Origin: Styela clava
Taxonomy: Eukaryota
Reading direction: 5' to 3'
NCBI RefSeq assembly: GCF_964204865.1
Contig: NC_135255.1
Coordinates: 9,796,001 to 9,860,000 of the forward strand
DNA: 64,000 bases
In this document: positions 1 through 64,000 of the stretch, one piece after another
Position numbering within the stretch: position 1 is the first letter of the stretch
How the letters are laid out: the number at the start of each line of letters is the position of its first letter
Notes under the pieces: model-generated
What the model was told of the DNA's origin: nothing
Databases searched by the model: none
Seen by the model: only the letters and a program-made list of their open reading frames with translations
Translations under genes and position numbers: made by a program

Positions 1-344
1 AGGAATTTCTGTCGAAAGTTCATAATGGTAATAAAAAGTATTAGTAAGGCAACTGCAGCAGGTACGAATTGGAACTAAGGATATTTGGGGCGATTAAAGA
101 AGCTGAAGACAACATGCTCTTCAGATTGTTTTTCAAATAATATCCATGAATTAGGGGAATTTGTTTAATTAAATCTGTTACTGCTACCATACGATGAAGT
201 GCTCGCAATCAATATGCTTGTGCAAAACGTAAATAAACACACGATTTCTCAAACTATCGGATTTTCACCACTTTCGTTTGAGATATGAAACACGAACACG
301 ACATTGTGATTTTGTTGTCAAATTATGACGTCACTCGAATTTAC

Positions 345-585
345 CTCTGATTATGGTTCCTGTGGTGGCAGGTGGTAAATGAACCCGCCACTCCCGAGTC
401 CAAGCCCGCCATTGCAAACTCCATGAGTATTTCATCCGTCAAATATATTCCGAAATTTATGTTAACTACTCTTATTTTCTGTCTTTGTACGATCAATACT
501 TTACCGTTGTCGTATTGTATCTCAAGCATACATTATTGCCTAAGTTATATTAAACCATAACCTTATATTAGTGCTACATGTAAAT
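345..585 (-). other. Possible exon of a minus-strand gene continuing beyond the left window edge
   Basis: On the minus strand, a polypyrimidine acceptor (atttttattttcag) precedes 585 and an AG|gtaaat donor follows 345. The GC-richer 3' part reads MEFAMAGLDSGVAGSFTTCHHRNHNQ. No homology recognised. Confidence 0.25.
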
Positions 586-3500
586 CTGAAAATAAAAAAT
601 TGTAGTAGGTTAGAACAATGAACACGTTAGTGTTTGTTAGGCATTTATAAAATTATTCCAGTGAGTTGTTGACTCAATTGTGAAGATGATGTAAAGGACT
701 CAAGGACGACCAACCTACATACATGTTACCAATACAAAATACTATTTCTAGAAATCAAATTACTGGGTAAACTATTTAGCTACGAGGGGGATAAAAACGT
801 GTGGTTGTATTATTCTTAACATTAGGGTGAAATTGTACCCCCATCTGCAAGCCGTCTGTGTCACATGGTGTATCAGTTTATCGTCTTCGATTTCTCCAAC
901 ATTTAGTGATGTAGTGGTTAAACGACTGCGAGTTCCACAAACCTATGAATGAAATTTGGCATGTGTTTTTTAAAACCTTCTTGTCATTTAATTTCAAAAC
1001 ACTAAAATTTGTATGCAAGCAAAAATGTCGTTTTAATTAATTAAATACAATTTAATAATCTAATTGTAGAGAAAAATTTATAGTGATCGTATACTTCTAT
1101 ATTAAGGTAGCTACTGTTCGAAGCAATCGTGAATAAAAATGCTAAAATTAAGAAGACTAAGATTTCATTTCCATACTTCATATAAGCTGCCTTTCAAACA
1201 AACTAATACTACTTAAACACAGCCGGATCAATTGAGACAGGAAACTTACTACTCTTATCCTATAATTCGCCTTATCAAATCCTAAATCAAGCTAACCCCT
1301 CGAGGACTATCGTGTAATTAAGGAACAAGACAGAACAGATGTGTAATATCAAAAGAAGTTTTCCATTTCTGGTAAGACTCGACGGTTCTTGGATACATTC
1401 ATTCTATCCTATCATAGAAAAAGTTATATTTATTCGCTAAAACTTGGGGGAAATCTAACAGAAATAGTTACCAAGCAACACAAATTCGGCATTGGGTTCG
1501 CTGAAACAATAAATTAAGATTATGATCTCTTCTATCTGATGCTTACAGTACATTTTGGTTTATATTTCCTCCCACTACTCTACAATATTGTAGCATATAT
1601 AAAACTCGAGAGAGATTAATGCGTCCCACAGGCATTGAAACGGTAAGGGATCAATAGCCAATCTTGCGAGGAATATCCATTAGACTTGTGGTTGTATTCT
1701 CTCGCACAAGTTAAGCAGGACGTTTTGCTCTTGCCTCATAAATAGTAATAAGACGATTCAAATTGGAACCGTCAACGGCCGACTTGACATCTTTTAACAT
1801 CATTATGTTGAGGTGTAAATGAGCTCTTAATCTAGCATTGTGCGTGTTTGGTGTTTGTTCTTGATCGTATCGTGGATAAGTGTTTCTGCTGGAAATGACG
1901 AAGATTGCGTTATTCATACCATTATAGACATCACACTTTTTTGTTGGTACTTTTCTCTAAATATTGCTACGACTGTTTGTACATCGACACGTGATGTGAA
2001 GCTTTAAGAATGTATTATCTATTATATTTACTGAACTATGACAACAATGAAATCGGCAGCAGTTGGTGGTGGCCCTTCAACTTAATTGAATGGTCTTCCA
2101 TGGCAAGGTTATTGTGACATTGTAAACCTCGGAGTATTTTACACAAATTAGCATTGATTTAAAATAAATGCTGTTGCTTTTTTTACAAACAAATTGTCTT
2201 TATAATTTATAACATCCAAATACAATTTAATCTTAGTCAATATTTCATTTATATCACCTCTCCTAAGCATATGCTTTGTACAGATAGCGTGAATTGTGCG
2301 AGATACCATAAATAAGATCAGTACATCTAGAGAAAATACATTACGCTTCTACATTAAATTAACGTCTAATTGAAAAATGAAGAATATCTGAACAGAAGGT
2401 TTTGTTTGCTTGGGATAGTGTTTTTATGTAGCTTCAACTCCGGAAGCCATTTTATTCACCAAATCATAAATAAATCCATGTTTGAAATCATCAATTCTTC
2501 GACATGTTAGCGTTATATCTGCCGACTGACTTTTCAAAACGAATCATTCAAGTGGTAAATTCGCAAAAAGGCTTGTTCTCGTTTTTTTTTTTAATATCAC
2601 ATCTACTTTGCAATATATTACATTCAGCTATACAAATTACACGTGGTAATGACCTCCCCGACTAACATCGTATCACGGCGATCTACCAAAATAAAATCAA
2701 GGTGGTGATTTTATCTAATCGCTTTATCGTGAAGCAAATACCGAAGTCGCAATTCAATAACCGAAGAAACTACGTCAATAATCTATAACTAATAACGTAA
2801 AATATTGATAATTGAAGAATTATATGGCGTACGTTGAACCATAAATAATACCGCACATTAACTAATATACATTAAAATTACACACCGTATAGCGTAAATG
2901 AGCCATCAGCGCATTATATATTTAGTAACAGGAATTACCAGTATGATCATGTTTTGGAATGTATTAAATATGGAAATTTCAGTTTATACTTGCTTTCATA
3001 TTTCGACTATTTACTCCATTAATGAAATACCCGAAATTCTCAAACGCAACTACGAATGTTTAGAATTCATGTACCAGTGTCCAATGCCCACGAAAGGGTA
3101 ATAACTTAAAATAAAGGTACGGAGAATTTATATCATATCGTATTCAGTCTTAGAAAACTTAAAATTTACCTGCGTCGCGCGTTCACCGTGTAAGATTTCA
3201 ATGCAATCTGACACAGTTATGTTTGGAGCAATACTTGACTCATTTATGAAGGTTTTCTGAAAGGCATTTCGTCCACCATCATCGAAGAAATCATTTCAAC
3301 AATTTTCAATCACAACTTATTATCTCACGAATTAATGAGATTCGATATGCGGATTGTCACTTTGGGACCATACGTCAATACCAAATTCGTAATGGGGTGT
3401 CCAAAAATAAAAATAACAAAACTGCAATCTTTGTGCGTTTAGAATATGTAAAATCGATTTTTTTTCAACGTTAAGTAAGATAGATAACGGAAATGATAAT

Positions 3501-6500
3501 ATCCGACACCACAACCCATTTGAACGTCACATTCAGGTGCCGGCGGAAGAAAATCCGAACTATATTTAGAAAACGACGACACACTGATCGTATCTGTTTT
3601 ATCACAGCATGTTGCCAGATATTATTTTATTAGCAACATTCAGAGTTTTTCCTTTATCGTTGCAATTATTAATCAAATAATATAATTTGTAGCATCTAAC
3701 CTCACTCTCCTCCCATTCAAAAAACATCAATCAACCTAAACTAGGAATAATTTCCGATGCCAGGTTGAAACACGTGGATATAAAATTCTCTTCAATATAA
3801 AATCGTTAGTGTCTTATTCCAATACGTTACCGAGCGGAAAATAGAATTATATACCTAATAAATAAATATTAGGTTTTATAGTTATTAAAAATGAAATTAG
3901 ATTCACTCGAATGACTGAGGCATTTAGAGAAGTTTATTGGTTTTTACTGCGTGATGTTATTATATATATATATATATATTCATTATATTATTAATGATAT
4001 TAAAATTGAACAACACACAATGGTTTCAGATGTTTAAATCAATGCGGTATTCCAGTTTACCTAATAAACCTCTTGATAGTTATTATTTTATTCTCATAAA
4101 CAAGAAGAAAGCACTCGCAGTTCAGTGCACACTACCCTAATACCCCCATTATTTTCTTAACTTTTACAAGAACTGCGACTGAATACCAAAAGCGTCTAGT
4201 TACAGGTTCAGTCTTGACTGCATCTACCGTGTCGATGAACCGTGCATATTCAACAGAAGTGTTAATGAGAGAACTTCGGATGACAGTTGCCAGAAACAAT
4301 TTGAAACATTGGTCAATATCAGTATCTTTTAACCGTGAGGAACAGAAGACAAAAAGCTTATCAAAATACCACAAAATAAGTGAGTGCAATAGTTTACAAT
4401 AATTGAGTATGGAACGCAATTCAACAAAATCTGACCTTCTATGCTTTAATATGCAATATAGACAAATTCCACAATACTTTAATTAAAAGATATTGCTCAT
4501 CCACAAAGCCATACGCGACAGGTTCAATAGCTTCGAGTTTCTGACGAATACCGCGTCACCGGCGCGGATACCGTCCGTCTTGTGTGCCTATTTACGTTAT
4601 GAGATAAGCCGTGATCAATACGACGCCTAATATCGTAACGTCTCAGAATCTGTCCACAGCAATAAACTATGAAAACATCTACAAGTTGGTACAGACAATA
4701 ATAAATACTAAGTAATATCATTACCACTGATAAAATTGATATCATTTACTCATATGTGGAGAATATTTGAGGAAAGACAAGATTATGGGTTGACAACTTT
4801 AACCATCGTAGTGTGTTTCCACCGCAATTGCGATTGATTTCAATTATCGGATGAATATTTTAAAACCAGCTGAAAAAGCAGCACGGTTGTCGCCATGTCC
4901 TAAACGTGTATTATTCATGAATGCGTGGCCTAAAAGCAAGTTTTACGGGAGTTTCAAAGACTGTATGGTATGGCTGCGTCCGGTATTTGGAATGCTCATC
5001 GTGAACAACTTAAATGCATGCTTCTTCGTTTAGCAAATTCCATATTGAAATATTAATTTTAGGCTTTTAATTTGAATTTCACGATGTTTTGTCATAACAA
5101 AGACTACATGCCTCGCAATACGCTTTGCGAGGACCTAATCTTTCGCATATGAATAATCTGTTGTGGAACTTCCATGACTGGTTACAGTCATACTGAAAAC
5201 GAAGGTTATCAAGATTTGGAGTGGAAAGAAAATACGTGAATTCAGCATATACTCAAAATACATTCGCACTTCGCTTCTTTGGCCCAATATGACCAAGTTT
5301 GTAAATGATGCATGAAACGAATTGTGGATTTTTTTGTTTGACACATTTCTTTAACTTTTAACTTCTCTAATTGGTCAAAATCAATTTCTTTTTGCGTCAT
5401 CACCCCTTTTTACGAACTGAAAGTACTGAAAAAGTTATTCTATAAGTATTGTATGAATTCGAAATTTTGGTACCAGTTTTTTGGCTTCCCTGAGAATGGA
5501 AAATAAATGACTAACTAACTATCATGAATGGCAAAAATATAAATTCACAGATATATACAAGGCACCCCGATGTAGGTGTGATAGAGTTGAGCATGACAAT
5601 GCTAAGAACATCATTATTTCTTACAGCTAGCAACATTACAGTAGTTTCTCATGCCGTACATAACCAGACCATGATGTCTTTCCATAGTATCTCGCAGCGT
5701 ATAAATTTCCTTGTGGCAGAATCGCCATTTCGTTAAAACGGAAAGGGGGCTAAAAGCGAGATCCATGCCTCTAATAAATTATTTACGGTGATACAAACTG
5801 GAACGATATTGAAAAAGAGAAACTTAACACTATACTTCCAAAGGACAAGCGACTTTTACAACCATCCAATTTGCCGATGGTCTTGACCCCGTTAAACTAA
5901 AGTAAACATTCCAATCAACTGTCGCAATAGAAGAATGATGAAAATTGAATAGAGACCAATTTGTGTGTGCTCGCGTCAACGTAGAATTGAATATGAATAG
6001 TAAATGAAATTACAGCAATTGTAAATTCTCGAATAAACTGACAAACATCACACTGGCACGAAATGTTTGAAGTTTATTAAAATCAATGGATTCATTTGGA
6101 ATTTTATGTTACTGTAGGATATATATATACAAAGGTATTGTCTTATAAATGGCGACGTGATTAATAAACAGAATTCATCTATAATTGCTATAGAATTTGA
6201 ATTGCATTCTGATAATTTAGATCAACTTTATTCACTGAGTGTATCGGTTCACAAATATAAGTTGTGGATATAGGATAGAACAAGTATTGTAATAGCAACT
6301 TAACGTACTGGATATATATATATATATAATATGAAAATTACATTGTGTTTTTATTCAATTTGATATATCTTTTGAGTCAAGAAGGTCTCGTTATTATGCT
6401 GGTATTGCTTTTCGAGTCGCGTAATATTTTTGGTAATATTGAAGCCAACATGAAATGCATTGAAATGTCGGCTCAAAATTTTAGCAACACAGAGTAGCCT

Positions 6501-9500
6501 ACTTACCTGGTTTCATAGATGAAAAGTTTTTCAGATTCAACACACGAAAAAAATTAAATTGTGAAAATCTTGAGTAACTACAACATGCGTTGTTTTCCTA
6601 GTGTTGAAGCTGTTCATTATCTGAACTTAATTTTTTTTCAACTCTTCTTCGGCCTCTGAATGCTTTCTCACTTTTCTATCTTGCCCCTTCTGATATACCA
6701 CCAACATAATCAGCTGAAATATTTTATATTCACTGAAAGGGGCTCCAAATAAAGTATATATTTTAAATCCATCCTTTTGTCTGGGTTTACACGTAAGCAG
6801 AAACGTTGCGTCTTAATTTATTTACGTTCGATTATTGAAACACGTGGCGGACTAGGATTGACGTTTACGCAGAAACTTTTTCGCAGTTTTTACGCCCGTT
6901 ATCGAATCTGGTATTTTGCTTCACTCGATCGTTAGTGTTAAGTTAAAGGCTAGAAATCGCATTAGGGTGAGTTTATCGCGACATGTACACAGAAAAGCAA
7001 TTAGAACTGAACTAATTCATAACCCCATCGATTTAGCCGCTAGATGAGCCTATTGAGGCAAACAGTAAGCGCTGACGACAAATTTATTGTAGATCGGACT
7101 CCATTCATACACTACCCAACGTTTTGAAATCTATTTCAAAAAAAGAATACAGGTTTAAATTATTCGGAATGCGAGATATTCGTATTTTACGCCACGCAGT
7201 TAAGCACTTACCTTAATGATTCATTGTTTATTCTCCGAATAACTCGCAGTCCTTTATCTTGCCATAGTGAAATTTTAATTTTCCAAATTTTCAGATAATT
7301 AGTTCTAAATGAAGTTATTCAAACGTCACTTTTCCAATTCGGCAATTTAATCCGTTTCGAAAAATTATTCACATTTTCGAAAGAATAAAACTTACCAGAT
7401 TTTTCGCGTATTTGAATATTTGAATTAATTCGGGAATTATTCTAGTCGATTATGGGCCTTACTTAAATTGAACAATTTCGACTTTTCCGCGATGGTCAAT
7501 AGGTAAATAAATAGGCATGACAATTGAATTCCTGTAAAAAGAATCTTCCCTTAAAATTTTAACAGTGCTTTTTAGGTTGGTTTTTGAATGGCAAAAAATA
7601 ATCATTCGCCGGTCGCCTGAAAGCTTCTCTCTCTTGGGATTATGGACATTGGGCGTAAAACGGAAATTACATAAATGAATATTACGCATGAATGAATATT
7701 ATAGTTTGCGTGTGTATATTGCACTGAAAATATCAGAATTACGTTATGTTTTAATCGACAATATTGTAATTGACATAGGTATCTCAATGCTACGAAGAAC
7801 AATGAAACATTAAATGCGGTTAATTAAATACTAACATAAAGAGAATATGTGTACATTCATCCATAATATATTTCCTCTTTTGCTTTATAACATTTAAGCT
7901 ATTATAGACGCAAATCATTAATTTGTGTGATCATTAATTGGGTTTCAGATCTATCAAACACTAATCAGAACCCGAATCAGGAATTCCTCATTCAGAATTC
8001 CGGCGTAGGTCTGAAAGCTGAAAATAGCCTATCAGAAGTAGCTGTCTTTAATCAGTAGCCAGCACGGATGACGACTCCTGTTTTGAATGTGATTTACAAA
8101 AATGTTTGTTTGTTCATCTCGACCTTCAATCCCACAGATTACCAAAACTGAATTTGACTTTGTTTTCTGATAGTTATTACAGAGCCATTATTTTATTAAA
8201 ACTTTGCGTGCAAACAATGCGATTCTATGTTGATTATACATTTTTTAATTTACCCAAATCAAGCGATCAATATGGTGTAATAAAAGAACTTCTTTATATT
8301 GTAGTTGGTGTTATAGTTCATTTCTTTTATTTTTCTTATTGATGATTTCTTTAGCGTCCGCAAATTATAAGGATAAGAACTTGGCAAAGAACAATTACAA
8401 CCTGGAGATTCCCATCGGAAACATTAAACTGTATTGGGACGAGGCACCCTCCCCACATTAATAAGCATTACGCCGAAATTACTGAACTCTATAGCGCCAC
8501 CTTGCTGAAATCCGATGTCTATTGCTATGATGTGATGAGATATTGAGGAATACCACCTGTTAGACACAAAATGGACCTATGGGTCGTTTTGTTATTATTG
8601 TTTTTGTTCGTATTTCTCTTTTCGTTTTTATGAAAAAATCGCTTTTCTCATTAACTACTGGATCAATTCCTTATTTTACTGTGGTTTTTATTTATTTATT
8701 TAGTATGTAAAACAATCGAGGACATATATATATATATATATATGTTTTTTAAATATCATAAACAATCCGAAGTGGATGCTCAAATAAAAATTCACACTTG
8801 ATCAAATTATTCAATGTTGTATTATGTGAATGTAATGTACAATTCTCTGCTCTCGCCTGGTTAATCCAGAATATCAGCATATATTCGAGTTCTTATTTCT
8901 GAAAATGTTTTTGAGATCGAATGTAAGCCTATCGTAGCGATATTTTACAAAAAAAGGGCATGACAAGCTCGACCGCAAGTCAAATTTATAGAATAATTTT
9001 ATTTAGTCCCATAGATGGAGAAGAAACGTTACCGACGGACCTCATGCTTGTATCCGTATCAGCGCCTGAGATACAAATTGATGACAGGAAACATTTGCAC
9101 TTGCCTACATTTTTGTACTTGGTATCAATATTCTATATTAGTATGTTTGAATGGCACATGTAAAATGTTTAAAGCAACGGTGTGTATTTTTACAATTCAT
9201 ATGAGAGCCACATGTAAACTAAACGGAAAGATTACTATTAGCAGTGTCGCAAGCGACGATAAGGCCAATGAGTTATACATATATACATATTTACTGTTGT
9301 GAAAATGTTGACACACTATTAGAACTGTTGGGTGTGGCCGAACAATAAGTTTATCCTATCGTCGATGTATATATAAGGAGGGAAGAAAATTTTCCAAAAT
9401 AAAGTTATTGAGGAAACAATTTTAGCATACCAAATTACGTTGGAAAGTTGGAGTCTCCGCAGTAAATACCACAGTGTCGAAACCACAACAACGTTCATTG

Positions 9501-11862
9501 CTAAATATGTAGTAAAATAGACTGAGTTCGGTTTCAGGAACATGAGAACGATCATGCCCATATAAAACTTATGTCATATATGACTCATATTGTCATTGTT
9601 TTCAACATGATATTCAATGTTTAATTCTCTATTGAAATGTTCTGTGTATAGTTTGCAAAACTTAACTCAAAAAAAACTTTCACTGGAAATAATACACGAC
9701 TTTTTCCATAATAAAGTATGGATAAAATGCACGAAAACAAGTAACGTCAGATTGTCAGGCAGCAAAACTATCAATATATTACTGATGTAATACTACGGTG
9801 AATTATTTTGTTATGTGCACGCCTTCATTTCGATTACACCTAACATTGAACTGGAACTTTCGACAGTTTGGAAAAAAAGAGGTTTGAAAAGAATAATCGG
9901 CCTGTTGTATTTACATAATGAAAGCAATGCCCTCACAAAGCCAGTATTCGAAACGGCGCCGGTCAGGGAGTAGTCATGAAAGAAAAATTGATGAAATAAA
10001 ACAATTAAATTATAATATACGTCTGTATGGTGTTCATATATTTCAAAAATACTCTACTATGTCCGTTTTGAACAAAGAAAATTCTTTGCAATTTGGAACC
10101 AAATTTGGAATGCAAATTGCTCAACTTTCGACTTCAATCGACTGAAAAATATGGTCTGGTAGCAGGATGAACTTGCATTGACTAGTTATAGTTTTCCACG
10201 TGGCGTTTCTGGTAACAACGAATTGCATTGCTGAATATTATTAATTGTCAAATCAGATCAAATATCCAATGCACTAATGAATATAAGTAATACATTTCTA
10301 TACCAAACATTGGAAAATCTGCTCAAGCCCATTTATTAGGAATTTATTTTCCGGAAATTTAAGTTAGATGTAATAAAAAGGAACGCCTCGATCGACACAA
10401 TGTTATATAGAGCGTGGGCTAAATTATGATGACGTTAACGACGAATTCAGGAAGCGTAATCGCTTATCGCCATCAATGATAAGGCATTGAATATGAAAAC
10501 TTTTTGTCGGCAATTTGAGATATGTTCAGAGGTCGATAAATGGAGAGGGCGTTATGTTTAAATCCGATCTTGGGGTCTCCTTCTCGTAACATCCCAACAC
10601 AATATTATACTTCGAATACATCAGAAACAATACGAGTAATCCATAGAATGAGTGGTGTGCGAGAAATTGTAGTGAACTCTTTTCAGAGAACGTATATACA
10701 GAGCAAAAGAAGATGTAAGATCACGTCGTTTTTCTAGTTGTTGGTCGTAAACGATTTCATTAATGGTTTTCCACACGACGGTTAAACATTGTTTTTATGA
10801 TTCAATTGTTCGATAAGCTCATGCATTCAGTGCCGTATAAAAGATAATTAAAATTTTTCAAACTCATGACATAATAGCGGCATGATTTTTTCGATGATCT
10901 AATTCTAGTTGAAAATATTGTAATATTAACAGATCTTTGTGCTTTATGCTTCACTATCTCGCCCCGGATAACGCTATATCAGGAAACAGATACCCGAGCA
11001 TACGTGATTACTGGTCCATTTTTTTATTTTCCGCTTGGCTAATACAATATTTACGCATATTCGGAATAATTTGAAAAATGGAATATATATATATATAAAC
11101 TTTGATTGCATAAGTGTAACAAGATTTTATTATATGTAATTAAAGAGTCCTTCTGCTCGCAAACACAAATGTACTTCTGTGACGTTAAGTCTGATTAAAG
11201 TCATACTTTCTCAGACAAGCAGTTTACAACAATGACAAGAAAAGAACAATCATGCGGTTAAAATATAGCGATGAATAAATTTGTTTAAAATTTAAATTTC
11301 AGATTAATTGCAACCAAACAATGGATAAACAATTATTTATATTTAGTAAGCAGAGTACGATGTGAAAATGCGATGGGTATCTATAGATTAAAATAACTGT
11401 TTCGTAGCGTTCTCAACTGATAGTTATATATATATTACTATAATTTAGTAAACCATAATTTTATGTCGTTTCATGTTAACCAGGGCGTCAAAATAGGGAG
11501 AAGTCACGTCATTGTCCAGGTTCGAGTAATTTAGATACAGTTTATCATCGATGGAAACTACAGTGAAATATGAGTAAACTCGGAATGTTTTTATTCATTG
11601 CATCCGATCAATAACCTTTATTGTGATTGATAATTATTTTAATGAATGGGGAAGTAATGTTCTATGCTTTCGTGTAGGTAAACAAGCACTACTTCATGAA
11701 TATGTGTAACACGAATGTTCCATTTTATAAAAGATATTGAAAGGTATAACATTATGTCATGTGTTTAGTGTAAGCAGTCTAGGAATGTACAAAAAGCGGT
11801 ACGAAGATCTTGAAAATTATTCCTTCGATTTGTTCCGAAAGTGAAACAACTAACTCGAAAAA

Positions 11863-13242
11863 ATGAAGTTTTTACTCGTTCTCGTGGCAACCGTTGCGTA
11901 TGCAACAGCAGGTAAGGTAATTTTTGGTTCAGAACGAGTCTCTAGACTAGACAACCGCGTCGGAATGTATTTAGAACTGTCGTAATTTTCCTGGCCAGGT
12001 TTATACCCAAATTCTTAATATATTTATTACGGGGTTATTCAGCTTGTGGGAACGAGGTTTGCAGTCGGTATCTTAAATTTACAACTTATCATAAATTTAC
12101 CTCAACGTAAGATTATTCTTTAAATGTATAATCCGTTATGTCGTCTTCAATGGCATATCTGTAACAGACATGCACAGCGACTGGTAAATATCAATTTCTT
12201 CTAATGGTAGCATAAGAAGAACACGGAATCCATAAAATTCCGGGGATGAACCCATACAATAAAGCTTTAATCGAAAATAAAATAATCTAACTAGCCTACT
12301 GGGAAAATTTATGGATTTCAATTTTTTTTTCAGCTCCTGCCTGCAAAGGAAAAATTTCAGATGGTTTCTGTTATTTCATTGGTAAAATGGCGCGAGGTGG
12401 TGCTCTGGTAGAACAGGCTGAAAGCAACTGTGAGCAAGAGGGAGCAGCACTTGGTCAATTCAGAAGCTTGAAGGCATACAGTCAGGTTCACGATTTCCTG
12501 CTTGCCAGTGCACCTGGAACAATGATCCTTACAGGAATGTCATACGATGTAAGTATAAAAATATATACGTGGAACTTTTACTAGTATGTTCCGGTATGTG
12601 GTTTATAAATAATTATTGACGTTTGGTGAATAGCTTTAATATCACTCACCATTATGTGTCCTGCAGTTAAATTACTAGTTTTTTGTCACTTAGAAAAATG
12701 TAAATCCATGCGGGTTTATGTAAAGTTTTCTTGTTATGAGAGTCTTAGGATAGTCCATTGAAAAATTCAAAGGCGGCAAACACACAGCGTGATAAATGAT
12801 GTCGGGGTTGAGGTATTAGTTGCTAAACGGAAAGATAAACACGAGACGTTCATTTTCCATTTTCAAAGAAGTTCCATAATTTGTACCTTAGTACGTAGCT
12901 TCTGAGCATGGCAAACGTTTTTCCATCTACATGCTGAAATTGAACACAAAAAATCATCTCATTCGTGGAAACTGTTGTGACGCTAATCACAACTCTCATT
13001 TTAAATACTCTTTTTTATATTTTCAGCAAAAGTTAAACAAAAAGGTCCCCCTATTGGCGGATGGTGAACCAATTTCCTACAAGCCTAAGTGGTTCGAAGG
13101 TCATCCCATCAAAGAAAACAAACACGGAGAAATGGTTTTTATGGCTAACAGAAACGACAAGTTCAATGGAATGATGAATGCTCAAGATGGCAGCCGTTAC
13201 AGCGTGTACCTGTGCGAAAAAAAAATGGAGGAAGATCTCTAA
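11863..13242 (+). CDS. Secreted C-type lectin-domain protein 1 (159 aa, 3 exons)
   Basis: Exons 11863-11911 (signal peptide MKFLLVLVATVAYATA), 12334-12548 and 13027-13242. GT-AG introns of phase 1 and 0 give an open frame. CTLD pattern: C..DGFCYF, AESNCEQEGAALGQF, LTGM, KWFEGHP, YLCEK. AATAAA at 13329. Confidence 0.9.
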
Positions 13243-15992
13243 ACATACTATAACTTTACATCGATTTCCCATTTTTAATTTATGTTATAATATCAATTGC
13301 CTCAAAAATTTCATAAATGTTTGTGCAAAATAAACATCACGCTTGACAAACACTTGGTAACACGTCATGATTAACTGCATTTGTGGGCGATCATATTCAC
13401 TTCGACCAGTCGCAGCATTCAGTTTGAGCTGGTAGAAAGACGAGATCAAAGTCATATCGGCTTGAGTGCAGATGGCGGCATTTATTCAAATGTTTGTTCC
13501 ATCCGAATGTTAATCAGAACATATTTTAAGGTTGGGCAATGTAGCTCAAAAAATCGCCAACCTGCTCTCGACCGCGATCGACTGAAATCTTTAAAATAGC
13601 TCGCGATCGACTAAATCCCACACAAAAAAGTATGGGTATATAGATAACTGCACACACGCATACAAAAAATTCCATCACTGCCAATAAGAAGGCTTTGTGG
13701 GCGCATTGTGAAATCAACACAAAATTTGTATTTTTTATGTTCCATTTGAGTTGTAGATTTAAATATTTAATTGAACACGGAGTATATGTTTCATCATTTA
13801 TTTAAGATTTCTTCATATCATTCAGATATAAGGCGTGCCTAATTTTTAGTCGTAAGTGTTGAAAATTCTTTATTAAGAAACCTTGCCAAGTACTCATGTA
13901 TTATCTGAACAGCAATAAAAATAATTTTTTAAACCATGAATGTTACATGACTGCTTAAACTTCAGTATCTAATTTACAATTTCCCCCAAGTGCGATTCTT
14001 CGCTCGCTTGTAAACAGAAAAATTGCGCATACTGATGCTATCATTGCGACTAAAATTTATCTCACTACTTTTGGAGTGAGACAATAACTTTGCATATTGC
14101 AGAGGCTATTGTAGGGTCGTTCGTCAGTCAAGACACGCGATATTCGGCACTTCATTTTCAATTGAATAATAAAAATAATTAATTAATTAAATTATATATT
14201 TTTGCGGAGACAGAGGGTATACGTATGCCAAACAGGGATGTGCACATGTTATGCCAACATAGTTGAGTCGAACATTTTGATCACTAGTACATCACACACA
14301 TTATCCTGAGTGCTTCGGTTGTACGTGACAACGCGCACATTTTTCCGCACATGCATCAAATTCCACTTGTTTATTGATCTATAGGTTTTTGAAACCCTTT
14401 TGTGTATGATTTCATCCCTAGAATTTGTACGCTTTTTCTTTCATTCAAGCCGCGTGTTGGAAGTAAGTTTTGTAATATTGCGTGTTGGTTTTCAACTGGT
14501 TTATTTATATCCATCATTTGACATCCTCAAATCGATGATGCCAGTAAATGTTTGACACAAAAAGATCAGTATCATCTGCAATAAAAACAGCAGTACCCAC
14601 TCAAATAACAGCTTGGGGATGGATACTCATATTGTCTGCTCCATCCCGTAGCGTTTCAAAATGAAACCTGCCTCTTACCAGTTTACATGAGTGTCGCTAT
14701 CTAAGCTCAGCCAGAGACAAAAAAGTGCGGTTGGCGTGACGAAATGTTTTCAAATATATATTCAACAATAAGATTATTTGATTGCATATTACTGAAAGTT
14801 ACGTGTTATATGTTATATGTTTTTTCCCATTGCACTATTTCTTTACTGATATTCGATGATAGGACGCATATCTGACATAGTTTTTCAAGTGTTTAGATAG
14901 GTTTAATCTTTTCCACGCAGTTCTGATGGGAATGCGCGAATAAATCTAAGAATCGCTAATATTGGTTTGCAATGCGATGAAATCCCATCTTGGCATTTCT
15001 GCCTCTTGCAATTGCTCCGTATATTTATCGGAGAAGTTCTGTGACGTAGATGTTCTGTCCTCAGTAGATATTGCAGAATTGATCTTTATTTTACCATTTT
15101 ACATGTAATGCTTTTTGTTAAACCTGTTATCTATCGTAAATACAGCACATTTGACTATGTTGTAGTGTAACTTTTTTGGCCTCACTTTTTTGATATTTGT
15201 AGTTAGATCTCTTGGGTCTCTGTCAAACAATGTTACATACAAAATATTCATTGTAAGTTGCAAAATATGATTATGTTGTTGGAATAGCTTTACATTTTAC
15301 TATCCGTATATCATTCATTGTCGAGAATATTAATGAAATCATAAAATCTAAAACCCGTTTTCGTGAATTTTTTTGTTGTAGCTGAACTTGAGGGACAGCA
15401 TGACAACAGGCAAGGGAAGCACGGTCGCCTTTTTCAGTTTCTGGCATGGTTTCTTAAAAGGGGACCCCGGCCTCCTTGGGGACCACGGATCGGTTATCTG
15501 GGCGCATGATCAAACAGATGGAAATGCGAATATATAATAATTATGTATTTTTATAGAAGAGGAGAAGCAAGTGTCGAGAGTCTTTAGCAGTTTGAAAAGC
15601 ATTGGCATAGAACATAAAAATTCATTCTTTCCAAGGGATATACTATGAAATGTAGCAATTTTTTCATTCGTGTTTTCGTGATGGCATTATCTTTCACTGC
15701 ATCGTCGTGATCATCCCGCTGCATAACAATCCTTGCTAACAAATAGTTGACTTTTCTCCACCGGGAGAAATATATTTGCGCACAAACTGTACGCAATCCA
15801 GTTGAACCACTGTCGACTGGATTAGCAGACTTGTATTCTTAATTGCAACAATAGCGGGTATTTTGAAATAGTACTCTTTATTTTATTGTTTCCAACATTG
15901 TTTCCCTATCTATGGGTCGCCTGAAAATATTTTCTGTACGATTTTTTTCAACAAATTTCTAAAAGTTCTCGATTTCATTTCCTAGTAAATTT

Positions 15993-16093
15993 GGTGCTTC
16001 CGTAATATGTGCACCAAGATGGCGCACAACATGTGTACTCGGTTAGGAGTCAGGTTGTGCGCCATTATAGTGCACAGATTTGACGAAAAACAC
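15993..16093. mobile_element. Short palindromic MITE-like element
   Basis: Imperfect ~40-bp terminal inverted repeats: ggtgcttccgtaatatgtgcaccaagatggcgcacaac versus gttgtgcgccattatagtgcacagatttgacgaaaaacac. TSD not clear. Confidence 0.6.
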
Positions 16094-16108
16094 TAATACA
16101 AATATCAA

Positions 16109-16256
16109 GCCGTAAAAAAATTGCTCAAGCAATTCTGCGAACTTCACACCCATGTAGAAATGATGGGCAATGACCTCAAGGTGAATATTCACAAATAAAA
16201 CATTATGTCTGAAAACAAGGTTGGGCCCAAAAAGGCCCCTTGTCTGCAGGACTATA
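16109..16256 (+). repeat. Dispersed repeat fragment (SINE-like), copy 1
   Basis: Aligns by eye with 32137-32284 (shared gc.gtaaaaaaa, cacaccca, atgtctgaaaacaa.gttg.gccc blocks). Confidence 0.6.
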
Positions 16257-17621
16257 TGTTGTATTTTACGCATGTACAGTACTGTATTCTTCCTGTTTTA
16301 AAACACACAACTAGTTCCAGGCAATTTTTTGGTGTATTTTTATAAAATTCACTCAGATGTTTTCTAAACCCGGATGTCAATTTCGGTATTTCAGGACTAA
16401 CATGCGTTAAATTGTACTTATTTTAATTTTTCTTGCAAGCAAAAAGGGCGAGGCTCTGTGACGCAAGCATTTGATCTTCGTATCCATATTCTTGAGCATT
16501 GCCTTCGTGCTATTCTAAAAATTACCAAGCATTGCTCGTTGTAATAACCCTCAAATGCAGGCGTAACTTGGCTTTAAATTTTGTCCAAATTCGGAGAATT
16601 CGAAAAATAAAATAATGGTTGTAAGTAACGGTAGGTCGTGAGTGCCCGTGACTATAACGTTTTACAAAAAGAAAAATGGATATTGTGTAGATCAAAACAT
16701 TATTACGTCACGTTTTAGAGGAAATCAACAGCGTCAAAAATGCTGTGACGGCATTGTTACTGTGAAGATTGTAACTGCAACAAAGATTTACGTCAACTTT
16801 CCGGAATTTCGACGCCGGAACTATTTACATGACGCTTCTTTATTAAAAATCATGAACATATTTAAAGAAAATGGCAGGTAATTGTCAAGCGGATAATTAA
16901 TAGTTTTGTATAATTTTATATTTTTCAAATAATTGTGACTGAACAGTAGGAATTTTATCACAGACTCGTACTCGCACCAAACGCATCCTCTAAATTAAAT
17001 TGAAGTAATAACGTTCAAATCTCACAAGATAATATTGAATTGTTACCTTTTTATTGATGGATATAGGAAAATGAGCAAATTAATTTTGAGAATGCGTTGC
17101 AAAATCTCCATTGTGGTGGCGATATTTAGTGAATAATTTTGAGTAGCATCATCATTTCATAAATACCATTAAAATCAAACAAAGATACTTTCCAATATCT
17201 GGTGTACAAATCATACGACGGAAATTGTTATTTAGACGGCATACTAACTCTTAATCGCTGCATTGTTGGAAACGTTCAGTAATTATACTACCGGCAATGT
17301 TTCAAAAATAATCTAATTATATCGCACATAGGCGTATTACAGTAATAGCCCATAAACATGATTACAAAAATACAATAAGCATGTTTCATTCGAGCAATAT
17401 TTGCTCTGACAAATATGATTACTACAGTCAATTTGAAATTGTGCGTGGCTGCCATTGTTCTAATCTAATTCCTTTCTCTATTTTGGCGCGTTGTGAATAC
17501 CGTTACGCAATATTTAGCTTAGAGAGAATATCGGCGGGAGTTAGTTGATTCTTTTAGCTGGTAAACATAGTTTAATCACGATTCTGATGAACATGTGTAT
17601 TGTCAACAACAAAGAATAGGG

Positions 17622-17628
17622 TATAAAA
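17622..17628 (+). promoter_or_regulatory. TATA box of lectin gene 2
   Basis: gTATAAAAgg 72 bp upstream of the ATG at 17694. Confidence 0.6.
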
Positions 17629-17693
17629 GGCGCACTTGAACAAGTCTAACATTTAATGTTCAGCATCGAAAAGAAACAACAACAAACTGAATA

Positions 17694-18899
17694 ATGAAGA
17701 TACTTGTCGTTTTCGTCGCTCTGGCTTTTGTCTCTCAAGCTGCAGGTATGAATGCATATTGGTAAGGAGCATAAAGCATGACCGGACCCGGTCTTTGCAG
17801 TACACAAGTGCTCTTCAATTGAATAAATTATTTCATATTTTTGATATGCTCCTGCCATTTGAAAAATGTGTTTTTGGGTGACAATCCTAAGAAACGATCC
17901 AGCTACAGAACTCTAGCAGTGACAACGTGGATATTTGTGTAATTTGATCGCCACGTTGATTGTGTCATAAACTTTAAATGCAATCTTTCTCTTTGAATTT
18001 TTCTCACAGTGATAAATGCAACAAAATGATACGATCTTATAATTCTTATTACGCAACAGTGCCTCTAGCGTATATTATGAAACAATAAATTTACCTGTGT
18101 CCATACTATGTCGCAAACCCCCCATCTGTAACAACTAATTTGTCCAGCTTGACTCACTGGTAGTTATCACAACGAGATGACATCGTAATGAAATACTTAT
18201 CAGGTGAATGTGATGGAGTTGATGTTGACGGTTCCTGTTACTTCTGGAAAGGAACCAAAGTAGGTGGTTTGAAGTTCAAAAAAGCCGAGGAGGCCTGTGC
18301 TGAAGAAGGAGGACATCTCGCGGAATTCCGAACCCAGCAAGCATATGACACAGTTCGTTTCTATTTGTTAGGGGTAAAGCCACAGACCATGCTTCTTATT
18401 GGAATGAAGTACAATGTAAGTAATCACATTATATAGAATATATGGAAACTGTTGAATCGTGTCTACGGAATAAACATCTTAAAAAACCACACGTTGTTTC
18501 GTATATCTTCCATTTAAATATACAATTTTCCTTCAAGGCGCGATTGATGTCGTCTTGTACTAAACACTAGAATGACTAAAAACCATAAAATAAATGCTAT
18601 CATATTTTGAAGGTTAGAAAAATAACGACATGTTAAAACGATTTGTTACGATGAAAATTTTTAACATCTGAATATAATTGGTTCCTTTTCAGTACAAGAA
18701 AAAGAATAACCCAGTAATGTTGAGATCCGGCAGTGCCATTACGTATAAACCTGACTGGTTTGAGAATCACCCCATTGACTCACACAAAAATGAAGAAATG
18801 GTAATCATCGCCAGCAAGAACAGTAAATTCAGCGGATTGATGAATTCCGAAAACGGTTGCCGATACGCTCTGTTTCTGTGCGAGATATCATTAGAGTGA
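17694..18899 (+). CDS. Secreted C-type lectin-domain protein 2 (156 aa, 3 exons)
   Basis: Exons 17694-17745 (signal peptide MKILVVFVALAFVSQAA), 18204-18415 and 18693-18899, with the same intron phases as gene 1. Motifs CDGVDVDGSCYFW, AEEACAEEGGHLAEF, LIGM, DWFENHP, FLCE. AATAAA at 18976. Confidence 0.92.
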
Positions 18900-20322
18900 T
18901 CTGGCTATGACCTTAGAATGAATGGATCGACATTTAATATTGTTTTCAATATTTAATTTAATTATTTCATGAGAAAATAAAACATAATCTTGCATTAGTT
19001 ACATGTTTATTTGAATGCAGTATATTGTAAAAGCACATTGCGAATAGAAGTGAACCAGAATAAGGCTATAGTCAAAAGAGTCTATTCATCTTGAGCTCAT
19101 TCACATCTTGATCTGCCCACAGAACCTTCTGAGAATTCGCTGTGGTACTTTACCTATAGTTCCAAATATGCAATGTGTCAGATAACCTCGGGATGGGTGC
19201 TAGTTTGCAATTTTATAAGAAAGCAATATATGAAGAATAAAATATTTTACAGCCTTCAAATTAGCGAAATAACAAAAATAAAAGAATTACTAGTCGAAAT
19301 GACTAAAAACTTGTTCTCGATAAAGTACGGTCCACTGATAAATCATTTCGTTTTGTGTAATTGCTACAAGTTGTTATCAGGCAGAGAATTCTAACGGTTA
19401 ACGGTTTTTTTGTGAACACTAGCTGATTTCGTATTTTGTCGCAAACGTTCTTGGATATTCGTGCATATGACCGCATCTCCTAAATATGAATATGGATTAA
19501 TGGCCGGAGGTCCTAATACATTTCCAAATATTTTTCCTTTACAATGACCTTGACTGTGAATTTATGCACGCTTGTGAATACAAATATTGACATGTACGAA
19601 TGTACATAGGATTCATTCCGCATGTGTACAAAAACATATATATACATACAAACATTAGGCTTGCCCGTATCAACTAGTATATAAGGATACTCAATATCGG
19701 ATCCTTATCTTCCACAATCAATTTAACTATTTTCCAATTCCAATCAGATGTTTCAATCTTTCTACCAACATTTATAACTGAGAACATACATTAGAAAACT
19801 ACATATCAACGAAAAAATCGTGTACAAAGTGTCGAATACATGTCTACGCAGGTAATGCAGAGTTAATTACAGTAATAACGCCCTAAAATTAATCTGCGTC
19901 TCATTGTTTCTCACAAAAGACATGTGCTTTTCGAGATGCTCATTTAATGTATATCTCAGCTAGTTCTGAAAAATGATTTGAATATTTTTCACTTTGGTGA
20001 GTTTGCGTTTCGATTCAGTTACAGCCCTAAAGTCGATGTGGCTAATAAAAACCCAGTATGATTGTTCACTTGGAACCGTTTCCGCAATATAAGGTTCAAA
20101 AGCCAGCATTATACTCAATAGACGTAAATGCAGAAGACGACAAAACATAACGACTGTGAACATATATGGAGGCAAAATAACACCGTCATGATGTAATGCG
20201 ATTAGTGGTATACTTGTTTGACATATTGTATCAACATTGAGGGTACCGCTGAAATAATAACAGGTGCTACCCACGGAGGTGCCGTTCAAAATCTAACGGC
20301 AGTATTGACGAGATAGAAAGAA

Positions 20323-23300
20323 ATGAAGCGGGCAGTGATTAGGGTTCCAAAAGGATCTTTTGTAGTAGAGACTTCAAATAATATCCCAGTTCCGCCCGAA
20401 AATGGAGCAATTGTAAAAGTGAGCTTCTCGTAGTGCATTTTAGGCTCAGAATAGAATAACATTGCCGCGACCATGGGCGGACAATGAAAGAATACTATTC
20501 AATATTTTTCAGAGGATTTCGAACCCATGTTCAGTCAGGCATTGAGTATTAGGATTCGAATATTCGGTAGAATCGAGTTTTCCTTATGAAATTAGGAAAA
20601 TATCTGAATACATGAATATCATATTCAAATCTGTATTGAAAACACTTTGAGCAACTCAAATAAATTTTTTTTAGTATTTGTCTACTCTTAATAAGATTAA
20701 ACATATAGAATATAGATGGATAACACGAAGCAATCGAAATAGATTGACAAATCCATTTATTGGGGACAAAATGGACCGTTTTGGTATCAAAGCCTTTCTC
20801 ATCAACTACTAGACCAATCGCTTTGAAATTTCCAGTTGTTAAAGCTTGGTATTTTTGCTAGCCCTCGTGTCCATATATTTGAGCATTGCTCACTCGTTAT
20901 TATTTCCAAACATGGTTCAATGAAATATTATAACCCTACATCAGTGGTTCTCAAACTTTTTTAGTCTCAGAGCCGCATTTCAAACCTCAAAGCTGTGAAG
21001 AGCCGCACACAAGCAACGCAAGGTAAAATAACAACAAACCTTAAGCGCGTATTTAAAATACCAAGTCCTCGTAACAATAACACACCTAACAACTAGAGCT
21101 GGGCAAAATATTCGAATAATAAAATATTCGAATGCCATTTTACTATTCGAATATCCGGTACCACGTGACCTGCGCCGCTCTGCTTGGACACCGAACTCGC
21201 GCGTCTCCAACTCAATCGTGAATTGTGCGAGATTTCCCACGCCGCTCGCTATCAGAAAAAAAAAGACAAATTTGAAAACTCTTTGTTTTTGCGTTATGGT
21301 GTTATATGCTTATCTTCGCACTTAACGTATCGTTCCAATACATTATTTTGCAAAAAAACGTATCGACCGTTCCGTAAATTTAGAAATGTCAAATCAGATT
21401 AGGTATTTAAAATAAATTTTCCAGATTTTAAACACCGCATGCTTGGTGACATATCATTAGCCATTTCTCGCATTACCGAACATAAAGTTGATTGAAATTA
21501 AATGTTAAAATGACTTTTCGGTGTTTCATTGTGAAAAAGGCAATTTTAGATCGTTAGAAAACTCTAGTTATGTAAATAGCATGGATTTAAAAATGACCAG
21601 AAGTTTTTCCAAAAGCTGGTATGAGTTACTTGTATGAAAAACACTCATTAAATTGTAACCAGATAAGAAATGTCATAAGCCTACTCCCTTTAAAGCACTT
21701 TGTATTAACTCTTTAGTTATCCCTTCCATCCTTGGCCAAGTGATGTTTCGAATATGTAACATTGTACTCGACCATACATGGCCGCTGAGCCAAGAGTAAA
21801 ACGTAAAATTAATCGTGAATTTCGTTGTGACAATGCACACTGACTCGTTCACGAATTGTTGCGTCTATTATCATCGAAAATGATTACAATTGGTAAATTT
21901 CGAAGCAATTGGGCAGTACTAATTAAGTCTTATAGCATGACATAATCAAAATCATTAAGTGAAGTGGTGAATTTGCAAATTCCGTAAAGAAAATTGAGCA
22001 TTACTCAGTAAGTATTTTAGCTATAATAACCATCGGGGTGTTGTTTTGTTGAAAAAAAAAAAACCTTAAAACTTTAGAGAATTAGGTATAATTAGCGTCT
22101 GACCCTCGATTAGGCACAATGGTCTAGGAATGCCTTTATTGCCAATTTATTTAATAGCTTTTTCAAAATCAACATTCAGGATTCACGCAATCGTAAATTT
22201 GCTAGGTTTATCTATCTAATACTAAAATAACACGAACAGCATAAGAAAGCACGAGAAACTCAAGTATCGTTTTAATAAATATCTGCATCTCGGTTACCGT
22301 TCACTTTAAACAGGCACGGTTAATTTACAAGCGTTGATAAGGAAGATCAAATCCAAGACAGGGAATAAAACTCAGAATAAAATTAATTTGGTTTAGAAAA
22401 TCAGCCCGTAATGTATTCAACAGCTGTCGCTGATGTGAACGCAAGGGTATACTAGAAATATGAAACTTCGATATTCGGCGACCGCTTATTCTTGCAAAAA
22501 ACGAGAAAGGGCGGGAATATAGAATACAAACTTTAGGATATCGCCGCCAAAACGATCGCGGTGACAAAGACAATCAGCGATTATGATGAAATCAACCAAT
22601 AACCAATAAAAAAAAAACGCTTTTTTGCCGACGTTTCAATGTTTCTATCAATTTCTAAATGGTGTATCGAACTCCGACGTTCTGGATCCCTGTTATGTAT
22701 TAAAAAAATATTCAAGTTATTCGATTTCAAAAAAGATTAGATTTTGCCCAATCTAGACTAACAGCCATTTAATTTGGCTTTGATTTCTAATAGGTTTGTC
22801 AAAGCGGGTCGTAATCGCGGAGGATGCAAAGTGCAGTAACTGCTTGAGATGATCGCCAGATATTTCGGGACTATTTTCGATTACTGGAACAAAATTAAAA
22901 TGCTCTAGGATTAAAATAATCATTGAGTTATTTGATTTATTAATAATATCCGGGAATGCGACAAACACTGAAAATCCACGGAAGCAAGCCAATGATTACA
23001 GCCATGTCTAAAATCTTGCCAAGTGAAAAGTGTACGAGTGTCTGAGAAACGCTTACTGTTGCGTCACTATTGCATCTTGTAGGTTAGTCAACGCTACGCA
23101 AATAAACACGGGAAATTCATTCGACTAACTAATAGACTTCAGCATTTTAATTTCGAGTCAATGATTAGTTTTCAAAGCATTAACGAGAGCCGCAGGAAAG
23201 GTTGTTGAGAGCCGCTTGCGGCTCTCAAACCCTAGTTTGAGAATCACTGCTCTACATGATTACTATTTTAAAAAAGTAAACATAATAGATCACTGCGACG

Positions 23301-26300
23301 ATATTTTTCCAAAATCACAAATGAAACGCCTCATGCAAAAAGAAATCGGTTTTTAAAAAACAGTGATCTACGAATATATACCTGATTTCAGACAAAGTTT
23401 TGTGGAATATGCCATTCAGATCTTCACATGTGGGAAAAGGAAATAGTGCCATGCCCTAGTGTCTATGGTCATGAAGTTTCTGGAGAACTATATGCATTGG
23501 GAGATAAAGCAGGTTGGTTGCTGCTATAGCATATATATTTTTTTAGGTTTTTAAAATGGGGATACTGGTTGCATGTGGTTTGCTTACATGACGATTAAAA
23601 TTTTAAACACACGTTTGCTTACATAGTGATCATTTAATATATAAATGTATACTTACCTTACCAAGGGAAATTTTGTAATAGTCACAGAATGAGGGATTGA
23701 AAAATTTAAGTGCGAAACTGAGGAAATAATCTCAACCGCCCAAGCCTTTGTTGCTTTTTCAACGATATATATTTTAGTAATTTGATTTATACCAACGTTA
23801 CTGTTAATACAAAATTTTAACCCTGTCGGTCAGTAAATACTCGCAACTCTGTCTTTTCACTTATTGTTGATATCACAATGTACAAACTTTAGAAATAGTC
23901 AATATGAATATTGGTGATAATGTCATGATATATCCATGGATGGGTTGTGGCAAGTGTGACGAATGCACGGAAGATAAAGATAATCTTTGCAACATAAGAA
24001 CGCACGAAGTAGGATGTGGTGCAGATGGAGGGTGAGTTTTTTTTATCTCGATAAAGCCGTGCTATTGAAGTTTAAAAAGTTCACAGTTTGAGAATCAGTG
24101 AACTTTTTTGTTATATTCAAAATTCGCCTTCGTCGTCGCCATTTGGATGAGGTAGAAGCAAAATCAACTCACAACAAATCATAAATTTGTACACATGAGA
24201 TGCTGGTATCAAATTTGAACAAACTATATGTTTGACAGCCCTTTTGCCATTAAAAGTAATAAGGCAGGAAATTCAACCGCTTAATCACATGGCGATTATT
24301 TAGCATGCGTAATGTCTTGAACTTACTAACGTTCACGCCGAGCCACACAAACAATTTAGGAACAACTCTTCTAATAACAATTTTAAATTTAACTCCAGGT
24401 ACTCAAATTACGTTTCTGTTCCTGACACTAAATTTCTTATCAAAGTACCAGACTCAATTCCAATGGATGTTGCTTGTTTGTTACCTTGTTCTGGTGTAAC
24501 CACGTATAGCGCAATTAGGAAGCTCCGACCTTATATTGAGAAAATAAAAAGTACGTTGCTACGATTCAAATATATATATATATAAAAAGCTTTCTGCAGT
24601 GATACAAATATATAAGATTTGTTGCTAGGCCATACCGACTCATAATGCCTTCGGATGAGGTAGAAGATGAATGCATGGCAACGAACTAAGGTTGCTACCA
24701 ATATGTGTATATAGGCCAGCAAAGTAATTAGCAAGGCATTGAACTCTCACCCAAATGGAACTTAATTACAAGCAGAGAATTTACAAGCGATAACTGACAC
24801 GCCAAGATTTACATGTGATTACGATACAGCTACGCACACTTTAGCTATGTTGAACTCAAGTTAGCTGGCCGATTCACCAGTTCCGGGTAACACCCACCAT
24901 CAAAACTCATTTTAGTCTATTATCCAATATCGTATGATAAATTCTGGGAAGAAATACTATTTTTGTTTTCAGGAAAAAGTAGTGTATTGATCGTAGGAGC
25001 GGGAGGACTGGGATTGTGGTGCTTACAATGGGCTAAAATATGTCTACCAGACAGGGTAAAAATCGTATGTGCTGATATAAACGTGAGTATCAATCATTGA
25101 TTATCAGGCTTGTCCAAGGGACACATTTTTCTGTCCCACCCCATGGTAATTTAAGCCTGTCCCATCCCATCCCATGGGATTTCCATTGGAAATACTTTTC
25201 AATAAAAAATTCTGAATTTAGGTTTATTGACTTTGTTAACTTCAAAAATTCAGAACTATATATCACTAACAAGAGAACTATGCTCAAATACATGGACACG
25301 ATTATACGAAGTCCATAGCGAAATATTTGCCGTCAATTCCCCGAAAATAATACGGTATACGGTAATTTTGGATGAAATATCAGATCTCATAGCATTCATA
25401 GAAAATTTAGAAAAAAAAGTAATGGTTTAAAAGGAAAACGATTTTGCAATCGCAATCTTTGTACTTTGTGCCACGATAACATCAATACCTAGACTTTTTC
25501 CCGGAGCAGTGCATCCAGTTCAAAAAACGCCCTGTTATGCTATCGTCGGCGACGTAGCGTAATTGAAGGAGTGAATCCGCAACTTGAATTTTCGACTGAA
25601 AAGAAGGGAATGAATACCGAGACTGAAAAAATGGTGCTATAACATACTATGAATAAAACAAAAATATAAATAACTTTTTTTTTGAGAGCTCCGTGACAGA
25701 TAAAAAATAAACGCTATTTTAACAGGAAAATTTTCGTATGTACCACACACATTATACCAAGTTTCCTCTAGAAACAACACCATAATCACAAAGTTGAAAG
25801 ACAGTTAATTATTAGCGCGATGTACCTTCTTATACATTCTTGAAATAACGCCGGGGTCGCACTCGACTTTTTCCCTCAGAATATGATGATATGAAACTAA
25901 TCAATGTACTACAATAAATTAAACTGCTTCGTATTTTCTCGCAGATCTCGTGGATTTTCTAACGATGGTATTTTAAAATTGATCTCTCGTGGCAGCACTT
26001 CAATAGAGCAAGCCAGTACTGCACGGGCAGCTAAAATTTGGCGGATTTGCATAATGGCAAAAATATGAATTAAAACTAGATATAATCAGGCAGTTTACCA
26101 CGCATACTATTTGAATACAATGCTAAATGAGAACGCAACAAAAACGGAAAATGTGAGGACATTCATAATTCAGAGTAAAATTACAATTAAAATTACGATA
26201 TCGTGAGCTACACAACATGTCAAACTTGTAATATAAACGAGAGGACATCAAACACCGCTTGGCAGGAAATTCAAATCACTTATAATGTACCATGGAAAAT

Positions 26301-27482
26301 AGGTTCAGAATTTTATTCTCCAAGAAATTTGGCAACCAATTGATTACAGATGGACAAATTGAAAGTTGCTTCAGAACATGGCGCTGATGACGTTATATGC
26401 TGGTCGACACAAAAAGAAGAACGTTTAGTTTCAGATGAAGACATCACAAAAGAGTTGATGGAGAAGACAAATGGAGGATTTGATGGTGTTATTGACGTTG
26501 TCAATTCCAGCATGACGTCGAAAAGAGCATTTTCAGCATTGAAGCGGGTAAATACCATTCATTCATAACCCCAACGTAGAGAACATATTTATCTGAATTT
26601 ATGGTGATTTGTATGCTATTTTCATTTATATAGACAGAAATGTCGTTTTCTTAAATTGGTGTAATCATCCATTATACTTTTCTTCTGCAGAACGGTACTC
26701 ATGTTATGGTTGGTTTGTATGAAGGATCGATGAGCATCCCTCTAAGACCTATGGTTCTGACTATGAAGAGAATATTAGGATCGTATGTTGGGAGTATACA
26801 GGAACTGAATGAATTGGTGAAAATGATAGAAACAAGAAAGGTATCATCGATTGTATTAATGCGTTGGATGCTAAGTTCAGAGAGAAAAATCAAGCGTGAG
26901 AAAAATATTATTACAGAAATAAGAAATGTTTTGACTATAGTGTCAGATCAATGTATATATTCTCATTGTTCAGATTCATATATATTCGTTTCTTTGACCG
27001 ACAAAGTTGCTTTGACCAATTGCTTTGAAATTTTCAGTGGTTAAAGATAAAATATTTTTTCAGAATGCTATTATTACTTTTATTTATTCCTAAATTTTCT
27101 AAGAATCTTATGAAATATGATATTTCATCCAAATTTGCGCTGTATTGTTTTTTAATTATGGGAACACGGTTTTTAATTCGCCAAGCGTGACGGCTGACTG
27201 TGAAAATTCTTGCGATTAAAAACTCGGAAGTTTTTTGAGGGTACGTTACCGGTAATGTCAAAGGTAAGGACTGCTTCGCTCTGGTCCACGTGTCCATCAT
27301 TTTGAGCGTTGCTCTCTTGTAATTAGCAAATTAGCGTTTTTGATATTCAAGTTTCAACTGTTTTTGCTTTAATATAGGTGAAACCACCTCCAATTATTCC
27401 GTACAAACTGGAAGAAATCGAGACAGCGTGGGTAGCACTAAAATCAGGAAAAATGCCCGGAAGAGGCGTTATTCGGTACTGA
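20323..27482 (+). CDS. Zn-dependent alcohol dehydrogenase (MDR family), paralog 1 (356 aa, 8 coding exons)
   Basis: Exons 20323-20418, 23392-23512, 23893-24031, 24399-24550, 24973-25082, 26350-26547, 26691-26840, 27378-27482. Motifs CGICHSDLH, GHE, structural-Zn CGKCDEC..NLC, LPCSG, GAGGLG, ADIN, GSYVGS. AATAAA at 27502. Confidence 0.92.
20942..23249. mobile_element. Non-autonomous hAT-type element in ADH paralog 1 intron 1
   Basis: TIRs cagtggttctcaaac / gtttgagaatcactg. 8-bp TSD ccctacat / ctctacat. Subterminal gagccgc repeats. No transposase ORF. Confidence 0.8.
21094..22757. mobile_element. Second putative hAT-type element nested within the 20942-23249 element
   Basis: Ends tagagctgggcaaaat / attttgcccaatcta(ga), with ttcgaata subterminal repeats. 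Flanks ctaacaac / ctaacagc resemble an 8-bp TSD. Confidence 0.55.
25105..25190. mobile_element. Terminal relic of a DNA transposon (cccat-rich subterminal repeats)
   Basis: caggcttgtccaagggacac...gtcccatcccatcccatggga in ADH1 intron 5. The opposite end was not found. Confidence 0.35.
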
Positions 27483-27626
27483 ATGAATTCGTGAATGATA
27501 CAATAAAAAGATTTGGTTGTGCATTCTCTTTTAAGCAATGTCATATAGGGTACTTATTTTATGTATTGCGGAGGAAATACTAGATCATACTTTATTTAGG
27601 CTGCAGGTGATAAACATGCTTCAAGT

Positions 27627-27877
27627 CAGGGGTGTGCAACCTTTCATACAGGAGGGCCAGTACCCTTATTTAACAAAGACATCCTAGTAGTTGCACGCAC
27701 AAAAATTTTGGTTATTGATCTTATGACATGCGTTGTTCGACTCAGTTCTAGGCTATACAACACAACGGAGTTGGAACACGTTTCGCGGGCTGGGCAACAT
27801 TTAAAACAGGCCCTTCTCCGCGGGCCGCACAGTTTTCCCTTGTATGCTGCTTTTGGCCCGCAAGTTTCACACCCCTT
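27627..27877. mobile_element. hAT-type MITE
   Basis: TIRs caggggtgtgcaac / gtttcacacccctt. GC-rich gcgggcc subterminal motifs. Degraded 8-bp TSD cttcaagt / ctctgagt. Same TIR family as 36600-37095. Confidence 0.7.
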
Positions 27878-28882
27878 CTCTGAGTCAGCACTCCTACCAA
27901 AACCCTTATTTTGAGTATTATTTGCCACTGAGGAATTTTGTTTTTGCTTGTCGTTGTTCGCTCCAAATGAGTTGGGCATAACCAGAATACAGACAGACGC
28001 TAGAAATAAGATGGCTAAAGGGAATCTTTTAATATAAAAACAAAAACAAATAGTTCTGTTCTTGAGTATGAAACTCATTAATTAACTGCGCGTTATACAA
28101 ATTATTCTGTAAGTAATAAGGATGATGGCATTTTTCACTGATTTTGAGAACAAAGAATAAAGTATCTCCCGTCAGGTAACAGCTACTATAATAGAAAACA
28201 CTGCGAATGTGTAGTCTCATTCCTACCAATTTTGTTGTACCTGGATTGACGGGGTAGTTAGTTATCGAACTGACATTCAAAGTGGATCAATTTTTGCAAC
28301 AGCAACGATAAATCTTGAAAAATATTAATATGATATGGGATAAAATGTACGACGAGATTATAAACAATATTTTACGGATAATTTCAAATATTGAAGAAAA
28401 CAGAACATTGTTAGCTTCTGAACCCGGAGGCAACCAAATGTGTATACTGTAAATACATTTGTCAATCTTAAGCTGCTTCCGGCGACCAATTTATTAATAC
28501 TTCAAAAAGCCTTATGCAAATTTGGGAGATAGCGAATGATAAAAAAAAATCGTACAGATCGTGAAGAATTAGTTCAAGCAATACATAATTAACGTATATC
28601 TGATGTTATAGTGTGATGTTATATATATGTGTATAAAAGTTGAGTAAGCTAGAAATAAAAGATAATTTTCGGGAAGCCAACAACTCATCGCTTCAACATT
28701 TCTGTATAATCATAATAAAGTTAATAATGAGTATATATCATACTTCATTGACATATTCGAAGGATCCATGCATTTTGTGATAGCGATTGTGAGAGTAAAA
28801 CATTTAATTTCTAATAATAGAAGGCAATAGAAAATTTATATCACTTTTATCATGATGTTCTACAGGGGTAAAATTATACATA

Positions 28883-31800
28883 ATGAAACGTTTAGAAATT
28901 CCGAAACCGAAAGATCCAATGGTTGTTCGGACGTTTGATACAATACCAAGTCCACCCGAGGGAGGTGTGGTTATTAAGGTGAGAAATAGGTGAATAAAAC
29001 TAGTGTAAACAGGGCTGTGGACTCCAAAATTTAAACTACGCTTTTAAAAGAAAACCACTCCAGGTCGATGGAAATAACAACTCCAAAATCACGAAAAAAT
29101 TATATATTGACAACAGAAAACTTTGGCATCCTTTTAATGAATAAAATGTTAAAAACGGCTTTTTTTTTATTTTTGTAAAAAAATTTTGATCTCAATTATC
29201 ACTATTAAACATCTGAAATACCGAATTTAATGAGTTTAGAATTGTAATTTTATTGAAATTAGCTATTTCAGGACTGAATAGGTTAACATAAAATTTACGA
29301 TACTAGATTTTTATTAAGCACTCTTGATTCTGATTATTGTTGCTATATTTTGTAGGTGGAAAAAATAAACGAAATAAATTCTTATCATTTTAAACAACGT
29401 TGATTATATATGTATGCATTTTAGCACGTTTCGCAGACAGCAGCAAATAAGCGCTATAAAAAAATTACGAATTTTTTCTCAAACTTATCTACCGATTACA
29501 CTAAACACACATTATATATATTCCAGACTGCTTTCTGTGGTATTTGTCACTCCGATCTCCACTTTGTTGACGATGAATGGATAATAGGAAATCATGACAA
29601 AATAACTTGCGAAGAAATGAATCCTCGGCTTCAATATCCTCTCGTACTGGGACACGAAATATCGGGCATTGTTCACGCAATTGACGGGGACGAAAAGGGT
29701 AAAGTGATGAACTGTTTGGAGTTGGATGAATCCTTTTTTCCTAAAACTGTTTCGAATTTTTTCATGCGTTTACACATTTATATTCATGGTTAAATAAGCC
29801 AAAGAAAGAGAATATAGAGCCAGAGAATATAATCTCCATACGTATAAGATAAATTTTTTAAGATGATTAAATATAGATTCCTATCACCACGAGTCCTGCA
29901 CAGACCTACCACGATGTAAACCGAAAAGAACTCTTGATATTACCATATATTTTTTAGACGACCTCAAAGTGGGAGATAGAGTAATTGTTTATCCTTGGCT
30001 TGCATGTAATAATTGTGACTTCTGTGCTACTGATTTTCCAAACTTTTGCTACGGCCCATCCTACAGTATTGGTTGCTCTGGATCAAACGGCGGGTAAGAA
30101 AATTTGCATATTGAACAAATAAGTGAAAAACACTTTGTAGTCGAGATTCTCTTATATAATAACGGCTGAAGATGATGTTCTATAAGAAAAAATGCTTAGT
30201 TATATGATGTCTGGAATGTTGATATTAGTTAATCTTTGTTCAGCAAAAGCGGTTAAGATTTAGAGATATACTTGAGTAGGCAAATCTCTCAGTGTTTAAC
30301 TGACGCGTGTATTCACGAATTTCAACTCGTGTCACCATTTGCTTCAGAAGTATATTAGTTGATGTGTTGTTCATTTATCAATATGAACTGATATTTAATT
30401 TTTTTTTAATTCCAAGTTATGCGCAGTATGTCACAGTACCAAAGAAGAGTTTCGTATTAAAGATACCCGATACAATACCGTTAGATATTGCCTGCATGTT
30501 GCCTTGTTCTACGTTAACCGGATATAATGCTGTAACTAAAGTAAAACCCACTATCGAGAAGTTTATCAAACTTCAAGGTAAGATACTATAAGTGAAAAGT
30601 GGTTGCAAATATATTTTATTAAAGATACTGAGACTTGTATTCAATTCAATATTTGTGCTTCAAACTATACGATCACAATTATCCAATTCAAAATGGGTGT
30701 GATATACATTCTGGCCTTTAATATGATGTATACTAATATATAAATTAATATTAAATGAAAATATACACTACAGTTCCATACCCGATTACTAGCTATCAAT
30801 TGCGCTTATGACATTTACATACCGAGGTGAAAAGTACCAGTTTTAGATCAATTAGTACTACGAGTATGCAATCTTTCACAGCCTTCTAGCGACAAATACA
30901 ATCTTTAACCACTGACAATTTAAAGAAAATGGTCTAATAATTAAAGAGAATGCGATTTTTTCCTAACAACAATAACATTAAAACGATCCATATGTACACT
31001 CCGTGTTCTATAAATGCTTTATAAATATGTAAGGATAACAGCAATTGCGATCCACGAAAAGAGAGCGTACCATTTAAATCGAACCGCAGTACCATGACCC
31101 AATAAGATCGTAAATAGGAACTATGAAACTTATAACGGGTCGTTGTCAAAATCACAATACAACAAAAATTTGAAGATTCCAAGTGAAGTCGTTAAAATCA
31201 TAATTTTTATCATTTTCGTGTTGCACTTTTTAGGAGAGGCTACGTTGCTCATCATTGGCACTGGGGGATTAGGATTATGGTGCCTGCAAACAGCCAGGGC
31301 GTCTCTACCGAAAGGCACTCGCATCATATGTGCGGATATAAATGTAAGTCACAATGAAACGTGATTTTTACGTGGTCTGTCCGTGAACCTCGAAGAGAAT
31401 ATCTCACAAATACTGCTTTAATTGACAGCTATAGGCATCACAAATTATGAAAAAAACTGTATTATCTCGAAATATGAATTAGATATCCAGTCGGTACCCA
31501 TAGAAATTATCTATACAAATCTATGCATCAAAAAAGATTTAGTCTGGCAGAACCTCGTTTCAGGACATAACGTGTTTTTATTGTTTAGCAATATTCTTGA
31601 TGACATAAATATTGATATCCAGGTGGGTGTGGAGCTCATAATGTTGAGCCATTTTTTTTTAAATAAATTTTCATTTGCACACATGAGCGAAAATTCAACC
31701 CTCCAAAAATCTGCATTCTCAAATATTATTCAATATTTTTCTGTTTATATAAACAAATATGTCATAACTACGTAAGTATTTTTTAGAGAAAAACTACTTT

Positions 31801-33569
31801 AAATTTTTCAACGATGTTCAGAAATTTTGTTCTGATATCACAAATGGTAGAATATTTCACTCATAAGATGAATTGGGGAATATTTTATTCGGTGAAATAG
31901 ATCGGAAGATTCGACCGTTACATGTTTAGGAGCGGTTTTGAAATATGCAATTTCATCCCCTTTTACATCGACCAACACAGGTTATGTTATTTAAACTCGA
32001 TGGTTCAAACGTGGTGGTTTATACGTGGTAACGTGCATAGTTTCGGTGCTCAAGCACCAAGTCTCACTCGTATAAAAACCTATAGATAGGATATCTACCG
32101 GGCTTCTGTTTATGATTGACAATCATTCCATTTCACGCTGTAAAAAAAAACAATCAAGATTGCAAACTCCACACCCACGGGGAAACGACTGGTAATAACC
32201 CCAGGATGAATAATCACGAAGGAAAAAAAATAATGTCTGAAAACAAAGTTGAGCCCCAAAACGACTCTTGGCTGTCAGGCTATACAACTGTAGATTCCGC
32301 AAAGTGAAAGTTATTTTTGAATACTTCGTGTTTAGTTATAATTAGTCAACGCTCATTCTGTAAAATGATTTAGGACAAAATCTATATGTTACAAACAACC
32401 GATTCACTGTCATATGTTAAACAAAATTCTTGTTTGATCATATCTAGCAATCAAAGCTGGACAATGCCATCGCGCATGGTGCTGATGATTGTGTGCTGTG
32501 GGATAGATCCCTTAGCAAAGACGATATTATTAAATTAACAAAAGAAAAAGGAAACAATGGATCGATTCATGGTGTAATTGATTTTGTCAACTCAAGCACC
32601 ACGGCTTCACAAGCTATGGAATGTCTTTGCAAGGTAAAACACATTACAAACCTTTATTGGGGTCGTATTAAATTAATTTAAAGCCTCACATCCTGTCGCC
32701 GAAACGGGCAGCTGATCGACTTCTGTCGTCATAAACCAAACCTCCGCGTTTCCTTATTCGTGAACCCGGCCATTGCGCTGATTTTAATTACAAGCTTTAT
32801 TGGGGTCGTATTAAATTAATTTAAAGCCTCACATCCTGTCGCCGAAACGGGCAGCTGATCGACTTCTGTCGTCATAAACCAAGCCTCCGCGTTTTCTTAT
32901 TCGTGAAACCGGCCATTGGGCTGATCTTAATTACAAGCTAAAGATTTGTCCTCATATTATAAACTAACCAATTCAAGCTGTTTTGGTTCATCTTGTTATC
33001 AGGGAGGTGCCATCGCGTTGGTCGGATTATTTGGAGGAACAGTGGAATTATCATTGCCGTTGTTTGCATTTTCGCTTCATGAAATATACGGAATAGCTAT
33101 CGGATCTATTAATCAACTGAGAGAATTGATTGATTTGGTAGCAAATACAAAGGTATATAGGGAATTTTGTAAAATAATGTAGCTATAAACTTGATCTGGT
33201 TCATAAGGTAATTATAAAAAATATTGCGGTAAAAAAGGACTGACACGTGTTCATGTATATTGTAGAACAATGGATACATTTTTAGAATATTTCAAGATAT
33301 ACCACTTGTCATGGGGCAAACAGTAGAAGTAAGCATAGAATTCATGCCTGTAATAAATACGAGTTACGATAGATATAATACTATTGTACAAGATTAAAGT
33401 ATATATGTATATATTTATCTAAACAGATACGTTGAATTTAATGTAAAATATTTATCAATCGCAGCTCATTCCACCAGACATTACGCATGTTTCGCTTGAA
33501 GAAGCCCCGATTAGTTTAATGAAATTGAAGAAAGGACAAATCGCAGGAAGATCTCTAATAAAATTTTAA
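28883..33569 (+). CDS. Zn-dependent alcohol dehydrogenase (MDR family), paralog 2
   Basis: Exons 28883-28978, 29527-29698, 29958-30093, 30417-30577, 31234-31343, 32448-32633, 33003-33152, 33465-33569. Motifs CGICHSDLH, PLVLGHE, VYPWLACNNCDFC..NFC, LPCS, GTGGLG, IDFVNS, LVGLFGG. TATAAAA at 28632 and an acceptor at 28864-28865 suggest an upstream (probably UTR) exon. Confidence 0.93.
32137..32284 (+). repeat. Dispersed repeat fragment (SINE-like), copy 2
   Basis: Diverged match to 16109-16256. Confidence 0.6.
32644..32939. repeat. Two-copy 143-bp tandem repeat filling most of ADH2 intron 6
   Basis: ctttattggggtcgtattaaatt... starts at 32652 and again at 32795, with few substitutions. Confidence 0.9.
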
Positions 33570-34287
33570 ACGAAGTGGATATTATTGAATAAGCAATTTG
33601 GGAAATGCGAACTGTAGCTATATAGTATAACTGAATGATAATTATTTTTTCTTGGTGGCCTACACCAGAATGCACTTGCTTAGTGACCAAAGTGAACCGC
33701 TGGTGGTCACATATATCTAAATGATTATGAGACACACTTTGTACCTGATATCTTGTTATTATATAAAATCACCTTCGAGTTAAACAATCAGAATAAAATT
33801 TTGATTTGATTACATCCTCATTTTGCGAAAATTGTAAATGGGGCCGCTGCTATGCTTACACTCAGTTAACAAGGAACGCAAGCTTTAGGAAGCAACGTAT
33901 AGTTATTTGTGGAACATCTTATGTCGAATATTACTGTAGATGAATTGAAACAGATTCATAACGTCATACAATATTCCCGCCCATGCTGATTTCGAGATTT
34001 TTTGCTAGGGGTGCAATTGCTATCGTATACAATATATGGTGAACAGGAGATTCTGATTAAAAACTATATGTTCTTCATGACACTTCAAAGATTTGATGTG
34101 GCTGAATGATATGGGGTGATAAAAGATCCAAAGTGAGATTGAGTCTAAATGTAATTTTTCAAAGCCGGGAATTTCGGTCCTTTCAAAATTAGAAACCACA
34201 TATGATAAACTCAGAAACATGTTCGTTTTCACTAATGTTTGATCACGCTCGCATGATGACTGTAAAATGATATTGCTGACTGTAGAG

Positions 34288-35088
34288 CAGTGGTTCTCAA
34301 CCGGGGCCGGTGCCCCCCTAAGGGGGCCACGAAGCAGTTCAAGGGGGGCCACGACACAAGGCTAATAATTGATCATAAAACGACTTCGTTTGCATGCTTT
34401 CCTTTTAAAATAATTCCCTGTTCAGGCGTTCACCCAACTTAGATTGCCAGAATAGATTGATTATTTGCTATCACATGGTGTATTCACTTTCTTGTGCGTG
34501 AATCGTTTGATCATAATGGAATTTGGAATCTACAAATCAAAATAGTTTGCCAGTAGGCCTTATACCTGCAAACGAACAGTTTCACTCGATTGGGAGATAA
34601 CTTTGCTATCGTATTATAGACGCAAAAATCCATTTATAAATTTCTAAAGCCCAAAATACGAAAATGTGAACGACAGATACTTTACCGAAGTAAATAGAGA
34701 TGACAGAGAATGTGATCAATGTCTTTATGCGTTATGCGTTCATCTAAACTCCAAAACCACCATGACTAAAATCATTCTCAGGTGAACGACATTGACATCA
34801 GTTTCTTTTCTGCCAAGCGGGTTAGATTTGACAAGAAAGCAAAATTGGCCAAGTTTGGGATTCTGTCGAAGGAAAAGCCGAGCAGTCCCAATCGCAAGAT
34901 TCCCTTGAATTGTATACTAAAAAGCTTATACTATTTTGTCTGTGGTTTGCTTTTGCATTCCATAATAGGTCGTAAAAACATTATACAATTCTATACATTT
35001 ATTTTTTTCGGAATGGCGAACAGGGGGGCCACGAGTGCAAAAAGACGCCGGAAGGGAGCCACGAGCCATAAAAGGTTGGCAACCACTG
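34288..35088. mobile_element. hAT-type MITE (~800 bp)
   Basis: TIRs cagtggttctcaacc / ggttggcaaccactg. TSD ctgtagag / ttgtagag. The paralogous site near 36274 is empty. Confidence 0.85.
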
Positions 35089-35620
35089 TTGTAGAGTATG
35101 ATGAACACATCCGGAGAATAAATTTTGCTTCCATAAATGTTTTAAATACACTAATGAAAAATAGTAGGTGAAAGATCTGGCGCAATTCTGACATAAATAG
35201 TATAAAAAATGTCACGGACTTCTTCATTTCATTCTTGCTGTGATCAACGACGCTGTGATCAACGACGCGGGTCTCGTCAGATATTTCTAAGTAGAATTCC
35301 TGGGCAATGGGATTTCAAACAGCTGTAGAACGCAGCGACATGGTCATTTGTAGCTGATTAGCTATATAGCGTGCTTTTGACTTATTAGCATGCCCTTATA
35401 GGAAAACTAAGTATAAAGCAGGCTCTGTATTCAGAATTTTTTTTTGCCATGAAAGTATGAAAGTTTTGGGCTCACATTTTTTCATTCATATCTTAAGTTT
35501 CACAACTAAAGAAATGACTTCGCTTACAATTACGGTACAAGATAACTTAACTTGAATTTATGTAATATTTTCAACCTGTTTTATAAGTTGAGTAATCAGA
35601 CACGAAACTCAGAATCCATC

Positions 35621-35715
35621 ATGAAACAAATGGGAATTCCTTTTTCGGAAGAACCATTGGCACTAAAATACATTATATGGTTCCAAAACCACCGAAAGGC
35701 GGAATTACAGTTAAG
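35621..35715 (+). pseudogene. Orphan, frameshifted ADH exon 1 with its promoter (copy a)
   Basis: MKQMGIPFSEEPLALKYI-(1-nt deletion)-MVPKPPKGGITVK|gtaaag: 95 nt versus 96 nt in functional copies. Homology stops at 35832, at a hAT right-end fragment. Confidence 0.85.
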
Positions 35716-36599
35716 GTAAAGAACAACTAAGTCAATTAGCTTATTAGTAATAACTACAAGTCTGTGACGTAATTGCGTTATATTCTGGTACGTTTAGGAA
35801 TTTATATCAAAATATTTATCTATCTTGACGCCCGTGGGCCGTAGTTTGGTGACCCCTGCTTTAGAGCTTGCTTTTAGATGAATTTTCCCATTTCCGCTTC
35901 GAGTCGATTCGTAAATCCAAAAGTGGCATCCCTATTCATGACACTTTTGACAAGATTTAGTTTGATTGAACTATATGGGTGATAAAAGATCCGAAGTGAG
36001 ATTGCAATCAGATCAAACATTTAATGCTAGTACTTGAATTATGCGTACGAAATAGAAGTTGAGGGCACGTCTGTGAGGTCGAAATTCGGCGTTACTGGCT
36101 ATAGACTGAGTGATATTTCAGAACTTTCGACTTCGGAGTCTAAATGTAATTTTTTTACGCCGAGAATTTCGGTACTTCTGAACCAGAGACCACATATGAA
36201 CTAAGAAACATGTTCGTTTTCACTAATGTTTAACCACACTCGCATAGTGATATTGCTGGTGGGCAATTTAATAGTGTAGTGTATGATGAACACAGACGGA
36301 GAATAACGGGTTTTTGCTTTCATAAATGTTGAGCAAACACAGTAAACAAATATTACGTGAAAGGTATGGCCCAATTCATACAAAAAAAAAATAGTATAAA
36401 AAGTGTAAAGGATTTCTTAATTGCAGCCACATTTTCAACGATGCGTTGCGTTGTGATCAATGACGCGAGTCTTGCGAGATATTACTAGGTAGAATTGCTG
36501 TGCTAAGGAATTTCCAACAGATGTAAAACGCAGCGACATGGTTATTTGTAGCTGATTAGCTATAGGGCATGCTTTTTACTTATTAGCATGCCAGTATAG

Positions 36600-37095
36600 C
36601 AGGGATGTGCAACCTTTTTCACTGGCGGGCCAAATTCAAGTAACTGAGTGAAGCCGCGAGCCGCACTGTTATTTAATATAGACTTTCTAGTAGTTACAGG
36701 CACAAAATTGTTTATTTTTGCTAGTCACCGTACGGCATTATTAGGGCTCCTATAGAAATAGTGAGTTAAACGCATAAACTTCTGAAGGGACTGCTATTTA
36801 AATTTATCGCCGCACCGTCTTTAATTCAATTCAGTGGAAAACACGTTTTTGTAATAAATATTGTATTTTTTGCAACAGAATTTTGCTAGCTAGTTTTGCT
36901 AATATGACAATGGCACTCAGGTTCTGGTATAGGCTTTGTGGCACAGAAGGATCAGAAGTGCTCGCACGTACCAGATTACATAAACTAAATACTCGGTTCG
37001 CGGACACACCATTCAAAATTGTTATTTTTCCGCGGGCCCCACAAATTTTTCCTGCGGGCCGCATTTGGCCCGCGGCCGCAGTTTGCACACCCCTG
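36600..37095. mobile_element. hAT-type MITE immediately upstream of the ADH3 TATA box
   Basis: TIRs cagggatgtgcaac / gtttgcacacccctg. TSD cagtatag / ccttatag. Empty site ccttatag at 35394-35401. Confidence 0.88.
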
Positions 37096-37113
37096 CCTTA
37101 TAGGAAAACTAGA

Positions 37114-37119
37114 TATAAA
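37114..37119 (+). promoter_or_regulatory. Putative TATA box of ADH paralog 3
   Basis: TATAAAgcagg, conserved in the orphan copies (35412 and 43978). It lies upstream of a candidate UTR exon and acceptor (ttcataag) before ATG 37332. Confidence 0.45.
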
Positions 37120-37331
37120 GCAGGCTCTGTATGCAGAAATTTATTTCACATATAGGTGTGAAAGTTTTGGGCTTACATTCATATCTTAAGTTTTAGAACT
37201 TAAGAAGTGAGCTCGCTTACATTCACGGTACAAAATAAAATAATCTAAATTAATGTAATATTCTCAATAGTGAGTAGAAACTTTTTATTCATAAGTTGAG
37301 TAATCGGACACAAAACTTAGACGAATCCATC

Positions 37332-40300
37332 ATGAAACGAATGGAAATTCCTTGTTCGAAAGAACCAATGATATTAAAAGACATTGATACGATTCCAGAA
37401 CCACCGAAAGGTGGAGTTACAATTAAGGTAAAGAACAGTTTGGTCGATTAGTTTGTTAGCAATAACTGCAAGTATGTGATTATATACGTATATGTATTTA
37501 TGTCGGAATATTTATATATATCTTGATGCCAGGGTTCAATATCCCCTTTGTTGTTAAGTATCACTGTTTTGTAAAATTATATTTCATTATAAATTATCTA
37601 TGTTTTGCTAACATGGAATCCATAAGTCTATGTACGAAAAAAGAGAATAATTTGTTATCAATTTTGGCCCGATGTTTTTAGGTTTTTATTTTGCACTGTC
37701 GCGAAATAGTATACTATAGTTGTCTGTTAATATATACAATCAATCCCAAAAGAATTCCAGTCAGAGTTATACATCAACAACCTAAAACAAATCTCAAGTA
37801 TATCGACGATTTGAATTCCATATTGTGAAATGATTTGACATTCTTGTGAAACACACTTTTGTATTAATCCAGGCAGCTTTTTGTGGAATATGTCACTCAG
37901 ATGTTCACATGTTCGATGATGAATTTGATATTGGTGGAGGGATATTTCTGAAGACACAGGATATCAATCCAAATGTAGAATATCCAATCGTGCTGGGGCA
38001 TGAAATATCTGGGACCGTTCATGCTATTGGAGAAGAAGCCGGTGAACGCGTAAATTTTTATAAAATACAGTATTTCAAATGATGATAGTAGAAGTAGACA
38101 ATAAAATATGACACAAATGCAATTGTTGATGAGTGCAAATGTATATACCGTAGTTCTTGAACCGAATCAAAAATGGTTTAGCGCCGTTTTAAATGAACAC
38201 CAAAATAAAGTAGCGACAAGGCTATCATTCAGACCATACAATCATATTCAGGAGATGATTTTAATAAATTTGTATTTAGATAATACGGACTTGAAAGTTG
38301 GTGACAGAGTTATTGTCTATCCATGGCTTGGCTGTAGTGACTGCGGATTATGCGATGGAGAACAAGCAAATTTTTGTTGTGGACAATCAAATTATATTGG
38401 ATGCTCTGGACCTAATGGCGGGTAAATATCTTATGTTGAGCTTCACTCACTCACTATATATCAAATTTGGGTGGTATATTTCGTTTTATTCTTTCCTATT
38501 TTTACACTTTATATGTTTTTTACAAAATAAAAATAATTCAATTGTATGCATTTCTTGCTCTAGATATTCTGAGTACATGAAAGTTACCAACCCAAAATAC
38601 GTGCTAAAATTGCCTGACAATATACCATTGGATATCGCAGCAATGCTGCCATGTTCAGCACTAACCGGATATAACGCTGTATCAAAAGTGAAACCAACAA
38701 TAGAAAGATTCATCAACGCCAAAGGTATATCATTGTATTTCAGTCTTTTAGTTTGTAGAAGGCCTATAATTTTAACCCGTACTTCTCGGTTCGGTACAGT
38801 TCAAAATAAATATTACATACAAAGGTTGAATGATTTAGGTTTACTCCCGTGAAAATATTTCTATGGATGGCTATAGCAGTCAGGCGTCAAAAATGTAAAC
38901 GATCTTGTTTACTAACATTGAATTTACAAAATTCAACAACGCTATCTTTGATATGCGCTATCAACAATTTTGTCTTATCGAAAAAATTCTTGAATAAGAG
39001 TGATCTTACATGGGGAAAGTAAATATTTGTTTTAGAATGTAAAATATCCGGTTCAGCGAACGGCATTGCAATGAATTACAAACGGATTTGTTTCAATCGC
39101 ATCGAAGTAATTTGAGTGTCGCAGAATATAAAACCCACGATCTTTGCGTGTCATAGTCTGAACAAGCTCCATTTGGTAGCTAACTGATCTATGCCTCTTG
39201 GAGTGTTTCAGTCGTTCTTTTACCTCTATTATATAATTCAAACCAATGTTATATATGAAACATACCTAATGCAATACAGTAATCCGAATGACGCATATAA
39301 TAAAATTTCCTAGCTTCGCTGTTTCATTATGCTTTGATACTTTGACATATTATCAGTCGTGAAATTGCGGTACCTGTTAAGGTGTTACTAATTTATTGTC
39401 AGCTCCTGTGCAGTGATACGAGACTATAAAATTATCGTGTTGGCACCGAGCGGTGATAAAAAACTTACATAGCAAATAATGAACAATTGAATTTAAAACG
39501 AAATGGGAGCAATCATCTGATTTTCTATATAAAGTTCGAGGTTTTTACCACTACAAAGGCGTACCGACAATTGAAAGAATGTTTTATTAAAATCAAACAA
39601 ACAGACAGACGATTTACCAATGATACATCAAATATAAAATACCGCATACATACAATACTACTAATGTATAATGTACCAGTTACATTTATTAAACAAGTTT
39701 GAGCAAATCGATTCGCTGGACCTCATCTGTAAGGCAGAATCACAAGCTGCCATTGGCAGGCCGGCATTTTTATAACTATGTATCCTTGAAGGTGACCGTA
39801 CATTTGAACCCATGTGTATATCCCGGGGTTCAATCAATATGCGTGTGCTAAAACCCATGGGTTAGTATGAGTTCAAATATCTGCAAAACAAAAAATTTCC
39901 ATAGGTGCAATAGTCGGTTCAAATGTACAGGAACCATCCTTGAAAACTAGATGATAGTAAATAAATTACGTTCCCATAACAAATCATTGAAGTACACATG
40001 TCCACGACCATGTAATGACCATTTATGGACGTTACCCTTCTCCAAAACAAAAAGTAGCAAGAGTATTGGTGTCGGCTGGTAGTGATTATTAATATCATGT
40101 TCTCACAAGTTAATATAATTCTATAACATTGATATACCAGAAACAATTTGAAGCATCTGCTAGACTTTGGACATTAATCATGATTTTGTACTTTATGAAG
40201 GTAAAGCTACTTTGCTAGTTATTGGAGCAGGAGGACTTGGATTGTGGTGTCTACAAACGGCAAAGGCAGTTTTACCGGAAGGAACGCGGATAATAATCTC

Positions 40301-42766
40301 CGATATAAGTGTAAGTGGATGGCGAGTTTTTTTTTTCAGTTTGGAGTCAGTTACACTACCGATTGTAAAAGAAAACTTTTTCAAAAGAAAAAATGCACAT
40401 GTATATTCAAAAGTGATTATGCGTGCAAGAAACTAATATGAAAATGCCACCTTAGTGGGTGAAACTTCGAAAGAGTCCATGAAATACAAAAATTATCAAA
40501 TCAGATTACCGGTAATATTATTAAACTGACAACATTAAAATGGCATTTGCTATACTTCAAATTGCTTTTTTTCTAATTTAAGCATGGGCCACTGCAAAAG
40601 AGTAGAAATAAGAAAGATAAACAGCCAATGAATAGAAAACTAATTGTATATGTACTTGGGATAGTTTTTGGTCAAATTCAAATGTCTTTTAATATGATAA
40701 TTTTGTGTAATTTTATTCAAGCAACCTAAATTAGAAAATGCTCTTGCACACGGTGCGGATGACACAGTTTTGTGGGATCCTTCTTTCAGTAAAGAAGATA
40801 TAATAAACAAAACAAAAGAGAAAGGAAGTGATGGCTCTATTCAAGCCGTTATAGATTTTGTCAACTCGGCTGCAACATCATCAAGAGCTATGGGAGTTCT
40901 TTCGAAGGTATGATTAATTCAGCTAAAATCACGCAAAAAAGATTGAATGTCCGTCGACAATTCCTATATTCTACGCAACAGTGTATCTCAAATGTACCCA
41001 GCGAGTATAGCCAACTTAGGAAAAGGTTTGGTTTAATGATTCAAGTTCAGCATCAACCTTTTATTTTAGGGTGGTACTATTGCTATGGTGGGATTATTTG
41101 GCGGATCATTAGAAATCTCCCTGCCATTGTTTGCATTTCTTCTTCAACAAATTCATGGAGTATTTGTCGGTTCTCTGGATCAATTAAAAGAACTTGTACA
41201 ATTAGCTTCAAATACCAAGGTAATGTACATTTAAACAAGCCGGTAGGCGCCCAGGATCTCCGCTGATAGTTGAGGCCCGCACTCAGGCAACCGGTTACCA
41301 CCCATAGAAACCTGAGGATCTCTAACGGCAGCGCGATTCAGAAAATGAGTGGGTTGTTACCGTAACTTGCGAAAAAAAAAATAAAAATTTCATAAAGATC
41401 GGCGTGTTTTTCGTTGTTATCATGGGAACGAAACTTCAATCCGGACTTTCCAAAAACGCAACTTAATAGGGTGATGGCATAATCGACGTGTAAAATTTCA
41501 TCCAGATTGGTCCAGCTGTTAAGACGCTACATCTAAACAGACAGACAGATACACAGACAGAACAAGCCGGTAGGCGCCCAGTTAGATTTCCGCCATTGCT
41601 TGAGGCCCGCATTATTTCAGTTTACTAACGGATAATAGGAGACACTACTAAAAACGCTAGTTCATTTCAAACGCAGCGCGTTTCGTAGACTCACTCGCGT
41701 GACTGGTATATTGTAACTGAAAATTAAAAAATAATCTTCAGTAAAATCCCTAAGGCTCCTCCAGTTTATGAAGTAACGAGATCAAAGATAACTTATTGGA
41801 AAGAGTATTTTGCTATGCGGAAGGTAGCGTTCTTGGAATTTTAATTTTCGACTTGGTTGGCGAGAAAACGGCGATATGTTGTGAAAAAAATTTCATAACG
41901 ATCGGCGCGTTTTTCGTTGTTACCATGGAAATGAAACCTCCATCCGGACTTTCCATAAAACGCAATACTAGGGTGGCTTGATAACCCATGTGAAAAATTT
42001 CATCCAGATTGGTCCAGCCGTTAAGACGCTACATCTAAACAAACAGACAGACAGATATACCGACAGACAAGCCGCTAGGCGCCCATCAGGGTCTCCGCTG
42101 ATAGTTGAGGCCCTCACTTAGGCGCGACCGGTTACCATCTATGAAAACTTGCGCAGGAAATTGCGACAGATTCTCAAAAAATTAGAAATTTCTCGACGAT
42201 TGGATGTTATTTGGTTGGTGCCATGGAAACGAAACACCAATCCAGCCTTTCGAGGAAACGAATAATACTAGGATGACAGGTTAACCTACATGAGAAATTT
42301 CATCCAAATTGATCCAGCCGTTTAGAGGCTACATATAAACAGACAGACAGGACGACTGAGAATAAGGGTCTCCTATAGAGCGGAGATCCAACAGACAGAA
42401 TGACTGATAATAAGGGTCTCCTAGAGCGGAGATCCAACAACTGATAATAAGGGTCTCCTAGAGCGGAGATCCAATATAAACAATTGTGGTTTCATAAATA
42501 GTAACAGAAAACGCGATAATGGGACACGAATAAGTTTAAGAAGTAATCTCTTTTGGTACTTGACCGACCTTCTCAATGAATCGTTTTTTAATATCCTTGA
42601 TAGCGCGGAAAAAGTCGAATAACATTAACAAACACACAATATATTTTCATTCGATGTACAGCTGAAGCCACCTGAGATATCTCATGTCAAGCTTGAAGAG
42701 GTGCCAGAGATGCTAGCAAAGCTGCGTAGAGGCGAAATCACCGGAAGAACCTTAGTGAAGTTTTAA
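37332..42766 (+). CDS. Zn-dependent alcohol dehydrogenase (MDR family), paralog 3
   Basis: Exons 37332-37427, 37873-38041, 38280-38421, 38564-38724, 40201-40310, 40722-40907, 41070-41219, 42662-42766. Motifs CGICHSDVH, FDIGGG, PIVLGHE, VYPWLGCSDCGLC..NFC, LPCSALT, GAGGLG, IDFVNSAATS, MVGLFGG. Confidence 0.93.
39791..39935. mobile_element. Mutator-type MITE (145 bp) in ADH3 intron 4
   Basis: TIRs ggtgaccgtacatttgaacc / ggttcaaatgtacaggaacc. Perfect 9-bp TSD atccttgaa on both sides. Confidence 0.85.
41234..42474 (-). mobile_element. Three nested DINE-1/Helentron-like (HINE) elements in ADH3 intron 7
   Basis: Three left ends acaagcc..taggcgccca (41234, 41561, 42067), each followed by a core ending aaatttcatcca.attg.tccagc + (acag)n. 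Three right ends aataagggtctcc..agagcggagatccaa finish at 42391, 42437 and 42474. Subterminal inverted repeat ggatctccgct / agcggagatcc. Confidence 0.8.
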
Positions 42767-43286
42767 TATGAAGCGTTGTTCAATTTAAGGGACTAATGAA
42801 TTCATTATTTCACCTTCAAATGATTAATATTATTTAGAATAGTAGCTATAAGTTTTCGTAAGGCCCAGCAAAATCAATACTGACAAACTTTGGAATAATG
42901 ATACAAACCAATAATTTCTGAATTGTTTTCATTCTACTATACTATTCCAACGTTTAATTTTTAAGGTTTTTAACTTATTCATGTAACGTTTGATTTATTG
43001 ATCTTGAGATATATACCATGTGCAACACGCGTCATATGATCAAAAATATATATATAATTCATCTTGAGGCAGATAATCAAACATACATGCATAATAAAAC
43101 ATACAAAAATGAAGAAAAAAAAACACGTTTAAGTTTGTTGGAAGAAGATATGGGCAGTGGGCAGTTGACATATATTCGATTTTTTTCTATTCGACACGAA
43201 CAATATTTCACACTTGTGCAACGACAGAACAACCAGATTGCAATTACCGTCGCCAGTTCTATACCTTATCTAAACTCAAACATTCG

Positions 43287-43669
43287 GAGAATGTGATCAA
43301 TGTCTTTATGCGTTATGCGTTCATCTAAACTCCAAAACCACCATGACTAAAATCATTCTCAGGTGAACGACGTTGACATCAGTTTCTTTTCTGCCAAGCG
43401 GGTTAGATTTGACCAGAAAGCAAAATTGGCCAAGTTTGGGATTCTGTCGAAGGAAAAGCCGAGCAGTCCCAATCGCAAGATTCCCTTGAATTGTATACTA
43501 AAAAGCTTATACTATTTTGTCTGTGGTTTGCTTTTGCATTCCATAATAGGTCGTAAAAACATTATACAATTCTATACATTTATTTTTTTCGGAATGGCGA
43601 ACAGGGGGGCCACGAGTGCAAAAAGACGCCGGAAGGGAGCCACGAGCCATAAAAGGTTGGGAACCACTG
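43287..43669. mobile_element. Right half of the hAT MITE carried at the duplication junction
   Basis: Matches 34706-35088 and ends ggttgggaaccactg + ttgtagag. The left TIR is absent. Confidence 0.85.
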
Positions 43670-44186
43670 TTGTAGAGTATGATGAACACGTCCGGAGAAT
43701 AAATTTTGCTTCCATTAATGTTTTAAATACACTAATGAAAAATAGTAGGTGAAAGATCTGACGCAATTCTGACATAAATAGTATAAAAAATGTCACGGAC
43801 TTCTTCATTTCATTCTTGCTGTGATCAACGACGCGGGTCTCGTCAGATATTACTAAGTAGAATTCCTGGGCAATGGGATTTCAAACAGCTGTAGAACGCA
43901 GCGACATGGTCATTTGTAGCTGATTAGCTATATAGCGTGCTTTTGACTTATTAGCATGCCCTTATAGGAAAACTAAGTATAAAGCAGGCTCTGTATTCAG
44001 AATTTTTTTTTGCCATGAAAGTATGAAAGTTTTGGGCTCACATTTTTTCATTCATATCTTAAGTTTCACAACTAAAGAAATGACTTCGCTTACAATTACG
44101 GTACAAGATAACTTAACTTGAATTTATGTAATATTTTCAACCATTTTTATAAGTTGAGTAATCAGATACGAAACTCAGAATCCATC

Positions 44187-44281
44187 ATGAAACAAATGGG
44201 AATTCCTTTTTCGGAAGAACCATTGGCACTAAAATACATTATACGGTTCCAAAACCACCGAAAGGCGGAATTACAGTTAAG
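44187..44281 (+). pseudogene. Orphan, frameshifted ADH exon 1 (copy b)
   Basis: Duplicate of 35621-35715 with the same 1-nt deletion (95 nt). Confidence 0.85.
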
Positions 44282-45089
44282 GTAAAGAACAACTAAGTCA
44301 ATTAGCTTATTAGTAATAACTACAAGTCTGTGACGTAATTGCGTTATATTCTGGTACGTTAAGGTATTTATATCAAAATATTTATCTATCTTGACGCCCG
44401 TGGGCCGTAGTTTGGTGACCCCTGCTTTAGAGCGCGCCCAATGATGAAGTTTCCCATTTCCGCTTCGAATCGATTCGTAAATCCAAAAGTGGCATCCCTA
44501 TTCATGACACTTTAAAGATTTAGTTTGATTGAACTGAACTATATGGGTAATAAAAGATCCGAAGTGAGATGGCAATCAAATCAAACATTTAATGCCAGTA
44601 CTTGAATTATGCGTACGAAATAGAAGTTGCGGGCACGTCTGTGAGGTCGGAATTCGGCGTTACTGGCTATAGACTGAGTGATATTTCAAAACTTTCGACT
44701 TTGGAGTCTAAATGTAATTTTTTTAAGCCGAGAATTTCGGTACTTCTGAAACCAGAGACCACATATGAACTAAGAAACATGTTCGTTTTCACTAATGTTT
44801 AACCACACTCGCATAGTGATATTGCTGGTGGGCAATTCAATAGTGTAGCGTATGATGAACCCAGACGGAGAATAACGGATTTTGGTTTCATAAATGTTGA
44901 GCAAACACAGTAAACAAATATTGTGAAAGTTATGGTTGCATTGTGATCAATGACGCGAGTCTTGCGAGATATTACTAGGTAGCATTGCTGTTCTAAGGGA
45001 TTTTCAACAGGTGTAAAACGCAGCGACATGGTTATTTGTAGATGATTAGCTATAGATCATGCTTTTGACTTATCAGCATGCCCTTATAG

Positions 45090-45582
45090 CAGGGATGTGC
45101 AACCTTTTTCACTGGCGGGCCAAATTTAAGTAACTGAATGAAGCCGCGAGCCGCACTGTTATTTAATATAGACTTTCTAGTAGTTACAGGCACAAAATTG
45201 TTTATTTTTGCTAGTCACCTTACGGCATTATTAGGGCTCCTATAGAAATAGTGAGTTAAACGAATAAACTTCTGAAGGGACTGCTATTTAAATTTATCGC
45301 GCCACCGACTTTAATTCAATTCAGTGGAAAACACGTTTTTGTAATAAATATTGTATTTTTTGCAACAGAATTTTGCTAGTTTTGCTAATATGACAGTGGC
45401 ACTCAGGTTCTGGTATAGGCTTTGTGGCGCAGTAGGATTAGAATTGCTCGCACGTACCAGATAACATAAACTAAATACTCGATTCGCGGACACACCATCC
45501 AAAATTGTTATTTTTCTGCGAGCCGCACAAATTTTTTCTGCGAGCCGCATTTGGCCCGCGGGCCGCAGTTTTCACACCCGTG
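45090..45582. mobile_element. hAT-type MITE upstream of ADH4 (duplicate of 36600-37095)
   Basis: TIRs cagggatgtgcaac / gttttcacacccgtg. Perfect TSD ccttatag on both sides. Confidence 0.88.
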
Positions 45583-45822
45583 CCTTATAGGAAAACTAGG
45601 TACAAAGCAGGCTCTGTATGCAGAAATTTATTTCACATGTAGGTGTGAAAGTTTTAGGCTTACATTCATATATATCTTAAGTTTCAGAACTTAAGAAGTG
45701 AGCTCGCTTACATTCACGGTACAAAATGAAAGAATCTAAATTAATGTAATATTCTCAATAGTGAGTAGAAACTTTTTTTTCATAAGTTGAGTAATCAGAC
45801 ACAAAACTTAGACGAATCCATC

Positions 45823-48800
45823 ATGAAACGAATGGAAATTCCTTGTTCGAAAGAACCAATGATATTGAAAGACATTGATACGATTCCAGAACCACCGAAA
45901 GGTGGAGTTACAATTAAGGTAAAGAACAGTTTGGTCGGTTAGTTTGTTAGTAATAACTGCAAGTATGTGATTATATACGTATATGTATTTATGTCGGAAT
46001 ATTTATATATATCTTGATGCCAGGGTTCAATATCCCCTTTGTTGTTAAGTATCACTGTTTTGTAAAATTATATTTCATTATAAATTATCTATGTTTTGCT
46101 AACATGGAATCCATAAGTTTATGTACGAAAAAAGAAAATAATTTATTATCAATTTTGGCCCGATGTTTTTAGGTTTTTATTTTGCACTGTCGCAAAATAG
46201 TATATATACTATAGTTGTCTGTTAATATATACAATCAATCCAAAAAGAATTCCAGTCAGAGTTATACATCAACAACCTAAAACAAATCTCAAGTATATCG
46301 ACGATTTGAATTCCATATTGTGAAATGATTTGACATTCTTGTGAAACACACTTTTGTTTTAATTCAGGCAGCTTTTTGTGGAATATGCCACTCAGATGTT
46401 CACATGTTCGATGATGAATTAGATATTGGTGGAGGGATATTTCTGAAGACACAGGATATCAATCCAAATGTTGAATATCCAATCGTGTTGGGGCATGAAA
46501 TATCTGGGACCGTTCATGCTATTGGAGAAGAAGCCGGTGAACGCGTAAATTTTTATAAAATACAGTATTTCAAATGATGATAGTAGACAATAAAATATGA
46601 CACAAATGCAATTGTTGATGAGTGCAAATGTATCTACCGTAGTTCATTAACCGACTCAAAAATGGTTTAGCACCGTTTTAAATGAACACCAAAATAAAGT
46701 AGCGACAAGGCTATCATTCAGACCATACAATCATATTCAGGAGATGATTTTAATAAATTTGTATTTAGATAATACGGACTTGAAAGTTGGTGACAGAGTT
46801 ATTGTCTATCCATGGCTTGGCTGTAGTGACTGCGGATTATGCGATGGAGAACAAGCAAATTTTTGTTGTGGACAATCAAATTATATTGGATGCTCTGGAC
46901 CTAATGGCGGGTAAATATCTTATGTTGAGCTTCACTCACTCACTATATATATATCAAATTTGGGTGGTATATTTCGTTTTATTCTTTCCTATTTTTACAC
47001 TTTATATGTTTTTTACAAAATAAAAATCATTCAATTGTATGCATTTCTTGCTCTAGATATTCTGAGTACATGAAAGTTACCAACCCAAAATACGTGCTAA
47101 AATTGCCTGACAATATACCATTGGATATCGCAGCAATGCTGCCATGTTCAGCACTAACCGGATATAACGCTGTATCAAAAGTGAAACCAACAATAGAAAG
47201 ATTCATCAACGCCAAAGGTATATCATTGTATTTCAGTCTTTTAGTTTGTAGAAGGCCTATAATTTTAACCCGTACTTCTCGGTTCGGTACAGTTCAAAAT
47301 AAATATTACATACAAAGGTTGAATGATTTAGGTTTACTCCCGTGAAAATATTTCTATGGATGGCTATAGCAGTCAGGCGTCAAAAATGTAAACGATCTTG
47401 TTTACTAACATTGAATTTACAAAATTCAACAACGCTATCTTTGATATGCGCTATCAACAATTTTGTCTTATCGAAAAAATTCTTGAATAAGAGTGATCTT
47501 ACATGGGAAAAGTAAATATTTGTTTTAGAATGTAAAATATCCGGTTCAGCGAACGGCACTGCAATGAATTACAAACGGATTTGTTTCAATCGCATCGAAG
47601 TAATTTGAGTGTCGCAGAATATAAAACCCACGATCTTTGCGTGTCATAGTCTGAACAAGCTCCATTTGGTAGCTAACTGATCTATGCCTCTTGGAGTGTT
47701 TCAGTCGTTCTTTTACCTCTATTATATAATTCAAACCGATGTTATATATGAAACATACCTAATGCAATACAGTAATCCGGATGACGCATATAATAAAATT
47801 TCCTAGCTTCGCTGTTTCATTATGCTTTGATACTTTGACATATTATCAGTCGTGAAATTGCGGTACCTGTTAAGGTGTTACTAATTTATTGTCAGCTCCT
47901 GTGCAGTGATACGAGACTATAAAATTATCGTGTTGGCACCGAGCGGTGATAAAAAACTTACATAGCAAATAATGAACAATTGAATTTAAAACGAAATGGG
48001 AGCAATCATCTGATTTTCTATATAAAGTTCGAGGTTTTTACCACTACAAAGGCGTACCGACAATTGAAAGAATGTTTTATTAAAATCAAACAAACAGACA
48101 GACGATTTAACAATGATACATCAAATATAAAATACCGCATACATACAATACTACTAATGTATAATGTACCAGTTACATTTATTAAACAAGTTTGAGCAAA
48201 TCGATTCGCTGGACCTCATCTGTAAGGCAGAATCACAAGCTGCCATTGGCAGGCCGGCATTTTTATAACTATGTATCCTTGAAGGTGACCGTACATTTGA
48301 ACCCATGTGTATATCCCGGGGTTCAATCAATATGCGTGTGCTAAAACCCATGGGTTAGTATGAGTTCAAATATCTGCAAAACAAAAAATTTCCATAGGTG
48401 CAATAGTCGGTTCAAATGTACAGGAACCATCCTTGAAAACTAGATGATAGTAAATAAATTACGTTCACATAACAAATCATTGAAGTACACATGTCCACGA
48501 CCATGTAATGACCATTTATGGACGTTACCCTTCTCCAAAACAAAAAGTAGCAAGAGTATTGGTGTCGGCTGGTAGTGATTATTAATATCATGTTCTCACA
48601 AGTTAATATAATTCTATAACATTGATATACCAGAAACAATTTGAAGCATCTGCTGGACTTTGGACATTAATCATGATTTTGTACTTTATGAAGGTAAAGC
48701 TACTTTGCTAATTATTGGAGCAGGAGGACTTGGATTGTGGTGTCTACAAACGGCAAAGGCAGTTTTACCGGAAGGAACGCGGATAATAATCTCCGATATA

Positions 48801-51467
48801 AGTGTAAGTGGATGGCGAGTTTTTTTTCTCAGTTTGGAGTCAGTTACACTACCGATTGTAAAAGAAAACTTTTTCAAAAGAAAAAATGCACATGTATATT
48901 CAAAAGTGATTATGCGTGCAAGAAACTAATATGAAAATGCCACCTTAGTGGGTGAAACTTCGAAAGAGTCCATGAAATACAAAAATTATCAAATCAGATT
49001 ACCGGTAATATTATTAAACTGACAACATTAATTTAAATGGCATTTGCTATACTTCAAATTGCTTTTTTTCTAATTTAAGCATGGGCCACTGCAAAAGAGT
49101 AGAAATAAGAAAGATAAACAGCCAATGAATAGAAACTAATTGTATATGTACTTGGGATAGTTTTTGGTCAAATTCAAATGTCTTTTAATATGATAATTTT
49201 GTGTAATTTTATTCAAGCAACCTAAATTGGAAAATGCTCTTGCACACGGTGCGGATGACACAGTTTTGTGGGATCCTTCTTTCAGTAAAGAAGATATAAT
49301 AAACAAAACAAAAGAGAAAGGAAGTGATGGCTCTATTCAAGCCGTTATAGATTTTGTCAACTCGGCTGCAACATCATCAAGAGCTATGGGAGTTCTTTCG
49401 AAGGTATGATTAATTCAGCTAAAATCACGCAAAAAAGATTGAATGTCCGTCGACAATTCCTATATTCTACGCAACAGTGTATCTCAAATGTACCCAGCAA
49501 GTATAGCCAACTTGGGAAAGGTTTGGTTTAATGATTCAAGTTCAGCATCAACCTTTTATTTTAGGGTGGTACTATTGCTATGGTGGGATTATTTGGCGGA
49601 TCATTAGAAATCTCCCTGCCATTGTTTGCATTTCTTCTTCAACAAATTCATGGAGTATTTGTCGGTTCTCTGGATCAATTAAAAGAACTTGTACAATTAG
49701 CTTCAAATACCAAGGTAATGTACATTTAAACAAGCCGGTAGGCGCCCAGGATCTCCGCTGATAGTTGAGGCCCGCACTCATGCAACCGGTTACCACCCAT
49801 AGAAACCTGAGGATCTCTAACGGCAGCGCGATTCAGAAAATGAGTGGGTTGTTACCGTAACTTGCGAAAAAAAAACTAAAAATTTCATAAAGATCGGCGT
49901 GTTTTTCGTTGCTACCATGGGAACGAAACTTCAATCCGGACTTTCTATAAAACGCAACTTAATAGGGTGATGGGATAATCGACGTGTAAAATTTCATTCA
50001 GATTGGTCCAGCTGTTAAGACGCTATATCTAAACAGACAGACAGATACACAGACAGAACAAGCCGGTAGGCGCCCAGTTAGATTTCCGCCATTGCTTGAG
50101 GCCCGCATTATTTCAGTTTACTAACGGATAATAGGAGACACTACTAAAAACGCTAGTTCATTTCAAACGCTGCGCGTTTCGTAGACTCACTCGCGTGACT
50201 GGTATATTGTAACTGAAAATTAAAAAATAATCTTCAGTAAAATCCCTAAGGCTCCTCCAGTTTATGGAGTAACGAGATCAAAGATAACTTATTGGAAAGA
50301 GTATTTTGCTATGCGGAAGGTAGCGTTCTTGGAATTTTAATTTTCGACTTGGTTGGCGAGAAAACGGCGATAAGTTGTGAAAAAAATTTCATAACGATCG
50401 GCGCGTTTTTCGTTGTTACCATGGAAATGAAACCTCCATCCGGACTTTCCATAAAACGCAATACTAGGGTGGCTTGATAACCCATGTGAAAAATTTCATC
50501 CAGATTGGTCCAGCCGTTAAGACGCTACATCTAAACAAACAGACAGACAGATATACCGACAGACAAGCCGCTAGGCGCCCATCAGGGTCTCCGCTGATAG
50601 TTGAGGCCCTCACTTAGGCGCGACCGGTTACCATCTATGAAAACTTGCGCAGTTACCGAAATTGCCTGTTCATTTTGAACGCTGTGCGTCTGCTTTTCAT
50701 CGTTGCGGGAGGAATAAAATGTGGCTAATTATTGAAAATTCCCAGAGCTTCGCCAATTTACAAGGTATCGAAATGAATGGCGGCTTGTTAGGGAAAGCAT
50801 TTTTTTCCGCGAAGGGTAGCAATCTCAGAATTTTAATTTTCGACTTAGTTTACGAGGAAATTGCGACAGATTCTCAAAAAATTAGAAATTTCTCGACGAT
50901 TGGATGTTATTTGGTTGGTGCCATGGAAACGAAACACCAATCCAGCCTTTCGAGGAAACGAATAATACTAGGATGACAGATTAACCTACATGAGAAATTT
51001 CATCCAAATTGATCCAGCCGTTTAGAGGCTACATATAAACAGACAGACAGGACGACTGAGAATAAGGGTCTCCTATAGAGCGGAGATCCAACAGACAGAA
51101 TGACTGATAATAAGGGTCTCCTAGAGCGGAGATCCAACAACTGATAATAAGGGTCTCCTAGAGCGGAGATCCAATATAAACAATTGTGGTTTCATAAATA
51201 GTAACAGAAAACGCGATAATGGGACACGAATAGGTTTAAGAAGTAATCTCTTTTGGTACTTGACCGACCTTCTCAATGAATCGTTTTTTTAATATCCTTG
51301 ATAGCGCGGAAAAAGTCGAATAACATTAACAAACACACAATATATTTTCATTCGATGTACAGCTGAAGCCACCTGAGATATCTCATGTCAAGCTTGAAGA
51401 GGTGCCAGAGATGCTAGCAAAGCTGCGTAGAGGCGAAATCACCGGAAGAACCTTAGTGAAGTTTTAA
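45823..51467 (+). CDS. Zn-dependent alcohol dehydrogenase (MDR family), paralog 4 (near-identical to paralog 3)
   Basis: Exons 45823-45918, 46368-46536, 46769-46910, 47057-47217, 48694-48803, 49218-49403, 49565-49714, 51363-51467. Amino-acid differences seen versus paralog 3: DEFDI>DELDI and LLVIG>LLIIG. Confidence 0.92.
48284..48428. mobile_element. Mutator-type MITE, duplicate copy
   Basis: Same TIRs and 9-bp TSD atccttgaa as 39791-39935. Confidence 0.85.
49729..51174 (-). mobile_element. Three nested DINE-1/Helentron-like elements in ADH4 intron 7
   Basis: Left ends at 49729, 50057 and 50563; right ends at 51091, 51137 and 51174. The innermost element retains ~204 bp (50653-50856) that is missing in the ADH3 copy. 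Confidence 0.8.
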
Positions 51468-54400
51468 TATGGAGCGTTGTTCAATTTAAGGGACTAATGA
51501 ATTCATTATTTCACCTTCAAATGATTAATATTATTTAGAATAGTAGCTATAAGTTTTCGTAAGGCCCAGCAAAATCAATACTGACAAACTTTGGAATAAT
51601 GATACAAACCAATAATTTCTGAATTGTTTTCATTCTACTATACTATTCCAACGTTTAATTTTTAAGGTTTTTAACTTATTCATGTAACGTTTGATTTATT
51701 GATCTTGAGATATATACCATGTGCAACACGCGTCATATGATCAAAAATATATATATAATTCAACTTGAGGCAGATAATCAAACATACATGCATAATAAAA
51801 CATACAAAAATGAAGAAAAAAAAAACACGTTTAAGTTTGTTGGAAGAAGATATGGGCAGTGGGCAGTTGACATATATTTGATTTTTTTCTATTCGACACG
51901 AACAATATTTCACACTTGTGCGACTACAGAACAACCAGATTGCAATTACCGTCGCCAGTTCTATACCTTATCTAAACTCAAACATTCGAGTTTAAAACAA
52001 CTACTAGCAACAAGTAACAAAGCGAACCCACTGGCGATATCAATCAATGACAACAAAAACCAAAAATTTTGTCAACAACAAACACGCCATTGATATATAT
52101 TAAATACTCGGGATTTTCATATATGATCATGGACGGTCACGAAATTGAATGCTCACACCGAAAGCCTTTTTGCCTACCTCACACTAACCTGCATATGCTA
52201 GCCAAATACTAGTGCTTAATGCACTGCAAAAATATGAATGTGGTATAAGCTTGATATAAGTCGTTAACAAATCTTTGCCCCTAGAAAGGTATTTTCGAAC
52301 TTGTGCAAAATCGTTTTCCGCAAGTCAGGTCTCATTTTCCTGGAATTTTTGATAGCAGGCTTATAGGTACGTGGCCCTAGCAAAAACCTCTTCCTTGGCC
52401 GTAAATAATGTAGGGTGGTGGTAAAGCAGATGGAACCAGTTCAGAAAATATTCCGGAATTGAAAGTTACTAAAATGTGGCTATAGTGTTAATGGCTAATA
52501 CGTGCCGGTCTCATCGCAATGACCCTAAAATCGTAAACAGCAGTATTACGCTTAGAACATTGGTCCCTTCGAATACTAAAATATTAGATAATAGCGTACT
52601 GAGTTTCAAATAAAATATGGAGAAAATGGAATGTAGACCTAAACGTCCTCAATGCTTCGAAACGCTGTATTAGTTTATTTGGCCATGGTATTATATATGT
52701 TCATGGAAACTTACTAAACTAAAACAAAATTTATTCATATTCACTTGAACTGTACAAAGGGTGCCTCAAATTCCGAGTAATCCTGTCAAAAGTATGGCCT
52801 GAGTAAGCTGTACCAATTCTAGACTATTACTCATTATATGGCTCTGTAAAGCATGCCTACAAGTAAAATGTTTTTTAAATATATATAAACAAAACGTGAA
52901 TATATAATAATAGAAGGGATTATGAAGATTGATGTGGACAATGACTCGACTAGAAAGTACATCACAAATTCCCAGAAATATTATGAAAATTGGTTAGAAT
53001 TTCTACCTCCAACCTATATTTCTCATGATTGATAATAGTTTGCCTGTCGGTATTTATATACATTTATGCCGGGTGGTGCAATCGGTTAGTGCGTCAGGAT
53101 TTTTCGTATTGGAGATTTGACGAACGTGATCAAGTTATGTAACGAAAAAATTGAAATGTACATGTTTCACAACTCGAAAATAGACCTGCCAGATATGCGG
53201 TAGAAAAGACTCACTGGCGGAAAAGTTTGATAACTTTGTAGCTTACATGAAATGCTTGTTTCACAATATTTCGTTGTACATGGATACGTATTTAAACATG
53301 ACATTTCTAACTGTGAACAATGAATCCATGAAATTAATCACCGCAAAATTGACTCCAAAATATATGCCCAAAAAATGAAAAATTTGCCACGAAAGTTGAA
53401 CTAATTACAAATATATAAATGCAACTGTATGCAAATACAGTTAGTAGCCGCGCATCATAAAACTTACAAATCAATTTCCACGAATTTTAGGAAAACTTTA
53501 GATAATGAGTCAAGGTTGCGTTATATTGTGCCAAAATTGTTATACTGATGTTCTTTCTGAGAATTACATTTATTCTGAGAAATGCATTGCAATGATGATG
53601 TCGTGTATTATTGATAGTCGAGCTATTACTTATAAACTAAAGATTAGGAATGAAATTCTTCTATCGAAGATATTACTAACATAGTTGAAGTTTGTTTCAT
53701 TTATCGCGTTAATTCTAAGCATCTACCACAGCGTGTCGGATATACCTCAAGAACGATCGCAATTTCTCCATTCTCTACGCCTTGAGGAAATTAACAACGA
53801 AAACGGACGTGTTTAATAACAATAATGATACAATCGAAATCGAAAAATTGTCGAATGCTTTAAAATTGTTACGCGTGGTCATCAAATGATGATAAGATAA
53901 GGTTTTGCAACACTATAGAATATATGATAGAAGGTGTGGTATCATAAAATTATCTTTGATTTCAAATTTCGGATATTTACCTACGTATTTATTAGTAATA
54001 TAAAAAAGCGCGTAATGGAAAAGAATTCAGTCAGAAAATGAGGTATATAGTTGTCAATGAAATTGATTTGCCCCCCAATAGGATGTCTACTTTTCGTTGG
54101 ATTTCAGTGTAAATTTTAGTATTTTAATTTAACATCCTGGTGGAATAAGTCGAGTGGAATACGTCGAAGTGTAAAGATACGGTGTCTTCAGTTATAGAGT
54201 CATGCAAAATTTTATAGTAATTAGGCTGAATATCGAAATGTAGGCTGTTACATTTGGTAAATTTTGCAAGCATCCAAAGTAGAGTTTCTAATAAAACATA
54301 TCATTTGTTTCAGTACTTCCGGTTGTTTAATAGTTTTCGTTGAAATTTTTTGGCAATAAAATTGATGGAATTTTCCCTTTTTAGATGCCAGGTGAAAATA

Positions 54401-55425
54401 AAATTCACTGTAGTCATGCCGCTCTGTTTGAGGAACGTGTTGCATGCGTAGGTCAATGTGACATTATATAAATTAAACATTAATGTATAAATAAATATAA
54501 ATTACCAGACATATAAATCATTATTTTTACGTATATATAATTGTATGTATATAAACATGTACCATATGACAAGGTCGCGGTCAGTCACGATAGATATTGA
54601 AACTTATTAACATGGCAAAGGGCTGCGCATAATAGCGCACTTGCTCAGGTACCTTCGAGTTCAGTATTCTGTAAGTTGATAACACCAAAACAAAAGGAAC
54701 ATCTGTTCCAAGTTTTAAGAAGGCAATGCTAATAATCAACATTGGATTGAAAAATAAACGGATAGTGGATTAATATTCATTTTTAGGACTTTAACACAAA
54801 TATAGCGTTTTTATCAGGCGAAGACAAAATTTAGGAGCAATTTTTACAGCCTTATAAAACTTCTTGAGTGTACGTGGAATTTATGTAATAGCATTCCGAG
54901 CAATCAATCGCAGAATTAAAATTATTCAGCTCGTAAATTTAAACGTAACATATCTTTGACCTGTAACGGCGCGCAAAAGCAATATTGTTATGAAACATAA
55001 TAATACGTAATTTATATCTTTATTTGTCTTGACTTGTCATCTTCTATTACGCTTATTTGCAATTTCGCACAATTCAGAACATGTTGACTATGAGTAACAT
55101 CGTTTAATCCAATTAAGTGACAGTGTATTTTTTTTCCAATTTTTAAGCTTAACAAAATTACCTTTCGTTGGAATACAATATAAAAACTTACTTATAAACG
55201 GTTTACTTATTTATTCAATACAGTTTACTCACTTTTCAAAACTCAACGGTAACCGTGGTTTAGTATATAATTGCAGCAATTTTCGGTGTCATATTTCAAT
55301 AAATTCGAACTGCAAAACCGTCATAAAAGGTGAATTCAGGTCCATTTTTTCAGATTTGCACAGAACATATCTGAGCTTGAGAACTTTTTATTCTTTCATA
55401 TGTCAAACAAGGGCTAAAACTTAAT

Positions 55426-58400
55426 ATGTATACCTTAATGCTCAATGAATTTGGAGGGTTGAGAAGGGGGATACTCCTACTCTTGGTGTACGTACAACTA
55501 ACTGAAGGTAAGAACGTTAACGCGTTAAAATTTTTCAGTAAGGTATAATATAAATTCTGATGCATCGTTACTTACTTACTTACCTGGTTGCGTAATACAC
55601 GAACATCGATAAAGAATATTTGTTGCTACGAATTTTAGAATAGCTTTATTTTGGTTAAGTATGGAATGATTAGATATGTACTTCATCGTCAAATCATCTG
55701 TTCTGACAACAATTCGGCAGTTTATCATCTCCTTAAATTTCAATAAAGTTGTCATGACGGAAACAATAGGGTGCGCGTTATTTATGTAGTTTGCTCCAAT
55801 TAATATTATTATTACCGTAAAAAGATTCACAAGCGGTCACTTGCTTGGGGGCAACATGTTGATCCAATGAAGCCATGATACTGGGTATATATTGTGCATA
55901 GTATATTTACATATACTGTATAAATAAAAAATAATTTGAATTCTAATTAAAGCCGTGTAAAACCAAAGTTTGAATTCAATGCAGGACTGAAATGCTGGAC
56001 ATGCGACGGCAAACGATCGCTTTCAGAATGCTATGCGCAGTATGGAAAGATGCTCGAATGTCAAAACCCTGATGATGTAAGAGATATGAATATAATTTTT
56101 CGTGAAAAAATAAACATATTATCGATGTACTATTTATTGATTGTAGGTCTGCCAAAACGACTACAGATTTAGGGCTGGTTTGCCGCTGCTTATAAAAGGA
56201 TGTAAGCAGGAGCAAGCTTGTTTGAATGAAGAAAAAGAGGTAAGGTGTATTTTTATTACCATTGGGAATTTCGGTTTACCGAGAATTGGGTGAAAAAACA
56301 GGTTCCGAGTAGAAACATATTTTGTCAAAAATTGCAACTTGTGTACCATGGCGAATATTTGAGGCCCGTAAAACTGTGTTAAGTGGAAATATTCGTAGTT
56401 TAATATTTTTTGAATTCCCATTTTTAGAAATATATTTGTATGCTATTTTTATTAATTTCTATATATGGTTCATTGGTAGAGCTATTCAAAAAATTTATTA
56501 TGACTATCAATTTTTTTGGGTGAAAACTTGTATGTGCCCAAGTTTTGAATAGCAATTAAACTTTATTATCACAAAAAAGAGAAATAAACTTTATAGAGGA
56601 ATTAGTTCGGATTCGGACAGACTTACGTATGATAAAATTGGATTGACGGGATTAAACCAAATTTGACCCAAGCCACAGAAAATATGCAGTATCAGTAAAA
56701 AATAACCATAGAAAAAGCAAGCATATGGAGCTTGAGTTCTTTTTTACTTTCTATAGCATAAAAATCAATGTGGTCGAGGGAAAAATAACGCCTGCAGATG
56801 CTGCTGCAAAACAAACGGGTGTAATAGAAAAGTATCAGGATGTGTTCCTCGTAAGTTATTTTATTGTTGTTTTTGTTCGTTAATCAGAACATGATTTAGT
56901 TTGTACATGCATGTATGTCCACGTATCGACGGAATAATAAAACGCATTACTTATTACAGCCCCGGCCCCGTGCAAGAAACCTAGAGCTCCAATCAACGGA
57001 CTAGTGTTCTGTGACCGCGAGCTAAATTTTGGCGCAAAATGTAGATATCGTTGTATTTTTGGATACGAAAGAGAAGGCCCTCCTACATCAACCTGCGTGA
57101 AGAATCCTGACAAGCCAAAGAAAGGGTTATGGTCACCTGAGCCACCAATCTGCAAAAGAGTGTTCATTGAGTGCCTTCCACCTCGCACAAATCCACAAAA
57201 TGGATTTGTCAGATGTGAAAACTCAAGAGAGTTTGCAAGGTACAAAAGATTTACTTTTGAAGGCACGAGATGTGTATATTCTTGCAAGCAAAATTACTAT
57301 TTGAAAGGAAAGAAACTATCGCAGTGCAGATCGAATGGACTATGGAGCAACGATATACAACCGACTTGTGTGATCGGAAGATGCAGAATTCCAGTCCCAG
57401 ATGAGAACAGAATTAATATTTGCACGAGTGGTTTTAAATTTGGAAGCAGTTGTAGATTCAAGTGCAAGCCCGGATATAGGCTGGTCGGGAAAGACTTCTC
57501 TGATTGTAATCAATTCGGTAGATCGGAACGCGGATTTTGGTCACAAGGTCTACCAAGATGTGACAAGATTAAATGTTCAAATCTAGATGATCCGGAGAAA
57601 GGCAAAGTCTCCTGCCCGAACGGCACTGACTTGGAAAGCGTATGCCAATACAGATGTAACAAAGGATATGATTTGGACGATACAATACAAAAAATAGTAT
57701 TGACAACATGCCAGTACGTGGACGTCGAAGAAGGGTCTGTTGACTGGAGTCGGAAGCCTCCTCCTACTTGCAGTAGAATCAGGTGTAATCCTCCATTCCA
57801 AAATCCAAAAAATGGGAAAGTAAAATGCACAAATAAGAACTGGCTAGACAGTGTATGTAGATTTTCTTGTGACAAAAATCATGTTGCTCCCTACGATACA
57901 GCTGGCTCTCTAAAGAGTGTCTGCCAGGACGATGGAGATAATGACAAATTTGGCGAATGGAGCATGAAAATGGCTTTTGATTGCAAACCTGTAACATGTG
58001 AGACTAATACTATCAAACTCATCAATTCAATAGTGACATGCACGCAAGGAAATAGTGTTGGCAGTACTTGTAAAATTGAGTGCTTAAGAGGATACGCATT
58101 TGAAGGTTCACAAGTTGGAGTAATCAACACAACATGCAGAAGCACTAATTCAATGTCATATAAAGGTTCTTGGACTTTGATACCACCTCAATGTAGCATT
58201 ATCAAATGCCCCCCATTACCTCCTGTTGAACATGGAACAACGAAGTGTTCTAACAAAGACTATATAATTGGAACGAAGTGTAAATTTGCTTGTAATAAGA
58301 ACTACCGTATGATAGGAAAAGCACAAACATCCTGTCGAGATATTGAAAAGGATGGCGACACAACAGGAGAGTGGACTAATCCTCCGCCGAAATGCAGTCT

Positions 58401-60287
58401 TGGAAAATGCCCACCTATACTATTTGACGACCGAACTGTTGTACGGGACTGTACAGCCCCGGAAGGGTATGATGTATTAGAATTCAGAGTGGGCACCCAA
58501 TGCCGATACACGTGTAAAGATGATAGTTATTACATGCTCAATGAATTTACCAATGAACCAATACTCAGAGATGAAGTGCTCGCATCATGCACCGATAGAC
58601 GTTTATGGAGTAATCCGGCACCGAGGTGTATAAAAAAGATATGTCTTCCCGTGCCCAAAGCTCTAACCAATGGATATTTTCCAAAATGCACAAATGGAAA
58701 TATAATTGGATCAACCTGCGTATTCAGATGCAAAGAAAAATATGAGCTAACCCAGCCTAGGCCTATAAAATGCATCGCAGACGACGACAATGATGCATAT
58801 GGAACATGGGATGGGGAATTGCCAACATGCAAACGCAGTCATTGCGACGATTTTGGAATGGTGAAACATGGTACTCTAAATTGCACAGAGGGTTCAAGAA
58901 TCGGATCTGTGTGTCAGCTCACATGTAAAGATCGTTACACGACAAAGCAATATGAAACTACAGCATGCCTTGATACAATTGACTGGAGTTCCCGCCAATT
59001 TTTTTGTTGCGTCCGATGTTTATTCAATAAACGAATTAGGGTTTTGGGTGTTTACGATTCTTCAGCTTTCCGGACAAAGCTTGACTGGGAATATATGGTT
59101 GATTTTACGGAATCTTATCTATCTTATATGGTACGGTACGGATTCGACATTGAGTTTTCTGCTTTCAACTATGCGAAAGACGTTGACACCTCTAATTTGA
59201 TCAAGATGAAAAAATTGAGAGACCGAGAGGATGTGAGTGAAGTATCTGCGGATTTGGAATATATGTGCGACAAAGAATGTTTGAAAGACAATGGTAAGAC
59301 AATATTACCGTTTCACAAATGTACTGCGTATGGTTGTGTATGGAACGTAAATGGTTCACACGCGTCGTTCTAAATATCGCGCGAAGTCACATTGGTATCT
59401 GGGTAATATAACCAGAATACAAGTAGTGCAATTTTGCAAAATAGAGATATTTATCTTTACCAAGACGCCTGGGGTTAGGCGCCATTTATAACAGTAACTA
59501 TACATACCCGTTTGAAGCAGATATGAGAAAGAAATATAACCCGATAAATCCGAAACGATAAAAACCTAAGGCTACATCTTTCTAATTAAAGCAAAATTTA
59601 TATATTAGCTGCATATACTGGTCGGGCTTTACGATACATTGACGAAGAAGTATTCCCTGAAGTGGAAAAAAGAAGAGAACATTTCGTTATCTTGAGAACG
59701 ACAGGAAGATCAAGAGATCAAACAGCGGCAATTGCAAAGAAACTCCGAGAGAAAAATATAAATGTAAGAGTAACTTTAAAATACACACACTATCTAGCTA
59801 GTTTAAAAGATGCGATGGAAGATAAGTTCATAGAAAAATGTCAACATTTAAACGGCATTTAACTTCCCCATGAAACGTCCGAATTCAGTCAATCAACTTC
59901 ATTATAAGGTTATTATGCTTTCGTCAAAACACAGAAATTCGTAAATGAGGGAATTCACGATTTACTGTGGTTGCATTTCCATGAAAATGATAATATGACG
60001 GGTGCCTGTTGCGGGTGGCATAAATGTTCAGGCTACGCAAAAAAAGAAGAATGACAATACCCCATACGTTATTGGTAATCTATTTACTTTCTTTTACGTA
60101 GATTTTAGTCATCGGCATTCAAAGCAAGAAAGATTCGGAGGCACAACTGTTGCAGATCGCTGGTAAAGAACGTAACTATCTAGCGGTGAGAAAACCACAA
60201 GATTTAAGAAACGTGCCCGCAAAGATTTTCGAAATATCGCGAGAGACAGGCTGCACAGCTGCAAGCAAGACACAAAATTGCTCATAA
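55426..60287 (+). CDS. Secreted mosaic protein: signal peptide + Ly6/uPAR (three-finger) domain + 10 Sushi/CCP modules + vWA domain (~1011 aa, 7 exons)
   Basis: Exons 55426-55507, 55985-56076, 56147-56239, 56757-56850, 56960-59293, 59609-59763, 60102-60287 total 3036 nt in frame. N-terminus ..GILLLLVYVQLTEG/LKCWTC..KGC..CRCCCKTNGCN. Ten 6-Cys selectin-type CCPs follow. vWA motifs VLGVYDSS, YTGRAL, VILRTTGRS, ILVIGI, LLQIAG. The first exon is the least certain. Confidence 0.88.
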
Positions 60288-63200
60288 CGTTCCTACAATA
60301 GTCACAATCCATCACGGGTCAATGTTGAACATATTCATCTCACAGTGACACTAGATGCAGGACAAAAATAGAATTTCAAGATTTGCAAAAATGATTCTCA
60401 TGGTATTTCAAGTATTATAAAATATTTGAATATGAGAGTTATGAGAATTGAGCAAGATCACACTTGTTTTCTTCTACAACTGCAACATTCTTCAACTTCC
60501 ACTTGTTTGGTGCACAAAATTAGACCAGGCATTATCCCATTTCCACTCTTTTCTTCGTAAAGATGACTTGGCAATAAAATACATCCGAGGGGTGTCGCCA
60601 GCGATCACAGTATAACAATAAACATAATTAAAATCACTTAGTAAAGAAATCACTTTAATAAGATAGTATAATCTTTTCTAATCAATTAAATTTTTGATGT
60701 ATGTCATGAATATATATTCGGTCTCATTGTTGCTATCTCTTTAGGTGTAAGAAATTATTTTATATCATGTTTCATCGGAACAATAAAACTAAAATTTGCA
60801 ACATCGTTCTATGACAATATTCCCCGCGAAAGGTGTGGAAGACAGTCTAAGGTGGAAATGTATAGCGATTATACAAAAATTCAAATAGTGTAATTTAGTT
60901 TTTATATACCCATATTTGATTAGTTTTTGTGCGGAGAGGAAATTCAGATTTATCTGGCTTCAGAAAGATCAAATTTTTTTTCGATTTTCTAAAAAAAGAT
61001 CATAAAAAAGTTGTTAAAGTTTCTGGAACTTATATAAAATGTTTTTTTTTTCAGTTTTGGCGCATTTTCGTCAGACTAAAAGTCCAATATTCTAGTCTGG
61101 CACTTGTCTGTGTTGCGTCCTAAAAACAAGAATTTGGTATTTAAATGAAACAGTCTTGTGGTTAATAATACCAAAGTCATATTCCCTCTGTGACTGTGAA
61201 AAAAAAATCGTCATGTCAATTTGTAATATATACTAAATATATAAATTTACAACACTACTCACCGAAATAACTTGAAAAAAAAAAATAATTACGGAAATTG
61301 ATTTATATGTATTTTTGCTAAATATTAACTTTTCAAACACCAACTCTTGGGTCAAAAAACGAGCTCACGTTTAGGTAACGTAGCAGTAAAGTTCAATATC
61401 GTTCGAAAAGAAGTCAATTCCGAAAGGAAATTCACTTTTAGACCTTTTAAAAAATCGAAGAGCGATAGTTATTTATTTTGAATTGATGATTTGAATGAAA
61501 ACTCTTCGTATGAAAAAAGCATCATTGTGGAAGTCTAACAAAAATTTACTCTCTGACTCGTTAGAACTGAAATGGCGCTATTTTGCTTTATTACCAGCAG
61601 GTGGTAAAGATTGATCGGTAGGAAAGAGAGGTTCAATATTAATACCGCTTTCCTTTAACACCCATAATGTGAACAATCAACCGTACTGAGTCGACATAAT
61701 AAGCTATAGAAAGCTAGAATTCAATTTACTGAAATTTGAATCCAACATAAGAAGTTTCGGTTATATATTTTTAATTATACTGATATTTAATGATGACACG
61801 TTCACTATAGCTTTACTATTATAAATCATAACGTGCAGATTTCTACTTTTGTAAGCGTGCTGGAAGCTGACAATCGACCTTAGAGTCCAGACATGTAATT
61901 AACGCAATGATCTGTGTTGGCATTGATCGATAAGGTGCTGTTTGAGCAAAAAAGATCGAATAATAAAACTGTACAAAGTGCATATTCAATTAATACTTAT
62001 CAATACATTAGTCTAAGTTGTTGAACATTATAGCAGTAGATTTATAGCCAAATATATGACATTATTCAATATTGGAATTAACGAGTAATTTAATAATTAC
62101 AAATGGCAAAAAAAGTAAATAGCAATAGGTATTTTAAAATCCGACTAGTAACATCGAAAATTTCAACATCGAAATATTCGAATGACATATAAATTTTTTT
62201 CTTAACTTTGATAGAAATTTGTTTGATTATTTAAAATAATACATTTTGTTGTGTATGTCTCAAACAACATTAAAGTAAACAAGTATATACGCCAATACGC
62301 GTATATACAGAGATGCATGGAATTATTTTTGAATGACCCCCGCTACGCATTTGGCTGTTAAACAAAATACAGTCTACAGTCGGTAACTACACCGTGCAAC
62401 ACATTGGAAATTCCGATTGGTCTTATAAATACTTAAAATAAAATTATTTTCTCATTACAAAGAAAACAACAGGACTATATTTGAATAAAACAAAGTTTCA
62501 ATGATTTCCATACCAGACTATACTTCATCCACCTCTATCAATCACATTCTTTGTCTGGACAGTACGTATCGTTAACGTGTTTAATAATTCAGACGAGACG
62601 TACAATTTTAATACTGACCGTTGATCAATTGTGTCCGACGAAACAAGTTATTCCCGTTCTCGATGATATGAATTAAAATGTAAAATGTTTAACTTATTAT
62701 TTACTTTTTAATCCGGACGTGCGACAAATTTAAACTGAAAATTCTATTTTTACTTGAAGTCAGTAATTATTTATATTTCAAAGACATCAATCGTAGACAA
62801 AATATTCTGAACATTCAAATATGGAAAGGTCATGGGTAGGATAAATGATTTCAATTTATTCTGTAATATCTTATTATTAATTTTATCAATTTACCAAGTC
62901 AGGTCGGTAATTCGCTTCGAAGACTTTCTTTCACACACAAAGGCGATTTGTATGACCAATATGACTAGTTGATATAATTCCAATACCACGCGTTGACATG
63001 GTATATATATATACATTGTATGAAGTAAAACTATTATGATGATACACAAATTTTGAAGAAGTACAATTTCGCTTTATTAGTTAAACTCAACCTTAACAAA
63101 AAATATTTTTTAAATAGGTTCTATCTTTCATGACTTTACACATGCCCATATAAAACTGGTTTATGTTATGCGCGAGGAAATTTGGCCTCGCTATCTAAGC

Positions 63201-64000
63201 ATCGTGAAATAGAATTCTACCGCTAATATTCAAACAATAGACCAGTGTCTTTTTAATCCAGAACTTATGATGTAATCCATTTCAGAATATCTCAGTCGAG
63301 TTTGCTAATAAGTGGCAGCAACATAAGATATATTACATCTTTGTATACGGCGCTTCTTTTAATAGTAAACATTTATGAATTTTTCAGTCTGCGATGCGAT
63401 ATACTCATGATCATCCAATTTATATACAGTAATTTTTTACAGACAACTACATATATTTGTGTTGGAGAAAGTTTCAACTCGTATTCATACAATACCCGTT
63501 ACAAAAAATAACGCCTATTTGGAATACGTCACATCGGCTGATTGTTCCAATGACATTTCATGTAACCAATACAAACATGTATGGTGCGATGTCAAGTATT
63601 TGTGATAAAACAATAACTTATTAATTAACAAAATCGTATATCACGTTCCCGTGCCGCAATGACGTAGTGTTATCATTGCGTGAATCCGATTCAAATTCGT
63701 CCACGCCAACTATATTTATGTCACCATGTCAGTATTCTAAACCTGTTTTTGAAATTTCGTTTCGTCAGACGCGTGTAATATTGCAGTTTTTGCGTCTTTT
63801 ATTCTGTTTCTGGTCGAAGTGTTTTTCCATGAAACGAACAACGATTTCTATTATGTTATTAAATTTCATTTCTTCGAAGGCACAAAATATGACATGATTA
63901 TAAGAAATTAAAAAACCCCGGACAAAAAGAACTAATAGAAAATTAATACATACTCTATATCCGGGATTATCATGATGGCCAATATGATTACATACAGATT

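Follow-up and report, generated by a model that had tools for sequence, protein, structure and literature searches.

Four intact zinc-dependent medium-chain dehydrogenase (MDR) genes lie in a row on the forward strand of a 64,000-nucleotide stretch of the Styela clava genome (hereafter the window), and are best explained (probability about 0.7) as tandem duplicates of an animal-wide zinc MDR, predicted to be an NAD oxidoreductase of broad specificity, whose origin likely goes back to the last common ancestor of animals. They belong to an ancient, patchily kept and repeatedly duplicated invertebrate alcohol dehydrogenase (ADH) family; its chemistry is ordinary, and so is its tandem arrangement.

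The gene models derived from the window each comprise eight exons with GT..AG introns and no internal stops, and the intron phases (0,1,2,1,0,0,0) fall at matching residues in all four genes, as the sequence-only reading of this DNA had described:

20323..27482, + strand: g1, zinc MDR alcohol dehydrogenase of 356 aa, intact, without the substrate-lid insert; exons 20323-20418, 23392-23512, 23893-24031, 24399-24550, 24973-25082, 26350-26547, 26691-26840, 27378-27482 (+)
28883..33569, + strand: g2, zinc MDR alcohol dehydrogenase of 371 aa, intact; exons 28883-28978, 29527-29698, 29958-30093, 30417-30577, 31234-31343, 32448-32633, 33003-33152, 33465-33569 (+)
37332..42766, + strand: g3, zinc MDR alcohol dehydrogenase of 372 aa, intact; exons 37332-37427, 37873-38041, 38280-38421, 38564-38724, 40201-40310, 40722-40907, 41070-41219, 42662-42766 (+)
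45823..51467, + strand: g4, 372 aa, intact near-copy of g3; exons 45823-45918, 46368-46536, 46769-46910, 47057-47217, 48694-48803, 49218-49403, 49565-49714, 51363-51467 (+)

Among public Styela clava protein models, P0004 is the same reading as g1, P0001 is near-identical to g2, and P0002 is close to g4. The g2 and g3 proteins are 65% identical, while g3 and g4 are separated by five synonymous and two replacement differences (protein identity 99.5%), so that only three distinct types of paralogue, rather than four, make up the array. Splicing of transcripts of the g3 type is indicated by contigs of runs X1 and X3 (both putative RNA), on which introns 3, 5, 6 and 7 of g3 are skipped. The array is flanked by lectin-like, Sushi and VWA frames. 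Scans for bacterial promoters and for tandem repeats contributed nothing further.

The GroES-like catalytic domain (ADH_N, PF08240) and the Rossmann domain (ADH_zinc_N, PF00107) score above cut-off, including in g1, and fold matches agree; the structure model (pLDDT 93) has a Sulfolobus ADH as its top fold match (TM 0.86, 34% identity). Cys39, His75, Glu76 (of the GHE motif) and Cys166 are present and the structural-zinc Cys107/110/113/121 are kept in g1, g2 and g3/4, and all zinc ligands are also present in one of two further copies on another contig (contig 5). Gly198/200/203 of the GxGxxG motif and Asp224, the acidic residue for NAD, are present as well. By MDR chemistry, a catalytic zinc held by Cys39, His75 and Cys166 would polarise the alcohol, Ser41 and His44 would relay the proton, and hydride would pass to NAD, which is expected to be preferred over NADP because of Asp224; a second zinc, at the four cysteines, would be structural. 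The lid insert is recognised by the spacing between the catalytic Cys and His (33-36, vs. 21-22 without the insert), which is 36 in g2, g3/4 and one contig-5 copy, and 20 in g1; the missing insert in g1 is read as a secondary loss. The motifs listed in the sequence-only reading do exist, but as a composite, since DIGGG is confined to g3/g4, GSYVGS is confined to g1, and g1 has no insert. Within the insert, bacteria, archaea, amoebae, sponges and amphioxus commonly carry a D/E-R-G/P motif, but every Styela copy has another residue in place of its Arg.

The closest kin of the array proteins are microbial enzymes of the ChnD/Sulfolobus type; AdhP, CAD, ADH3 and threonine dehydrogenase (TDH) are more distant. 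The ChnD-like kinship proposed earlier, as opposed to kinship with animal ADH1/3 and sorbitol dehydrogenase, is upheld by profiles, fold and tree. We take the ChnD-like group to be CDD cd08240, the zinc-type 6-hydroxyhexanoate dehydrogenase. In our own profiles, the proteins score 288-313 bits against 14 bacterial chnD-like rows vs. 165-203 against eight AdhP rows and 132-143 against 14 CAD rows, although the chnD-like score is favoured because its 14 rows were found by likeness to the query. In the tree, one clade unites them with the chnD-like and the Sulfolobus-type proteins and leaves AdhP and CAD outside (98/94, with only three outgroup rows).

The Sulfolobus NAD-dependent ADH (PDB 2eer, 1jvb) is the top PDB match in sequence (E 1.8e-44) as well as in fold, and has the catalytic zinc triad, the NAD-type Asp and the VxPW and VGLFG motifs in common with the Styela proteins. 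Its catalytic Cys is likewise followed by a lid insert, about 6 residues shorter than that of Styela; identity is only 32-35%, however, and the Styela gene has seven introns. The first structural-zinc ligand is Glu in the Sulfolobus enzyme and Cys in Styela (PMC2792335). The ChnD representatives, plasmid genes of Polaromonas JS666 and Rhodococcus DN22 in cyclohexanol-cluster-like contexts, are ChnD by neighbourhood inference only and are not the characterised Acinetobacter protein; they have a spacing of 33-36 and most motifs in common with Styela, but chnD-like proteins are 28-33% identical to it and form separate subclades, and Styela has no operon context. The Styela genes are not nested among bacterial ChnD proteins, and the array flanks hold no cyclohexanol-pathway neighbours, which is a weak test because operons are not retained in animals.

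The class III/I ADHs and the sorbitol dehydrogenase of animals have the same MDR fold and the same two-zinc chemistry. Styela has its own ADH3, to which identity is about 26%, in addition to a separate TDH and several sorbitol-dehydrogenase-like genes; the long insertion after the structural-zinc loop in class I/III is absent from the array proteins, and TIGR02818 yields 76-91 bits against a cut-off of 544 (four of the five proteins listed). Among NCBIfam models, the AdhP/yeast-type tetrameric ADH ranks first for each of the five proteins scanned, but its 134-174 bits fall short of the cut-off (344), and AdhP has no lid insert (spacing 21). MDR frames without introns at other places in the genome were considered as fresh transfers and rejected, as they read as TDH, ADH3 and two zinc-free MDRs and are unrelated to the array. 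The tunicate MDR threonine dehydrogenase, a published candidate for horizontal transfer, is likewise bacteria-like and patchy in animals, with the same ambiguity between transfer and loss, and is reportedly missing from other deuterostomes (PMC13390645). It is a different family, 24-27% identical to the array proteins, whereas the array family occurs in amphioxus, hemichordate and echinoderm. An amphioxus 'novel ADH' likely belongs to yet another family, because it shares 64% identity with a protein of Anaerolineae (bioRxiv 10.1101/2022.05.18.492404).

Relatives carrying species names include Ciona (two species), Clavelina, Branchiostoma, Lingula, Owenia, Liolophura, Acanthaster, Halichondria, Corticium, Sycon, Ptychodera, Ascaris, Gordionus and Watersipora, such that the animal clade spans three sponge classes, echinoderm, hemichordate, amphioxus, tunicates, several lophotrochozoans and nematoids. 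With a range from sponges to sea squirts, the family was likely inherited from early animals rather than acquired by the sea-squirt lineage. Among the 120 matches listed, 24 named animal rows outrank the first named prokaryote. The rows listed include no vertebrate or insect name. Identity is 41-49% to amphioxus, chiton and brachiopod proteins vs. 32-33% to chnD-like proteins. By raw identity, prokaryotes (38-40%) exceed sponges or amoebae (34-36%). Atlas clusters, as leads only, connect P0002 with bacterial and nitrososphaeran proteins and P0314 with Ascomycota.

In the final tree (57 rows, LG+C20 PMSF), the animal clade is supported at 100/100, with bilaterians at 95/90 and sponges outside them, and chnD-like bacteria form a separate clade (99/96). 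Animals group with two amoebae and one further row at 81/87, a value for which the bootstrap had not settled, and this sister relation is absent from a quick tree of the same 57 rows. Relationships among bilaterians depart from the species tree (hidden paralogy). Before the final tree, 16 rows were dropped, namely ADH3, TDH, L101, L100, L151, L017, L098, L014, P0005, P0015, P0022, P0027, P0033, P0199 and the putative protist rows P0282 and P0291; in an earlier quick tree of 73 rows, TDH fell inside the eukaryote group and the outgroups were long-branched. Some rows that are probably protists, with C-termini of peroxisomal type, fall among the bacteria, which points to repeated transfers in this group.

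Protein-model breakpoints of amphioxus P0010 and P0224 coincide with Styela intron positions 1, 4, 5 and 6, and those of Ptychodera isoforms with positions 1 and 6. Four intron positions thus appear, indirectly, to be common to Styela and amphioxus, and a number of introns would be older than the split of the deuterostomes; this sharing is read from protein models rather than genomes, and positions 2, 3 and 7 have no such support. Among the matches listed, scans of metagenome and genome contigs (mostly prokaryotic MDRs) returned no intron-bearing animal locus, so that the comparison is indirect. One bilaterian subclade apparently has a different intron layout, and the breakpoints of the Balamuthia model do not match Styela introns. 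The outcome named in advance as speaking against horizontal acquisition was a broadly distributed, vertically inherited opisthokont clade with ancient introns. This outcome has largely come about, with animal best matches, a sponge-to-tunicate clade and apparently old introns, but no opisthokont-wide range was seen among the named rows.

Concerning the deeper origin, inheritance from a pre-animal eukaryote is cautiously favoured over a single transfer into stem animals. By the latter account, a serious alternative though the less probable one, a ChnD-like bacterium or nitrososphaeran archaeon donated the gene once to the animal stem before the sponge split, and introns were gained later; the local array and its chemistry would be as described above, and only the deep origin differs. 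Such a transfer accords with the AU test, in which joining animals with chnD-like bacteria lowers lnL by 12.9 and is not rejected (p 0.267), with the mismatched Balamuthia breakpoints, with the separate nesting of putative protist rows among bacteria, and with the fact that, among relatives carrying species names, no fungal or choanoflagellate row falls within or beside the animal clade. Furthermore, several rows of the sponge clade were called at full length on long ENA contigs, as would be expected if the genes have few introns. However, the best tree joins animals with Acanthamoeba and Balamuthia (81/87) and next with Entosiphon (81/93), in species-tree order, where the 81/93 for 'all eukaryotes' holds only without P0282 and P0291, as both had nested among bacteria. 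Unicellular holozoans may also hide among the rows to which no organism could be assigned (19 of the 29 unnamed rows looked up).

The array enzymes would act as broad-specificity NAD-dependent alcohol/aldehyde oxidoreductases, and their substrates may be medium-sized hydrophobic alcohols and aldehydes from food and microbes, a weaker prediction. It is unlikely that they are not generalists but retain ChnD activity, with a dedicated lipid pathway in which they oxidise omega-hydroxy fatty acids. Omega-hydroxy acids are produced in animals by P450 omega-oxidation. Acinetobacter ChnD oxidises omega-hydroxy acids of C6-C12 (PMC13495136), and the lid insert, several motifs and the profile scores ally the Styela proteins with chnD-like ones. 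This is countered by the low identity to chnD-like proteins, by the generalist Sulfolobus ADH, the best structural match, belonging to the same group, by the replaced D/E-R-G/P Arg (the role of which is a guess), and by flanks that carry no chn-type neighbours.

Self-BLAST of the window identifies g3 and g4 as a recent 8.6-kb head-to-tail duplication, with the following features:

34706..43286, + strand: duplication unit 1, which holds g3 (self-BLAST)
35621..35715, + strand: orphan frameshifted exon-1 copy of 95 nt, with upstream region and splice donor
43287..51988, + strand: duplication unit 2, which holds g4 (junction 43286/43287)
44187..44281, + strand: second orphan frameshifted exon-1 copy, co-duplicated in the tandem unit

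The two units differ by 132 mismatches over 8472 aligned columns. The orphan exon 1 at 35621..35715 is likely the relic of an older partial duplication, and its upstream region also aligns with the 5' regions of the contig-5 copies. Both contig-5 copies are intact, with dS about 0.2 and introns still alignable. The genome holds six copies of three ages, in keeping with the earlier view that the array is still being amplified, and paralogues also number several per genome in Ciona, Owenia, Lingula and Branchiostoma. The array genes are under purifying selection (dN/dS 0.11-0.39 in the seven of 15 pairs with unsaturated dS). Copies may arise via unequal crossing-over, after which the lid over the substrate channel would diverge; this lid would have been lost in g1 and rewritten between g2 and g3.

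It is improbable that a single gene is represented by g3 and g4 as alleles misassembled in tandem, such that the array has three genes and ongoing amplification is overstated. The divergence between the two units is 1.6%, which lies within the range of ascidian allelic difference; individual DNA runs contain both the g3 and the g4 variant set (of 33 differences checked, 28 carry g4 letters), and no contig among the matches listed bridges the 43286/43287 junction. Against this, contigs of runs X10 and X11, which align over their whole length, both terminate precisely at 43286, the base after which junction and downstream flank part ways; such ends are expected, as indirect evidence, where reads hold two continuations. 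The copy number of the g3/g4 unit is read from this contig break, in runs from one study that may be the source of the assembly. Amplification is independently shown by the two contig-5 copies, whatever the status of g3/g4.

Hardly credible is the acquisition of a microbial gene within the tunicate or filter-feeder lineage, followed by the gain of seven introns: clear likeness to microbial enzymes and the lack of vertebrate and insect names fit it, but the genes nest in the 100/100 animal clade, placing tunicates outside other animals is rejected (p-AU 0.018), identity is higher to other animals than to chnD-like proteins, and intron positions are apparently common with amphioxus and Ptychodera models. 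A tunicate-specific transfer would be absent from other deuterostomes and lie within a prokaryote clade, and this family is neither. The family is also missing from the 14 Ciona transfer candidates tabled in a published screen (PMC13390645), although that screen would filter out genes with amphioxus hits. Of the sequence-only reading's 'old horizontally acquired (or patchily retained)' enzyme, patchy retention is supported, and lineage-specific transfer with later intron gain is not. The family is a caution for transfer screens, as it looks microbial beside vertebrate and insect genomes, yet is animal-wide.

A survey of amphioxus described a single Adh (ADH3) and regarded ADH1/4-type activities as vertebrate innovations, a statement that concerns the classical ADH family (PMC3184775). 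With the array family, tunicates, amphioxus and many further invertebrates gain several zinc ADHs whose active sites are intact, and the family is on this basis a candidate for the oxidation of ethanol, dietary alcohols or retinol in invertebrates. More speculatively, and with a slim chance of being right as a whole, a second, microbe-derived zinc ADH family was gained once in the animal stem, supplies class I-like (possibly retinol) oxidation thought lacking in invertebrate chordates, disappeared from vertebrates when ADH3 gave rise to ADH1, and was the early source of a zinc-free pseudo-enzyme, a paralogue conserved in nematodes, horsehair worms and bryozoans. In the Styela genome, a search for a zinc-free paralogue returned only the six known copies (6 matches from 13 candidates). 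C. elegans ZK829.7, listed as an ADH, may be the nematode member. No published description of the family was found in the literature searches made, although supplements of two papers (PMC13390645; PMC2976758) may list members. A 13-residue peptide (C30) in the ascidian hydrolysate table of one article (PMC12028738) matches the Ciona member P0011.

Scanning all six frames for motifs and modelling the genes from coordinates recovers the four alcohol dehydrogenase genes of the array (20323–51467 on contig 6, plus strand); all are intact, and public proteins that match them bear the name Styela clava. Each consists of 8 exons joined at canonical splice sites, with introns in phases 0,1,2,1,0,0,0, so the coordinate-built models bear out the structure proposed in the sequence-only reading; the array is real, and so are its genes. 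A search of the 377-Mb assembly with exon 4 gave six candidates, all of which matched: g1–g4 and two genes on contig 5, an inverted pair, both intact, with an identical 8-exon layout.

Genes and duplication units (window coordinates unless a contig is named)
20323–27482, plus strand: g1
28883–33569, plus strand: g2
34706–43286: head-to-tail unit 1, holds g3; differs from unit 2 at 132 of 8472 aligned columns
37332–42766, plus strand: g3
43287–51988: head-to-tail unit 2, holds g4; differs from unit 1 at the same 132 columns
45823–51467, plus strand: g4
Contig 5, 15702839–15714651: two intact tail-to-tail copies (L002–L003) from the g3/g4 lineage, dS about 0.2

Contigs from two runs tentatively taken to be RNA skip introns 3, 5, 6, and 7 of g3; some of these contigs show the letters of the contig-5 copies instead. 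Protein identity is 44–46% between g1 and g2, g3, or g4, 65% between g2 and g3 or g4, and 99.5% between g3 and g4. Synonymous distances fall into three ages: saturated (g1, g2, g3), about 0.2 (g3/g4 vs. contig 5, whose introns can still be aligned at 74–88%), and 0.02 (g3 vs. g4). Of the 15 pairs, 7 are unsaturated, and these give dN/dS values of 0.11–0.39. Both duplication units start with an orphan frameshifted exon 1. It is possible that g3 and g4 are an artefact of uncollapsed alleles, but there is indirect evidence to the contrary: contigs of two DNA-like runs (one study) both stop precisely at base 43286, which is where they should break off if the reads contain both continuations. A high-copy interspersed repeat, built of 37-base tandem units and with very high DNA read depth, occupies 41227–42480 within intron 7 of g3 and 49735–51180 within intron 7 of g4, and g2 intron 6 holds a 143-base tandem pair (32643–32939).

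The Styela proteins carry the Pfam domains ADH_N and ADH_zinc_N, and retain all catalytic-zinc, structural-zinc, proton-relay, and NAD-type residues. No NCBIfam family reached its cut-off, with AdhP ranking top (134–174 bits vs. 344); Sulfolobus ADH is the best match for both predicted structure (pLDDT 93) and sequence. A lid insert in g2–g4 gives a catalytic Cys-to-His spacing of 36 (20 in g1), in contrast to 21–22 in AdhP, CAD, and ADH3. Spacings of 33–36 occur in most bacteria of the ChnD (6-hydroxyhexanoate dehydrogenase)-like group, nitrososphaeran archaea, amoebae, and other animals of the set. The earlier family assignment therefore appears fair at group level. The Styela genes thus add members to a microbial-type medium-chain dehydrogenase (MDR) group that was already known. 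Elsewhere in the genome, class III ADH (L009:1233–2423) and MDR threonine dehydrogenase (L008:1188–2285) are single-exon open frames; the genome also has four or more genes resembling sorbitol dehydrogenase, of which three lie on contig 16 and one on contig 6, while contig 8 carries two inverted copies of a further, unassigned zinc MDR (L174–L176, L012, L178).

With P0002, a public Styela protein close to g4, as query, 1119 of 6060 candidates passed 1e-40, and among the best 120 of these all 24 named animal rows outrank the first named prokaryote. A profile search contributed Acanthaster and Halichondria, and an exhaustive search of cluster representatives at least 150 unnamed rows. An organism was found for 10 of 29 unnamed rows looked up (Acanthamoeba, Balamuthia, Entosiphon, Corticium, Sycon, Ptychodera, Ascaris, Gordionus, Watersipora, and Owenia). 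Vertebrate, insect, cnidarian, fungal, and choanoflagellate names were absent from the named minority of the matches listed.

In the final tree (57 of 73 chosen rows; bootstrap not fully settled), animals form a clade (100/100), with sponges outside the bilaterians (95/90). Their sister is amoebae plus one unnamed row (81/87), followed by Entosiphon (81/93), and the ChnD-like bacteria form a separate clade (99/96). For constrained groups chosen after tree inspection, uniting non-tunicate animals without tunicates was rejected (p 0.018), and uniting all animals with ChnD-like bacteria was not (p 0.267). Acquisition within the tunicate lineage is not supported; the array family is an ancient animal branch. 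SKL-like peroxisomal C-terminal tripeptides, which the Styela proteins lack, end P0291, P0292, P0296, P0312, P0314, P0324, P0282, P0230, and P0310; several of the unnamed rows are probably protists. Because these unnamed or protist rows, P0310 excepted, nest among bacteria in wider trees, the eukaryote members are probably not a single clade, and a transfer is likely to have occurred at some deep point in their history.

Exon ends in other animals were read off protein models that are faulty or represent alternatives. The amphioxus model P0010 leaves out precisely Styela exon 6, is interrupted after the residue matching intron 4, and starts again at intron 1, and amphioxus P0224 omits roughly that exon as well. 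P0257 picks up again at intron 5, but its gap starts at a non-Styela position. In Ptychodera, the isoforms change over at introns 1 and 6. At least four of the seven Styela intron positions therefore likely predate the tunicate–amphioxus split, and two the deuterostome split. Two observations speak against conservation of the whole layout: roughly eight incomplete rows from a single bilaterian subclade open close to residue 65, preceded by intron-like letters, and continue without a break to their end, and the breaks in Balamuthia variants lie at other positions.

The retained residues suggest standard zinc ADH chemistry with NAD, and the substrate pocket would be hydrophobic, closest to that of the generalist archaeal enzyme. 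The lid over the pocket varies or is missing among paralogues, and many invertebrates have several copies. Such birth-and-death patterns are typical of enzyme families that handle diet and xenobiotics, and for this reason broad alcohol/aldehyde turnover is favoured (probability roughly 0.55) over omega-hydroxy-acid specificity, which is unlikely, or another narrow role. Two plasmid homologues adjoin hydrolase, flavin monooxygenase, and short-chain dehydrogenase genes, a layout that appears to be that of cyclohexanol clusters, and share 28–33% identity with the Styela proteins. An ascidian hydrolysate table (PMC12028738) includes a peptide of the Ciona member, which shows that protein is produced from one or more of the tunicate genes.

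Within the animal family, neither the catalytic His nor any of the structural-zinc loop remains in one subclade (100/100), even though it is conserved across nematodes, horsehair worms, and a bryozoan (P0287, Ascaris; P0308, Gordionus; P0284, Watersipora; L014:559–1518; L016:67–906; P0264; P0307; P0311; P0316). This subclade is likely a pseudo-enzyme or regulatory paralogue, and a search of the Styela clava genome did not find it.

In literature covering few subscription journals, we found no published description of the animal family, and the query 'cd08240' returned 0 papers. Downstream of the array, a single 810-codon frame (56941–59862, plus strand), unusually long as an exon for such a protein, encodes 8 Sushi repeats that score above threshold, and a VWA-like exon comes after it; upstream lie C-type-lectin-like exons (12291–13242 and 18164–18436, plus strand), with a weak Pfam match in one of three frames.

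What the first reader, a model, noticed from the sequence alone, without database searches (positions are those of the whole stretch)
55426..60287. Ly6/uPAR + 10xCCP + vWA secreted protein combining three complement-associated modules without a protease
Seen: manual splicing adds a signal peptide, a three-finger domain (LKCWTC...CCCKTNGCN) and a full C-terminal vWA domain to the 789-aa ORF. There is no TM segment, GPI tail or protease domain. Knowledge: CD59 is an LU domain, complement regulators are CCP arrays, and factor B/C2 are CCP-vWA-protease. I know of no characterised vertebrate protein with this architecture; pipelines would probably label it P-selectin or SVEP1-like. Inference: a lineage-specific innate-immune regulator or decoy, or an extracellular matrix/tunic adhesive protein.
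Basis: partly seen in the sequence, partly recalled or inferred. Interest (0 to 1): 0.7.

Follow-up and report, generated by a model that had tools for sequence, protein, structure and literature searches.

The report
Sea-squirt three-finger-tipped secreted rod family
This sea-squirt gene is spliced into one long protein with a three-finger domain at one end, ten sushi repeats and a vWA domain at the other end; it belongs to a large sea-squirt gene family that databases label "P-selectin-like" and is likely a secreted matrix or mucus linker rather than a complement regulator.

Summary
Seven exons give a 1011-aa protein: signal peptide, 14-cysteine three-finger (LU) domain, ten sushi (CCP) repeats, vWA domain. 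There is no protease or membrane anchor. One RNA-type contig spans all six joints, and the model equals NCBI's "P-selectin-like [Styela clava]".

It is not a one-off. The architecture occurs in 28 of 165 proteins examined, with 2–25 CCPs. All 19 named ones are ascidian (Styela, Clavelina, Ciona), and this genome holds about 19 or more loci.

The complement reading is weak:
- The LU is closest to LYPD1/LYPD6, not specifically CD59.
- The CCPs have six cysteines; complement regulators have four.
- The family's vWA is closest to collagen VI and mussel PTMP1, not factor B.
- This copy lacks the vWA metal site (MIDAS).

It lies in a derived subfamily that also lost a block of about ten introns, probably through cDNA. 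Most likely it is a secreted matrix or mucus linker rod (0.5). Immune and signalling-tether roles are not excluded, and no function was tested. None of ten literature searches described the architecture. Primers for a published Styela "p-selectin" map to a paralogue.

The parts
55426..55507 (+). Exon 1: start codon and predicted signal peptide (about aa 1-28)
   Evidence: joint 1 in X1, X2, X3; hydropathy
55985..56076 (+). Exon 2: first third of the LU (three-finger) domain
56147..56239 (+). Exon 3: middle of the LU domain
56757..56850 (+). Exon 4: end of the LU domain (CxCCC...CN) and linker cysteine; LU = aa 29-118, 14 Cys
56960..59293 (+). Exon 5 (2334 nt): all ten CCPs and the first half of vWA in one exon, where paralogue P0174 has ten introns
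56971..59007 (+). Ten 6-cysteine CCP/sushi repeats (aa 125-803)
57928..57960 (+). Acidic loop in CCP5 (aa 444-454), possible calcium site (inferred)
58339..58374 (+). Acidic loop in CCP7 (aa 581-592)
58780..58809 (+). Acidic loop in CCP9 (aa 728-737)
59056..59070 (+). Degenerate MIDAS start (aa 820-824; the last serine of DxSxS is Phe)
59609..59763 (+). Exon 6: middle of vWA; the MIDAS aspartate of the [TS]DG motif is Thr
60102..60287 (+). Exon 7: end of vWA, two terminal cysteines (predicted to clamp to C804/C807), stop
60288..60797 (+). 3' UTR as far as contig X3 reaches; AATAAA at 60782

Best explanation
The gene is spliced into an anchorless LU-10xCCP-vWA protein that is predicted to be secreted and likely works as a rod-shaped linker in the extracellular matrix, tunic or mucus. 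Shown: the spliced transcript, the three domain types, the lack of an anchor or protease, the family, and the loss of MIDAS. Inferred: (1) the ten CCPs, each with a third disulfide and some with an acidic loop that may bind calcium, form a spacer of roughly 35-40 nm (3.5-4 nm per CCP, recalled); (2) the basic head (LU +5, CCP1-2 +15) grips sulfated glycans or a protein partner, the LU being the best-kept part in close relatives; (3) the vWA tail, clamped by terminal disulfides, binds a matrix polymer such as collagen, with a metal ion in the ancestral group and without one in this subfamily; (4) family members with 2-25 CCPs supply linkers of different lengths.
For: No membrane or GPI-like tail in 28 of 28 family members. 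For short member P0192 the top vWA matches are collagen VI alpha 3 (E 2e-77), mussel thread matrix protein PTMP1 (1e-19) and other collagen VI chains; factor B and C2 are not among its 48 hits. With the family profile, collagen VI and PTMP1 match at the vWA positions, while factor B and C2 match in one stretch, CCPs only. Six Cys in 10 of 10 CCPs; family CCPs mostly carry two more Cys than named CR1-like/CR2/factor H CCPs. The acidic loop is in 32 of 269 family CCPs and 0 of 3366 CCPs of non-LU proteins. The same LU module also sits on matrilin-like vWA-EGF protein P0188 and EF-hand/EGF/thyroglobulin protein P0191. Low coding variation: 2 substitutions in 3036 coding bases against 15 in 3965 non-coding ones in haplotype X6, p 0.012, unlike a hypervariable recognition gene. 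CCP and vWA proteins are house components in Oikopleura (PMC3390340, passages).
Against: No tissue, protein localisation or binding data exist for this gene; the run labels are coded. The top solved-structure matches to the CCP array are complement receptors and regulators (CR1, CR2, factor H), though long arrays score high by length. The matrix protein SVEP1 has C3b cofactor activity (PMC6683126, passages), so matrix and complement roles can coexist. LU conservation above the other domains holds for P0002 and (bar CCP10, 63 vs 60%) P0012, but not for P0027 or P0048. The collagen VI likeness was shown with a group A member and the family profile; the first half of this copy's own vWA found nothing. 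All 80 cysteines can be paired inside domains, so no covalent cross-linking site is evident.
Confidence: 0.5

Rival explanations
1. Soluble innate-immune protein: an opsonin, decoy or complement regulator that binds ascidian C3b through the CCP array or vWA.
For: Best PDB matches of the array are CR1, CR2 and factor H. CD59 is a fold match at Z 8.2, rmsd 3.7, 77 aligned. CCP-vWA order is shared with factor B/C2 (PMC11312191, passages). SVEP1 has cofactor activity. The family is expanded and partly tandem. A sushi-rich gene of unknown identity marks Botrylloides phagocytes (PMC12212465, passage).
Against: 6-Cys rather than 4-Cys CCPs, with 60-80 aa repeats and loop inserts. No MIDAS in this subfamily, 0 of 6, whereas factor B uses it to bind C3b (recalled). 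Factor B and C2 vWA do not match the family profile at E 1e-6. CD59 is absent from the LU profile hits. Low polymorphism.
Confidence: 0.22
2. Matrix-tethered signalling modulator: the LYPD1/LYPD6-like finger acts on a receptor or ligand (nicotinic receptor, Wnt co-receptor, or TGF-beta/BMP), and the rod and vWA replace the GPI anchor by holding it in matrix at a set distance.
For: LU profile: LYPD1 E 4e-8, LYPD6 3e-5, LYPD6B 8e-5. Top fold LYPD6B at Z 9.7; TGF-beta family receptor ectodomains at Z 7.4-7.7. LU is 70% and 60% identical in the two closest relatives, against 33-38% for vWA. A paralogue was picked as a gene responding to TGF-beta inhibition in Styela tail regression (PMC11988888 section 3.4; primers map to the C16 paralogue).
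Against: A shared fold shows no function; identity to LYPD proteins is 20-24%. The receptor roles of LYPD1/6 are recalled, not tested. Responding to a pathway does not show that a protein modulates it.
Confidence: 0.18
3. Specialised adhesive or egg-coat protein (larval papilla glue, test or follicle cell coat, gamete recognition).
For: Likeness of the family vWA to mussel PTMP1. Unidentified ascidian 'p-selectin' and 'vwa1c' genes are expressed in oocytes, siphons or papillae (PMC4523013; PMC4109947; passages). This copy is unusually basic (net +37).
Against: Those genes could not be matched to this family. Low polymorphism argues against self/non-self gamete recognition.
Confidence: 0.1

Closest known systems
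Selectins (P/E/L), the database label
   Same: Array of 6-Cys CCPs (6-Cys selectin CCPs recalled; E-selectin is a modest hit).
   Different: No C-type lectin, EGF or transmembrane domain; has LU and vWA instead. The label is a mis-annotation.
Complement factor B / C2
   Same: CCPs directly followed by vWA; secreted.
   Different: No serine protease, ten 6-Cys CCPs, an extra LU head, MIDAS lost, and vWA not matched to factor B/C2 by the family profile.
SVEP1/polydom, matrilins, collagen VI, mussel PTMP1 (secreted vWA matrix proteins)
   Same: Secreted, anchorless, vWA plus repeat arrays; the family vWA is closest to collagen VI and PTMP1.
   Different: Order LU-CCPn-vWA; no pentraxin, EGF, coiled coil or collagen helix in this protein.
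LYPD1 (Lynx2), LYPD6, LYPD6B and other LU proteins, including CD59
   Same: Three-finger fold, CxxC start, CCxxxxCN end.
   Different: 14 Cys; no GPI tail; fused to a CCP rod and vWA.
RCA regulators (factor H, CR1, C4BP)
   Same: Long CCP arrays; top PDB hits of the array.
   Different: 6-Cys CCPs with acidic loop inserts; flanking LU and vWA.

Membership tests
Selectins | N-terminal C-type lectin plus EGF domain | tested here: not met
   Pfam finds only Sushi and VWA above cut-off; the N-terminal domain is a three-finger fold
Selectins | Transmembrane segment | tested here: not met
   max hydropathy 0.95 after residue 35; 0.0 in the last 45 residues
Selectins | 6-Cys CCP repeats | tested here: met
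   10 of 10 repeats have six Cys; the selectin pattern itself is recalled
Factor B / C2 | C-terminal trypsin-like protease | tested here: not met
   protein ends about 15 aa after vWA; stop and 3' UTR are on contig X3
Factor B / C2 | CCPs followed by vWA | tested here: met
Factor B / C2 | Intact MIDAS in vWA | tested here: not met
   neither DxSxS nor [TS]DG in this protein; 0 of 6 in its subfamily, 20 of 21 in the other group
RCA complement regulators | 4-Cys CCPs | tested here: not met
RCA complement regulators | Five-motif pattern of Ojha et al. 2019 | not testable with these tools
   motifs are given as figure logos that are not held
RCA complement regulators | C3b binding, cofactor or decay activity | not testable with these tools
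   needs an assay
Ly6/uPAR (LU) domain superfamily | Three-finger fold with CCxxxxCN end | tested here: met
   pLDDT 86 model; LYPD6B Z 9.7, rmsd 3.2, 84 aligned; first unrelated rows Z 4.0 or lower; profile E 4e-8 to LYPD1
CD59 | GPI-anchored single LU domain | tested here: not met
   multi-domain protein, no hydrophobic tail
CD59 | Closest LU relative by sequence or fold | tested here: inconclusive
   fold rank 6, Z 8.2 against 9.7 for the top row; not among 16 profile hits
SVEP1/polydom | N-terminal vWA with HYR, EGF and pentraxin domains | tested here: not met
   (definition recalled)
Secreted vWA matrix proteins (works-like claim) | Located in matrix, binds matrix polymers | not testable with these tools
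   only sequence likeness
Ascidian LU-CCPn-vWA family (defined here) | Signal peptide, 14-Cys LU, 6-Cys CCP array, C-terminal vWA with terminal cysteines, shared LU and vWA intron positions | tested here: met

The most novel reading that the evidence does not exclude
Ascidians have an undescribed family of soluble three-finger modulators on molecular rulers. A LYPD1/LYPD6-like finger is held in matrix by a vWA foot at a distance set by 2-25 calcium-stiffened CCPs, in place of a GPI anchor. Several 'P-selectin' genes cited in ascidian metamorphosis, endostyle and fertility papers would be these proteins, and this subfamily rewired the foot by losing its metal site after a cDNA-mediated intron purge.
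Probability: 0.2. Interest if true: 0.7.

Novelty: new variant of a known kind. Interest (0 to 1): 0.45.

Why it matters
First, it corrects a label. At least one Styela gene studied as "p-selectin" in metamorphosis is an LU-CCP-vWA protein with no lectin domain and no anchor, so arguments drawn from selectin biology do not carry over. Second, it defines a large ascidian family whose N-terminal three-finger domain Pfam nearly always misses (1 weak hit among 30 proteins scanned, 28 of them LU-bearing); these are candidates for tunic, mucus-net or matrix components in the sister group of vertebrates. Third, the family offers a natural comparison of MIDAS-intact and MIDAS-less vWA domains, and a clear case of block intron loss. 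All parts are known domains and no function is shown, so interest is moderate.

Tried and rejected
- Single-sequence AlphaFold of the whole protein: pLDDT 30.5, unusable.
- Complex prediction of LU with vWA, to test head-to-tail assembly: no answer, score 0.00 in two runs, alignments not used. Not counted either way.
- ESM Atlas: LU part gave one unnamed hit at 0.76; vWA part gave generic vWA clusters.
- Pfam on single LU exons: nothing.
- First half of this vWA against PDB: only 2 chance hits.
- A degenerate C-R/S-C-C-C DNA pattern to count loci: 228 matches against 223 in the control, noise.
- Runs X10 and X11 laid nothing and X12 one 213-nt piece; no proof of absence, and tissues are unknown.
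- Supplements of PMC9953650 and PMC11988888: no hit for 'selectin'; both files were cut when stored, so expression values for this gene could not be found and may lie there under other gene ids.
- Ci-sushi (KH.C11.274), Sccpb, vwa1c and Botryllus selp could not be matched to the family for lack of sequence.
- PMC7401272 and PMC5612238 passages added nothing specific. PMC129952 is not held.
- Earlier-findings searches by sequence and by words were empty.
- Rejected: chance or mis-joined exons; a truncated factor B; a Styela-only novelty.
Full report
1. The observation. The region holds a seven-exon gene on the + strand from 55426 to 60287, with GT..AG introns and an open frame of 1011 aa. All six joints appear in contigs of runs X1 and X2. 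One 3538-nt contig of X3 carries all seven exons in order. X5, from another study, shows two joints, and X6 holds the stretch unspliced. The model equals stored protein P0001, which NCBI names 'P-selectin-like [Styela clava]' on a contig of the same length as the window's.

2. Domains. Residues 29-118 hold 14 cysteines. Pfam misses the domain in P0001 and gives one weak UPAR_LY6_2 hit among 30 relatives scanned, 28 of which carry it. A 30-sequence profile finds LYPD1 (E 4e-8), LYPD6 and LYPD6B; CD59 is not among the 16 hits. The AlphaFold model (pLDDT 86) matches LU proteins: LYPD6B Z 9.7, PSCA 8.9, GPIHBP1 8.8, LYPD1 8.6, CD59 8.2, with TGF-beta family receptors at 7.4-7.7 (Foldseek agrees). 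Ten CCPs follow, each with six cysteines. Counting with a window that includes one neighbouring cysteine, 209 of 269 family CCPs show 7, and 37 of 48 CCPs of named CR1-like, CR2 and factor H show 5. An acidic D-rich loop before the CCP tryptophan is in CCP5, 7 and 9 here, in 32 of 269 family CCPs and in 0 of 3366 CCPs of non-LU proteins. Calcium binding by it is an inference. The vWA (812-996) passes Pfam's cut-off but has neither DxSxS nor [TS]DG. No membrane or GPI-like segment is present. The 80 cysteines can all pair within domains.

3. The family. Of 160 proteins from two searches (11, the best 150 of 2746), 25 have LU + CCP + vWA and 6 have LU + CCP. With five more the count is 28 of 165, with 2-25 CCPs. 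Of these 28, 10 are named Styela clava, 6 Clavelina lepadiformis and 3 Ciona intestinalis; 8 are unnamed and 1 was not looked up. No named non-ascidian member appeared, but the searches were capped, so absence elsewhere is not shown. In this genome, 13 of 19 LU-exon hits have a vWA-start hit downstream on the same strand within 23 kb (pairing by position, checked for two). Six further loci resemble the window gene: three in tandem on C6, two on C10 and one on C19. That gives about 19 or more.

4. A derived subfamily. A tree of LU + vWA from 27 members (P0113 left out, vWA truncated) splits six long-branch proteins, including this one, from the other 21 with support 99. None of the six has the MIDAS motifs; 20 of the 21 have both. 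A vWA tree of 43 sequences with outgroups gives the six support 100 and nests them among MIDAS-intact members at 91 (supports re-read one node along the path, because re-rooting shifts the labels). Long branches may inflate the grouping. The window gene's six introns match introns 1-4, 15 and 16 of the 16-intron paralogue P0174 in phase. Five match in alignment column within one residue, and the sixth lies in the same LU-CCP linker. The ten introns in between are absent as a block, also in P0002 and P0162. Recombination with a reverse-transcribed copy is the likely cause (inference). A wholly intronless FN3-LU-CCP2-EGF-CCP2-vWA frame on C19 shows that such copies probably arose in this genome. 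Six single-frame ORFs of 620-796 aa, five of them unnamed Logan records and one not looked up, have their best hits in this subfamily, so the long exon probably exists in other species. No named Ciona or Clavelina protein falls in the subfamily.

5. How it likely works. The family's vWA is closest to collagen VI and the mussel thread matrix protein PTMP1. Factor B and C2 match the family profile only through CCPs. The same LU module also sits on other matrix-like proteins. CCP1-2 are net basic in 22 of 28 members and the rest of the array net acidic in 22 of 28; this copy is basic almost throughout (net +37). The LU is 70% and 60% identical in the two closest relatives against 33-38% for vWA, but it is not better kept in the two distant ones. 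Coding variation is low. I read this as a two-ended linker with a spacer of set length in matrix, tunic or mucus (0.5). Against this, the array's best solved matches are CR1, CR2 and factor H, SVEP1 shows that a matrix protein can be a C3b cofactor (PMC6683126; abstract, outline and passages), and no localisation or binding data exist. Rivals: immune regulator or opsonin 0.22, matrix-tethered signalling modulator 0.18, adhesive or egg coat 0.10.

6. Literature. Ten full-text searches found no paper that describes an LU-CCP-vWA architecture. The library lacks most subscription journals, including older ascidian immunity and metamorphosis papers that I recall (Sccp and Vwa1 genes), so novelty is not proven. 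PMC11988888 (section 3.4 and primer table) tested a Styela 'p-selectin' by qPCR after TGF-beta inhibition. Both primers map exactly into the vWA exons of an LU-CCP9-vWA paralogue on C16. The authors' 'matrix organisation' class follows the annotation and is not independent support, and the text that I read does not give the direction of change. Passages only: PMC9953650 ('P selectin' and SVEP1 high in anterior endostyle), PMC8495957 and PMC13225635 (Ci-sushi), PMC4523013, PMC4109947, bioRxiv 10.1101/2023.01.06.522990 (Sccpb), PMC12212465, PMC3390340, PMC11312191. None of those genes could be tied to this family by sequence.

7. Earlier notes. One AI note on this genome (e1-9500364) describes a lectin-LU-sushi rod with acidic loops and reads it as a matrix or mucus tether. 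It agrees with my reading, which I had recorded before, and it is not independent evidence.

8. Verdict. A real, expressed gene, and a member of an ascidian-wide, mislabelled and apparently undescribed family built from known domains. It is not a selectin, factor B, CD59 or RCA member by the features tested. New variant of a known kind; interest 0.45.

Noticed in passing
G000:C6 about 9862700-9875070 (L001/L002), just right of the window: Middle copy of the three tandem genes has a 1.8-kb insertion with a short inverted repeat inside CCP1 and no GT at the break, so it may be disrupted; it also has an intron at the CCP10/vWA junction that its neighbours lack.
   Followed up: partly
L015:6445-8778 + (G000:C19:6351445-6353778): One intronless frame FN3-LU-CCP2-EGF-CCP2-vWA with intact MIDAS; looks like a retro-derived, shuffled family copy.
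   Followed up: partly
window 34706-52000: Recent tandem duplication of about 8.5 kb (96-99% identical) over exons of a zinc alcohol-dehydrogenase-like gene cluster that starts near 26600.
   Followed up: no
G000:C16:18853800-18861300 (L011/L012): LU-CCP9-vWA paralogue, head-to-head with P0111/P0174; target of the 'P-selectin' qPCR primers of PMC11988888.
   Followed up: yes
proteins P0055, P0060, P0188, P0191: The 14-Cys LU module also occurs in lectin-LU-CCP rods, a matrilin-like vWA-EGF protein and an EF-hand/EGF/thyroglobulin protein, so it is a mobile module that Pfam mostly misses.
   Followed up: partly
L004:1138-1773 - and L004:9333-9998 +: STIMATE-family exon and a bHLH exon lie just beyond the tandem cluster.
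   Followed up: no
L009 (G000:C19:9445001-9450000): Fragmented reverse-transcriptase/integrase frames of an LTR-type retroelement next to the C19 paralogue, recognised by eye; observed only.
   Followed up: no
P0163: An older annotation fuses the two tandem C10 genes into one 1999-aa model; the newer one splits them.
   Followed up: no
window 27647-28081 -: Frame with a signal-peptide-like stretch and a short cysteine-rich segment, no Pfam hit.
   Followed up: no
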